64,000 nucleotides of DNA from a virus. This document shows positions 1 to 64,000 of this stretch, in pieces. The stretch covers positions 1-64,000 of IMG/VR virus record IMGVR_UViG_3300008262_000018, one strand, 5' to 3'. Both the position numbers and the translations under genes were made by a program. Numbering within the stretch: the stretch's first letter is position 1; each line of letters starts with the position of its first letter. Under the pieces are notes generated by a model. The model made no database searches. It worked only from the letters and a program-made list of their open reading frames with translations, and was not told the origin of the DNA.

Positions 1-88
1 CGCCATCGATTAGGACAAATTGTATTGTCATGGTGAAAAAAAATTGCGTGTATTTCGTTGGAGTTATGTTTTATAGGGTATGATAGTG

Positions 89-118
89 AAAAAAAAGGGA
101 ATTGATATTCCCTTTTTT
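89..118. terminator. Intrinsic terminator, probably bidirectional, downstream of the minus-strand ORF
   Basis: A8-GGGAAT-tgat-ATTCCC-T6 hairpin flanked by A and T tracts. Confidence 0.8.
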
Positions 119-131
119 AGGTGGTTCTGGG

Positions 132-449
132 TTAATCCCAGAATCCACCTTTCTTTGCTCCCTTTGGGAGTAAAGAACCTGTCTCTGTAATTCGCGTACC
201 AGCGATTACACGATGATTGCCATCGTCATCGATGGCTTCTATCAAATCATTAATTTGATAGACACCTTCTTTCGTGTGCGAGAAGAAGGTGATAACTTGA
301 CCATTGTCAAGTTTAACACGATATCCAACGTTGCCGTTTGAGGCGACTTTGGATTCAACATCTTTGATGTTGAAGGTCAATCCAGTTGTGGATTGAACCT
401 GAATTGACTCAGTCAATTCTGCAAATCCCATTAGGGGTTTGTTTGCCAT
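132..449 (-). CDS. Hypothetical protein, beta-rich (possible ssDNA-binding/OB-like); the only credible minus-strand gene
   Basis: ORF 132..494; likelier start MANKPLMG at 449 after an A/T-rich leader; ends GGFWD; followed by a terminator. Confidence 0.55.
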   Translation of the reverse strand: MANKPLMGFAELTESIQVQSTTGLTFNIKDVESKVASNGNVGYRVKLDNGQVITFFSHTKEGVYQINDLIEAIDDDGNHRVIAGTRITETGSLLPKGAKKGGFWD

Positions 450-758
450 AAATTTTAATTTAGAAGTGAAACGATAAATTAACAAGGGGGACATAGTCTC
501 CCAAATTTATGGTGGGGTTGGCTTGATGATCGGGTCCTCACAACCTCTAACATACTAGTTGCTAGGTAGGGGGGATGTTTCTCAAGAAACATTATGGGGG
601 GAGCTAAAACTAAATTATATCCCTAACCACGCATTTTTGCTATGTATAATATAATAATGTATTAGTATTATGGTATGTTATAGATAGCATTTTTGCGTGG
701 TAGGTAGGATATTAACACTGTGTGGGTAAGTATATATTGGTGATATATTAATTAAAAT

Positions 759-797
759 TAAATTTGTTAAGTTTAAACATTTTAAGTATATTATATT
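759..797 (+). promoter_or_regulatory. Late-type promoter (TTTG-N20-TATATTAT) overlapped by palindrome TAAATTT-N3-AAGTTTA
   Basis: TTTG 763-766, GTATATTATATT 786-797 immediately before ATG 798; motif recurs at other operon starts. Confidence 0.6.
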
Positions 798-1028
798 ATG
801 GAGACAAGAAAAATCACACAAGAGGGAGAAGAAGAACTTCTATCTCATTACAGAGTAATTAGAGACAATAATGGAGAAGAGCTAGGGGGCGTTCCTGTAG
901 TTGATGTAAGGGATGGGCTTACATATAGGATGCTAGGGGAGCAAATGTGTAAAGCTGCTAATAGGAGTAAGTTTATTAATTATAATCAATATCATTCATC
1001 ACCTAAAAAGAAACAATATGTATCATGA
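798..1028 (+). CDS. Hypothetical protein
   Basis: First ORF of a tightly packed + strand operon. Confidence 0.6.
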   Translation: METRKITQEGEEELLSHYRVIRDNNGEELGGVPVVDVRDGLTYRMLGEQMCKAANRSKFINYNQYHSSPKKKQYVS

Positions 1029-1323
1029 GTGTAAAGTGTATTGTCATTCGATAACACCAGAACAAGCTGAGGTATTAAATATTACAGATAGTGGAAAGTG
1101 GCTTCCTTTCACCATCTATCTTGGATGTATTAATGCTTTCAAGATGTCTACAGATGAGGATGAGGAGGGTACACAATATTGCACCACTGTATATACAGAT
1201 ACAGGGGACATCTACATATTAGACACACCCTATCCTAAGTTTAATACTATATGGAAAAAGTTTATGGATTTAGAAGAAGAATCCACAGATGAGAGTAGTG
1301 ATGATAATGATGTAAATCTTTAA
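1018..1323 (+). CDS. Hypothetical protein with acidic C-terminus
   Basis: 101 aa ORF overlapping the previous gene. Confidence 0.7.
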   Translation: MYHECKVYCHSITPEQAEVLNITDSGKWLPFTIYLGCINAFKMSTDEDEEGTQYCTTVYTDTGDIYILDTPYPKFNTIWKKFMDLEEESTDESSDDNDVNL

Positions 1324-1341
1324 TAATAAAAACCAATAATT

Positions 1342-1677
1342 ATGTCAGAAGAACAAAAAGTACCAAGTAAGGAAGAAGTGGTAACATTTCTTAAAGAGCA
1401 AATCGAAGTGAAAGAACTTCAGGCTCAGCTACAAGAGTTAAACATGCGTATTGCTAAAGCTAGAGCTGAGGAAATTCAAGCTATTAGTTTTATAGCACAG
1501 TTAACAAATCCTTCTCAGCCTCCAGTTGAACCAGAGATGGAAGGTGAGCCTCACACAATTACAGAAGAAGATTTGGCTAACAATCCTAGTCTTTCAGAAC
1601 AAGGATTGAAAGTGGGAGATGAGGTGCTTATTACAGATGAGGAAGCTCCTAAAAAACGTTCATTAAAAAAGAAATAA
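1342..1677 (+). CDS. Hypothetical coiled-coil protein
   Basis: Heptad-like N-terminal half; preceded by TAAAAACCAA leader motif. Confidence 0.75.
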   Translation: MSEEQKVPSKEEVVTFLKEQIEVKELQAQLQELNMRIAKARAEEIQAISFIAQLTNPSQPPVEPEMEGEPHTITEEDLANNPSLSEQGLKVGDEVLITDEEAPKKRSLKKK

Positions 1678-1680
1678 TCA

Positions 1681-2043
1681 ATGGCAGTAGTAAATCAAAT
1701 AGAGAAAAAGATGAGAATGAATAATTGGGATGCTGTAAAGTACCAACTACTCACCTATTGTTATCTCTATAAGATTTCTGTAAGCGATGCCGATCTTGAT
1801 TGTTTAACATTTCTAGCACTTGAGGGGGAGCAAGAGTTGACATCCTTCTGTAGCAAGGTGCATGAGAAGAAGATATTCTCTTCCCCTCAAAGCGTTAGAA
1901 ATTGTCTTACAAAAGCTGCAAAGAAAAATTTGATTGTAAAGGAAGGTAAGAATAAAAAGAAAATAACCATCAACCCAAAGCTTGATGTATTTTCAAAAGG
2001 TAACTTGCTACTTAATTTTAAAATATTAAGTCTTGCGTCCTAA
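1681..2043 (+). CDS. Putative winged-helix DNA-binding protein
   Basis: SPQSVRNCLTKAAKKNLIVKEG-like recognition helix and wing, then INP (RepL/MarR-like pattern). Confidence 0.55.
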   Translation: MAVVNQIEKKMRMNNWDAVKYQLLTYCYLYKISVSDADLDCLTFLALEGEQELTSFCSKVHEKKIFSSPQSVRNCLTKAAKKNLIVKEGKNKKKITINPKLDVFSKGNLLLNFKILSLAS

Positions 2044-2455
2044 AAAAGCAAAAGAGTTTATAGATGATGTAGCTAAAGAAGTGGGGTTAGCTAAAGAAGT
2101 GGTGGAAAGCGTTATAGGTTTTTATTATAGAGAGTTGAGACAAAACCTTAGTAATATTTGTCACTACAGAGTGCATGTAACAAATCTTGGAGATTTTACA
2201 ATTAAGCATTGGAAAGTAGATGATAAGATTGATAAGCTTCAGAAATTTGAAGAGAATAATAAATCTAAAGGGCTTCAAAAAATAACAGCTAGATTTAAAA
2301 CAGCTGAATCTTTATATGAGTTAACAGCTCTTAAAAAGTTAATTGAAGAAGAAAACCAAAGAAAAGAATTTATTAAATTACATAAAACTAAAAGCAATGT
2401 CAAATCTAGGAAAAAACATAATAAAGATATGGAAGAACAAGGGTCAGATTCTTGA
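2033..2455 (+). CDS. HU/IHF-like DNA-binding protein
   Basis: KEFIDDVAKEVGLAKEVVESVI...VHVTNLGDFTIK matches the HU/IHF pattern. Confidence 0.65.
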   Translation: MRPKKAKEFIDDVAKEVGLAKEVVESVIGFYYRELRQNLSNICHYRVHVTNLGDFTIKHWKVDDKIDKLQKFEENNKSKGLQKITARFKTAESLYELTALKKLIEEENQRKEFIKLHKTKSNVKSRKKHNKDMEEQGSDS

Positions 2456-2729
2456 AGGAATCACCAACTCTATATTTAAAAAAGAAGATGTAGAAGAAAT
2501 TGCACAACAGAGAATGCAAATATGCAATGAGTGTGAACTTCTAGATGTGCAAGGTGATGGATGTATGGTGCCAGGAACTGCACCCTGTTGTAATGAAAAT
2601 AAAGGTGGTTGTGGATGTAGCTTGTCACTAAAGACAAGAGCCCTTAGTTCTGATTGTCCTCTTGGTAAATGGGAAGCAATTCTTACAGAAGAAGAGGAAG
2701 ACAAACTAAATGAAAAATTAGGACTATGA
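2397..2729 (+). CDS. Small Cys-rich zinc-binding protein (DUF6171-like)
   Basis: RMQICNEC...CGCSLSLKTR...CPLGKW; ATG at 2397 preferred over TTG at 2343. Confidence 0.6.
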   Translation: MSNLGKNIIKIWKNKGQILEGITNSIFKKEDVEEIAQQRMQICNECELLDVQGDGCMVPGTAPCCNENKGGCGCSLSLKTRALSSDCPLGKWEAILTEEEEDKLNEKLGL

Positions 2730-3556
2730 GTATATTAAAATTCTACCCTGACAAACATAAGTATATAAGTGATGATGGTACAGATTGGTTAAGTGTAACC
2801 AGTCTCATTTCCAACTTTAAACAACCTTTTGATGCTGATGCTATAGCTGTAAAATCTTCAAGAAATAAAAAGAGCAAGTGGTATGGTCTCACTCCTGAAG
2901 AAATTAAAGAAGCTTGGAAGGCTGAAGCAAATAGAGCAACAACACTAGGTACATGGTATCATAATTGTAGAGAAAATGATATTTGTTCTTTTCAAACGAT
3001 GGAAAGACAAGGATCTACTATTCCTATTTTTAAACCAGTCGAAATTGACCACGTTAAACATTCACCAAACCAAAAACTTGTGGATGGTATTTATCCAGAG
3101 CACATGGTGTATTTGAAATCAGCAGGTATATGTGGACAATCAGATCTTGTAGAAGTGATTAATGGGGTGGTGCACATAACAGATTATAAAACTAATAAAG
3201 AAATTAAGCTTTCTGGATTTACAAATTGGGAAGGAGTGACACAAAAAATGCAGCCCCCTGTATCGCATTTAGATGATTGTCATTTAAATCACTATGCTTT
3301 ACAGCTTAGTATGTATATGTTTATTATTCTTAAGCACAATCCTAAATTAAAGTTTGGAAGCTTAACAATACATCATATATTGTTTGAAGAAGTGGGACGA
3401 GATAAGTTTGACAATCCTATTACAGCTCTTGATACAAATGGTGATCCTATTGTTTTAGATATAGTGCAATACGATCTTCCCTATTTAAAACAAGAAGCAA
3501 TATCTGTAATACATTGGCTAGAAGATAATCGTAACAAAATAAAACCTAAATACTAA
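2726..3556 (+). CDS. PD-(D/E)XK exonuclease (RecB/Cas4-like superfamily)
   Basis: SVT...GTWYH...E...GQSDLV...ITDYKT...YALQLSMY motifs. Confidence 0.85.
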   Translation: MSILKFYPDKHKYISDDGTDWLSVTSLISNFKQPFDADAIAVKSSRNKKSKWYGLTPEEIKEAWKAEANRATTLGTWYHNCRENDICSFQTMERQGSTIPIFKPVEIDHVKHSPNQKLVDGIYPEHMVYLKSAGICGQSDLVEVINGVVHITDYKTNKEIKLSGFTNWEGVTQKMQPPVSHLDDCHLNHYALQLSMYMFIILKHNPKLKFGSLTIHHILFEEVGRDKFDNPITALDTNGDPIVLDIVQYDLPYLKQEAISVIHWLEDNRNKIKPKY

Positions 3557-3927
3557 TGTGGTTTGAAGTAATTAAGTTGATTGTAACAATAGCACAGCAT
3601 AAAAAAGAAACAGATCAAAAACAAAAGGAACGTGTTTCTAAAATGCTTTTGCAAATGTCTGAGCTTCTTGTAGAGACAGCAAAAGAATTAGCAACAGGTG
3701 TTTATCCACAAGGTAAGTGTGCTACAATGTGGGCTCTATCAGAAGACTTTTTAAATTATGTTCAAGATAAGGTGAATGAAGAAGAGTTTAAATTAATAAG
3801 TGAACTATTGCATTCATGTTCTCAATTAGAAAGAGAATATGCAGATAGAGAAAATCCACAAACTATAACAGATTTGTTTTTGGCTTCTGGACAATTACAT
3901 AGCTTATCAATTTTATACGGAGTATGA
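3556..3927 (+). CDS. Hypothetical helical protein
   Basis: TAATG coupling with the upstream gene. Confidence 0.65.
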   Translation: MWFEVIKLIVTIAQHKKETDQKQKERVSKMLLQMSELLVETAKELATGVYPQGKCATMWALSEDFLNYVQDKVNEEEFKLISELLHSCSQLEREYADRENPQTITDLFLASGQLHSLSILYGV

Positions 3928-4244
3928 TAACACAAACAATACATGAGATACATAATCCTTTTGATGCATATGCAAGACAGCTTGGAGAATGTCTTGTTAT
4001 GTTTATGTTTGGTGGTAGTGTAACCTCCAATCCACAATTTGTTGTACGTATATATGAAACAGGAATGATACGTACAGTGGATCAGAATGATTTAATTGTC
4101 TATGGTAATCCTACAGCAGGAGAAGATTTAGTTCCCCATATTCCTGCAGATTGGAAACCACATAGAGGAAGATGGGGCAAAGGAGCTGTAAGAAACATGG
4201 ACTTTTTAAAAGAAAAAGAAAATGGCAAAGAAACCACTAACTAA
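3924..4244 (+). CDS. Hypothetical protein
   Basis: ATGA overlap with the upstream gene. Confidence 0.65.
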   Translation: MITQTIHEIHNPFDAYARQLGECLVMFMFGGSVTSNPQFVVRIYETGMIRTVDQNDLIVYGNPTAGEDLVPHIPADWKPHRGRWGKGAVRNMDFLKEKENGKETTN

Positions 4245-4539
4245 AAAGTATTTAATTAAGCGAGGTGTTTGTTGTGGAAATGGATGTCAAAACTGTCCAT
4301 ACACACCTAAACATAAAAAAGGTTCCACTGAACTAGAAGTGGTTAAACTTTTAGATGAATGGCTTGATGATTATGAAGATGGACTAATAGAGTTAGGAAG
4401 TTCTGCACGTAAATGTTATATGAATAAAGATCATGAAATGATGGGTATTACAACATGGGTACATGATGATGAACTTAGAAGATACCATGTTCTTCGTGGA
4501 TTAGGCAAACGTGTAGATAGAACAGTACAAAAAGGATAA
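4222..4539 (+). CDS. Cys-rich protein with DUF5522-like N-terminus
   Basis: YLIKRGVCCGNGCQNCPY motif. Confidence 0.65.
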   Translation: MAKKPLTKKYLIKRGVCCGNGCQNCPYTPKHKKGSTELEVVKLLDEWLDDYEDGLIELGSSARKCYMNKDHEMMGITTWVHDDELRRYHVLRGLGKRVDRTVQKG

Positions 4540-4542
4540 TAT

Positions 4543-5055
4543 ATGATTAGGTTATTTGATATACAGAATAATAAGGTGGTTCCTACAGAACATTGTTATA
4601 CGCTTAAGTTTTTAAAAGATATTATGGATGAATTTCCAGAAGACTATTTAAAAATTTATTCGTATTTGTTTTATATGAGTTGTCCTAGCCCTGATGTAAA
4701 TCCATTCTTTGATGTACCAGAACATGAAAAAGAAGAACTCATTCTTAAAGAAATTGATGCTGAGTTTTCGACTGATGAAGATCTTATTGTTAATGGTCTT
4801 AAGATGTGTAAGAAGTTGTACGAGACACCAACGTACAGAGCTTATGCTGGTATCAAAAGCATGCTGGATAGGCTTGCTAAATACATGGAGACAACAGAGA
4901 TTGAGCATGGTAGAGATGGTAACATTACAGCACTTATTAATGCAGCATCAAAGTTTGAAGCAATACGTCAGAGCTTTAAAGGCACATTACGAGATTTGGA
5001 AGAAGAACAACAATCATCTGTAAGAGGTGGTCAAAACTTAGCATACGATCAGTAA
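4543..5055 (+). CDS. Conserved crAss-like protein upstream of terminase (possible small terminase subunit)
   Basis: 170 aa helical protein ending VRGGQNLAYDQ; function inferred from position only. Confidence 0.55.
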   Translation: MIRLFDIQNNKVVPTEHCYTLKFLKDIMDEFPEDYLKIYSYLFYMSCPSPDVNPFFDVPEHEKEELILKEIDAEFSTDEDLIVNGLKMCKKLYETPTYRAYAGIKSMLDRLAKYMETTEIEHGRDGNITALINAASKFEAIRQSFKGTLRDLEEEQQSSVRGGQNLAYDQ

Positions 5056-5077
5056 ACAATTAAACCCAAATACAAAA

Positions 5078-6133
5078 ATGAAAAGACGAGTTTTATTTAT
5101 TTTAAAGAGAAGAGAAGATTATGGTCAAGAACATCATTCTAATGAAGGCCTAACAACAGGATTGTACAATTCAGCAACATTTGTAAAAGATATGCTGGAA
5201 AAAAAAGGTGTTCCTTCAAAACTTGTTGTTGTTACAGATAACAACGATATTGATAGAGAGGTAACATTATTTAAAGCAACAGATGTAATTATTGAAGGAT
5301 TGTGGGTAGTTCCTGAAAAGTTTGATGTATTAAAACAACTTCATCCAAGTGTAAATTGGATTATACGTATACATAGTAATTCTCCTTTCTTAGCTAACGA
5401 AGGTATTGCATTTAATTGGATTGCACAGTATACAACAAAATCTAAAGTGTTTGTTGCAACAAATGCTAATGCAATGAACAAAGAGTTAAAGTTTTATGTA
5501 AAAGGTAGATTTTCAATGACACCTGAAAAAGAAGAAAATAAAATTTTAGATCTACCAAACTACTACCCTGAAACATTTGAAAGAACAAAAAAAATAAATA
5601 CGAAAGCTGAATATATTAATATAGGATGTTTTGGAGCTATTCGTCCATTAAAAAATCATATGGCTCAAGCAATAGCTGCTGTAAAATTTGCAGATAGTGT
5701 GGGTAAAAAACTACGCTTTCATATTAATACAGGAAGAATAGAACAAAATGGTCAAGCTGTTTATAATAATTTAAAATCATTTTTTAATAATTTAAATGAA
5801 AAAGGGCATGAACTTGTTGAGCATCCATGGATGCTAAGAGAAGAATTTTTACAACTATGTAGACAAATGGATATTGGCATGCAAGTCTCTTTTTCTGAAA
5901 CATTTAATATTGTAGCTGCTGATTTAATAAGTCAAGGAGTTCCTGTAATTAGTACAAATGAAATTCCTTGGATGAGTAAAATGTTTGTTGCACCATCTAC
6001 TAATACAGATCAAATCGCCAAAATACTAAAAAGAACTTATAACCAAAGTTCAATTAATGTATATCTTAATAAAACTAAATTATTAAGTTATGTTAAAAGA
6101 TCTAAAGACGTTTGGTTAAAGTTTTTTAAATAA
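5078..6133 (+). CDS. Glycosyltransferase, GT-B fold (GT4-like)
   Basis: IGCFGAIRPLKNH and SFSETFNIVAADLISQGVPVI (Ex7E/D-type nucleotide-sugar motif). Confidence 0.8.
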   Translation: MKRRVLFILKRREDYGQEHHSNEGLTTGLYNSATFVKDMLEKKGVPSKLVVVTDNNDIDREVTLFKATDVIIEGLWVVPEKFDVLKQLHPSVNWIIRIHSNSPFLANEGIAFNWIAQYTTKSKVFVATNANAMNKELKFYVKGRFSMTPEKEENKILDLPNYYPETFERTKKINTKAEYINIGCFGAIRPLKNHMAQAIAAVKFADSVGKKLRFHINTGRIEQNGQAVYNNLKSFFNNLNEKGHELVEHPWMLREEFLQLCRQMDIGMQVSFSETFNIVAADLISQGVPVISTNEIPWMSKMFVAPSTNTDQIAKILKRTYNQSSINVYLNKTKLLSYVKRSKDVWLKFFK

Positions 6134-6135
6134 AT

Positions 6136-6258
6136 GTCCCTACAGGCCATAGGGTCGTAGTTCCTCTCACGCTACCCATAAGAACAGCGCCCCAGGAGAG
6201 CTAGATCGTAAGCTAGATGGGTTTGGCAACTTCCCCACTGACGAGAGAATAAGTTGCA
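6136..6258 (+). ncRNA. Putative structured RNA upstream of the tRNA
   Basis: GC-enriched non-coding segment with stems CCCTA/TAGGG, GTAG/CTAC, CTAG/CTAG, GCAACTT/AAGTTGC. Confidence 0.4.
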
Positions 6259-6261
6259 TAT

Positions 6262-6370
6262 TGTAGGGTGGTGAAATAGGCAAACACGCCATCTTGTCTC
6301 GATGGTTTATGTCGCTAATTTGGTAAATAATTGCGATATAAATGTAGGTTCGACTCCTACCCCTACAGCA
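6262..6370 (+). tRNA. Atypical tRNA (GTC, Asp-type anticodon) with 38-nt variable arm
   Basis: Acceptor TGTAGGG/CCCTACA + G73; D arm GTG-AAATAGGCAAA-CAC; anticodon arm CCATC-TTGTCTC-GATGG; T arm GTAGG-TTCGACT-CCTAC. Confidence 0.75.
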
Positions 6371-6377
6371 AATAGTT

Positions 6378-7007
6378 ATGAAAAGAATATTAACAATATT
6401 ATTATGTCTTCTATTTTCAATAATAGGATATTCTCAAAATGGTGGGCAATACTTTGAGAACAATGTTATTATTGTTAAGTTTATAGCCTATTCAAATGGA
6501 GAGTATATATTTTCTGTAATAAATAAACAAGAATGTACAGCTAGAATAAGAACAAAAGCTGATCAAGATCCTGCTGTTGATGTTGTAATAAATGCTGGAG
6601 ATTCTGTATGGGTGAGTGTACCAAGACCACAAAACGTAGAAATATTATTTAGAGCAAAAGCCGAAACATTTTGTGTATCTAATCCTGATATGGGGTGGCT
6701 TGAAGTGAAATTAAACCTTGGAGTTTTAGATTTAACTATAACACCGTTTATTCATATTTATAGAGAATCAAACATTTATAAAGTTATATTAAAAAATAAT
6801 ATTTTAAAAAGTGAATTTCCCACTCCAGAAAATCAAATAGTTTTAATTTATGATGGTATTGGAAACAGACTTTTTTATCAAAAAAGTTTTGTTAGAAAAC
6901 AATATGAAATTGACATATCTTCACATCTAAAACCAGGACTTAATTTTATAAGAGTGGTGATAGAAAATAGACAATACAGTAATTTTTTATTTAAAGTAGT
7001 AAAATAA
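6378..7007 (+). CDS. Secreted protein with N-terminal signal peptide and T9SS type A sorting-like C-terminal domain
   Basis: MKRILTILLCLLFSIIGYS-Q; C-terminus IYDGIGN...IDISSHLKPGLNFIRV...FKVVK. Confidence 0.65.
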   Translation: MKRILTILLCLLFSIIGYSQNGGQYFENNVIIVKFIAYSNGEYIFSVINKQECTARIRTKADQDPAVDVVINAGDSVWVSVPRPQNVEILFRAKAETFCVSNPDMGWLEVKLNLGVLDLTITPFIHIYRESNIYKVILKNNILKSEFPTPENQIVLIYDGIGNRLFYQKSFVRKQYEIDISSHLKPGLNFIRVVIENRQYSNFLFKVVK

Positions 7008-7012
7008 ATATT

Positions 7013-7258
7013 ATGCAAGAAACACATCAACATTTAGAAACAGTTAATGTTGGCAATGGATTTATGTTTAATTGGGTGTTTCACTATAATCCTTTCACTG
7101 AAGTATGGAACGCTATTCCTAGAGATTTTTATACAGAATATTGGAGCGATAGTGAAAATCTTAGAGTGTTAAAAAGTAGAAATATTTCTGATTTAAAAGA
7201 TATTCTTTATAAAGCTCATGGGGATGAAGAAATAATAAAAGAGATTTTAAATGGATAG
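7013..7258 (+). CDS. Hypothetical protein
   Basis: 81 aa ORF overlapping the terminase start. Confidence 0.7.
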   Translation: MQETHQHLETVNVGNGFMFNWVFHYNPFTEVWNAIPRDFYTEYWSDSENLRVLKSRNISDLKDILYKAHGDEEIIKEILNG

Positions 7259-9452
7259 TATTTATAAGGAAGTTCCTACATACAAAGATGGAATATGGAC
7301 TACAACTATGTTTGCTACTCGTGAAGAGTTTAAAGACTTTCTTGTGCCCTTATTTAAGGAACCTGGTAAATATCACTTTAATGAAACAAGTTTAATATTT
7401 AATGCAGAAGCTCGTAAGTTTCAAAAGCAAAAGTATTACTGTGATGCTCCAATTAAAACTAAAGATTTTATAACTTATTGGGATGATCAAAAAGCCAAAT
7501 GTCGTAACGGTATTATTGTACATTCTAAAGGTAGCACTTGGTATATCACTCGTGATTATTATATGTGGCTTAATTTTCTTCCTATTTATGATAAGGAAGA
7601 AAAGCGCTTTGATTTTGCAAAAGTTAGGGATGCGCAATACCACATGGCTCTATACGAACACTTAGCAGAGCTACATTATAAACATGCAATTATATTAAAG
7701 AAACGTCAGATAGCTAGTTCATATTTTCATATGGCTAAGCTTCTTAATCAATATTGGTTTGAAGAGGGAGCTGTATTAAAGATAGGAGCAAGTCTTAAAG
7801 ACTACATTAATGAAAAAGGTTCTTGGAAGTTTCTTAATGAATATAAGAACTTTCTTAATGAACATACAGCATGGTATAGACCAGCTGAACCTGAGAAGGT
7901 GGGAGCTTGGCAACAGCAAATTAAAGTGAGGATTAATGGTAGAGATACTTACAAGGGTAATAAATCTACTATTAATCTTTATTCATTTGAGAAAGATCCT
8001 ACACATGGTGTGGGTGGACCTGTTACGTATTTCTTTCATGAAGAAGCTGGTATTGCTCCTAAGATGGATGACACTTATGGGTTTATGAAACCAGCTCTTA
8101 AATCAGGTCACATTATTACAGGACAATTTATTGCAGCTGGATCAGTGGGTGATCTTGATCAATGCGAACCTCTTAAAGAATACATTCTTCAACCAGATGA
8201 GAATGGGTTCTATGGTGTAGAAACTAACCTAGTAGATAGTGATGGTACAATAGGTGTGACAGGACTTTTTATTCCTGAGCAATGGAGCATGCCTCCGTAT
8301 ATAGATGAGTATGGCAATTCTAAAGTGGAGGAAGCTCTTCAAGCTTTAGATGAAGAATTTCAAAAAGCTAAAAAGAAACTTAACCCAGAAGCTTATCAGC
8401 TTACAATATCTCAGCATCCTCGTAACATTGAAGAAGCTTTTGCTACAAGAAAGGTGAGTGTCTTTCCACCACATCTTGTATCTAAGCAAATGCAGAGGAT
8501 TATGGATAAGGAGTATCCTGTAGAATATCTCAACCTATCGAGAAATGCTGAAGGAAAGATAATTGCTACAGGTTCAAACAAACTTCCAATATCTGAATTT
8601 CCCATATCTAAAAAAACTGAGGATAAAGAAGGAGTGATATGTGTTTATGAACGTCCTTGTAAAGATCCTACATTTGGAATGTATTATGCTAGTGTCGATC
8701 CTGTGGGAGAAGGTAAAACAACAACATCTGAGTCTTTGTGTTCTATATACATATATAAAAATCCTGTAGAGGTTATAACAGATGATGGTGAAGGAAAAGT
8801 AAAAAACACTATTGAGCGTGATAAGCTTGTGGCTAGTTGGTGTGGTAGATTTGATGACATTAATAAAACTCACGAGCGCTTAGAGATGATGATTGAATGG
8901 TATAATGCTTGGACATTAGTGGAAAATAACGTAGCTTTATTCATCCAGTACATGATTTCTAAAAAGAAACAACGTTATTTGGTTCCAAAAGATATGATAT
9001 TATTTCTTAAAGACATAGGTGCTAATAGAAATGTATTTCAACAATATGGATGGAAAAACGTAGGAACAATATTTAAAGGTACTATTCTATCTTATGGAAT
9101 TGAATTCTTACAAGAAGAGCTTGATCACGAAACCCTACCAGATGGTACAATTGTTAAGACAATATATGGCGTGGAGCGCATTCCAGATCCTATGCTTCTT
9201 AAAGAAATGCAAGCATATAGAGAGGGATTAAACGTGGATAGACTTGTAGCATTTTGTTCGCTAGTAGCTTTTGCAAAAGTGCAACAGTCTAATAGAGGTT
9301 ACACTAAGCGTATAGAGACTAAGGAAAACTTGGAAAGTTCCCAAAAATTTAGTAAATTAAATTGGGGACCATTTAGACATATGGGTAAATCTCATGGTGG
9401 TAAAAATACCATGGCTGCACCTTCTAGAAGAGCTTTTAAAAACATAAGATAA
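7251..9452 (+). CDS. terL: Terminase large subunit
   Basis: Walker A-like LKKRQIASS, Walker B FFHEEAG, nuclease ASVDP / LVENN / NVDRLVA; upstream of portal. Confidence 0.93.
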   Translation: MDSIYKEVPTYKDGIWTTTMFATREEFKDFLVPLFKEPGKYHFNETSLIFNAEARKFQKQKYYCDAPIKTKDFITYWDDQKAKCRNGIIVHSKGSTWYITRDYYMWLNFLPIYDKEEKRFDFAKVRDAQYHMALYEHLAELHYKHAIILKKRQIASSYFHMAKLLNQYWFEEGAVLKIGASLKDYINEKGSWKFLNEYKNFLNEHTAWYRPAEPEKVGAWQQQIKVRINGRDTYKGNKSTINLYSFEKDPTHGVGGPVTYFFHEEAGIAPKMDDTYGFMKPALKSGHIITGQFIAAGSVGDLDQCEPLKEYILQPDENGFYGVETNLVDSDGTIGVTGLFIPEQWSMPPYIDEYGNSKVEEALQALDEEFQKAKKKLNPEAYQLTISQHPRNIEEAFATRKVSVFPPHLVSKQMQRIMDKEYPVEYLNLSRNAEGKIIATGSNKLPISEFPISKKTEDKEGVICVYERPCKDPTFGMYYASVDPVGEGKTTTSESLCSIYIYKNPVEVITDDGEGKVKNTIERDKLVASWCGRFDDINKTHERLEMMIEWYNAWTLVENNVALFIQYMISKKKQRYLVPKDMILFLKDIGANRNVFQQYGWKNVGTIFKGTILSYGIEFLQEELDHETLPDGTIVKTIYGVERIPDPMLLKEMQAYREGLNVDRLVAFCSLVAFAKVQQSNRGYTKRIETKENLESSQKFSKLNWGPFRHMGKSHGGKNTMAAPSRRAFKNIR

Positions 9453-9455
9453 AAA

Positions 9456-9662
9456 ATGAACAGTCCCCTACATCTTAAGAAAATCGAGATTCTTACAAGA
9501 CTTATAAAGGAAGAAGCTGTTACTCTGAAAGAAGCTTTACTTCTTTTAAAAGAAGAGGATCTTGACCAAGATAATTATGAATATTTATTAAATGATTCAT
9601 CATATTGGACAAAAGATTTAACAAATCGTGTCATATATTTTGATAGAGATATTTCAAATTAG
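9456..9662 (+). CDS. Hypothetical protein
   Basis: Fills the gap between terminase and portal. Confidence 0.6.
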   Translation: MNSPLHLKKIEILTRLIKEEAVTLKEALLLLKEEDLDQDNYEYLLNDSSYWTKDLTNRVIYFDRDISN

Positions 9663-9667
9663 AAAAA

Positions 9668-12421
9668 ATGCAAGTATATAATGCTCTTGATTTAAAAGGT
9701 GGTAAGAAAAGTGAGTATACCAAAATGGGTACTCTCACCCAACCTATTCAATTTATATCTGATAAAGAAAAGGATGATCAATGGCGTGCTTGGAACTTAG
9801 ATTGGTTAGAATGGCAAGGACTAAAACAACTTAGGCGTAATGCGCGTAGGTTGATGAAAAACTACAAGCTTGCAAGAGGTATTATAGACAAAACAGATTA
9901 TATTGTTGAAGAGGATAATGAAATGGCTGATTTGATTGACACTCTTACAAAAGAGGATGTGTCAGCATTTGAGCTTAAGTTCTATCCTATTATTCCTAGT
10001 GTAGTGAATGTGCTTTGTAATGAGTTTTCAAAGCGTAGTTCACGTATTATGTTTAAAGCTGTTGATGACATTTCTTATAATGAAATGTTAGAAGCTAAAC
10101 GACAAATGATTGAAGAAGTTCTTCTTGAGGATGTAAAAAGGAAAACTATTTTTACAAAAATGAATGCTGGTATTGAAGTTTCTGAAGAAGAAAGACAACA
10201 AGCATCAGATCCAGAAGCTTTAAAAAGACTTCCTGAAATAGAAGGATTTTTTAGAAAAGATTACCGTTCAATGATTGAGCAATGGGCTACGCACCAAATG
10301 GCTAATGATGAAGAAAGATTTAAAATGCAAGAACTTGAGGAGCGTGGATTTAGAGATATGCTTATTACAGATAGAGAGTTTTGGCATTTTAGATTGATGG
10401 AAGATGATTATGAACTTGAACTTTGGAACCCTCTTCTTACATTTTATCATAAATCTCCTGATACAAGATATATATCCCAAGGTAATTGGGTAGGAAAAAT
10501 TGATTTGATGTCTGTTGCTGATGTAATAGATAAGTATGGTTGGATGATGAATCAAGAACAAATGGAAGCTCTTGAAGCCATCTATCCTATTCGTTCTGCT
10601 GGATATATCATTCCAGGTATGCAGAATGATGGATCATATTATGATGCTACAAAATCTCATGAGTGGAATACGCATATGCCAAGTCTTGGGTATAGACAAT
10701 TTATGTCTTTGTATGATAGTAGATTTTTTGGTCAAGGAGATATCATACATATGATACTTTCTGATTCAGAAGACTTTGCTGATTTTGGTCAAAACTATCT
10801 TCTTCGTGTTTCTACAATATATTGGAAATCACAACGTAAGGTGGGCCATCTTACAAAAATTACTGATGAAGGAGAAATTATACAAGATATTATTTCTGAA
10901 GATTATAAAATAACAGATAAACCTGTTTATAATACAAATGTTTACAAACAAAAATCAAAAGAAAATTTAATATTTGGAGAGCATGTAGATTGGATATGGA
11001 TTAATGAAGTTTGGGGTGGTATAAAAATTGGTCCAAATCGTCCAGCGTTTTGGGGTATGAATAACATGGGTGGTATTAATCCTATTTATATAGGTATGAA
11101 TGGTGGTAAACCTGGTAGAGTGCCATTCCAATTTAAAGGAGATGAAACTCTTTATGGATGTAAACTTCCTGTAGAGGGGGCTGTGTTCGGTGATCGCAAT
11201 ACGCGATCAATAAGTCTTGTAGACTTAATGAAGCCATATCAGATTGGGTATAACATTGTAAATAACCAAATTGCTGATATCCTTGTAGATGAATTAGGTA
11301 CAGTGATTATGCTTGACCAAAATGCTCTTCCTCGTCACTCTCTTGGAGAAGATTGGGGTAAGAATAATTTGGCTAAGGCATATGTAGCAATGAAGAATTT
11401 CCAAATGCTTCCTCTGGATACTAGTATCACTAATACAGAGAATGCTCTTAATTTTCAGCATTATCAAGTGTTAAACTTAGAGCAAACACAACGTTTGATG
11501 TCTAGGATACAGCTTGCTAACTATTTTAAACAACAAGCTTTTGAAGTGATAGGATTAAATCCACAACGTATGGGTCAACCTATTGCACAACAACAAACAG
11601 CTACTGGTATAGAACAAGCAATGAGTGCTAGTTATGCTCAAACAGAACAGTATTTTACACAACATAGTGATAATTTAATGCCTCGTGTACATCAAATGCG
11701 TACAGATCTTGCACAATATTATCATTCTAAGAAACCAAGTTTACGTTTACAATATATCACTACAGCTGATGAAAAAGTAAACTTTCAAATAAATGGTTCA
11801 GAACTACTGCTTAGGGATTTAAATATTTATTGCACAACAAAAACAAATACACGTGCTGTAATGGAACAACTAAAACAGTTGGCTATACAAAACAATACAA
11901 CAGGTGCTTCTATTTATGATCTTGGTAATATTATTAAATCTGAATCTATAGCAGAACTTACAGGAGTTCTTAAAGCTGCTGAACAAAAAACAATGGATGC
12001 TAAACGCTCTGAACAAGAACATCAACAAAAGATGCAGCAAGAAATGTTGGCAGCACAAGAAAAAGAAAAGCAAATGGAAATGCAATTTAAAGCAGAGCAA
12101 GCAGATCTTGATAGACAAAATAATATTATTGTTTCAGAAATTCGTTCAGCTGGTTTTGGTTCTCAATCAGATATAAATCAAAATTTACAATCTGATTATC
12201 TTGATGCTATGGAAAGGATTGAAGATGAACAACGATACAACGATCAAATGAATTTAAAAAGAGAATCTGAAATAGTAAGAAAAGAACAAGGGGAACAAAA
12301 ATTAAATATAGAAAGACAAAAGCTACAAACACAACGTGAAATAGCAGATAAGCAATTGCAAATAGCTAAAGAAAATAAGAATAAATACGATGTTAAAAAA
12401 TCTTCTGAAAAGAAGAAATAA
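9668..12421 (+). CDS. Portal protein (crAss-like)
   Basis: 917 aa; FYPII...N.L..EF, SLVDLMKPYQI.YNIV.NQI motifs; long coiled-coil C-terminus; synteny. Confidence 0.88.
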   Translation: MQVYNALDLKGGKKSEYTKMGTLTQPIQFISDKEKDDQWRAWNLDWLEWQGLKQLRRNARRLMKNYKLARGIIDKTDYIVEEDNEMADLIDTLTKEDVSAFELKFYPIIPSVVNVLCNEFSKRSSRIMFKAVDDISYNEMLEAKRQMIEEVLLEDVKRKTIFTKMNAGIEVSEEERQQASDPEALKRLPEIEGFFRKDYRSMIEQWATHQMANDEERFKMQELEERGFRDMLITDREFWHFRLMEDDYELELWNPLLTFYHKSPDTRYISQGNWVGKIDLMSVADVIDKYGWMMNQEQMEALEAIYPIRSAGYIIPGMQNDGSYYDATKSHEWNTHMPSLGYRQFMSLYDSRFFGQGDIIHMILSDSEDFADFGQNYLLRVSTIYWKSQRKVGHLTKITDEGEIIQDIISEDYKITDKPVYNTNVYKQKSKENLIFGEHVDWIWINEVWGGIKIGPNRPAFWGMNNMGGINPIYIGMNGGKPGRVPFQFKGDETLYGCKLPVEGAVFGDRNTRSISLVDLMKPYQIGYNIVNNQIADILVDELGTVIMLDQNALPRHSLGEDWGKNNLAKAYVAMKNFQMLPLDTSITNTENALNFQHYQVLNLEQTQRLMSRIQLANYFKQQAFEVIGLNPQRMGQPIAQQQTATGIEQAMSASYAQTEQYFTQHSDNLMPRVHQMRTDLAQYYHSKKPSLRLQYITTADEKVNFQINGSELLLRDLNIYCTTKTNTRAVMEQLKQLAIQNNTTGASIYDLGNIIKSESIAELTGVLKAAEQKTMDAKRSEQEHQQKMQQEMLAAQEKEKQMEMQFKAEQADLDRQNNIIVSEIRSAGFGSQSDINQNLQSDYLDAMERIEDEQRYNDQMNLKRESEIVRKEQGEQKLNIERQKLQTQREIADKQLQIAKENKNKYDVKKSSEKKK

Positions 12422-12470
12422 AATTATAGCTCTATTATCCATTGCTTTGTTCTTTTAAAATATGCATATT

Positions 12471-12531
12471 TAAATTTTTAAAATTTATTTTGTATATTTT
12501 AAATGTAGATATTACTAATATAAAAACCAAC
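12471..12531 (+). promoter_or_regulatory. Promoter with palindrome TAAATTT-TTA-AAATTTA and TAAAAACCAA leader
   Basis: Palindrome 12471-12487, GTATATTTTA at 12492, TAAAAACCAAC 12521-12531. Confidence 0.55.
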
Positions 12532-12535
12532 AAAC

Positions 12536-13783
12536 ATGAGTGAGAATCAATCAAATGTACAGACATCTGTAGAACAAGTAGATGTAGATATTGATAATTG
12601 GTTAGGAACCCCTGGTGCTGATAGTATACTAACACCATCTTCAGAACAAGTTGAAGACATTAAACCAAATATCTTTTCAAGTAAAAAACAAGATCTTAGT
12701 TTTTTAGATAAAGAAGATTCTGAAGATGGAGAAACATCTGAAGAAGAAAAAGAAAAAGCTAAAGAAGTTTTTAAAGAACTAGACAAAGAATTTTTAGATC
12801 AACCAGAAGAAGAACAAAAATCTAAAAGTGGTAGACCTAAAACAGATAGATCAGGTTTAGTTCAGTTTTTGAAAAAACGTATTGAATCAAACGAAATGTT
12901 TGCGTTTGATGATTACGATGAAAACAAAGAATCATTAGATGATTACTTAGCAAAACTTGGAGATAAAGATATTGATGAGCTTTGGAAAGCAAATATAGAT
13001 AATATGAAGCAAGAGGTGGCTTCTCAAACACCTCAACAGTTCTTTGAGTCTCTTCCTGAAGAGTTGCAATATGCAGCTAAGTATGTAGCCGATGGTGGTC
13101 AAGATCTTAAAGGATTATTTCAAGCATTAGCTCAAACAGAAGAAATTAGATCTTTAAATCCTGTAGATGATAATGATCAAGAAATGATCATTCGCTCTTA
13201 TCTTCAAGCTACGCAATTTGGTAATCCAGATGAAATTGAAGAAGAAATTGAAACTTGGAAAGATCTTGGAGTTCTTGAAAAGAAAGCAAAACAATTCAAG
13301 CCAAAGCTTGATATGATGCAAGAAGAAATTGTTCAAGCTCAACTTGCTGAACAAGAATACAGAAAGCAACAACAAGAACAAGCTGCACAATCATACATGC
13401 AAAATGTATTTGAAGCTCTTAGACCTGCTGAAATCAATGGTCTTAGACTTGATAAAAAAACACAAGCTCTTTTATATACAGGACTTGTTCAACCTCAATA
13501 TCCTTCTATCAATGGTCGTCCTACAAATCTTTTAGGACATCTTTTAGAGAGATATCAGTTTATTGAACCAAACTATCCTCTTATTGCTGAAGCTCTTTGG
13601 TTACTTTCTGATCCTGATTCATATAAAAATGAACTTAAGAAACAAGGTAAAAATGCTGCTGTTGAGCAAACAGTTAGACAGTTAAAAACAGAACAATCTA
13701 GAAAGAATGCTTCAACATACTATGAAGAAGAAGAACAAAGACCAAGAAAAATCGCTAAACCGCAAAATATTTTTAAACGTTAA
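12536..13783 (+). CDS. Putative capsid scaffold-like protein (crAss gene upstream of MCP)
   Basis: Very acidic N-terminus, helical/coiled-coil body, between portal and MCP. Confidence 0.7.
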   Translation: MSENQSNVQTSVEQVDVDIDNWLGTPGADSILTPSSEQVEDIKPNIFSSKKQDLSFLDKEDSEDGETSEEEKEKAKEVFKELDKEFLDQPEEEQKSKSGRPKTDRSGLVQFLKKRIESNEMFAFDDYDENKESLDDYLAKLGDKDIDELWKANIDNMKQEVASQTPQQFFESLPEELQYAAKYVADGGQDLKGLFQALAQTEEIRSLNPVDDNDQEMIIRSYLQATQFGNPDEIEEEIETWKDLGVLEKKAKQFKPKLDMMQEEIVQAQLAEQEYRKQQQEQAAQSYMQNVFEALRPAEINGLRLDKKTQALLYTGLVQPQYPSINGRPTNLLGHLLERYQFIEPNYPLIAEALWLLSDPDSYKNELKKQGKNAAVEQTVRQLKTEQSRKNASTYYEEEEQRPRKIAKPQNIFKR

Positions 13784-13813
13784 TTTAAATTCTAAACCCT
13801 AAAAAACAGAAAA

Positions 13814-15433
13814 ATGAGTACTCCAGTTTTAAACAATGGTATTTTTCTACGTGACACGCAGTATCACACTAGCTCTCACGTAGACTCTTACCACCTGGTG
13901 AACATGTTGAAGAGTGCAGAGCCTACTGACTTAGGTCCTGTTGACCTTTGGGCTATGGCTCAAAAGGTTGAAATGCCTCTTTATCAAATGTCCAGCTTTG
14001 GTGGTAAAAACGTTATCATGGTAGATAACGCACGTGGTGAATACAAGTGGCAAATTCCTGTTGCACAAGATCTTCCTTACATTGTAGAAGATATTGAAGC
14101 AGAGAATGCAACCAAAGGTATTGATGGTCAAACATTTAAAATCAAGTTAAACAGACGTATGTTTGGACATGGTGATATCATCACTTATGACAAATATAAC
14201 GGTGTGGAAATGTACATCACAGCTGATGATGTTATTCCTACTAACGATGGTTTTGTTTACACAGTACAGCTTGTAAACAACGACAACACTAAATATTTGG
14301 ATAACAAATATTTGAAAGTTGGTACAAAGGTATTTCGTAAAGGTAGTGCTCGTGGAGAATATGGTGAGCGTTTCTCAGATTTGGGAGATGTTCGTGCAGG
14401 TTTCCGTGAGTTCTATAACTATGTAGGTGGTGCTGAAGCTCACGTACACTATTCTATTTCTTCTCGTGCTGATCTTATGATGAAAGGTGGTATGAAAGCT
14501 GATGGAACTGTACCTGTAATTGAGCTTTGGAGAAACTTTGAAAAAACAAATGATCCTTCTATCACTAGCTTGGAAGATATGGCTGCTAAGCTTGGTAAGG
14601 ATTATGTAAAGAAAGCTTATCAATCAGGACAACTCACGCGTACTTTCTTGACTACACTTGAAGCTGCTCACCTGACTAAGATTGCTAATGACATCGAAAC
14701 CTACTTGATGTGGGGACAAGGTGGACGTATTAAGCAAGATGGTCCAGATGATCTGCGTCTTTCTGTGGGTCTTTGGAAGCAACTTGATAACTCTTACAAG
14801 CGTATCTACAACCGTGGTTCTTTCAATCTTGATCTGTTTAAATCTGAGATCTTCAACTTCTTCAATGGTCGTGTGGAGTTCAAAGGTCCAGATCCTCAAC
14901 GTTCTTTGATTGTTCAAACTGGTATTGGTGGTATGAAGCTTGTTAACGAAGCTATTAAGCGTGAAGCTGTTAACTCTGGTTTGGTTCTTAATGCTCATGA
15001 ACTTGGAGCTGTAACTGGTAAAGGTCTTGATCTAAACTTTGGATTTGCCTACACTAGCTACGTAATTCCTTTCTTGGCTAACGTTAAGTTTGTACTAAAT
15101 CCTGCATTTGATAACGTACACACTAATGATATTGAGAATCCAATCATTGATGGTTTCCCACTTTCTTCTTACAACTTTATCATTTTCGATATCACTGATA
15201 ACACAAATGATAACATCTACTTGTTGAAACTTTCTTGGGATAATCAACTTAAGTGGTTCTACCAAAATGGTACTATGGACTACATGGGTCGTACTCAAGG
15301 TTTCCAATCTAGTGGACAATTCAATGGATATCGCGTATTCATGACACAAACAATGCCTGCAATTTGGGTGAAAGATCCTACCAAGGTGTTGAAGATTGTT
15401 ATGCGCAATCCTGTTACTGGTGGTTCATTCTAA
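13814..15433 (+). CDS. Major capsid protein
   Basis: 539 aa; crAss-like synteny; strongly biased codon use (C-ending codons, CGT) suggesting high expression. Confidence 0.88.
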   Translation: MSTPVLNNGIFLRDTQYHTSSHVDSYHLVNMLKSAEPTDLGPVDLWAMAQKVEMPLYQMSSFGGKNVIMVDNARGEYKWQIPVAQDLPYIVEDIEAENATKGIDGQTFKIKLNRRMFGHGDIITYDKYNGVEMYITADDVIPTNDGFVYTVQLVNNDNTKYLDNKYLKVGTKVFRKGSARGEYGERFSDLGDVRAGFREFYNYVGGAEAHVHYSISSRADLMMKGGMKADGTVPVIELWRNFEKTNDPSITSLEDMAAKLGKDYVKKAYQSGQLTRTFLTTLEAAHLTKIANDIETYLMWGQGGRIKQDGPDDLRLSVGLWKQLDNSYKRIYNRGSFNLDLFKSEIFNFFNGRVEFKGPDPQRSLIVQTGIGGMKLVNEAIKREAVNSGLVLNAHELGAVTGKGLDLNFGFAYTSYVIPFLANVKFVLNPAFDNVHTNDIENPIIDGFPLSSYNFIIFDITDNTNDNIYLLKLSWDNQLKWFYQNGTMDYMGRTQGFQSSGQFNGYRVFMTQTMPAIWVKDPTKVLKIVMRNPVTGGSF

Positions 15434-15443
15434 TTATAACAGT

Positions 15444-15478
15444 ACCTGGGTTGCTTCCCGTAAGATCAGCACCCAGGT
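15444..15478 (+). other. GC-rich hairpin directly 3' of MCP (mRNA stabiliser or weak terminator)
   Basis: ACCTGGGT/ACCCAGGT stem extended by GCT/AGC. Confidence 0.55.
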
Positions 15479-15512
15479 CTTTATATATTAATAACAATTT
15501 AAAAACTAAACA

Positions 15513-15665
15513 ATGGCTGGAAATCCTAAAACTCCAAAATCTACAGCTCCTTCTTGGGCTGAAAAGTCTAAGTCTAAAGGTGTAATGGTAGGTGTTAATA
15601 AAGGTGCAACATTACCTGGAAACAAAACACAATCTACAGCTTCTGTAGGTAAAAAGAAAAAATAA
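15513..15665 (+). CDS. Small basic protein (50 aa, not in ORF track)
   Basis: MAGNPKTPKSTAPSWAEKSKSKG...VGKKKK; A-rich leader. Confidence 0.7.
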   Translation: MAGNPKTPKSTAPSWAEKSKSKGVMVGVNKGATLPGNKTQSTASVGKKKK

Positions 15666-15705
15666 CCCTTTGAAAACTAAGGGAATTTAACATATTCCTT
15701 TCCTA

Positions 15706-15763
15706 AACCTATTGTATGCGCACCAAGCAGATCACTTGGAGAGTTCGCAACTCTCATTAGGTT
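15706..15763 (+). promoter_or_regulatory. Putative multi-stem RNA element in the leader of ORF 15779
   Basis: AACCTA/TAGGTT closing stem enclosing CCAAG/CTTGG and GAGAGTT/AACTCTC hairpins. Confidence 0.5.
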
Positions 15764-15778
15764 CTAAATCATAAATAA

Positions 15779-16231
15779 ATGATTTCTTTAAAAAAACTCA
15801 TTCAAGTTCCTGGTAGTCCAGATATTGCTCTTAAGCAACAATGGAAGGAAAGTGAAGCAGCGCATGCGCGCATCGCGCACGTGAATAGACTCTCAAGAGA
15901 TGTCTATGATATTGTTACATATCATGTAGATATGGCTACTGGATCTGTAATTACTGTGCCAATTGAATCTAAAAAAGGAATTTTAGATATTGAAAATGCA
16001 GGTAGTGCAGCTACTAGTTTGTATATATATTTAAAGAATGATGAAATTACAGCAGATCGCACTAAATTTTATATTCAACTTTCTGTATATACGACAAATA
16101 CAGCAGTAACTCCAATTGCAATAGGTAGAGGAATTGCCCCTACTGAATTTTTAATTGAGATTAAAAATCTTGATGCAGCATCTTCTTGGGATAATTTGTA
16201 TCTTTATTACGAACTTGTTAAAATTGATTAA
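15779..16231 (+). CDS. Putative capsid-associated structural protein
   Basis: ARIAHVN motif followed by a beta-rich domain; downstream of MCP. Confidence 0.6.
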   Translation: MISLKKLIQVPGSPDIALKQQWKESEAAHARIAHVNRLSRDVYDIVTYHVDMATGSVITVPIESKKGILDIENAGSAATSLYIYLKNDEITADRTKFYIQLSVYTTNTAVTPIAIGRGIAPTEFLIEIKNLDAASSWDNLYLYYELVKID

Positions 16232-16232
16232 T

Positions 16233-16463
16233 ATGCAATTTGAAATCTTTACAAGAATTGGTAGAGTTATTCGTATTAAGAATAGGAAAGCTACTAACTT
16301 TACAAATGAGAATGACACATATCTTACTGTATTAGTAAAGGTGGATGGTAAAGTTGAGTCTTTAATGCTCACTGATGTTGAATTTGCTAAAGCTAAATCT
16401 AGAGCAGAAAAAAATAAAGAAGATCAGGTTAAACAAAGCCTCATCTCAAAAATATTAGACTAA
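16233..16463 (+). CDS. Hypothetical protein
   Basis: ATG at 16233 just after the upstream stop, in frame with track ORF 16155. Confidence 0.65.
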   Translation: MQFEIFTRIGRVIRIKNRKATNFTNENDTYLTVLVKVDGKVESLMLTDVEFAKAKSRAEKNKEDQVKQSLISKILD

Positions 16464-16508
16464 TTGGTTACATATTGTAACCATCTTATAAACCAATAAA
16501 AACCAAAC

Positions 16509-17525
16509 ATGAGTAGTGTAACTATCGTGGAGAAGTATCCACAAAACAAAAAATCAAGTATTGCTGTAAGACCTTTTTTTGATGCCAATGTAGATAACAT
16601 GGGGTTGCAAAAATATGGTTTAACGCTCTTTGATGGCGCTGTACATGAAGAACAACTTGCTTGTTTAGAGATTAACGGAATTAAACGTTACCTCACTGGA
16701 CTAAATGAGTTTGCTCCTGAAATTAAAGATCTTCCTTTAGATGAACAAGAAGCTAAAGTGAAAGAAATTAGAAAGGTAGTTTGCCATTTAGAAAAGGTGT
16801 TAGCAGCAAATGTTCTTGATCCTGAAGATGTAGACTTTTGGAATAAAGTTAAAATTGCTGGTCCTAATAACAGTAATCTTTGGGATAAGATTGTAATTCG
16901 TGTTGGAAATGAACCATTGCATTTAGAGCCAGAAAAAGATCCATATGATCTTATTAAACTATACGCAATTGAAGCTGGAGGATTTTCAATGGTTGCTAAG
17001 TCACTAGATGATGCTCGTAAGATGCCAGTTCCTCCTAAGTTCTTTTTAGATAAGTTGGAGGAAACAGTTTCTACAAATACAGAAGTTAAGAAGCTTAGAA
17101 ATAAATCTCTTGCTGAACTTCAAAAGCTCTTTGATAAGAATACAAATAAACTTTTCTATGTTGCTAAGCTATTAGATCCTAATAGTGCACAATATAAAAA
17201 GTCCACACCAAACGATGTTATTTATGATAACATGGATAAATACATCAATGGTGATCTTTTAGAAAAGAACAAACGCAAAACAGCAGAGAAGTTTCTTGAA
17301 GTTGTAGGACTAGATATGGAATCTCTTAAAATTCGTGCTCTTGTAAAAGATGCTCATTATTATAAGATGATTGCTACAAAAGCTGATGGATTCATCTATC
17401 ATATGGCTACCACTACAATGTTAGGACGTACACAATCTGATGTAGTGGAGTATCTTAAGAATCCTCTTAATGAAGAAATTCTTGTAGATCTTACTAAAAA
17501 AGTAGAACAATATTGGAATAAATAA
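16509..17525 (+). CDS. Conserved crAss-like capsid-module protein
   Basis: 338 aa ending VVEYLKNPLNEEIL; TAAAAACCAA leader; synteny. Confidence 0.7.
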   Translation: MSSVTIVEKYPQNKKSSIAVRPFFDANVDNMGLQKYGLTLFDGAVHEEQLACLEINGIKRYLTGLNEFAPEIKDLPLDEQEAKVKEIRKVVCHLEKVLAANVLDPEDVDFWNKVKIAGPNNSNLWDKIVIRVGNEPLHLEPEKDPYDLIKLYAIEAGGFSMVAKSLDDARKMPVPPKFFLDKLEETVSTNTEVKKLRNKSLAELQKLFDKNTNKLFYVAKLLDPNSAQYKKSTPNDVIYDNMDKYINGDLLEKNKRKTAEKFLEVVGLDMESLKIRALVKDAHYYKMIATKADGFIYHMATTTMLGRTQSDVVEYLKNPLNEEILVDLTKKVEQYWNK

Positions 17526-17542
17526 CTATTAAAATAAAAAAA

Positions 17543-17797
17543 ATGAAAAAGAAAACAATTACATCAAAATCTATTAAAAAGTATCAAGGTGGTGGAACTA
17601 CTATAACAACAACAATTCCTCATTCATTTGCTAAAGGTTTTAAAGTATCAAAGCCAAATCCTAAAACAATTTCACCTTTTGATTATAAAAGAAAAGCAGA
17701 AGATTTATTTAAAAACCCAGAACAACCTGTAAAGCCTACTCCTCCTTCGTATCGTATGAAAAAAGGTGGATCTATTACTAAGTCTAAAAAGAAATAG
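17543..17797 (+). CDS. Small basic protein with two GG motifs (KKYQGGG-TTITTT, MKKGG)
   Basis: Lys-rich ORF in tandem array. Confidence 0.7.
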   Translation: MKKKTITSKSIKKYQGGGTTITTTIPHSFAKGFKVSKPNPKTISPFDYKRKAEDLFKNPEQPVKPTPPSYRMKKGGSITKSKKK

Positions 17798-17799
17798 TT

Positions 17800-18003
17800 A
17801 TGGCAAAGAAAAGCATATCAATTGGAATTGATAAAGAAATGCAAGCTAAATGGGATCTTGATACACTTCGTCAAGCTAAAGAAATTGAAGCTAATAAAAG
17901 TAGATTAGCTGCTGCACAAAAATACGCAAAACAACAAGTTGCAATGCTTGGTGGTATTGTTTCCAAACCCATGACATCTCGCTCATCTTCTAAAAAGAAA
18001 TAA
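17800..18003 (+). CDS. Small basic protein
   Basis: Lys-rich; W-D-L..L..A.EI motif; tight spacing. Confidence 0.7.
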   Translation: MAKKSISIGIDKEMQAKWDLDTLRQAKEIEANKSRLAAAQKYAKQQVAMLGGIVSKPMTSRSSSKKK

Positions 18004-18004
18004 T

Positions 18005-18166
18005 ATGGCAGAGAAAAAATGGATTCAAGCAGCTACAAAAAGCATTAAAAAACGTGGTACTGAAGGTGTTTGTACTGGATCTAAATTTGGAGGTCCAACA
18101 TGTCGTCCTGGTACAAAACGTTATAATCTAGCTAAGACGTTTAAATCAATGGCTAAAAATAAATAA
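18005..18166 (+). CDS. Small basic protein (53 aa, not in ORF track)
   Basis: MAEKKWIQAATKSIKKRGTEGVCTGSKFGGPTCRPGTKRYNLAKTFK... Confidence 0.75.
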   Translation: MAEKKWIQAATKSIKKRGTEGVCTGSKFGGPTCRPGTKRYNLAKTFKSMAKNK

Positions 18167-18167
18167 A

Positions 18168-18317
18168 ATGGCTAAAGAAATGATAAAACGCAAGGATGGG
18201 TCCTATAGCCAACGTGGGCTATGGGACAACATTCGTGCAGCTAAAGGATCTGGTAAAAAGCCTACAGCTGAAATGCTTAAACAAGAAAAGAAAATAAAAG
18301 CTAAAACTAAAAAATAA
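18168..18317 (+). CDS. Small basic protein (49 aa, not in ORF track)
   Basis: MAKEMIKRKDGSYSQRGLWDNIRAAKGSGKKPT...; TAATG coupling to next gene. Confidence 0.75.
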   Translation: MAKEMIKRKDGSYSQRGLWDNIRAAKGSGKKPTAEMLKQEKKIKAKTKK

Positions 18318-18466
18318 TGGCAAACAAATCTTCTAAAAAATTTGCAGCTTTAGCACCTCCTTATAATAAGGCAACGTTTGCAGATAAAATTGCAGGTGCA
18401 AAAGGAAGTAAACCCAAAATGAAAATGGGTGGTAGTTGTGGAACTCCTAGACGTTTAAAAAAATAA
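18317..18466 (+). CDS. Small basic protein (49 aa, not in ORF track) with MKMGG motif
   Basis: MANKSSKKFAALAPPYNKATFADKIAGAKG...MKMGGSCG. Confidence 0.7.
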   Translation: MANKSSKKFAALAPPYNKATFADKIAGAKGSKPKMKMGGSCGTPRRLKK

Positions 18467-18468
18467 GA

Positions 18469-18714
18469 ATGCCAAAGGGAGCTAAAAAAGTATCAGCTGG
18501 TGGAGAAAAACATATAGTTTATAAAAAAACTATTGATAAAGGTAAGGGTAAGGTAGGAAACATTATGGTGAATCATCCTACTAAAGATAAAGGAGAATGG
18601 GACACGATTGATCTTACTAAAAAAGCTGGAGCAAAAACTGTAGCTCAAGGTGTTGCAGCAACAAAAAAATGGCATAAAGAAAATCCCTATCCAAAAGCTA
18701 AAAAGAAAAAATAA
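18469..18714 (+). CDS. Small basic protein
   Basis: Lys-rich 81 aa ORF, TAATG coupling to next gene. Confidence 0.75.
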   Translation: MPKGAKKVSAGGEKHIVYKKTIDKGKGKVGNIMVNHPTKDKGEWDTIDLTKKAGAKTVAQGVAATKKWHKENPYPKAKKKK

Positions 18715-18962
18715 TGGCAAAGTCTCCAGCTTGGCAACGTAAAGAAGGAAAATCACCCTCTGGTGGTTTAAATGCTAAGGGTAGAGCTTCTTATAATAGA
18801 GAGACAGGTGGTAATTTAAAACCACCTCAACCTCAAGGAGGTTCTAGAAAAAAGTCATTTTGTGCTAGAATGGAAGGGCACAAGAAAAAAAATACATCAG
18901 CTGAAACAGCTAGAGATCCTAATAGCAGAATAAACAAAGCTCTGCGTAAATGGAAATGTTAA
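18714..18962 (+). CDS. Small basic protein (DUF6321-like)
   Basis: AWQRKEGK..SGGLNAKGRASY...SFCARM.G...NSRINKALRKWKC. Confidence 0.75.
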   Translation: MAKSPAWQRKEGKSPSGGLNAKGRASYNRETGGNLKPPQPQGGSRKKSFCARMEGHKKKNTSAETARDPNSRINKALRKWKC

Positions 18963-18963
18963 T

Positions 18964-19665
18964 ATGAATAACAATCTTCTACAAATAAAAATTAAACAGC
19001 GTCTTAATAAACTTGCTTCATTTGATTATGATAATATAGAATGTTGGCAAATACAAGAAGCTGTTAATAAAGCTCAATTGGAGTGGATACGTAGACAGAT
19101 TTATGGTATAAATACTAGAAAAGAAGGATCTGAACAATCTACAGGTCTTGTGGATGACTTACAAGTTCTTTTAAAAAGTAAAAAAGTTGACCCTGTTGAT
19201 AAAAAGTATTTTTATGAAGGCGAACTTCCTGATGATTATTTATACTATGTACGTGTAGATGCGTTTGCTACAAAAGATTGTTGTACAGATAAGAGAAGAA
19301 TGGTTATATATCAAACAGAAGAAGCAAACATGGGCATTCTTCTTACAAGTGATACAAAAGGCCCTAGTTTTGAATGGGGAGAAACATTAGCTACACTTGT
19401 AGGAAATACAGTGAGAGTGTACACAAATGATGAATTTGAAATTACAGATTTTACACTTACATATTTTAGAAAACCTGTAGAAGTTCTTTTTAAAGATTGT
19501 ATAAATCCAAGCACAGGTACTATTAATTTAGCAGATCAAGAATGCGAATTAAAAGACGATATTGCTGAGATTATTGTTGATCAAGCAGCTACCATTCTTG
19601 CTGGAGATATAGAATCAATAACACAATATCAAAGAGGACAGCAAAATGTCCAATTAAATAGTTAA
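18964..19665 (+). CDS. Putative tail ring/neck protein
   Basis: Y.RKP...ELKDDIAEIIVDQAA C-terminus typical of crAss ring/adaptor proteins; synteny. Confidence 0.6.
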   Translation: MNNNLLQIKIKQRLNKLASFDYDNIECWQIQEAVNKAQLEWIRRQIYGINTRKEGSEQSTGLVDDLQVLLKSKKVDPVDKKYFYEGELPDDYLYYVRVDAFATKDCCTDKRRMVIYQTEEANMGILLTSDTKGPSFEWGETLATLVGNTVRVYTNDEFEITDFTLTYFRKPVEVLFKDCINPSTGTINLADQECELKDDIAEIIVDQAATILAGDIESITQYQRGQQNVQLNS

Positions 19666-19667
19666 TC

Positions 19668-20270
19668 ATGGCCATACAAAAAATACCCAGACCTACTATT
19701 TTTAGTACAAAAGGATCTGAAGCAACTGCAGCTCCTATTAAAACAGGAATTAAAACACCTCCTACAAAAGGTAAAAATCCTTTAATCGATGAGTCTTGTA
19801 TTAGTTTTTTGAATTATCGTGTACAACAAGAAGATCAATCTTCTCGCATTTATTTAGCAATGTCTCTTTGGTTAGACAATGCTGGTTATGTAAATGCAGC
19901 TAAACTTTGGAAAAAGTATTCAGATGAAGAAAGAGGACATGCTGACATCGCGCGTGAGTATCTCTTAAACATGGGGGTACAACCTGCTACAGCATCTCTT
20001 GAACAACCTGCTGAAACATTTGGTGGTCTTCCTGATATTATTAGACAATCTTTTGACCATGAGATTCAAATTACAAATCAATGTAGTGATCTTGCTAATC
20101 ATGCTCTTAAAGATGGTTCACATATGTTATATGAACTAGCTCTTCATTATCTTAGAGAGCAAAATGAAGAACATGGTAAAATGCAAAATTGGGTAGATCA
20201 ACTTAATGCATTTGGAGAAGATAAGATAGCAATGCGTCTCCTTGACCATGAAATAAAAGATTATTTGTAA
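19668..20270 (+). CDS. Ferritin-like protein with basic N-terminal extension
   Basis: E..SSRIYLAM, EERGHA, HE..IT, EQNEE ferroxidase pattern. Confidence 0.88.
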   Translation: MAIQKIPRPTIFSTKGSEATAAPIKTGIKTPPTKGKNPLIDESCISFLNYRVQQEDQSSRIYLAMSLWLDNAGYVNAAKLWKKYSDEERGHADIAREYLLNMGVQPATASLEQPAETFGGLPDIIRQSFDHEIQITNQCSDLANHALKDGSHMLYELALHYLREQNEEHGKMQNWVDQLNAFGEDKIAMRLLDHEIKDYL

Positions 20271-20301
20271 AATTTAGAAATAATTAGTATATTATATTAT
20301 A
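20264..20301 (+). promoter_or_regulatory. Late-type promoter
   Basis: TTTG 20264-20267, N20, TATATTAT at 20288. Confidence 0.6.
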
Positions 20302-20341
20302 AACTTATTTTTTATTTATAAACCCTTAAAATTTAAAAACA

Positions 20342-21745
20342 ATGTATTTTAATCACGCGTTTCGAAAATCGTTTCTAGCAGCAACTGATGGATCTGTAAT
20401 TGATCAACTTACTTCTGGATCAACTAATGATCTTGATCCTGGTCAAATTGGTTTGTTTGATGCAAACACCTACCAAGCATTTAGTGGCACTAACAATGGT
20501 AAACCTTTCATCCTTGCTCAAGGTTCTTATTTTACAAAAGATAAGATTGGACCTTACCATGGTGGTTATCAAGAGTCAGTAAAATCTAAAGTGATCAACC
20601 CTAAGTATATCTCTAAGGTGTTCCTCACTTGTTCTACTCCTCCTGTAAACCAAGTTAAAGACATTGAGATTGGTAAAATTGAGTGTGGTAAGACTTATCG
20701 TCTTCGTATTGACCTTAAAGGTTCTCCTGCACTTCGTTTCTTGTCTCATAATATCTATCGTACTCTTGATGCATTTTCAGGATGTTGCACAGATGATTGT
20801 ACAGCTGTATGTACTGGTGCTATTGTAGATCCTACAATTGTAGCAATTCAGTGGGCTAAACAATCTATTGAAAATCCTATTCTTACTAATTTCTTGAAAG
20901 TTAGTGTTAGTGATTCAAATAGTGATTTAGTTGGTTCTTATGATCCTGAGTATACAGGTGGAGATCCTCTTATTCAAAATACTGTATCTGGATTTGTTGC
21001 GCTTGTTGATCAATATACTGCTGATACAGAAACTGATTTTAATGATTGCGATCTTAAAGCTAAAGTAACATTTGAGGTTGCTTATCTTGAAACTAAATTT
21101 GGATATTGTACTTTCACTCCTACTGATTTCTATGAACTTCAACCTCTGCAGCTTTATGCTTCTGTAGTTGATGAATCTGGAGATGCTTGTAATGTACAAT
21201 GTGTTAGCATCACTGGTACTTGGAACAATGGTGTTTACACTCCTGATGTTCAAGAACCTACACAAGCTCAAGGTGTTGGAGAAACTGTTCTTCGTAACTT
21301 GATCCTTGATGGTCGCTATCGTCAAGAAGCATATCCTGATAGTACTCGCGTAGAGCATTTAAGGATGAGAGAGATTGAAGCAAACCCTATTTTAGAACAA
21401 GTAGATCGTAATGGTTTCTTCAATAGCATTAACATTCTTCATAGTGTTCCTCGTTTTAACAACCCTACTGGTACATTTGATAATGATCAATATTTGTTGA
21501 CTATTTATGTTGAAGAAGGAGTTACTGCTAGTAATTTAATTAGTCAACTTGAAAACATTATTGATAGTTGTTGCGTAAATCTTGAAATTGAATACTATTG
21601 TGCTGGCAATGAAGTTCCTGCTGTTCCTGCTGGTCCTCTTGGAGATGGTGCATATCCTAATTATGGAAATTGCGCTTGTTCTTTGGTTAGTGTAGTTGTT
21701 CCTGCAACACCAAACACAGAAACAACAACTCAAGCTCAAGGATAA
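20342..21745 (+). CDS. Abundant structural protein (putative auxiliary capsid protein)
   Basis: 467 aa; own promoter and terminator; MCP-like codon bias; Cys-rich with Thr-rich tail. Confidence 0.65.
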   Translation: MYFNHAFRKSFLAATDGSVIDQLTSGSTNDLDPGQIGLFDANTYQAFSGTNNGKPFILAQGSYFTKDKIGPYHGGYQESVKSKVINPKYISKVFLTCSTPPVNQVKDIEIGKIECGKTYRLRIDLKGSPALRFLSHNIYRTLDAFSGCCTDDCTAVCTGAIVDPTIVAIQWAKQSIENPILTNFLKVSVSDSNSDLVGSYDPEYTGGDPLIQNTVSGFVALVDQYTADTETDFNDCDLKAKVTFEVAYLETKFGYCTFTPTDFYELQPLQLYASVVDESGDACNVQCVSITGTWNNGVYTPDVQEPTQAQGVGETVLRNLILDGRYRQEAYPDSTRVEHLRMREIEANPILEQVDRNGFFNSINILHSVPRFNNPTGTFDNDQYLLTIYVEEGVTASNLISQLENIIDSCCVNLEIEYYCAGNEVPAVPAGPLGDGAYPNYGNCACSLVSVVVPATPNTETTTQAQG

Positions 21746-21764
21746 TAAAACAATCCTTAATAAT

Positions 21765-21805
21765 AAAAAGGGGAGGACAAAAAGTCCCTCCCCTTTTTTC
21801 TTTTG
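21765..21805 (+). terminator. Intrinsic terminator
   Basis: AAAAAGGGGAGGAC-AAAAA-GTCCCTCCCCTTTTTT. Confidence 0.85.
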
Positions 21806-21838
21806 GTAAACTCTCTAAAAATTTGTATATTTTTATTG
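21802..21838 (+). promoter_or_regulatory. Late-type promoter
   Basis: TTTG 21802-21805, N20, TATATTTT at 21826. Confidence 0.55.
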
Positions 21839-21878
21839 GGGACATCTATTTAATTTTGTAAAAGATAAAAAGAAAACA

Positions 21879-22436
21879 ATGGCTGCTAAACATCAATTAA
21901 GCTTAGAAGTACTTGATGTAAAAAATTTAGGTATTCTTAAAATTACAGACACAAGTGTATATACAGACAAGATTGATGTAGATTGTGAAGTTTTGCACAT
22001 TACTGTCCCTGGATTTAACTCACCTGTTGCAATAGAAGTTGTTAAGGGTTTTGATCTTGTACTAACTGCTTGTGATCTATATGTACAAACAACAAATTGT
22101 GGGGAAACTCTTCAAAATCTTCCTGATGGTGTTTATACAATTAGATATTCAGTAAGTCCTAATGATAAAGTGTATGTTGAATACACACATTTACGTGCAA
22201 CATCTTTATTAGATCAGTGGTATAAACAACTTTGTCAACTAGAATTGGCAGCTTGTGAACCTAATGCAGATGTTAAAGAATCACTAAAAGAGTTAAGGCT
22301 TATTAAATCTTTTATAGATGCAGCAGAAGCTAAAGTAGAATATTGTCATGATACAACAGCTGGCATGGATTTATATAATTATGCTAAACGTAGGCTTGAT
22401 AAATTTCCAGATACTTGTTGCAATTCTTGTAAGTAA
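21879..22436 (+). CDS. Putative tail hub/structural protein
   Basis: ITDTSVY...LPDGVYTIRYSV Ig-like half plus helical C-terminus; synteny. Confidence 0.6.
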   Translation: MAAKHQLSLEVLDVKNLGILKITDTSVYTDKIDVDCEVLHITVPGFNSPVAIEVVKGFDLVLTACDLYVQTTNCGETLQNLPDGVYTIRYSVSPNDKVYVEYTHLRATSLLDQWYKQLCQLELAACEPNADVKESLKELRLIKSFIDAAEAKVEYCHDTTAGMDLYNYAKRRLDKFPDTCCNSCK

Positions 22437-22452
22437 TTAAAAACCAACATAT

Positions 22453-22620
22453 ATGCAAAAGTGTTTAAACTGCGATTCACAAATTACTTGTGGGTGCCAA
22501 AGGCGTCATGCTACAGATGGTAAACTGGTTTGTACAAAATGCCTTGCTGATTATGAAAAAAAATTAGCAGAGTCAAAACAAGAAGCTCCTAAACCTGAAG
22601 AAGATAAAAAAGATACATAA
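22453..22620 (+). CDS. Small Cys-rich protein (55 aa, not in ORF track)
   Basis: MQKCLNCDSQITCGCQRRHATDGKLVCTKC...; TAAAAACCAAC leader; TAATG coupling. Confidence 0.75.
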   Translation: MQKCLNCDSQITCGCQRRHATDGKLVCTKCLADYEKKLAESKQEAPKPEEDKKDT

Positions 22621-23504
22621 TGTATTGTAATACAGATACTAAACCTTGTAGAGATCTATCAGAAAAACAGATAGATATTTATAAACAATTTGGCGACACT
22701 ACCTATCAACTAATGGTGGAAATGAAATATGGTTTGGAATCTTGTAAAAAAACAAGAGATTGGGATCTTCTTGATATGCGTAAAACTCTTGTAGATTGGC
22801 AAACTTTAGAAGATGATTACAATAAATCTGAAGTTAATTTAGGTCTTGGTCGCGTGTACGCGCGCGATGATAGAGATAATAACTATCTTATTGAAAACAG
22901 TAGTATATATTCTAATAGTAGACAAATTACATCTCGCTATTGGGATGATGAGCAGTGGTGGGGTAATCAAGGATCTACATCAGAATGTGTAGCTTATTCT
23001 TGGGTTCATTGGTTAGAAGATGGTCCTGTGTATCAACCAAATACCCCACATCCTATTTTACAACCTAATCCTATTTACAGAGAAGCTCAAAAAATTGATG
23101 AATGGCCAGGTGAAAACTATAATGGTACTTCAGTGAGAGCTGGAGCTAAAGTTTTACAATCATTAGGATTTATACAAAACTACTTATGGACTACTGATAT
23201 TAATGTATTAATTAATACAGTTTTAAATACAGGTCCTGTTGTAGTTGGAACAGTATGGTATAGGAATATGTTTTTTCCTAATAAAACAACAGGTATTATT
23301 TCTGCATCAGGACGTTTTGCTGGAGGGCATGCATATGTAATAAATGGTGTAGACACTAAACGTAGATTATTTAGAATAAAGAATAGTTGGGGGAGAAGTT
23401 GGGGATTACAAGGTAGAGCCTTTATATCTTTTAACGACATGGCTAAATTAATAAGAATGCAAGGTGAAGTGTGTTTAGCTACAGAAAAAATTAAAACTCC
23501 GTAA
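22620..23504 (+). CDS. Papain-like (C1) cysteine peptidase with a distinct N-terminal helical domain
   Basis: NQGSTSECVAYS, GGHAYVINGVD, IKNSWGRSWG catalytic Q-C-H-N set. Confidence 0.85.
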   Translation: MYCNTDTKPCRDLSEKQIDIYKQFGDTTYQLMVEMKYGLESCKKTRDWDLLDMRKTLVDWQTLEDDYNKSEVNLGLGRVYARDDRDNNYLIENSSIYSNSRQITSRYWDDEQWWGNQGSTSECVAYSWVHWLEDGPVYQPNTPHPILQPNPIYREAQKIDEWPGENYNGTSVRAGAKVLQSLGFIQNYLWTTDINVLINTVLNTGPVVVGTVWYRNMFFPNKTTGIISASGRFAGGHAYVINGVDTKRRLFRIKNSWGRSWGLQGRAFISFNDMAKLIRMQGEVCLATEKIKTP

Positions 23505-23507
23505 ACT

Positions 23508-24443
23508 ATGAAACTTACAAATACGTTAGTTATCATTTTTGCAATACTTTGCATTTTACTTTCTTATTGTACAAAAGAACATTTTGAAGAAAATACAAAA
23601 CTTCCTTTAGATTTCAAACCACAATCGTGTGATTTTTTAAACGGAAATTATAATGTGGTAGGTAGAATGTTACCAGAAGAACAAGTAATTGCTTTTAGAA
23701 GAGGGAGCAAAATAAAAGATACAGATAGAGATGGAATAACTGATACGCAAGATAATTGCTCTGTAACATTTAATCCAGATCAATTAGACTCTGATAAAGA
23801 TGGTCTAGGAGATGCTTGTGATGCTACACCTTTTGCTCCTCCTCCTGCATTTGGACCATGGGTGATATTTTTAGATTTTGATGGGCACACCGTTAATACA
23901 CCTTATTGGAATGGTGGTGTAGCATTTTATGCAACACCTTCTGGTCTTAGCTCAACAGAAATCAATAATATTGTAGATTCTGTAAGAAAAGATTTTGAGC
24001 AATTTGCTCCTATAGCTATCACCACAGATTCAACTGTTTACAATGCTGCTTCTTTAGTGAGAAGACAGAGGGTTATAATTACAGAATTTAATGAGTGGTA
24101 TGGAAGTGTAGGTGGTATAGCTTATATTGAATCTATGACATGGGGGTTAGAAGTTCCTTGTTTTGTATTTAGCAAAGCTCTTGCCTATAAACAAAAACCA
24201 ATTGCTGAAGCTATTTCTCATGAATCAGGACACACTTTAGGATTATATCACCAATCAAGGTGTGATGGAGCTACATTCATATCAGAATACAATCCTGGGT
24301 TTGGTACAGGTTCTACATCAAGAGCACCTATTATGGGTAGTTCTAATGCAAGAATAGGATATTGGTGGATTGGTCCTAACTCATTTGGATGTTCAACTAT
24401 CCAAAATGACAGTTTAATAATTAGACAAAAAGTTGGATTTTAG
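23508..24443 (+). CDS. Exported metzincin metalloprotease with thrombospondin type-3 repeats
   Basis: Signal/lipobox-like ...LLSYC; DTDRDGITDTQDNC..NPDQLDSDKDGLGDACD; HESGHTLGLYH plus Met-turn IMG. Confidence 0.85.
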   Translation: MKLTNTLVIIFAILCILLSYCTKEHFEENTKLPLDFKPQSCDFLNGNYNVVGRMLPEEQVIAFRRGSKIKDTDRDGITDTQDNCSVTFNPDQLDSDKDGLGDACDATPFAPPPAFGPWVIFLDFDGHTVNTPYWNGGVAFYATPSGLSSTEINNIVDSVRKDFEQFAPIAITTDSTVYNAASLVRRQRVIITEFNEWYGSVGGIAYIESMTWGLEVPCFVFSKALAYKQKPIAEAISHESGHTLGLYHQSRCDGATFISEYNPGFGTGSTSRAPIMGSSNARIGYWWIGPNSFGCSTIQNDSLIIRQKVGF

Positions 24444-24445
24444 AC

Positions 24446-24483
24446 TTTGAAAAGTTAATAAAATTGCGTAAATTATATTGTAT
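24446..24483 (+). promoter_or_regulatory. Late-type promoter for the Cys/Thr-rich cluster
   Basis: TTTG 24446-24449, N19, TAAATTAT at 24469. Confidence 0.55.
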
Positions 24484-24490
24484 AATCTAG

Positions 24491-24820
24491 ATGAAAAATA
24501 GTTGTAATAAATGTGAAAGTTGTTCTTCGTATGTTATACCTGGCACACCATGTGTTTCATGTTCAGGTACAGCATGTCAAGAAATTTATTACAGCAGTTG
24601 TGTAATTTATACGGGAGATTGTTTAAGTTGTTATGGAATAGAAGCAGGTGAAAATTTAACAGCGGTTATTGACAAATTACTAGATCTTATTTATGGGGAT
24701 TGTACACCTTCATCTACAACCACAAGTACGACAACTATTTCTCCTACAACAACAAGTACAACGATACAACCAACAACCACTACAACAACATTATTTTCAA
24801 TATGTGACGATTGTCATTAA
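24491..24820 (+). CDS. Cys-rich, poly-Thr protein (family A: SxCV.Y.G...C..I..G..L..VI)
   Basis: SSCVIYTGDCLSCYGIEAGENLTAVIDKL; long T/S tract. Confidence 0.75.
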   Translation: MKNSCNKCESCSSYVIPGTPCVSCSGTACQEIYYSSCVIYTGDCLSCYGIEAGENLTAVIDKLLDLIYGDCTPSSTTTSTTTISPTTTSTTIQPTTTTTTLFSICDDCH

Positions 24821-24850
24821 AATTTTTTATAAAACTTAAAACTTAAAATT

Positions 24851-25600
24851 ATGCTTTGCGCTACTCCTTCTACAACTGCATGTGTTCCATGTATTCATCC
24901 TTTTGAATATCTATTTGAATTAGCTTATGTTGCAACAACTGGTACTAATAATACAACAGGTCTTGATGAAGCAATGGATAGAATATTAGATAAAGGAATA
25001 AGTATTCCAACTTGTAAATTATGCTGTCCTGATTGCGATGGTGTTTATTCTTTATCTTCTGTTGAAACATTTTTAAAATTAATAGAAGCCCTAATAACTT
25101 GGCCAGATTTTTATAATCAAGATAATAATTGTTGCACTAATACATATGCTTCAACTGAAACATTTTTAAAATTACAAGAATTTCAAGATTTTAATCCAGA
25201 ATATACTATTGCACAATGTTGCAATGGATTTAACGAATGTAAAGATGAATTAATATGTTGGATTACAGAAACTGCAAGAAATTCTTCAGTTGTAATTGAT
25301 AGACTACAAGATAAAGGTTTAGTTGAGTATGGTGCAATACAAAATAATTGCACAGGTGCTGTTTCTAGTAGTATTTGTAAATTTGTTGATCTTTTAGAAA
25401 AATATGAAAATGTTTCTACAGCAGAATCAAGATCTGAATTTATTGATAGACTTTTAGACAAAGGAATAACAATATCTTGTTTTGAGGGAGAAACACATAT
25501 GGCGAGCACTGAAACTTGGCTAAAATATGGTGAAGCTATAAATGGAGGTGGTGCTGTTCCTGCTCTTGGTGAAACAACTACTACTACAACTGTTGCATAA
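24851..25600 (+). CDS. Cys-rich paralog family B, copy 1
   Basis: CIHPFEYLF, three [IL]LDKG-type repeats, CCPDC, ETFL repeats; C-terminal TTTTTT. Confidence 0.75.
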   Translation: MLCATPSTTACVPCIHPFEYLFELAYVATTGTNNTTGLDEAMDRILDKGISIPTCKLCCPDCDGVYSLSSVETFLKLIEALITWPDFYNQDNNCCTNTYASTETFLKLQEFQDFNPEYTIAQCCNGFNECKDELICWITETARNSSVVIDRLQDKGLVEYGAIQNNCTGAVSSSICKFVDLLEKYENVSTAESRSEFIDRLLDKGITISCFEGETHMASTETWLKYGEAINGGGAVPALGETTTTTTVA

Positions 25601-25625
25601 TAAATACATTAAAGAATAAAACACA

Positions 25626-26303
25626 ATGCAGTGTTCAACACCAATTATAGAACCGTGTGTACCTTGTAAGCATCCTTTAGAATATCTTTTTGAGAATGCT
25701 TATAAGGCTACACTTGGTTTAGAAAATAAAGTTTCATTTATTGAATCTTTATTTGCAATTTTAGATGTAGGATTGTTTGTAACAAATTGTAATATATGTT
25801 GTCCAAGTTGTACAGGTACATATATTTTAACAAACGTAGAAACATTTTTACTATACTCAGAAAATGTTCAATTTTTGAACAATGATGAGTGTTGCAAGAA
25901 TTTCTTTTTATCAACTGAAGCATATTTAGTAGTTGGGGAAGCTTATGACGGATTTGAAATATTTAGTAATTCATGTTGTAATACAAGTTTTAATGAATGT
26001 TTAAATAAACTTATTTGTTGGATAAATAAGCCAGAAGGATCTTCTGATAATTTAGATAGAATATTGGATAAAGGAGTTATTGAGTATGATGGATTTTATG
26101 ATAAATGTACAGGTAAACTTACATCTGGTTTGTGTTATATTGCTGAATTTTTGAAGAAAAATTGTGATTTGCGTATTGGTGTAACAAATGCACAATTTTT
26201 AGATTTACTACTAGAAAGAGGTATTGTTGTAGAGTGTAGAGAAAATCAAGTATTTATTGGTTCAGTACAAACTTATTTACAATATGCAGAAGCTGTAGGA
26301 TAA
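25626..26303 (+). CDS. Cys-rich paralog family B, copy 2
   Basis: CKHPLEYLF, ILDVG/ILDKG/LLERG, CCPSC, ETFL. Confidence 0.75.
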   Translation: MQCSTPIIEPCVPCKHPLEYLFENAYKATLGLENKVSFIESLFAILDVGLFVTNCNICCPSCTGTYILTNVETFLLYSENVQFLNNDECCKNFFLSTEAYLVVGEAYDGFEIFSNSCCNTSFNECLNKLICWINKPEGSSDNLDRILDKGVIEYDGFYDKCTGKLTSGLCYIAEFLKKNCDLRIGVTNAQFLDLLLERGIVVECRENQVFIGSVQTYLQYAEAVG

Positions 26304-26314
26304 TATTATATAAA

Positions 26315-27064
26315 ATGTTAGAAAATAATATACATACTAATTCTTGTATAACAACAACTACTACAGATTGTTGCTTTGTAGAATGTACAACTACTACTAC
26401 ACTTCCATGTATAAACCCTATTGATGAACTGTTTAATATAGCTACTATATTTTCTGAAGTTAATGGAGTTAATAAATTAGAAGCATTAGTAAGAGTTTTA
26501 GACGAGGGATTTATATTAAATAGTTGTGGAATGTGTTGTCCTTCATGTACATACATTTTTACAAATGGAAAGGGATATGATAGTATTATTGATGCTATTT
26601 TCCCACCACCAGCACTTTCAGATCAACTCTTGGAAGCAAATGAATCTAATGGTGCAGATGTTGTTTGTTGTGTAAATATATATGGTTCGTATATGAATCT
26701 TCTTCCTCTTTTAAGTAATGATTCTTATAATCTACTATGTTGTAATGAGTTTACAAATTGTGCAGAATCAATATTTGAATATTTTTCTGAAAATAGTTGT
26801 GAAACTTCTGCTCTATTTGAAATAGATGATCTATCTACACTTTTGATAACTATGATAGAGAATGGAATTGTTGAACAAGGTACAATAAATGGAGAATCTC
26901 AAGTGTGTAATATATTTGAATATATGAAAGATTATTTTGAAACTCCATGTTTTTTAGATGAATTTTTTACAATATTAGACAAAGGTATTGTTATAGATTG
27001 TACAGATGGTAGAATGTTTATTTCATCGAATGAAACATATATAAAAAGATTAATTAATATATAA
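26315..27064 (+). CDS. Cys-rich paralog family B, copy 3, with N-terminal poly-Thr
   Basis: CINPIDELF, VLDEG/IENG/ILDKG, CCPSC. Confidence 0.75.
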   Translation: MLENNIHTNSCITTTTTDCCFVECTTTTTLPCINPIDELFNIATIFSEVNGVNKLEALVRVLDEGFILNSCGMCCPSCTYIFTNGKGYDSIIDAIFPPPALSDQLLEANESNGADVVCCVNIYGSYMNLLPLLSNDSYNLLCCNEFTNCAESIFEYFSENSCETSALFEIDDLSTLLITMIENGIVEQGTINGESQVCNIFEYMKDYFETPCFLDEFFTILDKGIVIDCTDGRMFISSNETYIKRLINI

Positions 27065-27066
27065 AT

Positions 27067-27735
27067 ATGAGCTGTTGTTTAAGTCCCATAGAATACTTTA
27101 TAGAATATGTAGATTATTTAAAATCTCAAGATCCTGGTATATTAATGGAAGATATTTTAACCAGTGGTCACATATTTCCAAATACAGTAAATATATGTTG
27201 TCCTGATTATTGCTCAAATGAATATATATTAATAGGTCAAGGAACGCAATCTCTTATTGATTATAACGATTTTGGTCCAGGGTTTGATTTTAGTAATTGT
27301 TGTGTAAATACATATTTTCAATTAAATAATTTTTTAAATATAAGTCAAGTTTATTTAGAAAATTTACCAGCTCCTCCACCTGTAACAACTACATTATATA
27401 ATGAATATAGAGCATGTTGCAATAATAATGATACTGCAAGATGTGTAAAAGAATTACTTGAACATACTAATTCAACAGCATTAAAAGAATGGTTTTATTA
27501 TTTTGATGAAAGTAGTACAACTGGTCTTTTTGAATATAATGTTATAAATGGAAATTTTGGATTTTGTCAGTTAGTAGAAATATTAAAAACAAAAACACCA
27601 GTAATTGCTGAAGAATATATGTTAGCAATATTAACATTAGGATTAGTTGTTTCTTGTAAAAATAATGGAACATTTGTAGGAGGTTTAGAGACTTATACTA
27701 ATACTTATTATCCTGATTCAGGTGGTCCTGATTAA
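27067..27735 (+). CDS. Cys-rich paralog family B, copy 4 (diverged)
   Basis: CLSPIEYFI, ILTSG, CCPDYC, ILTLGLVVSC..GLETY. Confidence 0.7.
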   Translation: MSCCLSPIEYFIEYVDYLKSQDPGILMEDILTSGHIFPNTVNICCPDYCSNEYILIGQGTQSLIDYNDFGPGFDFSNCCVNTYFQLNNFLNISQVYLENLPAPPPVTTTLYNEYRACCNNNDTARCVKELLEHTNSTALKEWFYYFDESSTTGLFEYNVINGNFGFCQLVEILKTKTPVIAEEYMLAILTLGLVVSCKNNGTFVGGLETYTNTYYPDSGGPD

Positions 27736-27777
27736 TCCTTAGTATACCTATTTATATAATAAATTTAAATTTAATAA

Positions 27778-28776
27778 ATGTCTTGCAATAACTGCAATAA
27801 TGATTGTTTAAATAACGAATCTTGCAATTGTAACTGTACAACAACAACAACGTGCAGTTCTGTTGCAGAAAAGCCATGCGTTACAATATGCAGCGATATT
27901 TATGCATCAGAATGTATTATATATGATGGAGAAGACAATGATTGTTTTGGTGTAAAAAAAGGAGATAAAGTAAAAGATATTATTAATAATATTATTATTA
28001 AACTTGCTGGAAATAATTGTAGTTGTGAATATGGAACTGCAACAATAAATTTAATTACAACTACTACTTCTAGCACTAGTACAACTACTACAACTACAGA
28101 ACCTCCGTATAGTTTATGTATTACAATATATGAAGAAAATAATTGTAATTTTGCGCCAAAAGAAATAACAGCTGGATCATTTATAAATGGAAAAGAAACA
28201 TATACGTTTACATATAATTCTATTAATTATATAATTAAATGGTCAATTGTAGATGAAAGATGGGAGTTATTTTTAACAAGTAATTTTGCATTTCCTATAG
28301 CATATTTAGAACAAGATGTATTACATCCTATTGCACCATTAAAAGGTGATTTATCTACGCATCCAGAACTTTCTTGGAAGATGTATGGAATTGATTCAAT
28401 ACTTGTCACAACTAGAACGTGTTGTCCTGAAAATTTGTGTGCTTTGTTTACTGTAGAGGATGGTTCTTTTGAAACTACTATACAATCACCTTACGATACA
28501 ATAGCAAATCTTCCATCACAACCTTTAAATTTAAAACATGCTTATGTAGGGTGTAAAGATTCATTTACTTTTCAAATAAAATGGAACTTATTTACAGGTA
28601 AGTATGAGCTTATTAATAGTAGTGGTAATGTTGTGGGATATACAACAGAAACAAATTTAGAAACCGTTGACTATATAAATTGGATAATTGATCCTCTTTA
28701 TTATGATACTCCTTTTAGAACATTTAAAACAAAGGTGGGTAGTTGTACAACTACTACAACCACAATCATTGATTAA
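27778..28776 (+). CDS. Cys-rich, poly-Thr protein (family A N-terminus) with duplicated beta-rich C-terminal domain
   Basis: SECIIYDG..CFGVKKGD; three Thr tracts; repeated I.W......[WY]EL. Confidence 0.75.
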   Translation: MSCNNCNNDCLNNESCNCNCTTTTTCSSVAEKPCVTICSDIYASECIIYDGEDNDCFGVKKGDKVKDIINNIIIKLAGNNCSCEYGTATINLITTTTSSTSTTTTTTEPPYSLCITIYEENNCNFAPKEITAGSFINGKETYTFTYNSINYIIKWSIVDERWELFLTSNFAFPIAYLEQDVLHPIAPLKGDLSTHPELSWKMYGIDSILVTTRTCCPENLCALFTVEDGSFETTIQSPYDTIANLPSQPLNLKHAYVGCKDSFTFQIKWNLFTGKYELINSSGNVVGYTTETNLETVDYINWIIDPLYYDTPFRTFKTKVGSCTTTTTTIID

Positions 28777-28779
28777 CAA

Positions 28780-29100
28780 ATGAATTGTCCTACAAATACA
28801 TATAGTTGTTGTAATTCTTGTTGTAGTAGCTCATGTAGTTGTAAAAAAATAACTACCACAACAACTACTACAATTCCTCCAATTCCTTGCAATGTTAATA
28901 ATTGTGAGCAAGTTATTGATTTACAATGTATTATGCACTATGAACAATTAGAATGTTTATCTATTGAAAGTAATGATTTACAAAGTTTAATTGGAATTAT
29001 TTTTGAAAAAATAACAGGATATAATTGTTCTTGTAATTTTGGTGATGTTATAGTACAAAACTTTATTACTACAACCACAAGTACTATTTTAATTGATTAA
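28780..29100 (+). CDS. Cys-rich, poly-Thr protein (short family A paralog of 27778)
   Basis: GYNCSCNFG vs GNNCSCEYG; both end TTT..I[IL]ID. Confidence 0.7.
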   Translation: MNCPTNTYSCCNSCCSSSCSCKKITTTTTTTIPPIPCNVNNCEQVIDLQCIMHYEQLECLSIESNDLQSLIGIIFEKITGYNCSCNFGDVIVQNFITTTTSTILID

Positions 29101-29107
29101 TTTAATA

Positions 29108-29758
29108 ATGAAAATATTTTTTAAAATATCATCTTTAGGAATTGGGTTAGGACCAGAATTTATACTATATGATAATTATAGTTTAACTATTCCTTTTAAA
29201 TTTTCTAGTCAACAATTGTTAGATGGCGTTGAAATATTAGTTAATGATTTAGCTACAAATATATATGTAAAATCAACAGGTGTATTTTGTAATGATCCTT
29301 GCGTATATGATGTTAAAAATTATGTAATACCTTTTGCTACAACAACGACTACTACTAGTTCAAGTACAACAACTACTACCACTAATAGTAGTACTACTAC
29401 ATCTACTACTACTACTAGCAGTAGCACTACTACTAGTACTACCACTAGCAATGGTACTACCACCACATCTACCAGTAGTACAACAACAACTACATCTACT
29501 AGTAGTACAACAACTAGTACAACTACTACACCTCCTCCTGTTTGTAATTGTTATAGAGTACAAAATGAAGGAGGATCTTTATCAACATATAGTTATACAG
29601 CATGTAATGGAAATATATTTGATAATGTACTAATAGGTGCTGGCGTAACAGTTTATATATGTGCTGTTATTGATACAGTAGTTACAGGTCCAGAAGTTAC
29701 TGAATTAAATCTAGCAACTAGTTGTTTGGATAGTCCAGAGTGTATTCCAATTGATTAA
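29108..29758 (+). CDS. Mucin-like Thr/Ser-rich protein (family C)
   Basis: GPEF...LLDGVEILV..VKSTG..CN, long T/S tract, then C.CY domain; ATG at 29108 preferred. Confidence 0.75.
   Translation: MKIFFKISSLGIGLGPEFILYDNYSLTIPFKFSSQQLLDGVEILVNDLATNIYVKSTGVFCNDPCVYDVKNYVIPFATTTTTTSSSTTTTTTNSSTTTSTTTTSSSTTTSTTTSNGTTTTSTSSTTTTTSTSSTTTSTTTTPPPVCNCYRVQNEGGSLSTYSYTACNGNIFDNVLIGAGVTVYICAVIDTVVTGPEVTELNLATSCLDSPECIPID
29337..29530 (+). repeat. Degenerate ACN/AGY codon repeat encoding about 65 aa of poly-Thr/Ser
   Basis: Mixed ACT/ACA/ACC/AGT codons; similar tracts at 29987-30128 and 30368-30440. Confidence 0.9.
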
Positions 29759-29761
29759 TAT

Positions 29762-31069
29762 ATGACAAAAACTATTTATATACAATTTATTCCACCAATA
29801 GGATATTATTCAGGTCCTAATTTTAGTATTACACCTAATATTGGTACTGCTGTTCCTAATGTATTTTCAAAAGAAGATTTATTAGATGGGGTGTATGTTA
29901 CAGTAGATGAGTTAGTTACTAGTGTAAGTATAAAATCTATTGGAGGAGGATGTAATAATGAGGTAATTTATCCTATAAAATTAATTACAACTACAACTAC
30001 TACTATTCCTGTAACAACAACAACAACTGCTGGTACTTCAACAACAACTAGTACTACGAGTACTAGTACAACAACAAGCACATCAACTACTTCTACTACA
30101 TCCACATCTACAACCAGCACTACAACACAACCACCATGTAAATGTTATAAAATAACAAATACATCATCTGTTTCTAGTATTTCTGGTAATTATAATCCTT
30201 GTGATGGTCTTGGCTCATTCTTAATTGCGCCTACACAATCTGTATATATTTGTACAAGATTTGAAAGTTCTATTGTTTATACTGTAAATGGAAGTCTTGC
30301 TACTCGTATAGAAATTACAAATGCGAATCCTGCTTATCCAAATTGTCCATGTAGTGGAATAATTCCAACGACAACAACAACATCTAGCAGTACAACTACA
30401 AGTACTACTACGAGTACAAGTACTACAACAACTACTACACAACCACCTTATTATACATGGAACATGTCCTCTACGTACAATACTGAGTCGCAAGCGGCTG
30501 CAGCTGGTTGTCAAAATACACTTGTTGTATACACAGGTGTTCCTTTAACAGCACCTTTTGTACAATTTTATACTAATGCATTACTTACTATTCCATTAAC
30601 AACAACAGGTTGGGTTACAGTTAATGATGGTACAAATCTTTTAATTCTAAATTTAGTAGCTGGTATTATAACACAAACAATTCCATTTGGAAAATGCAAT
30701 TCTGTTCATATAGGACTATCTATTACAAAAGATGCAACAAATTGTTATATGACAGCTACTGTTACTAAAGGAATTGTTTTAGACAATTTAGATATTAATG
30801 GTTCATTTTATACCTCTAGTAATTCTGTATGTGGATCAACTCCTATATCAACTTGTGGTTTTTCATTTATAATTCCAGCAGGATCTGTTGTAGGTTATAC
30901 ATATACAACAGCTGGATTATGCGGTGGTGGACCTGGCATATTATCTGCTTATTTAAATTCTTTAACAGTAGAAGGTGTTGCAATTACAACTCCTGCACAA
31001 TTTGAAGATATAAATAGTACAAATTATGGAATATTTAGTAGCTATTTAATTTGTACGCCTTTACCATAA
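29762..31069 (+). CDS. Mucin-like Thr/Ser-rich protein (family C), possible fibre/adhesin
   Basis: Same N-terminal domain as 29108 (GPNF...LLDGVYVTV..IKSIG..CN); two T/S tracts; C.CY domain; beta-rich C-terminus. Confidence 0.75.
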   Translation: MTKTIYIQFIPPIGYYSGPNFSITPNIGTAVPNVFSKEDLLDGVYVTVDELVTSVSIKSIGGGCNNEVIYPIKLITTTTTTIPVTTTTTAGTSTTTSTTSTSTTTSTSTTSTTSTSTTSTTTQPPCKCYKITNTSSVSSISGNYNPCDGLGSFLIAPTQSVYICTRFESSIVYTVNGSLATRIEITNANPAYPNCPCSGIIPTTTTTSSSTTTSTTTSTSTTTTTTQPPYYTWNMSSTYNTESQAAAAGCQNTLVVYTGVPLTAPFVQFYTNALLTIPLTTTGWVTVNDGTNLLILNLVAGIITQTIPFGKCNSVHIGLSITKDATNCYMTATVTKGIVLDNLDINGSFYTSSNSVCGSTPISTCGFSFIIPAGSVVGYTYTTAGLCGGGPGILSAYLNSLTVEGVAITTPAQFEDINSTNYGIFSSYLICTPLP

Positions 31070-31094
31070 AATTTGTATTTTTGTAAAAACCAAC
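31050..31094 (+). promoter_or_regulatory. Bacteroidota-type promoter (-7 TAnnTTTG) with TAAAAACCAAC leader
   Basis: TATTTTTG at 31076-31083; TTTG at 31050-31053. Confidence 0.5.
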
Positions 31095-31098
31095 ATTT

Positions 31099-32019
31099 AT
31101 GAAATTTATATGTGCGCAACCAGCCATAGACTATTACACATGGCAGGTTGAAGTAATGATTAACAACTTTATTAAAAATGGTGTTAATCCTAATGACATA
31201 CACATTTTGTGTGCATACCACGACATAATTCCAAAAACATGGAAAAAGTTGCAAATGCACTATAATGATGTATGTTTTTTCTTTTACAAAGATACACGAG
31301 GTAATCAATTCTATATTCCTTCTATTTATTTTAATATGATGAAACATCATATTAAGGCTCATCCTGAGCTAGAAAAAGAAGTGTTATTTCTTCATGATTC
31401 AGATATTATATTTACACGTCCTATTGATTTTAGTGAAATGGAAAAAGGGGACACTTGGTATTTAAGTGATACTGTAGGTTACATTGGCACCCAGTACATT
31501 TTAACAAAAGGAGAAGATGTTTATTTAGATATGTGTAGAGTGATGGAAATAGATCCATCTATTCCTAAAGAAAGAAATGCAGATTCAGGTGGCGCTCAGC
31601 ATATTGTAAAAAATACAACATACGAGTATTGGGATAAGGTGGAGAAAGATTCAATTAAGCTATATAAACATTTTTGTGAAACAGAACCTCATTATAAAGG
31701 CGAGGGGTATCCAATACAAAAATGGACAGCAGGAATGTGGTCTCTTTTGTGGAATGCTTGGAAGTTTGGACATACAACAAAAGTGGATAAAAGATTAGAT
31801 TTTTGTTGGGCTACAGATTTTATACAAAGATGGGAGCAAGCCCCAATATTTCATAATGCTGGAGTAACAGAAGATAGAAAAGATTTATTCTTTAAAGCTG
31901 CTTATATTAGTAAACTTCCATATAATGAAGTAAAGATAGAAAATATAAGTAATAAGTTTTGTTCTTATAAGTACACAGAAGAATTATTAAAAACCAAAGA
32001 AATATCGTGTTTAATTTAA
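31099..32019 (+). CDS. GT-A glycosyltransferase resembling peptide O-glycosyltransferases (SGT1/GT96, HPAT/GT95)
   Basis: YYTWQVEVM, DSDIIF (DxD), GGAQHI, WTAGMW, IFHNAG; family resemblance recalled, not searched. Confidence 0.6.
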   Translation: MKFICAQPAIDYYTWQVEVMINNFIKNGVNPNDIHILCAYHDIIPKTWKKLQMHYNDVCFFFYKDTRGNQFYIPSIYFNMMKHHIKAHPELEKEVLFLHDSDIIFTRPIDFSEMEKGDTWYLSDTVGYIGTQYILTKGEDVYLDMCRVMEIDPSIPKERNADSGGAQHIVKNTTYEYWDKVEKDSIKLYKHFCETEPHYKGEGYPIQKWTAGMWSLLWNAWKFGHTTKVDKRLDFCWATDFIQRWEQAPIFHNAGVTEDRKDLFFKAAYISKLPYNEVKIENISNKFCSYKYTEELLKTKEISCLI

Positions 32020-32035
32020 AAACCAATAAAAATAT

Positions 32036-32650
32036 ATGCAAAATTTAATTCAAAGATTTAATGATATTTATGAAAAAAATTTATGGGGATCTCAAGAAAG
32101 TGTAAGTGGATCTGGAAGTGAACTTAGTAGCACTAAAAAATTAAGAGAAGAATTACCATTTGTTTTTGCAAAATATAATATTAAATCAATGCTTGATATT
32201 CCATGTGGTGATTTTAACTGGATGAAAGAAGTTGATTTATCAAATGTTGATTACATTGGGGCAGATATTGTTCCAACAATAATCGATATAAATAAATCTA
32301 AATATCCCAACTTTAAATTTAAAGTGATGGATATTACAACAAGTAGTTTACCAAAGGTAGACTTAATATTTGTTAGAGATTGTTTAGGACATTTGAGTGA
32401 TCAAAATGTATTAAAAGCAATTGAAAATATTAAAGCTAGTGGAAGCAAATATCTTTTAACAACTAGTTTTACAAAATGGAATTACAACTCAAATATTGAA
32501 GATGGTGGTTGGAGATGTATTAATTTATTAATTCATCCATTTAAATTAAAACCTCAGTATCTTATTAATGAAGATTGTAAAGAAGGTTACCCTTATTATA
32601 ATGATAAATGTATGATTCTTTTTGATTTAGAAAATTTAAATAGTTTATGA
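32036..32650 (+). CDS. Class I SAM-dependent methyltransferase (probable glycan O-methyltransferase)
   Basis: SGSGS, MLDIPCGDFNWM, YIGADIV, DLIFVRDCLGHL. Confidence 0.82.
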   Translation: MQNLIQRFNDIYEKNLWGSQESVSGSGSELSSTKKLREELPFVFAKYNIKSMLDIPCGDFNWMKEVDLSNVDYIGADIVPTIIDINKSKYPNFKFKVMDITTSSLPKVDLIFVRDCLGHLSDQNVLKAIENIKASGSKYLLTTSFTKWNYNSNIEDGGWRCINLLIHPFKLKPQYLINEDCKEGYPYYNDKCMILFDLENLNSL

Positions 32651-33405
32651 CTTTACCTTTTATATCATGTAAAATGATTACATATGGTAGAGTTGAATTT
32701 CTTGAAGAATCATTGTATTCATTTTTAGCACAAGATTATCCTATAGATAAATGTGAACTTATAATTGTAAATGATTATCCTTTACAAAAATTAGAATTTT
32801 CATATCCAAATGTAAAAATTTTTAATTTGGATGAAACATTTAAAACAATAGGTGAAAAAGAAAATTTTGCTACAAAACAATGTAAAGGTGAAATAATATG
32901 TCAATGGGATGATGATGATTTAGCATTACCAAATCATTTAAAAAATGTAGCTAAATTTTTTATTCCAGGATCAGATCTTCTTCATTGGGACATTGGAGTA
33001 TTTATGAATATGCCTATAATTGAATTTAACGATAGGCCTTTAGGAAATTCAGGAATTGTTTTTAGTAAAACCATATGGAAAAAACTTGGTGGACATCCTA
33101 TAGAAAATGCTGGATATGATATGACATTTGTTATGAATATTCGTAAAATATCTAAAAATATTGTTTATGCAAAACCACCAATAAAAGAAGCAAGTTGGAT
33201 ATATGTTTGGGGAGGTAGAGATTATCATATGAGTGGAGGTGGAGCAGAAACTGCAGATAGACCAAATGTTGTTATAAGAAATGCTCAACATGTAGAAAAA
33301 AGAAGAAAAAGAGGTGAGATTCCTACAGGAGTTATAAAGTTAAATCCTAATTGGAAATATAATTATGTTAAAATGTTACAAGAGTTTAATTCTAAAAATA
33401 TTTGA
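32647..33405 (+). CDS. GT2-family glycosyltransferase
   Basis: ISCKMITYGR..FLEESLYSFLAQDY, ELIIVND, WDDDD. Confidence 0.85.
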   Translation: MTLPFISCKMITYGRVEFLEESLYSFLAQDYPIDKCELIIVNDYPLQKLEFSYPNVKIFNLDETFKTIGEKENFATKQCKGEIICQWDDDDLALPNHLKNVAKFFIPGSDLLHWDIGVFMNMPIIEFNDRPLGNSGIVFSKTIWKKLGGHPIENAGYDMTFVMNIRKISKNIVYAKPPIKEASWIYVWGGRDYHMSGGGAETADRPNVVIRNAQHVEKRRKRGEIPTGVIKLNPNWKYNYVKMLQEFNSKNI

Positions 33406-33440
33406 GAATTTCCTAAAAATTTCATATATTATATTGTAGA
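33401..33440 (+). promoter_or_regulatory. Late-type promoter
   Basis: TTTG 33401-33404, N20, TATATTAT at 33425. Confidence 0.6.
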
Positions 33441-33492
33441 CAACTTGTCTATAAATATACTATTATCGTACATCATTGATATTCAATAAGTT

Positions 33493-33792
33493 ATGATACC
33501 CTCTAAATCTAATCTTTCAAAAGAAAGTTGTTCTCCAATATCATCTAATTGTGTGATATGGCAAGGACCTGATATTCCTTGTTTAAATCTTTGTAATGGA
33601 GATACAGTTTCAGATATACTTTATAAACTTGCTGAAGACTACTGTAAATTTAAAGAGAGTCTTGATGTCCAAGACTTAGATATTACAGATCTATTATCTG
33701 CTTGTGGAACCAACACTCCAGCCCCACAAGATAAATCAATTGTTAAAATCCTTGAGATTATAATTGATAAGATTAACTGTTTATCAAACTAA
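33493..33792 (+). CDS. Short family A Cys-rich protein (fibre-anchor-like domain only)
   Basis: SSNCVIWQGPDIPCLNLCNGDTVSDILYKL. Confidence 0.7.
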   Translation: MIPSKSNLSKESCSPISSNCVIWQGPDIPCLNLCNGDTVSDILYKLAEDYCKFKESLDVQDLDITDLLSACGTNTPAPQDKSIVKILEIIIDKINCLSN

Positions 33793-33797
33793 TAAAT

Positions 33798-33824
33798 GTC
33801 GGAGTTTAGTTGGTTTTCTTCGAC
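33798..33824 (+). ncRNA. Hairpin displaying GTTGGTTTT loop (candidate regulatory RNA seed)
   Basis: GTCGGAG/CTTCGAC stem with 13-nt loop TTTAGTTGGTTTT. Confidence 0.45.
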
Positions 33825-33833
33825 TAATCTACA

Positions 33834-33862
33834 CCCTCCTTTTCTAGGGAGGGTTTGTTTTT
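33834..33862 (+). terminator. Intrinsic terminator
   Basis: CCCTCCTT-ttct-AGGGAGGG-TTTGTTTTT. Confidence 0.85.
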
Positions 33863-33928
33863 AAAACAAATTAGGAAATATAAAAAACTTAATATAACTT
33901 TACCAACCATAAACTAAAAACTTAATTT

Positions 33929-35116
33929 ATGAGTTTACATCACAAGGTCTATGGGACTTTAAAATGGAAAAAGTCAGATGAATATTGTGCTGCAAAATTA
34001 AACATTTCTCTCGAAGAATACAAGAAAATAAAACATAAAGTTTTAGAATCTCCCCCTCCAAAAATTACACATAAGATTATAGAGTTTAAGGAAGACGTTG
34101 AAAATGGTACAGCTGAAATAAAAGGCATTAGTTCTACAGAACCTAAATCAGCTGAGGAAATAATTGAACTCTTGAAGATTGATACTAACAAGTGGAAGCT
34201 TAGTTCTTATTGGAATAAAGAAACACATTCTGGTTGGTATGTATCAGCAATGGTTACACAGAAGAAACAAGAACCTGTTGATTATATATCTAAAGTGATT
34301 GAAAACTTTAAACCTGAATACCAACAAGTTACCACTATACACACAAATGATAAATATGAAAACCCATCAGTTGGAGTACTTTCTATTCAAGATTTACATT
34401 TTGGCAAAGAGGGCAATTTTACTATAGTAGAAGATTTTAAAAATGCTATTAGAGATTTAGTCTTGCGCGCATACGCAAGTCATAAATTAGAAAAAATTAT
34501 ATATGTTGTAGGTGGTGATCTTTTGAACATGGATAATTTTGATGGAGCTACAACAAAAGGAACACCTGTAGATAATGAACAAAGAGCATATGATGCTTAT
34601 AATGATGCATTTAATACACTATATTGGTCTGTAAATTATATCAAACAGTTTTGTAATGAGCTAGAAGTTGTTTATCTTCCAGGTAATCATGATAGACTTA
34701 GTTCATATCATATAGCTCATGCATTGTCAAAATGTTTTCAGGAGGATAGAAATATAGAATTTAATGTAGAATATTCTGAAAGAAAAGTTGTCGTCTATGG
34801 TGACAACTTTTTTGCTTTTGAACATGGGGATGTTACTAAAAAACTAACCCCTCTTGTATATGCTACCGAGTTTCCTAAACAATGGGGAAGTACAACCTAT
34901 CGTACATGTTATACAGGACACTTTCATAGCAAGAAAGTTACAGAATTTGTAACTGATAATGAGGTGCATGGGTTCTCTATAAAGCATCTTCCTTCTCTTT
35001 CTAGATCTGATTATTGGCACTATCATAATAAATTCACTGGCTCAAAACGCCAAGCTATTATGGAAATCCACGATGGAAAAAAAGGTAAAATTTCGGAGTT
35101 TACCTATAATGCCTAA
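33929..35116 (+). CDS. Calcineurin-like metallophosphoesterase
   Basis: DLHFGK, GGDLLN, PGNHD, HGD, GHFH motifs. Confidence 0.88.
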   Translation: MSLHHKVYGTLKWKKSDEYCAAKLNISLEEYKKIKHKVLESPPPKITHKIIEFKEDVENGTAEIKGISSTEPKSAEEIIELLKIDTNKWKLSSYWNKETHSGWYVSAMVTQKKQEPVDYISKVIENFKPEYQQVTTIHTNDKYENPSVGVLSIQDLHFGKEGNFTIVEDFKNAIRDLVLRAYASHKLEKIIYVVGGDLLNMDNFDGATTKGTPVDNEQRAYDAYNDAFNTLYWSVNYIKQFCNELEVVYLPGNHDRLSSYHIAHALSKCFQEDRNIEFNVEYSERKVVVYGDNFFAFEHGDVTKKLTPLVYATEFPKQWGSTTYRTCYTGHFHSKKVTEFVTDNEVHGFSIKHLPSLSRSDYWHYHNKFTGSKRQAIMEIHDGKKGKISEFTYNA

Positions 35117-35171
35117 ATCTTATAAGTTTAATTTTAAAATGTTCCAAGTTTTTAGTAAATTAATAATGTAG
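35114..35171 (+). promoter_or_regulatory. Late-type promoter with palindrome TAAATCT-TAT-AAGTTTA
   Basis: Palindrome 35114-35130; GTAAATTAATAATGTAG at 35155. Confidence 0.45.
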
Positions 35172-35177
35172 ATCATT

Positions 35178-35762
35178 GTGTCAAAACCTTATAAAAAACC
35201 AGATTTAAATGCTCCTAGGTATAGATCTAAGAAATTAAATCTTACTAACGTAGACATCTATAATAAGTTCCTTGAAGAGAATCCTCATATTGAAAGAATT
35301 TGTTTAGACAAGTTTAAAGAAGTTATCAAAACTTTTAATGGTAAAATTTGGGAATCAATTATAGAAAATAGAGATGGAGTTGAATTACCAGAACAGTTAG
35401 GATATATTTTTATAGGTACTTGTCCAAGAAAAAAAAGCAATGTTGATTTTAAAAAATCTGAACATTACGGGATAACATTACAAAATCAAAACTGGGAATC
35501 AGATCAATATGTTGCTAAAATATTTTATACAAACTATGAGAGTAAGTATAAATTTAAAAATCATGAGTTATGGGGTTTTAGTGGTGTAAGAGATTTTAAA
35601 AGAAAAGTGGGTCAAACATATCCTAAAGAATGGAAGAAGTATCTTATAGTTGATAACATGGTGAGAGTTAGTAGAATATTTAGAAAACAAAGTTTTGTAC
35701 AATTTAAGAATAAAGAAACCAAAGATCTACTTAAAGATTATGATGAATTTAATCTAGATTAA
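35178..35762 (+). CDS. crAss-like IHF-related protein
   Basis: KEVIKTFNGKIWESII..DGVELPEQLGYIFIG; typical position before tail genes; GTG start. Confidence 0.6.
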   Translation: MSKPYKKPDLNAPRYRSKKLNLTNVDIYNKFLEENPHIERICLDKFKEVIKTFNGKIWESIIENRDGVELPEQLGYIFIGTCPRKKSNVDFKKSEHYGITLQNQNWESDQYVAKIFYTNYESKYKFKNHELWGFSGVRDFKRKVGQTYPKEWKKYLIVDNMVRVSRIFRKQSFVQFKNKETKDLLKDYDEFNLD

Positions 35763-35763
35763 A

Positions 35764-36441
35764 ATGGCCAAAGTAACAATAGGAGATGTTTGCTCCAGAA
35801 TTCGTACTCAAGTAAAAGCAGTTAGACAAGATGCTTTGCTAACAGATCGTGTTATATACACGTTTGTTCTTAAGCATGCTAAATGGCTAATGAAGCGTGA
35901 AGATTCTAAAAGTAGGCTTCTTTCTTTTACTAGTGTGATTCAAACACTTGATTTTGTAGAATTAATAGAAGTAGATAAGGTAGAAGCAGAGTGTACAGGT
36001 ATTAGTTCTAATTGTACAATTAAAAGAACAAAAGAAAAAATTCCAGTTTTTTTACAAGGATATTGGGGTCCTTTGATTAGAAGTGTTGCTTCAATAGATG
36101 GTTCTGAACGTCTTCAACCAATTCTTCCTTCTACATATGTTTATAGTTCTAAATCAAAAAATAGCAAGTATAATAAAACAAAATACTTCTGGTATTTAAA
36201 TGACTACTTATATTTTCCTAATCTTGATTGGGATGCTGTAAAAATTGAAGGAATATTTGAAGATGATATAAGTGAATTTACATGTAAGAAAGAAGATAGT
36301 TGTATTCAAAGGCAAGATCAAGCATTTAATGTTCCTGATTACTTGTGGGGTGAAATTGAACAAAGTGTATTTAAAGATCTTGCAGGAATGCTTCAAATAC
36401 CACCTGATGCAGAAAATGATAAACAGAGTATAACTCGCTAA
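35764..36441 (+). CDS. Putative tail ring protein
   Basis: YFWYLNDYLY...VKIEGIFED; C-terminal P.D..ND; synteny. Confidence 0.6.
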   Translation: MAKVTIGDVCSRIRTQVKAVRQDALLTDRVIYTFVLKHAKWLMKREDSKSRLLSFTSVIQTLDFVELIEVDKVEAECTGISSNCTIKRTKEKIPVFLQGYWGPLIRSVASIDGSERLQPILPSTYVYSSKSKNSKYNKTKYFWYLNDYLYFPNLDWDAVKIEGIFEDDISEFTCKKEDSCIQRQDQAFNVPDYLWGEIEQSVFKDLAGMLQIPPDAENDKQSITR

Positions 36442-36446
36442 TACCT

Positions 36447-37304
36447 ATGAAGACAGAATTAAAATATAGAACATTTGATCAACTTCTTACTGAGGTTATT
36501 ACTGATTTTACAATGTATAATACCGAGGGTATGATTGAACCTGGTCAGCTTATTAAAGTGGCTCAAAGAGTTAATTACGATCTTGGTCTTAGAATTCATG
36601 GAACAAAAGAAAAAGTTTTGGAAATTGAGAGTAAAAAGATGAAACTTCCTGATGATTTCTATGTTCTTAATTATGCTAAACTTTGTGGAGAGTACACATT
36701 AAGAGATCCAATTCTTCATGGTAGACATACTGAGAATGTGATAATGGATAGTTGTCCTAAGTGTGGATGTGATAGCGGATGTGAGTGTGAAGCCACTTAT
36801 GTACAAGAATGTCAAAATGGAGAGAAAATATATGTACAAGTGGTAGAAAAACGCAAACAAGAGGTAAGAACGTATAAGCAATTTGTTGATATTAAGATAG
36901 TTGCTACTACAGGTAGAACTGATGCTCTTGATAATAGCTTTCCTACAGGGTATATTAAAAATGGATTTATATATACTAACCTGGACAAAGGAAATGTATT
37001 TATTTCTTATCAAGGTGCCTTAGAAGATGATCATGGAAACTTATTAGTATTAGATCATCCTGTAATTAACGAGTATTATGAATACGCAATGAAACAACGT
37101 ATTCTTGAAAATTTGTATATGAATGGCGAAGATGTTGTTAATAAAATTCAACTTATTGAGCAACGTTTACGTCCTGCTAGAAATAATGCTTTATCTATTG
37201 TTAACACTCCTGATTTTGAAGAAATGCAACAACTTTGGGAAACAAATAGAAAAGCACAGTATTATAAGTACTACGATATGTTTAAATCATACGGAGGTTT
37301 ATAA
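36447..37304 (+). CDS. Putative tail tubular/ring protein with Cys-rich insert
   Basis: KLPDDFY, NGFIYTNLDKG.V.ISY.G...D..G; CPKCGCDSGCEC insert. Confidence 0.65.
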   Translation: MKTELKYRTFDQLLTEVITDFTMYNTEGMIEPGQLIKVAQRVNYDLGLRIHGTKEKVLEIESKKMKLPDDFYVLNYAKLCGEYTLRDPILHGRHTENVIMDSCPKCGCDSGCECEATYVQECQNGEKIYVQVVEKRKQEVRTYKQFVDIKIVATTGRTDALDNSFPTGYIKNGFIYTNLDKGNVFISYQGALEDDHGNLLVLDHPVINEYYEYAMKQRILENLYMNGEDVVNKIQLIEQRLRPARNNALSIVNTPDFEEMQQLWETNRKAQYYKYYDMFKSYGGL

Positions 37305-37306
37305 TT

Positions 37307-37666
37307 ATGAAATATACATTAAAAATTAAGCTACCAACATATAATTGCGAGCTTCAATTTTATGTTACAGATCAGTTAAATGCTGAAATAAACAAAGTGT
37401 ATAAAAAATATAAAGTGGACGATGTGTTTGAGGATAGTGCTGAGGGAGTGTTATTTACACCAGATATTGATAAATATATACTTTTTATAGATATTAAATA
37501 TCTTAGTCATAACACTATAGCACATGAAATTTTTCATGCGGTTGTAAAAATAACAGGAGATAGAGATATAGAAGATGAAGAGGCACAAGCTTGGTTGGTA
37601 GGACATATCACTGGAGATGTCTATAAGTTTTTAAAGAAAAAAGTAATAGAGATAACTAATGGCTGA
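37307..37666 (+). CDS. Small zincin-like metallopeptidase
   Basis: TIAHEIFHAV...DEEAQAWLVG (HExxH plus distal E). Confidence 0.75.
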   Translation: MKYTLKIKLPTYNCELQFYVTDQLNAEINKVYKKYKVDDVFEDSAEGVLFTPDIDKYILFIDIKYLSHNTIAHEIFHAVVKITGDRDIEDEEAQAWLVGHITGDVYKFLKKKVIEITNG

Positions 37667-40600
37667 AGAAACAAATCAAAGTCAAAATGCAGGTACATCT
37701 AAAACCAATACCTTTCAAAAAGGTATGGTTAAAGATTACAACGAAACTTTTGTTGGTGAAGGTTTGTATACGCACGCGCGTAATGCCATAAATAACACTC
37801 ATCATGGACAAATTGGTGTATTAGGTAATGAACCATCTAATCTATCTTGCTACAATTTTCCATACACTGTTATAGGTGCAGTTCACATGTATGATGATAC
37901 ATGGGCTATTTTTACAACGAATGATGTAGATTCTGAAATAGGTTTATTTGATGATTCACAATGTAGTTATGAAACTATTGTAAACAATAAGTGTTTAAAT
38001 TTTAAAAAATCAAATTTAATTACAGGGGCTTATAAAGAAAGATACGATTGTGAAAGAGTTATATACTGGGATGATGGATTAAATCCTACAAGATTTTTAA
38101 ACATAGATGATATTCCTTGGAATGAAAATTGTGTTGTTCAAAATGATTGTAGAATATGTACACCAATAATTGGGGATCTTGATTGTGATCAATTAAGAAT
38201 AGCTCCTTTTGTAACTACACCTTGTATACAAGTTGAGAAAGGAAAAATAGCAGGTACTCTTCCAAATGGTTCTTATCAAGTTTGTATTGCTTATACTATT
38301 AACCAAGTGAGAATAACTGATTATATTGGTCTTAGTGAAGTGCAGCCTTTATTTAATCATCTTGGAAATAGTTCATCTTTAGAGGTTAAAATTAATACAA
38401 TTGATAAAGACAACTTTGATGAATTTGAATTAGTTGTTTATGCAACTATTAATCTTGGAACATATGCTAAAAGAATAGGTTATTATTCAACATCTCAAGG
38501 TACAATTTATATAGATAGATGGGACCCTGAGTTTGTAACTGTACCTATTGAATTAATTCCAATGCGAACAGAGCCTGTTGAAAGAACAGATGCAATGTTT
38601 CAACTAAATAACTATTTAGTAAGAACAGGACCAAGAAGTAAATATAAATTTAATTACCAGCCTCAAGCAAATAATATAATTTCAAAATGGGTGGCTGTTC
38701 AATATCCAGAAGATTATTATAGAAAAGGTGGAAATAACGCTGGATACATGCGCGATGAGCAATACGCATTTTTTATAAGATTTATATATAACACTGGGGA
38801 TAGATCAGAGTCTTTTCATATTCCAGGAAGAGCTACTTTTGTTGGGGATAGGACTATTGTAACAGGTGATGATATTTATGAAACTATACCTGTTGAAAAA
38901 TGGAAAGCTTATAATACAGGCACTGTTATTCCATCTGCTCCTATTCCACAATTACCTGATGGTGGTATTCCATTAGCGCAAGGATATATGGGATATTGGG
39001 AAGCAGAATCTGAATTTTATCCTGATGATAAACCTGATATATGGGGAAATCTTTGTGGTAAAAAAATTAGACATCACAAAATGCCTGATGAAACAGTTGA
39101 TCCTATTCTATCTACATTTAGACCTGGAGGTAAATCAATTGTTTTATTAGGTGTAAGATTTGAAAATATAACTCCTCCTTTAGATGAAAATGGTAATCCT
39201 ATTACATCAATTGTTGCATATGAAATATTAAGAGGATCAAGAGAGGGAAATAAAACAATACTTGCAAAGGGTATTATAAACAATATGTTTGAATACCCTA
39301 TTCCAGGAAATAATCTTGTAAAAGGATTATTTCAAAACTATCCTTATAACGATTTAAGAGCTGATTCATATCTTACTACAAAAAGACAAACATCAAATAC
39401 TGGTGATCCCTTTCCAGCTTCTACTGTAAACAATACTACAGCACCAAAATTAAATACTGTTAAAAGAGATATATTTTCCTTTCATGGTCCTGATGTTGTT
39501 TTTAGTAATCCTTTTTTATCAGCAAATGAATTAAAACTATATTCAGAATTTAATGGTAAACAGTTAGGTATATTTGCTGTTCCGTTTAGACATCCTAGAT
39601 TTAAAGTGATATCAAATGCTCCAGCAATTGTTGCAGACCTTATAGCTTTAGCTGATACCATTTCATCAGCAGCAAATATTGTTGCAACTATTGTAGGAAC
39701 TCAAGGTAGTACTTCATCAAACACCTTAAGTTTTTCAGGAACAGAAGGATTACCACTTATTTTTCAATATGGTCCTTTAAAAAGACCACCAGCTCCACCA
39801 TCTGAAGATAGTGTTACTAGTGGAGGTGTAAATAGAGCTTTGAACTATGCATTGTGGGCACTTGAACTAGTTGGCTGGGCTACACAAACATTAGCATTAA
39901 TAAAACTTGAACTTGCAATGCAATCTGCTAAAGCTGAAAAACTATTGGATGTTTTAAAGTATATTATTCCAAATGTTCAATATGCAAGACAATATAGATC
40001 ACATGGATTATATGATAATTTTAAATCTTTACAAACAAATAATACTCGAAGATCGCTTGTAGAAGCAAATTATATTTTTCCTCAAATACAGCAATTTACT
40101 TTAGACTATCAGGTAAATAATATTAACAGAAGTCAATACGTTTGTTTACAGTTAGACAAAGTGTTAGCAGATCCTTTAACACAAGATACTAGCAAATTTT
40201 TATTAAGTGATGTTGGTTGTGATGATGGATCTGATCATGAAAGACCTATATCATCTTATTATGGAGCTCTTAAGATACCTATTCCTAATCAATATGGTCA
40301 GTTATGGACAATTAAACAACTTCCAATTAATTCAAATTGTTTAACTCAAATAAAACCATCATTTACATCTGTAACTTCTCCTATACTTTTTGGAGGAGAT
40401 GTGTATATAACAAGATTTACAGAAAAGAATACTATGTTCTTTTTTGATAATTGGTTAGTAGGTGAACCTGATGAAGCTTTAATTGATTATACTTATTATA
40501 CAAACATTCCTTGGCCAAGACATTGGATAAATACAGAACCTCAAAAATTAGTATCACTTACAAATACTCCTGCTGTATATAGATCATTAGATTGTAATCA

Positions 40601-42338
40601 AGATAATCCTGGTATTCAGTTTGACAAGGGTAATTTGTTTTATGTTAAGACAGGGTACTTTTATCTTTTTAATTCAGGAGTGAGAGACTTTTTTGTAGAA
40701 TCAGAAGTTAATGTGGCGCTTAGAGATTGGGAAGATGAGTTTGGGAAAAGACATTATGATCCTTACGAGTATACAGATCTTCAAACAATGTTTAGAAGTG
40801 ATCTAATAAAGAATGGTAATTTTTATAAATATGACTATTCATTAAGTGTTTCTAAACTTCCTGGAAGTTCTACAACATGGGGTAAACTATTTGATAGATT
40901 TTACGATCCTCAAGATGCTTCATCATGTTTTACTTATACACCTAATAGAATCATATATTCATCAGCGTCTGATATAGATGCACCCACTGTAACAAGAAGT
41001 GTTCAAGATAACTGGAGAATATTTTTACCAAATAACACAAAGGATTTTGAAACTAATGTTATTTCTATAAAACCTATTAATAAAACAGGTGCTTTGTTTT
41101 TAATGGAAAAGCAAAGTCCATTTTCATTTTCAGGTCAAGAGCAGTTTAAAACAGATCAGGTTAATACAATAATAACTATTGGTACAGGAGATCTATTTAA
41201 AAGTTCTCTTCAAAATATTATAAGATCTGAAGATTATTTTCAATATGGTTCTTGTCAAAATAGATATTCTGTTCTAAACACGTTACACGGTGTATTTTGG
41301 GTGAGTCAAGAGCAAGGTAAAATATTTTTGTTTAGTAGTGGAATAAAAGAAATTACAAGAGATACAGGTTTAAAGATGTGGTTTTCTAGAAACCTCCCCT
41401 CTAATCTTTTAAAACAATTTCCAAATTATATACATAAAGATAACCCTGTAAAAGGTGTAGGTGTATTAACGTCATATGATAATACGTATGAAATCTTTTA
41501 TGTAACTAAAAAAGATTATAAACTAATAGATCCTAATCGAGGTATTTATTTTTATGATGAGGTTCAAGATGAGTTTTATTTTAATGGTAGTAAAATACTA
41601 TTAACAGATACAACACATTTTGTAAAAGCTGATTGGACTATTAGTTATGATCCAAAAAGTCAACATTGGATAAGTTTTCACGATTGGCATCCAACATTTA
41701 ATGTATCAAGTAAGAACCACTTTTTAACTGTTAATAATAACTCTGTTTGGAAACATAATGTAAGATGTGATAGTTATGGTAATTTTTATGGCGTTAACTA
41801 TCCTTTTGAAATAGAGTTTGTGTCATCAACTGGTCAAACAGTTAATTCCATGAGGAATATAGAATATGTGTTAGAAGCATATAGATATCATAACGACTGC
41901 TATGATAAGTTTCATGTTCTTGATGAAAACTTTGATCAAGCAATTATTTATAATTCAGAACAAATATCAGGTGTTTTAAATTTATTTTTAAAAGATAAAA
42001 CAAATCCTTTAGATGTAATAAAGCAACCTGTAATAAATGCTAATTCAATTGACATATTATTTTCAAAAGAAGAAAATAAATATAGATTTAATCAGTTTTG
42101 GGATATAACAAAAGATAGAGGTGAATTTAATAACGTTAATATTCCAATGTTTGTTACAAATGCAAATGGATATGAATATAATATTAATCCAGCATATGTA
42201 AACTATAATAAACCTGTGCTACAACGTAAAAAGTTCAGACATCATGTTAATAGAGTTTTCTTAAGAAGAAATGTGAGTGGTAGTAATAATATGTTATTTA
42301 AGTTATCTAACCAAAAACTACTAAACAGTCCACGATGA
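37659..42338 (+). CDS. Tail stabilization/muzzle protein
   Basis: 1559 aa beta-rich; FQKGMVKD, YWDDGLNP.R, YMRDEQYAF.I.F, FGGD.YI, WTISYD...WISFHDW.P. Confidence 0.8.
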   Translation: MAEETNQSQNAGTSKTNTFQKGMVKDYNETFVGEGLYTHARNAINNTHHGQIGVLGNEPSNLSCYNFPYTVIGAVHMYDDTWAIFTTNDVDSEIGLFDDSQCSYETIVNNKCLNFKKSNLITGAYKERYDCERVIYWDDGLNPTRFLNIDDIPWNENCVVQNDCRICTPIIGDLDCDQLRIAPFVTTPCIQVEKGKIAGTLPNGSYQVCIAYTINQVRITDYIGLSEVQPLFNHLGNSSSLEVKINTIDKDNFDEFELVVYATINLGTYAKRIGYYSTSQGTIYIDRWDPEFVTVPIELIPMRTEPVERTDAMFQLNNYLVRTGPRSKYKFNYQPQANNIISKWVAVQYPEDYYRKGGNNAGYMRDEQYAFFIRFIYNTGDRSESFHIPGRATFVGDRTIVTGDDIYETIPVEKWKAYNTGTVIPSAPIPQLPDGGIPLAQGYMGYWEAESEFYPDDKPDIWGNLCGKKIRHHKMPDETVDPILSTFRPGGKSIVLLGVRFENITPPLDENGNPITSIVAYEILRGSREGNKTILAKGIINNMFEYPIPGNNLVKGLFQNYPYNDLRADSYLTTKRQTSNTGDPFPASTVNNTTAPKLNTVKRDIFSFHGPDVVFSNPFLSANELKLYSEFNGKQLGIFAVPFRHPRFKVISNAPAIVADLIALADTISSAANIVATIVGTQGSTSSNTLSFSGTEGLPLIFQYGPLKRPPAPPSEDSVTSGGVNRALNYALWALELVGWATQTLALIKLELAMQSAKAEKLLDVLKYIIPNVQYARQYRSHGLYDNFKSLQTNNTRRSLVEANYIFPQIQQFTLDYQVNNINRSQYVCLQLDKVLADPLTQDTSKFLLSDVGCDDGSDHERPISSYYGALKIPIPNQYGQLWTIKQLPINSNCLTQIKPSFTSVTSPILFGGDVYITRFTEKNTMFFFDNWLVGEPDEALIDYTYYTNIPWPRHWINTEPQKLVSLTNTPAVYRSLDCNQDNPGIQFDKGNLFYVKTGYFYLFNSGVRDFFVESEVNVALRDWEDEFGKRHYDPYEYTDLQTMFRSDLIKNGNFYKYDYSLSVSKLPGSSTTWGKLFDRFYDPQDASSCFTYTPNRIIYSSASDIDAPTVTRSVQDNWRIFLPNNTKDFETNVISIKPINKTGALFLMEKQSPFSFSGQEQFKTDQVNTIITIGTGDLFKSSLQNIIRSEDYFQYGSCQNRYSVLNTLHGVFWVSQEQGKIFLFSSGIKEITRDTGLKMWFSRNLPSNLLKQFPNYIHKDNPVKGVGVLTSYDNTYEIFYVTKKDYKLIDPNRGIYFYDEVQDEFYFNGSKILLTDTTHFVKADWTISYDPKSQHWISFHDWHPTFNVSSKNHFLTVNNNSVWKHNVRCDSYGNFYGVNYPFEIEFVSSTGQTVNSMRNIEYVLEAYRYHNDCYDKFHVLDENFDQAIIYNSEQISGVLNLFLKDKTNPLDVIKQPVINANSIDILFSKEENKYRFNQFWDITKDRGEFNNVNIPMFVTNANGYEYNINPAYVNYNKPVLQRKKFRHHVNRVFLRRNVSGSNNMLFKLSNQKLLNSPR

Positions 42339-45300
42339 GTTATAATAAAAAAATGTTTAGAGAAATGGTGGAAGAATCTAAAAAGAAAAAAGTTCTTCCA
42401 AAACCTAAAGATAGGATAGTAGATCCTATGGGTCAATGGGCTCATCCAGGACAAGTGACACGTATTCCTTCTAATAGAATAACAATGCAGGGTGTTCCCT
42501 ATCCTGTATTAGGTGTAGGTAATAATGGTCAACAACAAATGATGTATCCAGGACAAGAATATAGTTTTCCTGGTTCACAATATGTAGATGAATATCCTTT
42601 GATGCAAGCTCAAAATGGAGCTATTATAGATCCTGGAGATGATGAATTAGCTTTTCAAAGGTTTTTTAAAACTCTTCCTTTTAATTTAAGAGTTGATAAT
42701 CCTAGTTATAATATTAGAGGATATTGGAATGCTTTAGGTAGACCAGAAAAATTTGACTACAGTCAACCAAAAGAGGATGATGGAATGTACCATGCATTTA
42801 GTAGAAATCCAAACACTGGTGAAATATTAAAAAGACCTCAACATCCAACATTTAAAATGGCTATTGAGGGAGATAGAGCTGCTGGATATTATCCAATAGT
42901 AACACCTGATGGGAAAATAAAAACAGTATCTGGAAGAGATTTTAAACCTGGTCAATCTATATATTTTAATGGAGGAGATATATCTATACCTAATTTAAAA
43001 AAAGAAGGTTGGTTAAACAAATATGATAATGGTGGACAACTTGAAAAATTTAAACCAGGTGGATTTTTTACAGTACCTACCACTACTAAATTTGATTGGA
43101 GTACTGTACAACGACTTCCAACTAAAGAAGAAAGAGACGAATATTATGCAGAGCAAGGAAGAAATAAACAAAATAAAACAGCAAGAGGACAAATAATTAA
43201 TAAAACTAAAACTACTACTCAAAATAATACTTCCACTACTGCTCAAAATAAAACAAATCAAAATAGTTCTGGAGTTTCTTCTGAAGCAAATCCTAATTAT
43301 AATTGGAATATGACTAGTATTGTTCCTGAATGGACGACAAATACACAATTTCCTACTAGTAATAAAATTCCTATAAATATTAACTATGAAGATATTGTTC
43401 GCAGAGGAGATTTAGAAACACAAACTGGTACAGGTAGACAAGTTCTTTTAAATAAAGCTATTGCTTCACAAAACATTGCTAATCAAAAATTTGAAAAAGG
43501 TGTAGCTGCATTAATGAGTTCTGGTATGTCAGAAGAAAGTGCAATTAGAACATATCAAGAGTATATTAGAAATCCAAAACTTCTTCCAGGAATAGGTTGG
43601 CAGATTGATGATATTGAAAATAGAAACTATAGGATAAGCATGCATCCTGATTATGATCCTAATAAATCTTTTGACCAACAAAAATATTTAGCTACAGATG
43701 GATCACTAAGAGCAAGACTATTAAGAGGTTCTAATATGTTAAATAGTAGTGGAGATCCTGTTTTAAATTTTTTAACTGGTGCTATAACAGCACCAGGAAG
43801 AGCTTTTGCAAATCTTACAACAAATGCTAACCAACGATATTTAAATTCAGATAATTCAATTTTAGAAAATGTTACAAATTTAGGTCTTGATCTTCTTGAT
43901 GTTACTGGAGCAGGTATATTTACTCCTAAAAATGCAGCAAAATTGGTTGGAAATAAAGGTTATACTACGGCTCTTAATCTTTATGGTGATAATATTCCAA
44001 GATTTTCAACAAGTGGTACAACAAATATAGGAAGTTCTTCAGCTCTAAATTTATCTAGAAATTTAGATAATACTGGAGTTGGAGCACGTACTCAAAATAC
44101 TGGAGTAGCTACTCAAAATATTTTTAATAACTCATCAGATGCGATAAATACTGGAGTAGTTTCTCCAAAAGTAAATTTAGCAACATCAGGTAATAAAACA
44201 AGAGCACAAATTCAAGCTGAGAATCTTAGACGTATGGCAGCAGAAGGGGAGGCAGCTAGAAATGCTGCGGTTAATCAAGCTAAAACAACATCACTTGTAT
44301 CTAGAGAAGATGTGGCAAGAAATGTTCTAAAAGATGATCCAATATTTGGTGGCACTGAAGGTGGATGGGGGCGTACTGGTAGTGGTAATAAATCTTTGTC
44401 TTATGATGATATGGTTGATCGTCTTCATGCTGAATATGCTCAAAATGACGTATTAGCATTAGGTAACTATCCTGTTTATTTTCATGGAACAACATCAGGA
44501 TCTCTACCTGGAATTGTAAAAAATCAAGGATTAATACCAACTGGAAAACTTATTAGCCAAGGAGATATTCCTTTAACAGGTGAATTAAGTTTTGGAAGCT
44601 TACCTGGAATAGGAATGAATAATGAAAATCTTTCTGCAGCTTTTATAGGAGACATTAATAGTTCTCTAAATTATGCAGGTGGAAAAAATTTTATTAACCC
44701 TATACAACGACTTGAAACATGGAATACAGTAGATAGACCAGAAGTGATTTCATGGATGCCTGAAAACCAAATTAAATTTTATGATGAATTACTTACAAAT
44801 CAGGCAAATAAATGGCAAACACTTTCTCAAGAAGAAAAACTATTAGCTGAAGAAAACTTTCCTATTTTGTTTGGTATAAGACCAAAAGGAGCAGATAGAT
44901 TTAGTACAATTAGAACATCTATAGACGGAGAAGTTGGTATAAAGGGAGGTGTAGGTTTTAATGAAATTCCTAGTGTATATGTTCCAAAAAGTAAAATAGA
45001 ATATGTTTCTCAATATTTTGGTAATCCAGATAGAATGAATATATTACCAATAGATGAGTTATTGTTAAAGCACAATCAAGGTACAATGCCTAGTTGGTGG
45101 AAGTGGAAAAAAGGTGGAACAATTGGACAATATAAAAAAGGTGGTTGGTTGAATAAATATGATGATAGTAGATTTACTACAGTGTCTACTACTACTTTTT
45201 CACCTGAACAAAAAAATAATCTTGTTACTAATTTAAACTATTGGAAAAATGTTAGCAATAACATGGGAAATCAAAATGCAGGTGAAAAACCTAACAATCC

Positions 45301-48300
45301 AAAAGGAAAAGACAGAGGTGTTTATTTAGGGGATGATAATAGATGGCATTGGAAAAATTGGTGGAATGGTAAAGAATACACATATTATAATCAACCTACA
45401 ATGCCAGGATCTAAAGGTCAAGGATGGGATGAAGATATTATTATAAAAGGACGTGCAAAACCAAAAGAAGAACCTAACATTGACGATTATTATATTCGTG
45501 ATGCTAATGGTAGCATTATAGGTTTTGATAATGAAGGATGGCAAAGAGATAAATATAATAGAGATGTTACTACAATAAATGCAAATGATCTAATTACACA
45601 ACGTTCTCCTATTGAATTAACACAATCTTTGAATCAATCAAAATATAATAGTCAAGTAACAGGATTAGATAATGAAGAAATAAGACAAGCAAAAGAACAA
45701 GAAAGATTAGCATATTTACAACAAAAAGAAGAGGAAGAACGTAATAAACAAGTAATAGATATTAGGAACGATTGGGTATGGATGAATGAAGAAGAAAGAA
45801 ATGCAGAAAGAAATGCTGCTAGTTTTAGAGGTGATAATACATCACTATCTCAAAATTTTCCAGTATATAATCCTATTACTAAAAAATATGAACAAGCTCC
45901 AAGAAGTGATGCCAAATTTTCTAAATTGTGGTCTAAAGATTATTTAAGAGAGAAACCACGCGATATGACCTGGGTAGATTGGGCTCTTCTAGCAGCTCCT
46001 GCTGCTGTTATTGGAGCTGCTACTGCTCCTGCTTGGGTACCTGCTGTAGGTACTGCTCTTACTGCACCATTTACAATAGGTTCTACAACAGTTCCATGGT
46101 TAACAGCAGGTAATGTTCTTAGTGCGTATGGTGCTACTAATAGTTTAATGAATTTAGGAAATCCATCATCTAACTTATATAGATCAATTGGAGAAGCTTA
46201 TAGAAATCCAAATGTTAATACTATAATAAATGCCACTGGAAATGCTCTTGAAACAGGATTAGGTTTTTATGGATTTCCTGCTAAAGCAGGTGCAATATCA
46301 TTAGTTGATGATCTTTCAAGAACAGGTAGATATTTAACAACTCCTTTAAGAAATACAAAAGCATCTAAAACTATTTCACAACTTTCACAAAAAAATTATG
46401 TAGATAAACAAGGACTACCAGTTGTAACTTTTGATGATATAGACGCTCTTATTGAAAAACAAATTAATTGGTTAGATAGTGATGAATATGCTATAAGAAG
46501 AATGGCATCTACTGGAGAATCTTTAAATGAAATTAGAAAAAGTACAGATAAATGGATAAATCAAATAAGAAAAAATAAAAAAGATGTTTTTCGAGTTAAT
46601 CCAAATCTTGAGTCTCAAGGAGAATATAATCTTATACCAGATTATCGTAATTTTATTACTACTTTAATGGGAAAAAGAAAACCTCGCATCATGTATCGTC
46701 CACAAGACAGATCTAATATGTTAAATATTCTTGATCATGAAGTTTTACATGCATTTTCTCCAGCTCTTAAAAATGATAAATTATATAAAAATTATCCAAC
46801 ATTAGATGTTCTACAACCTACTAAACGTACCTTTTTTGAAAAGTTATTTAACAAAAAGCCTTATACTAAAGAGGAACAACACTTGCTTTATCTAGCAGAT
46901 AAACCAGAACAACAAGTAAGAGGAGTTAGATTATATCAAAAAATTATTGATGATTTAGATATTCCAGAATATAGACCAATAACACAAAAAGAATTTGATG
47001 ATTGGATAGATAACTATTTTAATAAAAATGCAAATAAATATTGGGATGAAGGTCTTGGTGATGTAGTTGAGTTATTAGGTTCTGCTAAGCGTGAAGCAGA
47101 TATTAAAAAGACATTAGGTACTGATAAAGGAGTTTTATTTCGAAAATCTGTTTTAGACTTTCTTAATAAAGTATGGGCAATTCCTGCAGCTATTACTATT
47201 GGTTCTGAAACTTTAAAAGAAAAAAAACAAGGTGGAGAAATTAATTGGTTAACTAAGTATGATGATGGAGGATTTGCAACTACAGGTCTAAGTACATATC
47301 CTTCATATATTACAAATAATGTAAATGTTGCAGAAAGTACAAGACCTTCAAATTATAAAAAATTTGAAATAATAGAAAAACAAGAACAATCTGCTTTAAA
47401 TAATAATGTAAAATTTGTTAAAATTAAAACTAATAATGGAAGTTATATTAATTTAAGAACAGATAGTAAAGAATACAATGATTTAATAAAAAATAATGCT
47501 ATTGATCCTTATTCGTTTAATAAAGCAGATGGTTCGTTTAGTTTAAGACCACAAAAACAACAAAAACAAGAACCATCTGCTTTATTAGGCGAAGTAGGAT
47601 CAATAGCTAAAGAAAATCTTAAAAAAGTATATAATAAACTTGAAGAAACAGCAGAAGATTTGTGGAATTCTTATTCAAAAGCGATGAATCAAGCTCCATT
47701 AGATGCTAAAGGTATTAATCTTGGATCTGGATTTGGGGGCATAGAAAGTAAAGGAGTAGCAGCAAAAATAGCAGAGGCAACTAGAGGTTATGTTAGTGGG
47801 GTTATTCGTAAACTTGATCAAATGAAAGAAGAAGACAAAAAAGCAAAAGTAGTAGAAAAGAAAACACCTATGGTAAAAAATTCTCAAAGAAATATATTAC
47901 CACAAGGTTATACAGAGCTAGCTACTGTACCAGATGTTTATTCTTCAAATCCTACAGATAGTTTAGTTTCTTTTATTAATGTTTTTGATAATGATGAAGG
48001 AATTGATTATATTGTAGGTAATAAAATAAAAGAAATTACAGATGGAAAAAATGTACTATCAAGATATGGTAATACACGAGCAGTAGCTCATTTTTTAAGA
48101 GATGCTGATATACTACCTAATCAACAATTTGCACCAATGGAATGGCCTACTATAAAAGGGTATACATTCCGTAGCACATCCCCAGGTAAAGCTATTTCAG
48201 CTACAGGTTTTGATGATCCCGAAAGATATAGAATGCTTTATCAAAAAACTGGTGATGGAAATAGATATCGTATAAAGTATGTTAAAAATAAAGATTTAAC

Positions 48301-48811
48301 AGAGGAACAAATAAAAAATTATGAAACAGATTTTACTGTAAGTGGTTATCATAATTTTTCTGATATTGATTGGGACGGTAAAGGTAAAAGTACAGGATAT
48401 TTATCAAAAAGCAATTGGGTTCCATTAAAAGGAAATAAAGGACATACATACATTCCTTATAAAGATAAAGGATCGTTTTCAAGATTTTCAGGAGGATCGA
48501 TAACATATTTATTTAAAGATCCTATAACAAATAAAAATGTTGGTGTAGATGTTACTGGTTCTGTTAACACCATGAAAAAAATTGGAGAAGATATTATAAA
48601 AATGTATGGTATAAAACCTGAAGATCTTAAAATAATATATCATGATATGGGATCATATTCTGCTAAACCAAAATCAAAAAAAGGTATATTAGATTACAAA
48701 CAATGGATTGACTATAATAGATATAATATGGGTTTTTCTGGAGCTCCTCTTATGGTACCTGAGAAAAAAATAGGTGGAGAAACAAAAAATTGGCTAAATA
48801 AATACAAATAA
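42335..48811 (+). CDS. Large multidomain cargo/polyvalent protein with GG-delimited modules, ART-like and zincin domains
   Basis: Four WL[NT]KY and many xxGG motifs; YFHGTTSGSL near 44478; HEVLH near 46736. Confidence 0.75.
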   Translation: MSYNKKMFREMVEESKKKKVLPKPKDRIVDPMGQWAHPGQVTRIPSNRITMQGVPYPVLGVGNNGQQQMMYPGQEYSFPGSQYVDEYPLMQAQNGAIIDPGDDELAFQRFFKTLPFNLRVDNPSYNIRGYWNALGRPEKFDYSQPKEDDGMYHAFSRNPNTGEILKRPQHPTFKMAIEGDRAAGYYPIVTPDGKIKTVSGRDFKPGQSIYFNGGDISIPNLKKEGWLNKYDNGGQLEKFKPGGFFTVPTTTKFDWSTVQRLPTKEERDEYYAEQGRNKQNKTARGQIINKTKTTTQNNTSTTAQNKTNQNSSGVSSEANPNYNWNMTSIVPEWTTNTQFPTSNKIPININYEDIVRRGDLETQTGTGRQVLLNKAIASQNIANQKFEKGVAALMSSGMSEESAIRTYQEYIRNPKLLPGIGWQIDDIENRNYRISMHPDYDPNKSFDQQKYLATDGSLRARLLRGSNMLNSSGDPVLNFLTGAITAPGRAFANLTTNANQRYLNSDNSILENVTNLGLDLLDVTGAGIFTPKNAAKLVGNKGYTTALNLYGDNIPRFSTSGTTNIGSSSALNLSRNLDNTGVGARTQNTGVATQNIFNNSSDAINTGVVSPKVNLATSGNKTRAQIQAENLRRMAAEGEAARNAAVNQAKTTSLVSREDVARNVLKDDPIFGGTEGGWGRTGSGNKSLSYDDMVDRLHAEYAQNDVLALGNYPVYFHGTTSGSLPGIVKNQGLIPTGKLISQGDIPLTGELSFGSLPGIGMNNENLSAAFIGDINSSLNYAGGKNFINPIQRLETWNTVDRPEVISWMPENQIKFYDELLTNQANKWQTLSQEEKLLAEENFPILFGIRPKGADRFSTIRTSIDGEVGIKGGVGFNEIPSVYVPKSKIEYVSQYFGNPDRMNILPIDELLLKHNQGTMPSWWKWKKGGTIGQYKKGGWLNKYDDSRFTTVSTTTFSPEQKNNLVTNLNYWKNVSNNMGNQNAGEKPNNPKGKDRGVYLGDDNRWHWKNWWNGKEYTYYNQPTMPGSKGQGWDEDIIIKGRAKPKEEPNIDDYYIRDANGSIIGFDNEGWQRDKYNRDVTTINANDLITQRSPIELTQSLNQSKYNSQVTGLDNEEIRQAKEQERLAYLQQKEEEERNKQVIDIRNDWVWMNEEERNAERNAASFRGDNTSLSQNFPVYNPITKKYEQAPRSDAKFSKLWSKDYLREKPRDMTWVDWALLAAPAAVIGAATAPAWVPAVGTALTAPFTIGSTTVPWLTAGNVLSAYGATNSLMNLGNPSSNLYRSIGEAYRNPNVNTIINATGNALETGLGFYGFPAKAGAISLVDDLSRTGRYLTTPLRNTKASKTISQLSQKNYVDKQGLPVVTFDDIDALIEKQINWLDSDEYAIRRMASTGESLNEIRKSTDKWINQIRKNKKDVFRVNPNLESQGEYNLIPDYRNFITTLMGKRKPRIMYRPQDRSNMLNILDHEVLHAFSPALKNDKLYKNYPTLDVLQPTKRTFFEKLFNKKPYTKEEQHLLYLADKPEQQVRGVRLYQKIIDDLDIPEYRPITQKEFDDWIDNYFNKNANKYWDEGLGDVVELLGSAKREADIKKTLGTDKGVLFRKSVLDFLNKVWAIPAAITIGSETLKEKKQGGEINWLTKYDDGGFATTGLSTYPSYITNNVNVAESTRPSNYKKFEIIEKQEQSALNNNVKFVKIKTNNGSYINLRTDSKEYNDLIKNNAIDPYSFNKADGSFSLRPQKQQKQEPSALLGEVGSIAKENLKKVYNKLEETAEDLWNSYSKAMNQAPLDAKGINLGSGFGGIESKGVAAKIAEATRGYVSGVIRKLDQMKEEDKKAKVVEKKTPMVKNSQRNILPQGYTELATVPDVYSSNPTDSLVSFINVFDNDEGIDYIVGNKIKEITDGKNVLSRYGNTRAVAHFLRDADILPNQQFAPMEWPTIKGYTFRSTSPGKAISATGFDDPERYRMLYQKTGDGNRYRIKYVKNKDLTEEQIKNYETDFTVSGYHNFSDIDWDGKGKSTGYLSKSNWVPLKGNKGHTYIPYKDKGSFSRFSGGSITYLFKDPITNKNVGVDVTGSVNTMKKIGEDIIKMYGIKPEDLKIIYHDMGSYSAKPKSKKGILDYKQWIDYNRYNMGFSGAPLMVPEKKIGGETKNWLNKYK

Positions 48812-48812
48812 T

Positions 48813-50141
48813 ATGAAAAAAGAATTTTTAAAAATGGCTGGTGTAGAAAATGAAAAAGATTTCTACAAATTATTTCCAACAGAAGAAACATTCTTTGGTA
48901 TGTATCCTGAAGCTAGAAAACTAGTTCAAAAGAAATATGGAGGTTTAATTAAAGCTAAAGGAGGATTTGGTGTTACAGGTTTAACCACAGCACCATCATT
49001 AAATAGAACTACTGAAATAGATGACCCATCACGTACATCTTCTAATTTTGCTGCAACACCAATAGCTATAAATCCTAATATGGTAAATCCTAATATAGTA
49101 AATCCATTATTTAGAAGATTTTCAGGAAATCTTAAGTTTAATTGGGGTGATCCTAAAAATAGAAATGTTTTTTCCTACGGATTAACAAAAGAAAAAGAAA
49201 ATCCATATTATAGTCATAAAGCAGGCTTAAGTCTTAATAATTTATTTTCTCCAGGTAGAGGTAGTTTTAATTTAACTGGTGGTTATACACCAAAAACTGG
49301 TGAATATAATGCAGGATTTAATTTTGGATTACCAAGTAGAAGAACTATAGCAAAAGACGAACCTAAATCTAATTTCAATGCTGGATTTAATATCATGCGA
49401 AATGATAAAGGTAGAGTGACAAGAACAGCTGAAGTTGATTATAATACAAGATTGGGCAATAAAAAATCTTCTCCAACATTAAGTGTAGGTGTTGATTTAG
49501 GATATAGATATGGTGGTGGATTAATAAAAGCTGTTGGTGGATTTAATGTTACAGATTTAAGTACAAAACCATCAATGAATTGTAGCAAGGGTAGTTGTCA
49601 AATGAATACAGATGACTATAGCTGGATAAAACAGAATCAAAAAATAAAACCCCCACCTCTTATAAGTCCTTGGGAAGCTATAACTTGGAATAAAGGAGAA
49701 TTTGCTGAAGATCAGCATGCTAAAATAAAAAAAGAGTGGGAACAGAATAAAAATTTATATGCTAACAGATATCCTAATTTAACATATGATGAATTTTATG
49801 CAGCTAATGAATTAGAAAGATATAATAGATTAAATCAAGGTCAATATAATAATTACTTTGATGCACAAGGTAATCCTGTTGAAGGAATGGATGCGCGAGT
49901 TTATTCTGCTCAACCTTATATTCCTTGGGCTAGAGCTGCTTTTAATACACCAACTCCTTCTCGTGAAGCAATTTTAGATTATTTTCAAACTCATAAGTTA
50001 AACAAAGATGATATAAAAAACTTTGTTAATGATCGTTATACATTTCCAAAAGAACATATGGTAGCACCTCCTTATTTTAGAATGGGTGGTGGTTTAATGT
50101 TAGGTAAACAAGGAAGTAAAAAAAAAGGGTGGGTCAATTAA
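48813..50141 (+). CDS. Cargo protein with two YGG(G)LIKAxGG-F.VT.L[TS]T modules
   Basis: KKYGGLIKAKGGFGVTGLTT and RYGGGLIKAVGGFNVTDLST. Confidence 0.72.
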   Translation: MKKEFLKMAGVENEKDFYKLFPTEETFFGMYPEARKLVQKKYGGLIKAKGGFGVTGLTTAPSLNRTTEIDDPSRTSSNFAATPIAINPNMVNPNIVNPLFRRFSGNLKFNWGDPKNRNVFSYGLTKEKENPYYSHKAGLSLNNLFSPGRGSFNLTGGYTPKTGEYNAGFNFGLPSRRTIAKDEPKSNFNAGFNIMRNDKGRVTRTAEVDYNTRLGNKKSSPTLSVGVDLGYRYGGGLIKAVGGFNVTDLSTKPSMNCSKGSCQMNTDDYSWIKQNQKIKPPPLISPWEAITWNKGEFAEDQHAKIKKEWEQNKNLYANRYPNLTYDEFYAANELERYNRLNQGQYNNYFDAQGNPVEGMDARVYSAQPYIPWARAAFNTPTPSREAILDYFQTHKLNKDDIKNFVNDRYTFPKEHMVAPPYFRMGGGLMLGKQGSKKKGWVN

Positions 50142-52243
50142 ATACATATAACAAGGGTGGATTTGTAACAACAGAAGCTACAACAAGACCTAGTGTATCA
50201 GAATCTGATAAACAACTTTTAGATGATGTTAGAAATAAAAAAATTGCTTGGTATAGTCAACGTGTTAATCATCCAGATCCTAGAATTAGCTCTGAAGCTA
50301 GACAAGCACTTGAGTTATTAAATAAGTTTCCTGCAGATCCTAGTAAAGATATAAAGTACACTGATATACCTCTTTTACAACAAAGTGGAGTTGTTGGTTT
50401 ATACCAACCTTATGAAAGAAAAATGTATTTAGCAGATCCTTATAAAACTTTTGATCAACAAGTAAAGTCATATTATCCTAGAGGACTAAGAAATCCAGGA
50501 GAAAAAGATGAACTTAAAAAATACTACGACTACGCTATGACTTCTGAACCAAGAAGTCATGAAGGTGAGCATTATTATGAACATCCTATATTAGATAATA
50601 TAGTTAATAAATATAACAATCAGATTTTTTCACAATATGCTGATCCAGATGTATATAGAGATCTGCTTTATGAAAGAGTAGGTAAACCTGAATTCCCTAA
50701 AAAAAGAGATCAATATGCATTTGATCTAGACGCTAATCATTTTTATAAATGGATGACAGGTACTGATGATCCTCGTTTTGGGTATAATAAAAGAAAAGGA
50801 GTTAATAAACATTTCACTCCAGCTGAAATGTATAGGGCACTTAATGATATAAGAACAGAATATAATATAGATGCTTCTAAAAATACAAGTCCTGAAGATT
50901 TTAAAACTATTTATGAAAAAGTTCAACAATCTTATAAAGATGCTAAAGAAAAGAAAGATAAGGGCGCTGCTATGAGATATGGTCATATGCTTGATCTTTT
51001 CTACATTCACGGAAATGATTTTGAAAAGATAAATAATTTGAATAACTTATTAGTGAGAGATGTGTCTTCGGATTTACCAGTTGCTGATGAAGGATTTATT
51101 GTTACAACAGATGTCACAAGTAAAAGTCCTTCTCAAATAACACGTGAGATAATCTTACTTGGGGAAATAGCTAGAGCTGAGCATGAGGAATTTAAAAAAA
51201 GGCTGAATGCCACTAAATTTTCATTAAGCAATCCACATTTAGCAACACTACCATCATCTGAAGATATGGCAGCTGCTAGAAGACTTGATGAACAAAAACA
51301 ATTCTATGAGGAAAACCCAAATGCTGGTACAATGGCAAGAGGTGATAATACAGTTCTTGTTAAAAACTTTCCTGTTACAGATCCTATAACAGGTAGACTT
51401 ATTCAACCTCAAAAACTCACAGCACCAGCTTGGGCAAAAGGATTATCTTATGAAGCTTGGGATATTGCAAATCAACCTGGTTTTGTTACTCGTTTGCAAA
51501 GAAATCCTTTGCCATTATGGGCACAATTGCTTGATCCTACAGGAGTTAGCAACTATGGAAATGTTAAAACATCTTATGAAGATATGGTAAACTCTGAAGG
51601 GTTTTGGCCTAAAATAGGTAATTCATTACTTTTTGGACTAGATGTTCTTAGTAGTATACCAATTATTGGAAAAGTTCCTAAAGTCCTATCAGGTGCTACT
51701 AAAGGATCAAAAGCTGTAAAAGGAGCAAGCAAAGCTTCTAAAGTTGCAAAAGTAGCAAAACCAAATGTTGCTAAAGAAATATTTTTAAGACCAATAACTA
51801 ATATAGATAGATTTACTGGAGCAAATAATTTATTTCGTTTATCATCAAATGCACCTACCTGGTTAAACAGAGCAACTAATCTAACAAATTCGTTTAATAG
51901 AGGTAGGCGATATTTTGGAGGATTATATCACGGTGGTATGTATGGATTAGATGCTCTTTCTAATTTAGGATCTCAAAATCAACCAGAATATATTCCAAGT
52001 GGTGTAGGTACTGTAGATACTGGATATACAGATAATCAAGAAAAAATTAAAAAAATAGAAAATGATTCTTTGTATGCTAGTCCAGGTGGTGATGATGAAA
52101 TAGTAACATTTCAACTCCCTGATGGGCGTGTTGTAAAAATGAGTTCAGGTAGTAAACCATACGCAGATTTAATGAACAGAATTGATTCTTATGATTTTGA
52201 TGATAAGAAAAACATGTTTATAATAAAAAAATATAAAAAATAA
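50129..52243 (+). CDS. Cargo protein with zincin domain and pre-toxin-like hydrophobic segment; may be fused to the upstream ORF
   Basis: HEGEH...PAEMY; DPTGVSNY...LDVLSSIPIIGK; weak GTG start next to an A9 tract. Confidence 0.7.
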   Translation: MGQLNTYNKGGFVTTEATTRPSVSESDKQLLDDVRNKKIAWYSQRVNHPDPRISSEARQALELLNKFPADPSKDIKYTDIPLLQQSGVVGLYQPYERKMYLADPYKTFDQQVKSYYPRGLRNPGEKDELKKYYDYAMTSEPRSHEGEHYYEHPILDNIVNKYNNQIFSQYADPDVYRDLLYERVGKPEFPKKRDQYAFDLDANHFYKWMTGTDDPRFGYNKRKGVNKHFTPAEMYRALNDIRTEYNIDASKNTSPEDFKTIYEKVQQSYKDAKEKKDKGAAMRYGHMLDLFYIHGNDFEKINNLNNLLVRDVSSDLPVADEGFIVTTDVTSKSPSQITREIILLGEIARAEHEEFKKRLNATKFSLSNPHLATLPSSEDMAAARRLDEQKQFYEENPNAGTMARGDNTVLVKNFPVTDPITGRLIQPQKLTAPAWAKGLSYEAWDIANQPGFVTRLQRNPLPLWAQLLDPTGVSNYGNVKTSYEDMVNSEGFWPKIGNSLLFGLDVLSSIPIIGKVPKVLSGATKGSKAVKGASKASKVAKVAKPNVAKEIFLRPITNIDRFTGANNLFRLSSNAPTWLNRATNLTNSFNRGRRYFGGLYHGGMYGLDALSNLGSQNQPEYIPSGVGTVDTGYTDNQEKIKKIENDSLYASPGGDDEIVTFQLPDGRVVKMSSGSKPYADLMNRIDSYDFDDKKNMFIIKKYKK

Positions 52244-52270
52244 TTATTCACAACTTTAAATTTAAAAACA

Positions 52271-54157
52271 ATGTATTACGGAACAAATCCTTATGGTTTA
52301 TCACCTTATATGTATGATGATCCATATACTACCTTGCAACGCGCTCAATATGGTTTAGAATCTGGTATGCCTTTTGAAGGTTTACCTCAATTAACTGGAT
52401 TACCAGAACCAGAACCTCAACCTGCAAATTACGCTTCATATCGTCAATTTAAAGATGCTTATGATAAATGGGTTATTGACAACTCTATGCTATCTCAAAT
52501 GGCTAATGTAGAAGATCCTGGTTTAGTTTCAGATCAAGGTGTAGTTGTACAAAATCAATCACCTTCTGGTTTTGTAGAACCTTCTTATCAAGGTCCAACT
52601 GTTGTTGAATATCTTGGATCAGCTGGTAAAACTTCAGATTATGCTACAAGAAAGCAAATTGCTAAAGTTTTGGGTATTCCAAATTACAAGGGTACTGCTT
52701 CTCAGAATAAGTTAATGATTAATCTTTTAGCTCAAAATCCAGCAGTTTTAAATAGTATTGCACAAAGTGTTAGTAGAGGTAGAGTAGTAGCACCTACTGG
52801 AATAGCTCCATCTCCTTCTATTGAAGAAGAAGAAGTTATTGTAGAAGATACAACTGGTGTAAACATTCCTATTGTTGATAGTTCTGGTAATGTTATTGAT
52901 ACAACGTCAGGAAGAGTTCTTACAACATTACCTAAATCTACTTATAAATCTAAAGGAAAAAAAGAAGAAGGATCTAGTAATCTTGAAAAAGCAATTGCTG
53001 CTTTATCTGCAACAGCACTTATAGGTGGAGCTGGGTATGCTGGTTTTGTAGAAGCAAAAAATATAATTGCTAGTACGTATAATTTAACAGGTGAAAATTT
53101 AAAATTATACAATGAGATTAGTAAAAAAAGAATAATGCCTAAAGTAAGAGGTGCTATAAAAGCTTGGGAAAACTTAGGAGATGAGGGTCAAGCAACATGG
53201 CGTGAACTAGACGATATGATTCGAGAAGATGCACGTATAGCTCGTAAGTATAAAGGTATGACAGCTGAAGAAAGAGTTGCATTTGATCTTCTTGAAGAAC
53301 AACGTAAACTTGAAACTGCTACTCGTACTCAGAAAACCAATATGAGATTAATGCAAAAATATGCTCCAAAAGGTACACCAAAGCTTACAGTTCCAAACAC
53401 TCCAAAAGCATTACCAAAAGTAAAAGCTCCTGTATCAACAGGGAGAGTTCTTCCTAAAGCTACTTTCTCATATCAAGGAGCAGCTCAACAACTTGGAAAT
53501 ACAATGACAAGAGCTTCAAACTATATAAAAGCAAGCAAGCCTTTTCAGAGAACATCAAGTTACTTAGATGAAATTTCAGCTACAGCTAGAAATCTTAAAA
53601 ATTCAAAAGCTTTTAAAACTGCTGGTAATTTGTTAAAAAGATTTAGATTTCAAGAGGGTGGTGAACAGCAAAATCAAATGATGCAACAAATTATTAGTTT
53701 TATTTCTCAAGAGTTACAACAAAATAAATCACCTTATCAAATAGCTGAAGCTTTAATGACGTATGGTATTTCACAAAAAGATGCTTTAGATTTAGTTGAT
53801 CAAGTTACAATGCAGATGTCACAATATATGCAATCAAATATGGCTGGTGCTCCACAAGGAGAAGATCAAGGATATATGTCAGCAGATCAAGGAGAAGCAG
53901 CTCAACAACAAATGATGATGGCATATGGTGGTGGATATTCAGGTACGTATGATCAAGGATCAGGATCTTATTTTCAAGCAGGAGGATCTTTTGTTCCTAC
54001 ATATGGTGATATTCTTCCTCAGTATATGTATGGTTCTGGTTATGATCAATCTTATATGCAAGATGGTGGTTCATTAAATATAGGAGATATGCTTGATGTA
54101 ACTCCAGAACAAATGGAGTATCTTCGCCAACAGGGATATGATTTTGACACAGTGTAA
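52271..54157 (+). CDS. Cargo/virion protein with DUF3597-like domain and GG motifs
   Basis: TVVEYL...SDYATRKQIAKVLGIPNYKGTASQN..MI; FQEGG, MAYGG, FQAGG, MQDGG. Confidence 0.7.
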   Translation: MYYGTNPYGLSPYMYDDPYTTLQRAQYGLESGMPFEGLPQLTGLPEPEPQPANYASYRQFKDAYDKWVIDNSMLSQMANVEDPGLVSDQGVVVQNQSPSGFVEPSYQGPTVVEYLGSAGKTSDYATRKQIAKVLGIPNYKGTASQNKLMINLLAQNPAVLNSIAQSVSRGRVVAPTGIAPSPSIEEEEVIVEDTTGVNIPIVDSSGNVIDTTSGRVLTTLPKSTYKSKGKKEEGSSNLEKAIAALSATALIGGAGYAGFVEAKNIIASTYNLTGENLKLYNEISKKRIMPKVRGAIKAWENLGDEGQATWRELDDMIREDARIARKYKGMTAEERVAFDLLEEQRKLETATRTQKTNMRLMQKYAPKGTPKLTVPNTPKALPKVKAPVSTGRVLPKATFSYQGAAQQLGNTMTRASNYIKASKPFQRTSSYLDEISATARNLKNSKAFKTAGNLLKRFRFQEGGEQQNQMMQQIISFISQELQQNKSPYQIAEALMTYGISQKDALDLVDQVTMQMSQYMQSNMAGAPQGEDQGYMSADQGEAAQQQMMMAYGGGYSGTYDQGSGSYFQAGGSFVPTYGDILPQYMYGSGYDQSYMQDGGSLNIGDMLDVTPEQMEYLRQQGYDFDTV

Positions 54158-54168
54158 AATATATTATA

Positions 54169-56934
54169 ATGCCTAGAATTATTATTAAAAGAAAAGGATT
54201 GGTAAAAGCATTTGATGGGTTAAATCTAACAACAACTAGCACAACTTCAGCTTCTGGAGTAGTAGGAAGTGGTGTTTTTGCTCCTGGATACGGGGTTAAT
54301 GCTACAACTACAACTACAACAAAACCTCCTATTCCTTTTTCAGGTGCAGGAACTAATCCAAATGAAAGTACTACTAACCCATTTAGTACAAATTTTAATG
54401 CATTGGATTGGGCTAGAGATTTGTATATGAACCCTGCTAAATCTTCTCCACAACCTGAAAGACTAAGTTGGGCTGAAAGAACTCAAGATAATCTTAATAG
54501 ATTTTATTCTTCATTAGATGATATTAGAGCACCTTTAGCAGAATATGATGCTTATAGAAGAAATAGAAGAGCAGAAAGATTTGATAGGGAAAATAGTTTA
54601 CCTGATAACTATTTAGCAGTGGGTCAGCAAAGTGCAGCTAATACTAGAGGGGATTGGGATATAAATACAGGTATGTTTGGTAAACAAGGTAGTTATGTTG
54701 CAAACAAAGGACAAACTATTAATCCTACAGGTTTTTTACCTGAAAGGGGCTTTAATAACAGAAACGCACAATATGGAGGGCAACAAGGTATGAAAATTAG
54801 AATAACAGGACTACCAAACCAAGAACAAATGGCTTATGGTGGTCAAGCAAGACATTCGTTAGATATTAGAAGAGATGCTTTAGCAAATCCTAATATTACA
54901 TATGAAGATCCATATGAAGTTAATAATACACTTCAACCTGTTCCCAGAGATGAAGCAAATCTAGAAGCAGAAAAAGATGAAACTGTTTTTGGAGATATTG
55001 ATGGAGATGGTGGTTTTGAACATTTTAAAGTGGGAGGTAAGCGACATTCTCAAGGAGGCACTCCATTAAATCTACCTGAAGGATCTTTTGTATTTTCAGA
55101 CACTGCTAAAATGAAAATAAAAGATGGAGAAGTTCTAGCCTACTTTGGATTGAAACCTAAAAAAGGTGGATACACTCCTGCTGAAATTGCTAAGAGATAT
55201 GATATAAATAGATATAAAGGTATTCTTGAAAATCCTGAAGCTGATGAACTTAGTAAAAATACAGCACAGCAGATGGTGAATAATTACAATAAGAAACTTG
55301 CGTATCTTGCTCTTATTCAAGAATCAATGAAAGGATTTCCACAAGGTATTCCTGAAGTTGCTCAAAAAATTCTTGGATTAGAAGCTCCAGAAGAACAAAT
55401 GGCTTCACCTGAAGATGAAGAAATGGCTATGCAAATGGGGCAACAACCTCAGATGATGGGACAACAACCAAGTGAAGAAGAAATGATGATGATGCAACAA
55501 CAAGGTGCAGAACAGCAAGCTCCTCAAGAACAAGCAGGACAAATGTTTTCTTATGGTGGTGAGTCTCAACTTATGAAATATGCACCTGGAGGTGCTTTTG
55601 ATTTTCCAACAACAAGTACATCAACTTTAGTTGGTAGTGGCTCATCTTTTGATCCAAATGTAACATATCAACATACAGCAACTCAACCTGGTTATTTAGA
55701 TTATAGTGATCCTAATTATGCTGGAGGTATATGGGCTGGTGATAGATATGAGACTGAATGGAAACCTTTAGTTAGTACAACTCTTGATGATCCAACTAAG
55801 TATGATAGAGTTGTAGAAGCTCTTGATAATTATACAGGTCCTGATGCAGATGATGTTAGAGCAATTATGTCTAACGCTAGATCAAGTGGGGATTTAAAAG
55901 GTAGAATTAGAACTTACTCTACAGACACTAAAGTAGGACCTTTTCATAATGCTGTTTATAGTGCTATAAATAGTATAAATGATACTACAACAACTACTAC
56001 TGCAGCTGTTGTACCAGATAAAAAAATTGGATGGAAGTGTGACCCAGCTACAAATAAACCTGTACCAAAAGAATATGCTACAGATGCTGAAATGACAGCT
56101 GATGGTGCTGTAACATATGAGAATCAAGCTAGTCTTCCTTGTGCAAAACCTGGTGATGTAAATTCAGGTAAACCAAGTAATGTTCCTTATGGACCATTGT
56201 GGCCTGATACAAGAAACCTTGCTAGAGCTGGTATGTTCCCACCAAGAAATTATTCTTTAGGTATTAAAGCAGCTCCTTATTCGGAAGATTCTGTATTTTT
56301 AAAAGATCCTAGACAACAACTTGCTGAAAATCAAAGTTTGCAAAACGCTGCTATGCAAGCACTTAGTACATCAGGAGATGTAAGAACATTAGGATCTATA
56401 GGAGCTGGTCTTCAAGGTCAAAGTTTAGCAAATGCTTCTAAAATTATTGATCAGGTTCAAGGTCAAAATGTAGATATTTTAAATGATTGGGCTAAATTAC
56501 GTGGTCAAAAACAACAAGCATACAATCAATATGCTGCTGATCTTGCTACACAAAGAGCATTTTTAAGTAAAGACACAGACGTATTTAATTTAAATCAACA
56601 AAGAGCTTACCAAAGAGGACTAGGTCTTGCTGAAACAAATCTTTGGAATAACATGATGAAGATGGGTCTTCTTAATGCTACTAACCCTCGTTATAATATT
56701 GATCCTAGAACAGGTCGTGTTATATTTAAAGGTGGTTATGGACCTGGAAATTTTGGAGGAGGATCTCAGTTTCAATATGGTACTAGAGAACACTATCTTG
56801 AAATGAAATCTCGTTTTCCAACATTAAGTGAAGAAGAATATTTAAGGATGGGTAAAAACTTTCCAAGCAAAACAGAAGAACCAGATCCTTATGCTCCTTA
56901 TTACAATTTTTATAATCCAACAATTCCTGAATGA
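54169..56934 (+). CDS. crAss-like cargo/ejection protein
   Basis: ANLEAEKDETV...GKRHSQGG.PL.LPEGSFVFSD core; Q/M-rich linkers; GG motifs; Thr tracts. Confidence 0.72.
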   Translation: MPRIIIKRKGLVKAFDGLNLTTTSTTSASGVVGSGVFAPGYGVNATTTTTTKPPIPFSGAGTNPNESTTNPFSTNFNALDWARDLYMNPAKSSPQPERLSWAERTQDNLNRFYSSLDDIRAPLAEYDAYRRNRRAERFDRENSLPDNYLAVGQQSAANTRGDWDINTGMFGKQGSYVANKGQTINPTGFLPERGFNNRNAQYGGQQGMKIRITGLPNQEQMAYGGQARHSLDIRRDALANPNITYEDPYEVNNTLQPVPRDEANLEAEKDETVFGDIDGDGGFEHFKVGGKRHSQGGTPLNLPEGSFVFSDTAKMKIKDGEVLAYFGLKPKKGGYTPAEIAKRYDINRYKGILENPEADELSKNTAQQMVNNYNKKLAYLALIQESMKGFPQGIPEVAQKILGLEAPEEQMASPEDEEMAMQMGQQPQMMGQQPSEEEMMMMQQQGAEQQAPQEQAGQMFSYGGESQLMKYAPGGAFDFPTTSTSTLVGSGSSFDPNVTYQHTATQPGYLDYSDPNYAGGIWAGDRYETEWKPLVSTTLDDPTKYDRVVEALDNYTGPDADDVRAIMSNARSSGDLKGRIRTYSTDTKVGPFHNAVYSAINSINDTTTTTTAAVVPDKKIGWKCDPATNKPVPKEYATDAEMTADGAVTYENQASLPCAKPGDVNSGKPSNVPYGPLWPDTRNLARAGMFPPRNYSLGIKAAPYSEDSVFLKDPRQQLAENQSLQNAAMQALSTSGDVRTLGSIGAGLQGQSLANASKIIDQVQGQNVDILNDWAKLRGQKQQAYNQYAADLATQRAFLSKDTDVFNLNQQRAYQRGLGLAETNLWNNMMKMGLLNATNPRYNIDPRTGRVIFKGGYGPGNFGGGSQFQYGTREHYLEMKSRFPTLSEEEYLRMGKNFPSKTEEPDPYAPYYNFYNPTIPE

Positions 56935-56942
56935 TTTTTAAT

Positions 56943-56998
56943 TAAACTTTAAAAGTTTAGTTTTAAACTTTTAAAATTTTATAGTATATTATATTATA
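56943..56998 (+). promoter_or_regulatory. Late-type promoter with tandem palindromes TAAACTT-N3-AAGTTTA
   Basis: Perfect palindrome 56943-56959, second copy 56964-56980, GTATATTATATTATA at 56984. Confidence 0.6.
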
Positions 56999-57003
56999 AA
57001 GGT

Positions 57004-59418
57004 ATGAGACAATATTACTCTGGTATTACACCCGTTTTTCCTGATCCTGTACTTTACTCTCCAGATTTTTCCTATATGGATAAAATGCTGCAGCGTAAAG
57101 AGCAACAGTATAATAGTGGATTTAGCAAACTAGCTAATCAATGGGCGTATATTTCAAGACCTGTAACAAATCCTGAAAATGCAAAGGTTAGGGATGCTTT
57201 TTTAAAACAGGCTAAAGAAAATTTAAAAAATCTTTCTACATTAGATTTATCTGAGTATCAAAATGTTGAGGCAGCTATGAACGTTTTTGCTCCTTATCAA
57301 AACAATGAAAATCTTATTGGAGATCAAGAACTTACAGCATTTTATAATGAGCAAGAAAATATAGCTGAAGGATATAGAAATACAGAAGGAGGTAAGTATT
57401 TTAATGAAGATAATTTAAATGATATTAGATTACAAAGATCTTTATTTGCTCAAGCTAAACCTACTGATTGGAAATCATTTTATAGTGGTAAAAGACCTTA
57501 TAATCCCTATTATGATACTCAAGATGAGTATACTAAATTAATGGAGAAATTCAAACCATCAAGTGTTACAACAATTAATAAAAATGGTTTTTATATTACA
57601 ACAATCACTGATAAGTCTTGGTATAAAGAAGATATCCAAAGGTATTTAAATGGAATGCTTTCTGAGAAAGCTAAAAACCAATGGGAAATTGAAGCTCGTG
57701 TTAGGCTTAATTCTAATCCAGATGGCGTTAAAGAATTATATTTACAGCAATCTAAAGAGAGACTTCCTGCTATTGATAAAGAACTTAATAGAATAAATGT
57801 TGAACTTGTAAAAGCAAAAACACAAGAAGAAAAAGATGCTTTATTAAAAAATAAAGATTACTTTATAAATCTTAAAAAAGAGCTTTCTGATAATGTTTCT
57901 AAAATTGAAAAAGGTGATCAAAACTTTATAAGACAAAATTTAGAGTCATTTTCAAAATCAGTGTATATAAATGGTGTTATAGATAAAATAGCAACTGCAA
58001 ATCAGCATAAAGATATAGATCAAAAACTAGACTTTGATCAAGCTGCTTTAACTGTTTATCAGCAGCAACAACAAAACTGGAGAACTAAATATTCTGAAGA
58101 TGCACAAACCTATAGAACAAAATTAGCAATTGCAGCAGATGAGCGTAAGCGTAAAAGTGGTAGTGGTGATGATGGTGACGTACCTCCTATAACAGTATCT
58201 GACCCTGGTGGCACTTCAGATGTTAATGAACCATTAAATTTTGAACAACTAAAAGAAAAAGCAAGTCAAGCTAAAACAGAAACTGCTATTAAACATGATG
58301 AACTTGTAACTTATATTAAAAGTAGTACTAATAAAAAAGATTTAAGTGAAACAGAATTTCAAAGTTGGGTAGCAAGTCATCCTAATAATCAATTGGTTAA
58401 AGAGTATGTACAAAAAGCTCATAATCAACAAGCTTGGGAATCAATGGGTGAAAGAAGAAAAGAGGATGCGATGAGATTTGCTATTAATCAAATAGGAGAA
58501 GAAAATTATAATAAATTGGTCGAATGGAATAAGACAAAACAATATTATTCTCCCAATGAATCTGCTCCACCTGAACAAATTGTTCAATCAAGGGGGGATA
58601 TGTATAATCTTAATCGTGGACAACGTTTACAAACACAATTTCAAATAGACAAGTTTGCAAGGGAGCAAGCAAATACACAAACAGGTTTTGATGGAAATGC
58701 TTATAATAAACAATTCGATGCTTATGTTAAATCGTATCTTGCAGAAAAAAAGGATGTTGCTCTTAACACTAAAGGTTCTATGTATACAAAAAATGTAATA
58801 GGATTTAAACCAAGACAAGCAACTATAGCTGGTTTAGCAGGATTAGATGTAGATGATGTAACAAGCATTGTTGCAGTACCTACAACTAATGGATTAAACA
58901 TTAGTTTTAAAATTAATGAAAGTAAAGAAAATCCTTATAATGAAGACAAGCATACTATTATTGCTAATAGTATAACAACTAGACTTTCAGGTAGTGGAGC
59001 ATCTGTAGGAGAATATAATTCAGAAACTAAAACAATAACAGTTAGAAATGTACCTACATTAGATGCATTTATGGATGATGATGTTTACGGATCTATAGAT
59101 CATTCATATCATGTGCAAGTTAATGATATTGTTAACTGGAGAGGTAATATTCCAGGTGCAGATAAAATAATTCCTCTTGCTGTTAAAGATGCTGGAGGTA
59201 AAAATCGTGTATTTGAAATTAAAAAAGTAACAGGTTATAGTCCAGATTCTGATTTTTATATGTTATTAAATCCTCTAGATAGAAGTAATTTACATGAAGA
59301 TGTAACATATAGAAATATAGTTGCTCCATATAACGCATTAGCTTATTTATTAAATAATAATTCTGATGATATAGATCTTATGTTACAAACAAAAGCTAAT
59401 AAAAATAAAGGCCAGTAA
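57004..59418 (+). CDS. Putative ejection/virion protein
   Basis: 804 aa helical; Y.PDF..MDK.L..K..QY N-terminus; precedes the giant ORF. Confidence 0.7.
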   Translation: MRQYYSGITPVFPDPVLYSPDFSYMDKMLQRKEQQYNSGFSKLANQWAYISRPVTNPENAKVRDAFLKQAKENLKNLSTLDLSEYQNVEAAMNVFAPYQNNENLIGDQELTAFYNEQENIAEGYRNTEGGKYFNEDNLNDIRLQRSLFAQAKPTDWKSFYSGKRPYNPYYDTQDEYTKLMEKFKPSSVTTINKNGFYITTITDKSWYKEDIQRYLNGMLSEKAKNQWEIEARVRLNSNPDGVKELYLQQSKERLPAIDKELNRINVELVKAKTQEEKDALLKNKDYFINLKKELSDNVSKIEKGDQNFIRQNLESFSKSVYINGVIDKIATANQHKDIDQKLDFDQAALTVYQQQQQNWRTKYSEDAQTYRTKLAIAADERKRKSGSGDDGDVPPITVSDPGGTSDVNEPLNFEQLKEKASQAKTETAIKHDELVTYIKSSTNKKDLSETEFQSWVASHPNNQLVKEYVQKAHNQQAWESMGERRKEDAMRFAINQIGEENYNKLVEWNKTKQYYSPNESAPPEQIVQSRGDMYNLNRGQRLQTQFQIDKFAREQANTQTGFDGNAYNKQFDAYVKSYLAEKKDVALNTKGSMYTKNVIGFKPRQATIAGLAGLDVDDVTSIVAVPTTNGLNISFKINESKENPYNEDKHTIIANSITTRLSGSGASVGEYNSETKTITVRNVPTLDAFMDDDVYGSIDHSYHVQVNDIVNWRGNIPGADKIIPLAVKDAGGKNRVFEIKKVTGYSPDSDFYMLLNPLDRSNLHEDVTYRNIVAPYNALAYLLNNNSDDIDLMLQTKANKNKGQ

Positions 59419-59442
59419 ATAATTTTATAACCAGTTTAGGAT

Positions 59443-62400
59443 ATGGCAGAAAATAAACTTTTTGAGGGAATGCAGTTAGATCAAAAACTAGGAATGGATG
59501 AGTTTGAACAACAACTTGATCTAGAAGGTTTGGATAAAAAACCTTTTGAAGTAACTGCTGACACTTCATTACCAAGAAGAATTAAAACTGAAGAACAAGC
59601 TTTAAATGCACTTAATGATGCTTTTGTAAGAGGCACTCAAGCTACAAGAGGTGGTTCATCAGGATTGTACAATCCTAAAATTGTTCCTTACAATAGTGTA
59701 AAGAAGTATTTAGACATGCCTTATGGCTACAACTATGGTCTTGATAATGATAATTTTTACGCTAATCAAGAACATTGGTTAAAAACAGCTGGTAAAGGTA
59801 TTATGCGATTTGGTATAGGTACAGTTGCTAAAGTTGGTGAAGGTGCAGGTTTTTTATTAGGATTATCTAATCCATTAAACTGGGATGGTGATGTTATTTC
59901 TAATGCTGCTGATAATGGAATATCACAACTGTTTGGAGCACTTGACCAAAAAACAAAAGAAGATTGGTTTCCTCTTTACCAAGAAGCTGAAGATAGAGAA
60001 AAAGGATTTTGGAATAGACTATTTACTGATGGAGATTTTTGGGCTGGAGATATTGCAGATGGATTTGCATTTGCAGTATCTGTTTTTGTTCCAGGTATGG
60101 CATTGAGTAAGTTAGGATTAGGTGCAAAAGTATTAAGAGCAACTGCTCCTCTTAGAATTGGTACAGGTATTGCTGAAGATGCTGTTATTAATGCAGGAAA
60201 AGTTCAAAACTATCTCACAAGAGGTGCTCAAATAGCAAAAGGAATAGATAAGTTTACTGCATGGGGAACTATGACAGCAAGTGAATCTTTATTTGAAGCT
60301 GCTGAAATAAAAAGAAATATTATAAATTCTCTTACGCAAGATGAATTTGGAAACTATGTAATAAATAAAGAAACAGGTCGTCCATATACAGAAGAAGAAA
60401 AGAAAAGAATTGCTGGTCAAAACGCCCAAGGTGCTTTTTTGTTAAACACTGCACTTCTTGGAATGACTAATATTATACAGCTGAGATGGCTTGGTAAAAT
60501 ATTTAATGAAGGTGCTGAGTTAAGCACTAAACGTATTATAGGAACAAAAAATTTAACTGATGTTTTAAAACTTCCATCAGCATCAGGAAAAATATCAAAA
60601 TTTTTAGATGGTAAGTTAGGTGCGTTTTTTTCAGGTTTACCAACAGCTATTGCATCAGAAGGTTTTGTAGAAGAAAACTTTCAGCTTGCTATTCAAAGGT
60701 TGACCGAATCTTATGGTAAAAAAGGTAAAGTTAGAGACTATTTAAATGTAAAAGAACTTTTAGGTCAAGTTGGTAGTCAAACATTAAAAGCAATTTTGGG
60801 TGATGATCCTGAAGCTTCTACAAGTATTGGACTAGGTGGTTTGATTGGTACATCTATGTCAGGTGTATCTAATGTAATGAACTTTTCAAGAGAAAAAGTT
60901 AATAATGAAAACTTAGTAACATCATACAATAATGCACAACAAAATTGGTTAAAGTTTGGTAACATTTACAAAACACAAACAGTTGAAACAACAGATGATA
61001 GTGGAAATATTGTTAAAACAGAAAAAATAGTATTTGATCCTCAAGGTAGACCAGAAGAAGATGTAGAAAAAGTAGCTGGTGTTTTAACAGGATATAGAGC
61101 TGTTACATCAATGCTTGATGAGTCTGAAAAATTAAAAGATGGTTTGATAAAAACCACAATGCGCGATATGGCTTTTGCTGAGTTTGTAAAAGCACACATT
61201 AACGCTGGAATTGAAAGTAATCTTTTGGAGAAACTTGATGATGTAATAAAAGCATCACCAGAAGAAGTTGTTAAACTTGGGTTTATTCTTGATGATAATG
61301 TTGCAGATCAAGTAAATAGATATAAAAACTTGGCTTCAAAAATAATGAAGCAAGATAAGTTAATAAATAGAGATATTTTATTTGATAATACACCAGAAGA
61401 TTTAGCAAGAAAAAATACATTAATTGACTTAGCTTCTAAACAAGCTGTTTATGAAAACCTTAGAGATGAAATATCTAAGTCACAAACAGAATTAAAAAAT
61501 GAACTAATTGATACTAAAAATACATCTTTATCAGATGGATTAGTAGATCAACTTAATGATCTTGTTTATAGAATTAATGCACAAGAAGAGAAGTTAAATT
61601 CTTTAAAAAAGACTGGCGAGCAATCTTTTGCTTATACAATGGCTAATGATGTTCTTAATGATCTTAAATCTGACCTAAATGATTTATTAAAAAATAATGA
61701 GTTATCTGTTAAAGATATAAAGAAAGGAAAAGATGGTTTTTATAAATATGAAAAGAAGAGAAGAAATCGTCCTGGAATAGTAGATCAATATAATAAGAAA
61801 TCAAAAGTAAAAAGCGAATTAGAAAATTATATTGATGAGCTAGGATATGAGTGGGCAAAATATGCTGATGCAATAAATGGTAAGGATAACTTTCTTAAAA
61901 CTTATAATGAAGAAGTTATAGAACCATTAAATAATGATCTTACTAAAAAAGAAGAAGTAGAAAAAGAATTAGCATCAAGACCAAAGGTAGCTTCTGCAAC
62001 TATAAAGGATAGTGAAGGAAATGATGTAGATATTTCTTTTTCTGAAAAAGATGTTTACACAAGAGTTAATCCCACTACTAAAAAAACAGAAAAAATACAA
62101 GTTGAAAGTATTGACCTTGAAAAAGGTATGGTTATAGTTATTGCTCCTAATGGAACTTCAATAACTGCTCCCATTAAAGATTTTTCACAGGTGCTATTTA
62201 ATGAGCAATGGAAGTTAGAGAAAGTAAAAGAAAAACCAAAAGCTGAACCTAAAGAAGGACAAGATCCTTCTGAAACAGAAGAAGGTTTGTTTACAGAAAT
62301 TGAAGATGGTAAGCTTACAGCTGAAGAAGAAAAGTATGCACAAAGACCTAAGTTTCAAGAAGTAGGATTTGGTAAAACATTTGGTAGACAATTTAACGAT

Positions 62401-64000
62401 CCTCCTGCAAATACTATTCCAAACACTGAGAATGGCTCTGATAGATTCTACTATTTTACGGCTAAGCATAATGTTTACAATCGTTACTACTTTTTAAAAG
62501 TGGTAACAGCTGATAATGATGAGTTTAAAATTAGAGACTCAAAGCAGAATCCAGATGATATCAAAGTAGTCTTGATGAAGAGAACTAAAACTGGTGAAGA
62601 TCAGTTTAGGTATGACTATGTAGATAAAGATAATAAAATAATTCCTGAAGGATCTGCTACAAAAAATAATATTATATATAGATCTTTAATTGATATTAAT
62701 AATCTTGATATTGATAGAGTTAAAAGAGATTATACAATTGGAGGATTGACAGATGCTGAGATACAAAAAGCAATTGATGAACACATTGCTTTTCAAAAAG
62801 ATTTAGCTAAGAGGATAAAAGAAGGTGAGGAAGTATTTTTAAAAGCAGTTTCTACTTCTCCTGGTGTACATACAATAATGTACTCTAATGAGTTTGATGA
62901 AAAAGGTAATCCAAAACCAGCAGAGCAACCTTTAGAAGGTCGTATTATTGCTCGTGATCCTGACTTTGATGATTTAAGAAGTGCAAACAATCCTGAAATT
63001 AATATTGACTTAAGAGTTGTTACAGCAGATAATGTACCAGCTCAAGGTATTAGAGCAGGTCGTCTTGTTATGCAAGAGTACACTCTTGAGAATGGTAGAA
63101 AGATTTGGGGTGATAATATTTATAGAGTATTTAATAGACAGCTTGATGAAAATGAAAAGGAGAACATATATAATGCTCTTCTTAGACTTTCTGATTTGTA
63201 TATTAAAAAATATGGTAAGAAGAATTTCTTTGGTAAGAAAGTAAAAAAATCAACCAAACTTTCAAAAGAAGAAGAGTCTGAGTTAAATCTCATCACTGGA
63301 TATTTAAAAGGTGTTATTAATTGGTCTAAACCAAAGGCTAAAGAAAAGGTTTCTGATAAGAACTTTTGGATAAGCAATGGTTTGCATAGAGGTAGCACAG
63401 TTGTTCCTTTTGATAGAGCTAGTATTACAAAGAATAAAGAAAAACTTACAAAAGGACTCTACCATAATGTAAACAGTACATATCTAAAGGAAGATATGTC
63501 TTTTACTACTCTTAAATTTGACAAACTTGGGAAAGCTTCTAAAGATGTTAAATATGATACATATACAGAATACCTTTTAGCAAAAAGAGAAAAAGGTGCA
63601 CCACCTGTATACACATCTCTTCCTTTAGCAAATTCTGATATTCCACAAAGAACAAATGCTTATATTAAATGGCAAGAGGTTGGTGTTAAAGAAGATGTTG
63701 TTGAGGATACAAAGAAGAGAGAAGAGAAAATGGATGCTGCTTCATCAGCTCTTCCAAAAATAGATAGAGAGATCAATGAATTTGTTTCTTTAAAAAGAAA
63801 GTATTTAAAGATTAGAGGTGTCGAGTTTAAATTTACAATATCAAAAGATAGTGTTGTATTTAGTTTTAAAACAGAGAAAGGATATGAACAAAAGACTGAT
63901 CCTATTCCTTTAAGTGAAGTTCCTAAAAGAAGAGATGATTTAATTCAAGTTATTTCAAAAAGAACAGGGTATAAATACGGAGCTACAGCTGCTTTTCATA
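59443..64000 (+). CDS. Giant virion/ejection protein, truncated at window end (>1519 aa; absent from ORF track); locus where crAss phages encode virion RNA polymerase-associated giant proteins
   Basis: ATG 59443 MAENKLFEG...; frame open at all positions checked to the end; Gly/Ala hydrophobic segments and SEGFVEENFQLAIQ motif. Confidence 0.8.
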   Translation, partial: MAENKLFEGMQLDQKLGMDEFEQQLDLEGLDKKPFEVTADTSLPRRIKTEEQALNALNDAFVRGTQATRGGSSGLYNPKIVPYNSVKKYLDMPYGYNYGLDNDNFYANQEHWLKTAGKGIMRFGIGTVAKVGEGAGFLLGLSNPLNWDGDVISNAADNGISQLFGALDQKTKEDWFPLYQEAEDREKGFWNRLFTDGDFWAGDIADGFAFAVSVFVPGMALSKLGLGAKVLRATAPLRIGTGIAEDAVINAGKVQNYLTRGAQIAKGIDKFTAWGTMTASESLFEAAEIKRNIINSLTQDEFGNYVINKETGRPYTEEEKKRIAGQNAQGAFLLNTALLGMTNIIQLRWLGKIFNEGAELSTKRIIGTKNLTDVLKLPSASGKISKFLDGKLGAFFSGLPTAIASEGFVEENFQLAIQRLTESYGKKGKVRDYLNVKELLGQVGSQTLKAILGDDPEASTSIGLGGLIGTSMSGVSNVMNFSREKVNNENLVTSYNNAQQNWLKFGNIYKTQTVETTDDSGNIVKTEKIVFDPQGRPEEDVEKVAGVLTGYRAVTSMLDESEKLKDGLIKTTMRDMAFAEFVKAHINAGIESNLLEKLDDVIKASPEEVVKLGFILDDNVADQVNRYKNLASKIMKQDKLINRDILFDNTPEDLARKNTLIDLASKQAVYENLRDEISKSQTELKNELIDTKNTSLSDGLVDQLNDLVYRINAQEEKLNSLKKTGEQSFAYTMANDVLNDLKSDLNDLLKNNELSVKDIKKGKDGFYKYEKKRRNRPGIVDQYNKKSKVKSELENYIDELGYEWAKYADAINGKDNFLKTYNEEVIEPLNNDLTKKEEVEKELASRPKVASATIKDSEGNDVDISFSEKDVYTRVNPTTKKTEKIQVESIDLEKGMVIVIAPNGTSITAPIKDFSQVLFNEQWKLEKVKEKPKAEPKEGQDPSETEEGLFTEIEDGKLTAEEEKYAQRPKFQEVGFGKTFGRQFNDPPANTIPNTENGSDRFYYFTAKHNVYNRYYFLKVVTADNDEFKIRDSKQNPDDIKVVLMKRTKTGEDQFRYDYVDKDNKIIPEGSATKNNIIYRSLIDINNLDIDRVKRDYTIGGLTDAEIQKAIDEHIAFQKDLAKRIKEGEEVFLKAVSTSPGVHTIMYSNEFDEKGNPKPAEQPLEGRIIARDPDFDDLRSANNPEINIDLRVVTADNVPAQGIRAGRLVMQEYTLENGRKIWGDNIYRVFNRQLDENEKENIYNALLRLSDLYIKKYGKKNFFGKKVKKSTKLSKEEESELNLITGYLKGVINWSKPKAKEKVSDKNFWISNGLHRGSTVVPFDRASITKNKEKLTKGLYHNVNSTYLKEDMSFTTLKFDKLGKASKDVKYDTYTEYLLAKREKGAPPVYTSLPLANSDIPQRTNAYIKWQEVGVKEDVVEDTKKREEKMDAASSALPKIDREINEFVSLKRKYLKIRGVEFKFTISKDSVVFSFKTEKGYEQKTDPIPLSEVPKRRDDLIQVISKRTGYKYGATAAFH

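What the first reader, a model, noticed from the sequence alone, without database searches (positions are those of the whole stretch)
33798..33862. Hairpin loop complementary to a leader motif found before six genes: candidate phage sRNA regulon
Seen: a 7-bp stem (GTCGGAG/CTTCGAC) exposes TTTAGTTGGTTTT and is followed by a strong terminator. GTTGGTTTT is the exact reverse complement of AAAACCAAC (leaders of 12536, 22453, 31099), and TTGGTTTT pairs with all six TAAAAACCAA leaders. Inference: a 3'-UTR-derived small RNA from the promoter at 33.4 kb could repress, or act as a trans guide for, translation of this gene set. An alternative fold (TTAGTTG/CGACTAA) would hide part of the seed, suggesting a switch.
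Basis: partly seen in the sequence, partly recalled or inferred. Interest (0 to 1): 0.78.

Follow-up and report, generated by a model that had tools for sequence, protein, structure and literature searches.

The report
Conserved anti-leader RNA hairpin, crAss-like phage
At the end of its tail-fibre genes this lake-water crAss-like phage keeps a small RNA hairpin whose never-changing loop mirrors a short tag in front of several virion genes, so it may tune their translation, but no such RNA has been seen and a protein-binding role is nearly as likely.

Summary
Hairpin 33798-33824 and terminator 33833-33862 are as described. The element lies upstream of the same metallophosphatase gene in 80 of 80 related viral contigs and in the isolate Leptolyngbya phage Lbo-JY46.

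- Stems differ between clades but still pair. Cognate arms fold at -7.1 kcal/mol, swapped arms at -3.1.
- The loop core TTGGTT is invariant in 65 distinct sequences.
- There is one copy per genome and no Rfam match.

AAACCAA boxes, the exact complement of the invariant loop core, sit 10-16 nt before start codons. They are 4-9 times enriched in leaders and kept in orthologous leaders.

Against pairing:
- I found no significant loop/box covariation.
- Lbo-JY46 keeps the loop without enriched boxes.
- Duplex energies are unremarkable.
- There is no transcript evidence.
- The proposed switch fold is not conserved.

Earlier notes of this scan describe the same element on other phage genomes, so it is not new to the scan.

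Best reading: a GcvB-like anti-enhancer RNA (0.4). Main rival: a protein-binding site (0.3).

The parts
33798..33824 (+). RNA hairpin: arms GTCGGAG/CTTCGAC, 13-nt loop
   Evidence: Sequence. A homologous hairpin occurs in 80 of 80 relatives, with stems that differ between clades but pair.
33810..33816 (+). Invariant loop core TTGGTTT, the complement of AAACCAA
   Evidence: TTGGTT is invariant and the next T nearly invariant in 65 distinct sequences. It is also present in Lbo-JY46.
33833..33862 (+). Intrinsic terminator: 9-pair stem-loop plus T-run
   Evidence: A compensatory A-T to G-C change at the stem base is seen in L163. It is the only strong + strand terminator inside the 1-78 kb gene block, apart from one inside a CDS.
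33424..33441 (+). Promoter-like block upstream of the 99-aa ORF
   Evidence: An identical block TATATTATATTGTAGACA occurs in the closest relative. A related motif lies at 786, 20287, 24468 and 56984, all intergenic. Not shown to be a promoter.
33493..33792 (+). 99-aa ORF whose 3' untranslated end carries the hairpin
   Evidence: It is a stand-alone copy of the N-terminal part of proteins of about 405-580 aa in relatives. The gene upstream of the element differs between relatives.
33929..35116 (+). Downstream metallophosphatase / DNA-repair-exonuclease-like gene, the constant neighbour of the element
   Evidence: PHROG 704, E 3e-50. Weak Pfam Metallophos hit. 139 relatives found, 80 kept.
1327..1336 (+). 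Leader box TAAAAACCAA before the 111-aa gene (ATG 1342)
12521..12530 (+). Leader box before the 415-aa gene (ATG 12536); 9-nt complement to the loop
   Evidence: The box is kept in orthologues of 10 of 11 environmental genomes.
16487..16506 (+). Two tandem boxes before the 338-aa gene (ATG 16509)
   Evidence: 77 of 80 relatives have at least one box and 66 of 80 have at least two.
22438..22447 (+). Leader box before the 55-aa Cys-rich gene (ATG 22453)
31084..31093 (+). Leader box before the 306-aa gene (ATG 31099)
   Evidence: The box is kept in the G003 orthologue.
31988..32026 (+). Two boxes (31988, 32017) before the 204-aa methyltransferase gene (ATG 32036)

Best explanation
The element is a structured RNA at the 3' end of the tail-fibre / late transcription unit of an environmental crAss-like phage. 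It consists of a hairpin with an exposed 11-19-nt G/U-rich loop, a short spacer and an intrinsic terminator.

Proposed mechanism (inferred, not shown): the RNA remains on the mRNA 3' end or is trimmed to a short RNA of about 65 nt. Its loop core UUGGUUU(U) then base-pairs with C/A-rich AAACCAA boxes that lie 10-16 nt before the start codons of a handful of virion genes. Here these are the genes at 1342, 12536, 16509, 22453, 31099 and 32036.

The leaders have no Shine-Dalgarno sequence, so the boxes probably act as translation enhancers. Pairing would mask them and lower, or time, the translation of those proteins as late transcripts build up.

Shown: the structure, its conservation, its single-copy state, its strand, and the complementarity of the two conserved motifs.
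Inferred: that the RNA accumulates, that the two motifs meet, and the direction of the effect.
For: 1. Structure. Hairpins are present in 80 of 80 relatives and in Lbo-JY46. There are 25 distinct arm pairs among 67 sequences. Cognate arms fold at a mean of -7.08 kcal/mol, against -3.05 for 3324 chimeras between 8 stem classes; 4.9% of chimeras reach the cognate mean.

2. RNA, + strand. 56 of 384 stem pairs are G-U. The + strand folds better than the opposite strand in 56 of 67 sequences. A terminator follows on the same strand.

3. Loop. TTGGTT is invariant in 65 distinct sequences. The mean unpaired probability of the core is 0.81.

4. Boxes.
- AACCAA is found in the 30 nt before 8, 7, 5, 9 and 6 genes in five genomes, against 1.0-1.8 expected.
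- AAACCAA ranks 2, 5, 1, 1 and 2 of 21 same-composition words.
- All six exact TAAAAACCAA leaders start 12-19 nt before the ATG, four of them at 15 nt.
- Boxes are kept before the 338-aa gene in 77 of 80 freshwater loci and in 39 of 43 unique marine leaders. They are also kept before the 415-aa gene in 10 of 11 environmental genomes.

5. The invariant heptamer of the loop matches the invariant heptamer of the box. The variable loop position faces the variable box position.

6. Box spacing varies (5 to 29 nt). This fits single-stranded RNA sites better than phased DNA sites.

7. Leaders are over-represented among the best predicted duplexes: 18 of 120 top sites, against a background share of 3.2-4.6%.

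8. A working precedent exists. GcvB silences C/A-rich (ACA) translation enhancers (PMC3879156, abstract read). Bacteroides GibS/FopS sRNAs bind translation initiation regions (10.1101/2023.12.22.572801, passages read).
Against: - No covariation. Genomes with A at the variable loop position have T:C = 8:3 after the box. Genomes with G there have 14:13, which is not significant. The commonest next base is A, which pairs with neither. The one genome fragment with C at that position that still carries these genes (G012) has T, A and A after its boxes, and never G.
- Lbo-JY46 keeps the loop, but AACCAA is found before 4 genes against 1.9 expected, and AAACCAA before 1 against 0.85. No 7-mer complementary to its loop that includes the CC core occurs in its leaders.
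- Boxes are weak in G006 and G009.
- The strongest predicted duplexes lie in coding regions, not leaders.
- In this window the loop carries an A where relatives have U. This costs a pair with the 12536 leader. The window's own MFE also buries part of the core.
- A U-rich loop is bound to complement A-rich leaders to some degree. Only the GG/CC part is specific.
- No RNA ends or abundance could be obtained. RNA-library contigs merely span 33794-33962.
Confidence: 0.4

Rival explanations
1. The hairpin is a binding site for a phage or host RNA-binding protein. The protein reads the loop sequence and acts in cis at this site. One option is regulated read-through (antitermination) of the terminator that follows. 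That terminator separates the head and tail-fibre genes from the ring, cargo and virion-polymerase genes. The other option is control of 3'-end stability. On this view the complementarity to the leader boxes is a coincidence between U-rich and A-rich sequences.
For: - The loop sequence is invariant while the stems drift, which is typical of loop-specific recognition.
- The loop is kept in Lbo-JY46, where boxes are not enriched.
- There is no loop/box covariation.
- The terminator is the only strong one inside a 78-kb co-directional block of virion genes. The genes after it are also structural: CrAss_Ring_2 and CrAss_Ring_1.
- RNA-library contigs bridge the terminator. This is a weak hint only, because DNA in those libraries cannot be excluded.
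Against: - No candidate protein was identified.
- There is a single site per genome, whereas lambda-type systems have two.
- The hairpin does not overlap the terminator stem, so a simple RAT-type antiterminator is not evident.
- A conserved promoter-like stretch lies between the terminator and the downstream gene, so read-through is not needed for its expression.
- This reading does not explain why exactly the complement of the loop core is the most conserved leader box.
Confidence: 0.3
2. The loop pairs with an RNA other than the phage leaders, such as host mRNA leaders or another host RNA. This would reprogramme host translation. The phage boxes would merely copy good host-type leaders.
For: - The loop is conserved beyond the clade that has boxes.
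- C/A-rich, Shine-Dalgarno-free leaders are a property of the presumed host group. Only 6 of 129 genes here have an SD-like motif.
Against: - No host genome is known for this phage, so nothing could be tested.
- The phage's own box-bearing genes would be hit as well.
Confidence: 0.12
3. It is a DNA-level site: a double-stranded recognition sequence AAACCAA/TTGGTTT for a DNA-binding regulator, or a hairpin extruded from DNA. It would be present in one orientation at the leaders and in the other orientation here.
For: - The same double-stranded 7-mer occurs at both kinds of site.
- The virion RNA polymerase of a crAss-like phage prefers single-stranded templates in vitro (10.1101/2020.03.07.982082, passages read).
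Against: - G-U pairs make the + strand fold better in 56 of 67 sequences, and a + strand terminator follows.
- Box spacing is not helically phased.
- Boxes keep a fixed distance to the ATG, not to promoter-like motifs.
- That paper reports no common motif upstream of early transcripts.
Confidence: 0.05
4. It is only an accessory 3'-end structure, a second hairpin that helps termination or protects against exonucleases, with no sequence-specific partner.
For: - Its position is directly before the terminator.
- An A-rich spacer typical of terminators is present in relatives.
Against: An invariant loop over sequences whose neighbouring proteins are only 27-85% identical is not expected for a purely structural hairpin. 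Here the stems vary and the loop does not.
Confidence: 0.05

Closest known systems
GcvB sRNA of enterobacteria (G/U-rich seed against C/A-rich translation enhancers)
   Same: A G/U-rich exposed seed is complementary to C/A-rich elements at or just upstream of ribosome-binding regions of many mRNAs. Those elements are themselves translation enhancers (PMC3879156, abstract read; the multi-target picture is from my own knowledge).
   Different: - No sequence or structure homology: there is no Rfam hit.
- The seed here sits in a hairpin loop.
- The element is encoded by a virulent phage, and the candidate targets are the phage's own virion genes.
- The presumed host group lacks Hfq (recalled).
- Function is untested.
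3'-UTR-derived base-pairing sRNAs (CpxQ, SroC, DapZ type; recalled)
   Same: The element lies between a stop codon and the mRNA's own terminator, and it has a conserved seed upstream of the terminator hairpin.
   Different: No processed RNA species has been shown. The upstream gene is not conserved, only the element and the downstream gene are.
Bacteroides thetaiotaomicron GibS / FopS sRNAs
   Same: These are trans-acting sRNAs of Bacteroidota. They bind near start codons and repress translation, they end in a Rho-independent terminator, and one member is 3'-derived (10.1101/2023.12.22.572801, passages read).
   Different: Their seed is in a single-stranded 5' stretch, not a loop. They are chromosomal and multicopy, and they target susC mRNAs. 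No similarity was detected.
c4 antisense RNA of phages P1/P7 and CI RNA of P4 (recalled, not read here)
   Same: These are phage-encoded small RNAs cut from an operon transcript. Their exposed loops pair with sites, including a ribosome-binding region, on phage transcripts.
   Different: Their targets lie downstream on the same transcript and control immunity genes. Here the candidate targets lie in other, upstream units and are virion genes.
Lambda nut (boxB) / HK022 put antitermination sites (recalled)
   Same: A hairpin in the nascent RNA lies upstream of a terminator inside a long co-directional gene block.
   Different: There is one site per genome. The loop is 11-19 nt with a 7-nt invariant core, not a pentaloop. 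No boxA-like element or N-like protein was identified.

Membership tests
Any Rfam 15 family | Score at or above the family's gathering threshold | tested here: not met
   There were 0 hits in the whole window at gathering thresholds. The best sub-threshold hit on 33700-33950 was RprA at 26.8 bits against a threshold of 70, E 0.3.
Intrinsic (Rho-independent) terminator | G+C-rich stem-loop followed by a U-run on the transcribed strand | tested here: met
   Stem-loop 33833-33854 has 9 pairs, 5 of them G-C, and is followed by TTGTTTTT. Compensatory changes are seen in relatives.
3'-UTR-derived base-pairing sRNA | Lies between the stop codon and the mRNA's own terminator | tested here: met
   The stop codon is at 33790-33792 and the hairpin starts at 33798. 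The same layout is seen in relatives.
3'-UTR-derived base-pairing sRNA | A stable short RNA species with a defined 5' end | not testable with these tools
   Only assembled contigs of RNA libraries were available. They cannot show ends or levels.
3'-UTR-derived base-pairing sRNA | Conserved seed complementary to conserved target sites | tested here: inconclusive
   The 7-nt cores are complementary and both are conserved. There is no flanking covariation, and no box enrichment in Lbo-JY46.
GcvB-like anti-enhancer regulation | G/U-rich accessible seed and C/A-rich elements at ribosome-binding distance | tested here: met
   The loop core has a mean unpaired probability of 0.81. Boxes start 12-19 nt before the ATG.
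GcvB-like anti-enhancer regulation | Homology to GcvB RNA | tested here: not met
   No Rfam match.
Lambda-type nut site | Two or more sites per genome, downstream of the early promoters | tested here: not met
   There is one element per genome in 11 genomes.
Lambda-type nut site | Cognate N-like antiterminator protein and a boxA element | not tested
   No search for such a protein was made.
Crassvirales (context of the element) | crAss-type major capsid and tail ring proteins | tested here: met
   Pfam Crass_capsid, E 8.5e-31. CrAss_Ring_2, E 4.9e-23, and CrAss_Ring_1, E 3.9e-13.

The most novel reading that the evidence does not exclude
In bacteria and phages that do not use Shine-Dalgarno pairing, this crAss-like lineage has its own translation code. 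C/A-rich AAACCAA boxes mark the mRNAs of stoichiometrically critical virion proteins. A single phage RNA made at the end of the late operon reads those boxes through an invariant loop. It would act as a master timer, or dosage governor, of capsid assembly. A bolder form: the RNA acts positively, as a trans-acting adaptor that brings ribosomes to boxed leaders.
Probability: 0.12. Interest if true: 0.85.

Novelty: new variant of a known kind. Interest (0 to 1): 0.6.

Why it matters
crAss-like phages are among the most abundant phages known, yet almost nothing is known about how they control gene expression after transcription. Their presumed hosts initiate translation without Shine-Dalgarno pairing.

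This element is a single, deeply conserved RNA hairpin with an unchanging loop. It is kept across freshwater and marine lineages and in one cultured isolate. That makes it a concrete and testable handle.
- If the loop pairs with the C/A-rich leader boxes, it would be the first example of a virulent phage governing its own virion-protein translation with an anti-enhancer RNA.
- If it binds a protein, it marks an unknown control point between two blocks of structural genes.

Either way it deserves a place as a new RNA family. The isolate Lbo-JY46 gives a system in which to test it.

Tried and rejected
- **Rfam.** No family matched, either at gathering thresholds or at E up to 10 on the local region.

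- **tRNA or tmRNA.** None in the window. The loop resembles a tRNA D-loop (AGUUGGUU) only in this lineage. Relatives have U where A14 would be, so I dropped that idea (my reading).

- **Phage collection by DNA.**
  - No match for 33400-35200.
  - A 91-nt element query gave only chance-level hits with E of 0.8 or more.
  - The 18-nt identity in Prevotella phage Lak-A1 lies in a stretch with no hairpin or terminator, so it is a chance match.

- **RNAalifold on a MAFFT alignment.** It recovered only 3 terminator pairs, because stems of different length are not aligned by sequence. A second alignment of trimmed hairpins had the same problem. I therefore built no covariance model and did not use the count of structure pairs. 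Instead I ran constrained folds and an arm-swap control in scripts. A first arm-swap control based on helix length alone did not discriminate, 5.73 against 4.90 pairs, and was replaced by the energy version.

- **Loop/box covariation.** Tested and not significant. The paired marine sample shared only 10 contigs with the hairpin set, too few to test.

- **Expression.** Of the 21 runs listed, the three labelled as RNA libraries each held about 5% of the words. When laid, each gave one short contig over 33794-33962. This gives no ends, no strand and no level, and X18 and X20 look like the same data. The lack of cover elsewhere says nothing.

- **Site noted by another reader ('primase leader').** The AAAACCAAC copy at G000 86638 (- strand) lies between a stop codon and a terminator, 45 nt before the next ATG. 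It is not at ribosome-binding distance.

- **Host inference from the TAnnTTTG promoter box.** Enriched upstream of genes in G004, G007 and Lbo-JY46, but not in this genome, where it is 8 of 157 against a 4.3% share. The host of this phage remains inferred.

- **Literature.** Searches found no paper describing this hairpin, and no paper on Lbo-JY46 is in the library. This is a limited search, not proof of absence. Supplementary file 1 and Tables 2-4 of 10.1101/2020.03.07.982082 (promoter lists, intergenic transcripts) may bear on the promoter-like motif and on non-coding transcripts of crAss-like phages.

Full report
**What is there**

The window is the first 64 kb of a 121,096-bp virus record with direct terminal repeats. 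It has about 31% G+C, and all genes in the window lie on the + strand.

Pfam identifies a crAss-type major capsid protein at 13814-15433. It also identifies crAss tail ring proteins 2 and 1 at 35764-37304. So this is an environmental crAss-like phage. DNA runs that hold the stretch are mostly lake or freshwater metagenomes.

Only 6 of 129 called genes have a Shine-Dalgarno-like motif. Leaders are A-rich, and TAAAAAC is the most enriched 7-mer, found before 15 genes.

After an 8-nt spacer comes a 9-pair terminator stem-loop at 33833-33854 with a T-run. The stop codon of a 99-aa ORF lies 5 nt upstream.

**Is it more than chance?**

On this window alone, no. The 9-mer AAAACCAAC has 4 copies against 1.15 expected, and 6 of 100 shuffles do as well.

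The comparative evidence is decisive.
- The closest relative shares a 73-nt block of perfect identity covering both hairpins. The ORF before it is about 70% identical at the DNA level.
- A more distant pair of contigs keeps the first hairpin letter for letter. They change the base pair at the foot of the terminator from A-T to G-C.
- I fetched 80 relatives with the downstream gene, at 49-85% protein identity. Of these, 79 carry the element within about 230 nt upstream of that gene. The 80th (L034) carries it about 600 nt upstream, with an extra ORF inserted between.
- The only cultured relative I found is Leptolyngbya phage Lbo-JY46, with 27-28% protein identity in the neighbouring genes. It has the element in the same position: stem ATATAAA/TTTATAT, loop TTTGTTGGTTG, then a terminator.

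**Structure and strand**

Among 65 distinct sequences the hexamer TTGGTT is invariant and the flanking T residues nearly so. The stems fall into at least 8 classes, including GTCGGAG, GTCAG(G), GGAGG, GTAGAG/GTGGAG, GTAGTG and ATATAAA.

With the core held unpaired, cognate 5' and 3' flanks fold at a mean of -7.08 kcal/mol. For 3324 chimeras between classes the mean is -3.05, and 4.9% of chimeras reach the cognate mean. Marine relatives add an outer helix that also covaries, AGCG/CGCT against ACAA/TTGT.

Of 384 stem pairs, 56 are G-U. The + strand folds better than its complement in 56 of 67 sequences. So the selected molecule is the + strand RNA.

The core is predicted to be unpaired, with a mean probability of 0.81 and above 0.5 in 61 of 67 sequences. 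This window's lineage is an exception at 0.43. The 'switch' fold is therefore a local peculiarity.

Each of 11 complete genomes has one copy. In this genome its terminator is the only strong + strand terminator inside the 78-kb block of co-directional genes, apart from one inside a CDS and the one at the end of the block. No Rfam family matches.

**The leader boxes**

TAAAAACCAA occurs 8 times in the window, always on the + strand. Six copies start 12-19 nt before an ATG, four of them at 15 nt.

In five complete genomes AACCAA lies in the last 30 nt before 8, 7, 5, 9 and 6 genes, against 1.0-1.8 expected. Among the 21 words of the same composition, AAACCAA ranks 2, 5, 1, 1 and 2.

The boxes are kept in orthologous leaders.
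- Before the 338-aa gene, 77 of 80 freshwater loci have a box and 66 have two or more.
- 39 of 43 unique marine leaders of that gene have one.
- Before the 415-aa gene they are present in 10 of 11 environmental genomes.

Their spacing varies from 5 to 29 nt. This suits single-stranded RNA elements better than phased DNA sites.

The invariant loop heptamer UUGGUUU is the exact complement of the invariant box heptamer AAACCAA. The one variable loop position (G, A or C) faces the variable position after the box.

C/A-rich elements are known translation enhancers, and the G/U-rich seed of GcvB silences them (PMC3879156, abstract).

**What speaks against pairing**

- I could not show co-variation.
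  - Genomes with A at the variable loop position have T:C = 8:3 after their boxes.
  - Those with G have 14:13, a trend in the right direction that is not significant and is confounded by relatedness.
  - The commonest next base is A, which pairs with neither.
  - The genome fragment with C at that position that includes these genes has T, A and A after its boxes, never G.
- Lbo-JY46 keeps the loop but has no box enrichment, 4 against 1.9 expected. It has no leader copy of any 7-mer complementary to the CC-containing part of its loop. Some of its leaders are C/A-rich (AAACAA repeats), which could still pair with the 5' half of the loop.
- Two marine genomes, G006 and G009, have few boxes.
- Predicted duplexes with leaders are over-represented among the top sites, 18 of 120 against a 3-5% background. 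The very best sites are in coding regions.
- No transcript evidence could be had. The three RNA-labelled runs each yield one short contig that spans 33794-33962. That contig covers the hairpin, the terminator and the start of the next gene. It shows neither ends nor strand, and it may stem from DNA.

**Weighing**

The structure, its RNA nature and its conservation are shown. The function is inferred.

The reading that best uses all observations is an anti-leader (anti-enhancer) RNA, at 0.4. A loop-specific protein-binding site comes second, at 0.3. Such a site could, for instance, govern read-through of the only internal terminator between two blocks of virion genes. It explains the JY46 result and the missing covariation, but not the mirror-image relation.

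Other readings are less likely:
- another RNA target;
- a DNA site;
- a merely structural hairpin.

**Relation to earlier notes of this scan**

Notes found describe the same element on other phage genomes and reach similar verdicts. So the element is not new to the scan, and those notes are not independent evidence. Two of them state that loop and boxes change together in distant relatives. My sample does not reproduce that.

One is the isolate Lbo-JY46 as a carrier of the element. The other is that it keeps the loop without box enrichment.

**Novelty**

The RNA family is absent from Rfam 15. My literature searches found no description of it.

As a mechanism it would be a new variant of a known kind, namely base-pairing regulatory RNAs that mask translation initiation regions.

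Noticed in passing
window 786-800, 20287-20301, 24468-24482, 33424-33438, 56984-56998: A promoter-like motif GTATATTATATT(G/A)TA recurs with at most 2 mismatches at five intergenic + strand sites, each upstream of a gene. Related forms precede the 415-aa gene orthologues in relatives. It may be the phage's middle or late promoter.
   Followed up: partly
window 33493-33792: The 99-aa ORF is a stand-alone copy of the N-terminal ~97 residues of proteins of about 405-580 aa in relatives. Most of those are followed by further tail-fibre-like genes. 371 stretches in the viral collection match it. It looks like a shared N-terminal anchor domain left over after a module swap.
   Followed up: partly
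window 16465-16485 and loci L192-L271: Just upstream of the tandem boxes of the 338-aa gene lies a hairpin (GGTTACATATTGTAACC here). Its stem differs between relatives but still pairs, for example GGTCTTCGGACC and CCGGAATAGATCCGG. It may be a 5' stabiliser or a processing site.
   Followed up: no
L310-L313 (PP438436.1, Leptolyngbya phage Lbo-JY46): This isolate is recorded on a cyanobacterium. Yet only 6 of 157 of its genes have SD-like motifs. Several virion genes are preceded by TAnnTTTG, the -7 box of Bacteroidota promoters (recalled consensus): 22 of 266 copies lie in upstream regions that make up 5% of the sequence. The true host may deserve a check.
   Followed up: partly
G000:C1:114948-115100, - strand (outside the window): A terminator there, CCTGGTGTTTCTACACTGGG, has the same stem and loop as the terminators of the element in relatives. 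It follows what reads like the 3' end of a tRNA-like gene, a T-arm GGGGTTCGATTCCCC.
   Followed up: no
L034:2406-3000: One relative has an extra ORF inserted between the element and the metallophosphatase gene. Read by eye, its end looks like an HNH homing endonuclease. This was not searched.
   Followed up: no
window 33929-34110 and L310:745-912: The first ~60 residues of the metallophosphatase protein look, by eye, like the separate 55-aa ORF that precedes the homologue in Lbo-JY46. This suggests a fused or split small N-terminal domain. It was not tested.
   Followed up: no
window 31060-31098: The 306-aa gene has TATTTTTG (TAnnTTTG type) directly before its box, and the G003 orthologue has TATATTTG. 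This mRNA may therefore start within or just before the box.
   Followed up: no

Follow-up and report, generated by a model that had tools for sequence, protein, structure and literature searches.

Gly-Gly seam peptides join exchangeable modules in the cargo proteins of a freshwater crAss-like phage and may be sites of limited proteolysis

Introduction

The closest described system is cargo protein 1 (gp45) of crAss001, which occupies the lumen of the tail and also sits on the portal wing (PMC10172136). Its portal-bound cryo-EM model (7QOG chain M) starts at residue 425 and ends at residue 552 (PMC10172136). Bayfield et al. 2023 read gp45 as one tail-to-capsid chain, and their text has no word on cleavage, processing or the motif described below (PMC10172136).

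Two long-tailed phages have tail proteins that are cut. According to extracts of Linares et al. 2023 (PMC10038345), T5 pb2 is cut after R1127, and the pb2 sequence at that site is FVPR↓AEGG (the arrow marks the cut). According to an extract of PMC12617516, lambda gpH is converted to gpH* with the loss of about 14 kDa from its glycine-rich C-terminal region. The last 120 residues of gpH contain FATGG, YATGG and MRDGG.

Polyvalent proteins hold many unrelated modules in one polypeptide which enters the cell with the DNA. In the extracts of PMC5512222, P1 DdrB is processed before packaging, and self-processing of polyvalent proteins by zincin-like domains is proposed. The words “linker”, “glycine” and “crAss” do not occur in the text of that paper, so no junction peptide is described there.

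The source phage of this study is an uncultured freshwater crAss-like phage with a complete 121-kb genome. The window is a stretch of 64,000 nucleotides, positions 1 to 64,000 of IMG/VR record IMGVR_UViG_3300008262_000018. An initial annotation of it had pointed to double-glycine motifs in five consecutive ORFs; a search of the literature for a description of the GG motif found none. We read the motif as a seam peptide that joins the exchangeable modules of long-chain crassvirus cargo (ejection) proteins of the C1 type, and we tentatively favour the seams as sites of limited proteolysis.

Results

Layout of the cargo block

The ORFs at 42335-56934 are the cargo block, flanked upstream by the muzzle gene and downstream by giant RNA-polymerase ORFs, the first at 59443. 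The order from muzzle to A-E to RNA-polymerase-associated giants is the gene position expected of crassvirus cargo protein C1 (gp45-like), and the cargo proteins are probably carried in the particle and injected. The features are as follows.

17543..17797, + strand: tiny basic ORF, 84 aa, with two tag copies, one of them followed by a Thr-rich stretch
37307..37666, + strand: small HExxH protein, 119 aa, directly upstream of the muzzle gene
37659..42338, + strand: muzzle protein gene (tail-tip gatekeeper), matching Pfam PF25731 crAss_MUZ (E 5.9e-34) and PHROG virion structural proteins; it marks the start of the cargo block
42335..48811, + strand: cargo polyprotein A, 2,158 aa, with at least five modules and four composite junctions
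42962-43090, 45104-45205, 47222-47314 and 48764-48808, + strand: junctions of polyprotein A
48813..52243, + strand: cargo polyprotein B-C, given as two ORFs, 48813-50141 (442 aa) and 50129-52243 (704 aa)
48930-48998, 49503-49577, 50076-50194 (spanning the A run) and about 51074-51133, + strand: junctions of polyprotein B-C
52271..54157, + strand: cargo protein D, 628 aa, with a low-complexity four-motif array at 53918-54070 and a C-terminal tail(i) at 54056-54154
54169..56934, + strand: cargo protein E, 921 aa, with a head peptide at 54169-54219 and a core at residues 252-404 (54922-55380)
54766-54843 (with an internal head copy) and 55546-55638, + strand: junctions of protein E
57004..59418, + strand: conserved ORF that follows the cargo block and takes the place of crAss001 gp46, with no [MFYWH]xxGG

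Five consecutive cargo ORFs had been annotated, but 48813 and 50129 are joined in public contigs, which makes the true number four. In the window the A run 50118-50126 has a -1 frame change that separates the two, and polyprotein B-C is a single frame of about 1,143 aa if this run has ten A. The public contigs which cover the site have one extra A (A10, not A9) in 3 of 3 cases, from 3 studies. In one relative (P0005) the B head and the C body lie within one ORF, and in another (L002) the N-domain of C lies at the end of polyprotein 1. A relatives search with the 704-aa C ORF as query found none.

Neither Pfam nor PHROG scans gave a match for the cargo ORFs or excised modules, except for PHROG 2307, matched by residues 106-162 of D; polyprotein A matched no Pfam family. 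An ESM Atlas look-up of residues 60-236 of the 442-aa ORF returned unnamed clusters only, below 0.9. Homologues of ORF 57004-59418 come after the E-type ORF in relatives, and its BLASTP comparison with crAss001 gp46 was not significant (E 2.0).

A motif defined by the residues before Gly-Gly

The recurrent GG motif in the five ORFs proved to be real. All of the strings that had been quoted are present where the initial annotation placed them: those of the four junctions of polyprotein A, the two LIKA pairs of ORF 48813-50141, and YNKGG, FQEGG, MAYGG (twice), FQAGG, MQDGG, AQYGG, FSYGG and YAPGG. [FYMAK]xxGG occurs 25 times in these ORFs (4,853 aa) versus 8.7±2.9 in per-protein shuffles, and none of 300 shuffles reached 25. 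The genome's other 110 ORFs have 32 versus 26.4±4.8, a count reached by 44 of 300 shuffles. For the stricter [MFYWH]xxGG the cargo ORFs have 18 versus 4.2±2.1 (0 of 300 shuffles), and the rest of the genome has 24 versus 14.8±3.5 (1 of 300), a slight excess which is partly due to the small ORF 17543-17797. Plain GG is barely enriched in the cargo ORFs (44 versus 33.5±5.4; 6 of 300 shuffles), so the signal lies in the residues which precede GG.

The motif is restricted to cargo proteins in relatives as well. Across 60 related contigs, [MFYWH]xxGG was found 898 times in cargo ORFs versus 199±13.5 in composition-keeping per-protein shuffles, and 92 times in the other ORFs versus 104 expected. A sister motif, [LVIM]P[KRQE]A[QRKE]xG, occurs 82 times in cargo ORFs (190,375 aa), where shuffles give 0.7, and is absent from the other ORFs (0 in 193,405 aa). 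Over 767 distinct instances the residue at position -3 is mostly M (0.32), Y (0.32) or F (0.26), and position -2 prefers A (0.21), Q (0.20) and K (0.14). Arrays are frequent: spacings of 6-9 residues make up 82 of 684, and D has four motifs in about 50 aa. In 42% of 172 ORFs the last motif is no more than 30 aa away from the C-end, versus 16% by chance, and the excess within 20 aa of the N-end is weak (18% versus 12%). Phage phi14:2 shows a weak or variant form of the tag (g070, 2 versus 0.44, 22 of 300 shuffles; g069, 1 versus 0.39).

Motifs mark the seams between modules

When the gene ends of relatives were mapped on longer ORFs, 21 of 24 C-ends and 21 of 34 N-ends fell at a motif, versus 0.18 and 0.17 at random. 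Within longer ORFs the motifs thus mark the points at which genes of relatives start or stop, and the modules are therefore plug-in cassettes, as had been suggested: relatives have them joined, separated or placed in another order at the motif. The suggested module swapping at motifs was found in related genomes, and the clustering of motifs at domain boundaries holds clade-wide by this mapping. A to E consist of independent homology blocks which map to differing ORFs and orders in relatives; those of polyprotein A that are common to relatives span residues 1-110, 89-320, 1230-1653 and 1824-2157. BLAST block ends in the window's own five proteins give a weak signal, with 19 of 81 at most 15 aa from a motif and per-protein P of 0.06 to 1.0. 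Searches with tblastn against named phages matched 5% of A in one phage and nothing for E.

Gene ends carry conserved peptides. In at least six distinct cargo ORFs a WLxxY element is followed by no more than 1-7 further residues before the end, and a head peptide is kept at 38 gene starts. In an alignment of 50 sequences of tail(i), the GG column is at least 90% conserved. Of 50 ORFs that end in tail(i), 44 are followed by an ORF with a head peptide that fits a strict pattern, the remaining 6 being visible variants, versus 61 of 390 for ORFs without tail(i). The tail-head pair is retained within fused ORFs, for example as ...YIVEEL-PKAQFG. A complex prediction of the D tail (last 40 aa) with the E head (first 40 aa), using 50-row alignments, scored 0.23 versus a mark of 0.32.

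Some of the sites listed in the initial annotation are not linkers: FKVGG and HSQGG of E (residues 286-297) are inside a fold predicted at pLDDT >90, and ALIGG of D (residue 249) is in a hydrophobic stretch. The AlphaFold2 model of E places three of its five strict motifs in low-confidence linkers (pLDDT <60) around a confident core (pLDDT >90).

Comparison with crAss001 gp45

Protein E is probably the counterpart of gp45. When the core of E was compared with the PDB, 7qog_M was rank 1 of 350,542 chains in Foldseek, at a weak E of 0.46, and also rank 1 in VIA (Z 5.3, rmsd 3.9, 91 residues, 22% identity), 0.4 above the next row. An hhalign comparison with gp45 was not significant (E 0.1), and the A4 profile had no match among PDB sequences. 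The gp45 gene comes next after the muzzle gene, as the block of A to E does in the source phage, and gp45 carries the same tag. The two differ in that crAss001 has one 842-aa protein, whereas the source phage has four genes, 4,853 aa and many extra modules.

In gp45, A[FY]GG occurs at residues 207, 330, 425 and 560, four versus 0.085 expected, a count reached by 0 of 2000 shuffles. Strict [MFYWH]xxGG is not significant in gp45 (3 versus 1.5, P 0.19); in gp47 it occurs 4 times versus 1.16 (P 0.027). Residue 425, at which the portal-bound model starts, would be the new N-terminus under the T5 rule. gp45 also has a GG-WLNTQ-GG junction. Its residues W429-Q433, between two GG pairs, are continuous in the model, which rules out cutting for at least this GG pair.

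Comparison with T5, lambda and polyvalent proteins

The T5 sequence FVPR↓AEGG aligns residue for residue with LIKAKGG and LIKAVGG of ORF 48813 and with [LVIM]P[KRQE]A[QRKE]xG; the mapped cut site V-P-R↓A-E-G-G is matched in ORF 48813 by L-I-K-A-K-G-G and L-I-K-A-V-G-G. T5 pb2 and lambda gpH resemble the cargo in that they lie in the tail lumen, leave before the DNA does, and have hydrophobic stretches and a peptidase module. The glycine-rich region in which lambda gpH is cut carries three tags, FATGG, YATGG and MRDGG. They differ in that those phages are long-tailed with one cut per protein, whereas the source phage has many seams per protein. No tape-measure Pfam family was found among 74 E-type proteins at E up to 1.

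The blocks of A to E show the mark of polyvalent proteins, unrelated domains reshuffled between relatives (for which the extracts of PMC5512222 set 2 to 15). The hub of polyvalent proteins is a zincin-like metallopeptidase in those extracts, whereas the HExxH modules of the cargo match no Pfam family.

Protease candidates

HExxH motifs occur in the cargo at residue 1468 of A and residue 144 of C, and neither region had a Pfam match even at E up to 10. The 119-aa HExxH ORF 37307-37666 is a weak candidate for a processing protease. Its H73, E74 and H77 are invariant in 5 homologues, and a small HExxH ORF lies upstream of the muzzle gene in 6 of the 14 loci showing that place. AlphaFold2 predicted it with a mean pLDDT of 88.7. 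Foldseek found no fold match at E up to 0.001, a wide VIA search gave no clear one (best Z 5.3 for unrelated chains and 4.6 for a YbeY-family chain), and tblastn against named phages gave one weak match.

The papain-like ORF 22620-23504 (PF00112, 24.7 bits against a cut-off of 20.7; phrog_16701, E 1.5e-53) was rejected as the maturation protease, since crAss001 and all 4 relatives that were searched lack its domain; what those 4 relatives share with it is just the N-terminal 75 residues. Elsewhere its relatives adjoin holins in actinophages. None of the 39 contigs with close relatives of this ORF is in the set of 80 contigs, compared by eye, and two of the 39 are the contigs of L002 and L003. 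For ubiquitin-like GG processing by JAB and a ThiF-like E1 the genome offered no candidates: JAB (PF14464) and ThiF/E1 (PF00899) had 0 matches in it, and the JAMM pattern is in no ORF of it. crAss001 gp76 and gp77 had no tblastn match in the source genome.

Adenovirus and ASFV maturation proteases cut at a Gly-Gly consensus, and the initial annotation had taken cutting after GG as its model. Like these viruses, the source phage has virion proteins with Gly-Gly in a short motif. Unlike them, it has no clan CE protease: a search of its complete genome for clan CE / C39 proteases (C5, C48 and C39; PF00770, PF02902 and PF03412) gave 0 matches at E up to 1. The hydrophobic residue of the source phage stands one place further from GG than that of the adenain consensus. 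Because no such protease is present and T5, the mapped analogue, is cut two residues before GG, this model is not supported.

Discussion

Three of the possible explanations for the motif carry little weight. That Gly-rich, Tyr-rich linkers would produce the pattern by chance is hardly credible: the cargo ORFs are Gly-richer (0.086 versus 0.063) and their plain GG is 1.3 times expectation, but the per-protein shuffles refute this for both the main and the sister motif. It is very improbable that the peptide is only a recombination seam, kept as shared sequence for module exchange without a role in the protein. Modules are indeed reshuffled at the motif, but copies in the genome differ in synonymous codons (for example Leu TTA/TTG/CTA and Gly GGT/GGA), so it is the protein sequence that is conserved, and the DNA differs too much to allow homologous exchange; phages without detectable DNA similarity share the tag as well. 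A capsid or tail loading signal, in which the tag or the adjoining terminal peptides would address proteins to the procapsid or tail lumen, is improbable too. There is a precedent, as T4 internal proteins have an N-terminal targeting peptide which directs them to the procapsid. Tags and conserved head and tail peptides do lie at gene ends, with the C-terminal excess given above, and the tiny basic ORF 17543-17797 is tagged at both ends. But the tag mostly occurs internally and in several copies, its excess near N-ends is weak, and ORF 57004-59418 lacks it. The general loading signal of the initial annotation is unlikely because the RNA-polymerase-associated giant (59443-72270), a protein that known crassviruses do package, contains no more motifs than chance would give (3 in 4,275 aa). 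crAss001 gp46, gp49 and gp50 also have no strict motif, though all three are in virions.

This leaves two readings of the seam in the protein. Limited proteolysis is ranked first, just short of an evenly balanced call, because the T5 pb2 site VPR↓AEGG aligns with LIKAKGG. An uncut hinge or handle is ranked second, and is quite possible if somewhat doubtful. In it, Gly-Gly would be a flexible joint, and the preceding Met or aromatic residue would cap an element or act as a sticky contact. Cargo like beads on a string would thread the portal and tail, held at several points, and leave without full unfolding; separate genes would be re-linked non-covalently, the C-terminal tail of one protein to the N-terminal head of the next. 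The low-confidence linkers around the confident core of E agree with a hinge, as do the helix formers A, Q, K and R at -2, the inferred helix-turn-strand at the tail(i) motif, and the arrays common in Y/G/Q/M-rich low-complexity stretches. So do the pairing of tail(i) with the head peptide, including in fused ORFs, and the ordered gp45 junction in what its authors model as one tail-to-capsid chain. No conserved protease was found, which also fits a hinge, and no protease travels with the motif, which counts against cutting. Cutting all motifs of the arrays would give tiny peptides; the head peptide at 38 gene starts is not explained by a mere cleavage-site relic; and the T5 parallel is a single mapped site. 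These count against cutting as well, as do the reading of gp45 by Bayfield et al. as one chain, in a text without a word on cleavage, and the continuous stretch W429-Q433. On the other side, a hinge has no need of M/F/Y at -3 and A/Q/K at -2 in phages that are only very distantly related, and that these preferences exceed what a flexible hinge needs speaks for cutting. Four of five gp45 tags are outside ordered density and are therefore not fixed handles in the mature particle, and a hinge leaves the T5 cut-site match as coincidence. The natural gene ends of relatives mimic the predicted products, and HExxH modules travel in the same cargo chains, in line with the self-processing proposed for polyvalent proteins and the processing of P1 DdrB; both observations favour cutting. 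The tags in the shortened region of lambda gpH favour it too, as do the four A[FY]GG sites of gp45, one of them at residue 425 where the portal-bound model starts.

Limited proteolysis, with its cut position and enzyme, is our best guess and might work as follows. Cargo chains would sit in the tail and portal channel and exit the particle ahead of the DNA, like the tape-measure protein of long-tailed phages. The seams would be cut during or after assembly, between -3 (Met, Phe, Tyr, Lys or Arg) and -2 (mostly Ala, Gln or Lys), as in T5 pb2, and the fragments would remain in the particle. Released modules would start with x-x-G-G-F-x-T-T-x-x-T-T-x-P-S in the source phage, whereas the short head peptides at the N-termini (M-K-V-R-I-x-K-L-P-K↓A-Q-x-G in relatives) would serve as propeptides. 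A host enzyme, such as is suspected for T5, or a cargo-borne HExxH module could do the cutting. The title of Zweig and Cummings 1973, which PMC10038345 cites, refers to host involvement.

A bolder version is doubtful. In it, crassvirus cargo proteins would be true polyproteins, cut inside the assembled particle at the code [M/F/Y/K/R]↓[A/Q/K]-x-G-G into small effectors and channel parts, and the same code and protease activity would serve the tape-measure proteins of T5 and lambda. If so, the sightings of gp45 in the tail barrel and on the portal would be explained without twelve chains through the portal channel, and the cargo block would be a cassette system delivering any code-flanked module.

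Crassviruses are among the most abundant phages known, and what is at stake is how several megadaltons of protein are loaded and ejected. The seam peptide is a parsing rule which divides giant unannotated cargo genes into modules, marks where new effector modules plug in, and supplies precise residues for testing in cultured crAss001. If the seams are cut as in T5, then the decades-old question of T5 and lambda tape-measure cutting and the maturation of crassvirus cargo would share one handle.

Layout of the cargo block

Spanning 121,096 bp in one contig, the record carries direct terminal repeats and is rated 100% complete; its first 64 kb form the window, and the phage is crAss-like. Near-identical DNA also occurs in contigs of public runs, whose labels are lake water, freshwater and fungus metagenome. 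The main features, with ORFs called mechanically, are:

7251-9452, large terminase (PHROGs)
9668-12421, portal (PHROGs)
13814-15433, major head protein (PHROGs)
22620-23504, papain-family cysteine protease among the tail genes (PF00112; phrog_16701, E 1.5e-53)
37307-37666, 119-aa HExxH protein overlapping the muzzle gene start, 90% identical in the related locus L002
37659-42338, crassvirus muzzle protein (PF25731, E 5.9e-34)
42335-48811, cargo ORF A, 2,158 aa
48813-50141, cargo ORF B, 442 aa
50129-52243, cargo ORF C, 704 aa
52271-54157, cargo ORF D, 628 aa
54169-56934, cargo ORF E, 921 aa
57004-59418, ORF downstream of E
59443-72270 of the complete genome, giant ORF of 4,275 aa running past the window end, followed by one of 1,977 aa

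The two giants are presumably fused RNA-polymerase-associated proteins. In crAss001 the matching position holds the cargo proteins gp45 and gp46 and virion RNA-polymerase proteins, according to the excerpted text of Bayfield et al. (PMC10172136). Residues 106-162 of D (52586-52756) match PHROG 2307, annotated as L-alanyl-D-glutamate peptidase, and resemble a DUF3597 stretch of the related protein P0007; they may be a cell-wall-binding module.

B and C make up a single gene. As called, the two differ in frame and share 13 nt, just past a run of nine A (50118-50126), and one module junction, or seam, is split there with its halves in the two frames. Contigs from three public runs and three studies (X1, X3, X9) have one extra A and are otherwise identical over a 701-nt stretch; these are all three contigs covering the run, which a fourth run (X12) does not span. 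With ten A, the frame of 48813 would by arithmetic continue into 50129 without a stop, as one ORF of about 1,143 aa. Since ten A recur in three public runs, the nine in the window reflect an assembly slip, or else the run is variable and nine A is one of its states.

A Gly-Gly motif enriched in cargo proteins

The initial annotation read A-E as polyproteins punctuated by [FYMAK]xxGG. Every string it quoted is present in the window, and the enrichment is real: A-E contain 25 copies against 8.7±2.9 in per-protein shuffles, with at least 25 reached in 0 of 300, and the remaining 110 ORFs of the genome contain 32 against 26.4±4.8. Plain GG is hardly enriched in A-E (44 against 33.5±5.4), so the information sits in the residues preceding it. 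A very basic 84-aa ORF after the head genes (17543-17797) also has the tag near both ends (YQGGG, then a Thr-rich strand; MKKGG), and may be a small packed protein.

Relatives were collected by searching IMG/VR with an alignment of E-type proteins, which confirmed 286 among 583 candidate stretches. The best 80 loci were kept and four were added from a search with B; of these 84, the 60 with a GFPQG-box ORF were used and 24 dropped. Cargo ORFs were defined roughly, by simple patterns, as every ORF on the plus strand that follows the muzzle gene (its end was recognised in 33 loci), up to and including the E-type ORF. Across these relatives, which are not independent samples, [MFYWH]xxGG occurs 898 times in 200,112 aa of cargo ORFs, against 199.0±13.5 in shuffles, and 92 times in 200,598 aa of all other ORFs, against 104.1±10.4. 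The 767 distinct instances have M (0.32), Y (0.32) or F (0.26) at position -3 and A, Q or K at -2, with G, P, D and E abundant in the flanks. A second motif, [LVIM]P[KRQE]A[QRKE]xG, occurs 82 times in cargo ORFs against 0.7 in shuffles and 0 times in the others. In 38 cases it falls among residues 1-20 of a gene; the 44 internal copies mostly follow directly after [MFY]xxGG or the C-terminal tail with which D ends (below).

Seams, gene ends and module exchange

In the window phage the seam is longer than the five residues first described. Seven copies align to a basic-x-G-G, a short hydrophobic element (WLNKY, LIKA, QLEKF, QLNTY or LMKY), x-x-G-G and then F-x-T-T-x-x-T-T-x-P-S. These copies differ in synonymous codons, so the conservation is at the protein level.

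Cargo ORFs have three conserved endings, each directly after the motif. The one in D is GG, 2-12 residues and then [DE]-[LM]-[TS]-x-x-E-[IL]-x-x-[FLY]-x-x-x-G-[GY]-x-[IV]-E-x-[LI]. E-type ORFs of relatives end in GG-[FY]-V-...-Y-P-F-x-x, and A, with ORFs in L002, L022, L032, L061 and L069, in GG-x-x-W-L-x-x-Y plus 1-7 residues. In 44 of 50 cases, by strict pattern, the ORF after a D-type ending (tail) starts with a head peptide (M-K-V-R-I-x-K followed by L-P-K-A-Q-x-G), against 61 of 390 for ORFs lacking that ending; the other six successors, including that of the D-E pair in the window, are visible head variants. In fused ORFs this ending continues directly into PKAQxG.

Module swapping at the motifs, which the initial annotation had suggested looking for, was found: the same modules occur in other combinations in relatives. 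In L002 a WLENY element marks the point where the N-domain of C closes the first polyprotein, and the middle module of B is absent; P0005 fuses the B head to the C body. Longer ORFs of L005, L010, L014 and L022 have the N-terminal module of A deep in their interior, always 2-3 residues after GG. Over 193 distinct cargo ORFs, natural ends of relatives were mapped inside longer ORFs and the motif sought near each. It was present from -35 to +20 residues at 21 of 24 C-ends (random expectation 0.18) and at 21 of 34 N-ends (0.17), the latter leaving out one L050 ORF (start 10079) that begins inside a folded domain and inflates the count to 76 of 89. The remaining 13 N-ends mostly have relaxed variants such as KQDGG or AQYGG. 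A narrower test, on BLAST block ends of the window's own proteins, was weak (19 of 81).

Some seam-delimited modules in cargo ORFs of P0009, P0006, L006, L008, L009 and L011 measure only 30-60 aa and have matches to Pfam DUF5872 and DUF5754. In crAss001 gp45, residues 373-428 form a comparable mini-domain of the KGKFT type.

Comparison with gp45 and tape-measure proteins

AlphaFold2 was used to model residues 195-520 of E from 74 sequences, giving a core at 252-404 with pLDDT above 90. MAYGG, FSYGG and YAPGG of E fall in stretches with pLDDT below 60. Two sites listed by the initial annotation (E residues 286-297) belong to a domain that folds with confidence, and do not count as seams. The crAss001 gp45 model (PDB 7QOG chain M) ranked first for the core in Foldseek, but with E 0.46; VIA gave Z 5.3 (rmsd 3.9 Å, 91 residues, 22% identity), with the next row at 4.9. 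Sequence profiles made no E-gp45 relationship visible. On these model comparisons E is probably, not certainly, the counterpart of the C1 cargo protein gp45.

gp45 itself has A[FY]GG at residues 207, 330, 425 and 560, four against 0.085 expected (reached in 0 of 2000 shuffles), and a GG-WLNTQ-GG junction at 427-435. In its cryo-EM model, the tail barrel contains residues 214-245 and the portal wing bears residues 425-552 (PMC10172136, excerpted text). Published crAss001 gels, in the text excerpted, show bands from 15 to over 300 kDa with a 'moderate discrepancy' of sizes, and gp45 is not assigned there.

The T5 tape-measure protein pb2, cut after R1127 (PMC10038345, excerpted text), reads FVPR|AEGG at that site, one of only five GG in 1,219 residues. 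This parallel is a single site, where each position of V-P-R-A-E-G-G pairs with one in L-I-K-A-K-G-G and L-I-K-A-V-G-G (ORF 48813) and in the clade heptad L-P-K-A-Q-x-G. The T5 cut falls between positions -3 and -2, at odds with the cutting after GG first proposed. Under the T5 rule, a cut at WLNKY|DDGG would leave ends resembling the natural ...WLNKY-K gene ends, and one at N424|A425 of gp45 would create an N-terminus at 425, the first modelled residue. In lambda, about 14 kDa is removed from a glycine-rich region of gpH (PMC12617516, excerpted text), and the last 120 residues of this protein (L127 gene H) hold three tags, FATGG, YATGG and MRDGG, in that region. No homology to tape-measure families was detected for the 74 E-type proteins.

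Protease candidates

The suggested adenovirus/ASFV-type maturation protease was set aside: Peptidase_C5, C48 and C39, as well as Prok-JAB and ThiF, had no matches in the complete genome. In crAss001 (L085, 36395-38793), ThiF-annotated gp76 adjoins gp77, which has a JAMM-type H-x-H...S-x-x-D pattern (H-S-H); no counterpart of this E1-plus-JAB pair was detected in the window phage.

The N-terminal 75 residues of the papain-family ORF recur alone in four relatives, where the ORF measures about 205-212 aa, and the protease domain is missing from those relatives and from crAss001. This domain is thus an exchangeable head on a conserved 75-residue adaptor. Relatives of the protease adjoin holins in actinophages. 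In the neighbouring ORF 23508-24443, a thrombospondin type 3 repeat accompanies a metzincin-like HExxHxxGxxH site, with a Reprolysin_3 score exactly at the cut-off. The 119-aa HExxH protein precedes the muzzle gene in 6 of the 14 loci showing that place; it folds confidently in AlphaFold2 (pLDDT 88.7), with no clear match to any known fold. HExxH modules are also present in cargo ORFs A and C themselves.

Cut or uncut seams

No description of the motif was found in the literature searched. The excerpted text of Bayfield et al. has no word on cleavage, and the part of Iyer et al. (PMC5512222) consulted describes polyvalent proteins and proposed self-processing but no junction peptide. A preprint on the phi14:2 polymerase goes no further than calling fused polymerase giants 'likely cleaved'; in the giants of the window phage the tag stands at chance level only. 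New to this analysis are the long seam with its Thr tag, the joining of B and C by A10 in place of A9, the rule that links tails to heads, the count of the T5-like heptad (82 against 0.7), the alignment with the T5 site at every position and the comparison of the four gp45 A[FY]GG sites with modelled segments.

The seams may be hinges or handles that stay uncut, a possibility to which we give appreciably less than an even chance. Motif arrays are dense (6-9 residues in 82 of 684 spacings), gene ends and fusions both retain the head and tail peptides, and no protease travels with the motif. The gp45 chain is continuous between its two GG pairs, and its authors read it as a single chain from tail to capsid. 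The residue preferences, however, exceed what a hinge would need.

We tentatively favour limited proteolysis at a subset of seams, with a likelihood falling just shy of even, because the residue preferences seem too specific for a hinge, the T5 cut site matches, gene ends resemble cut products and the gp45 model starts exactly at the predicted P1' residue.
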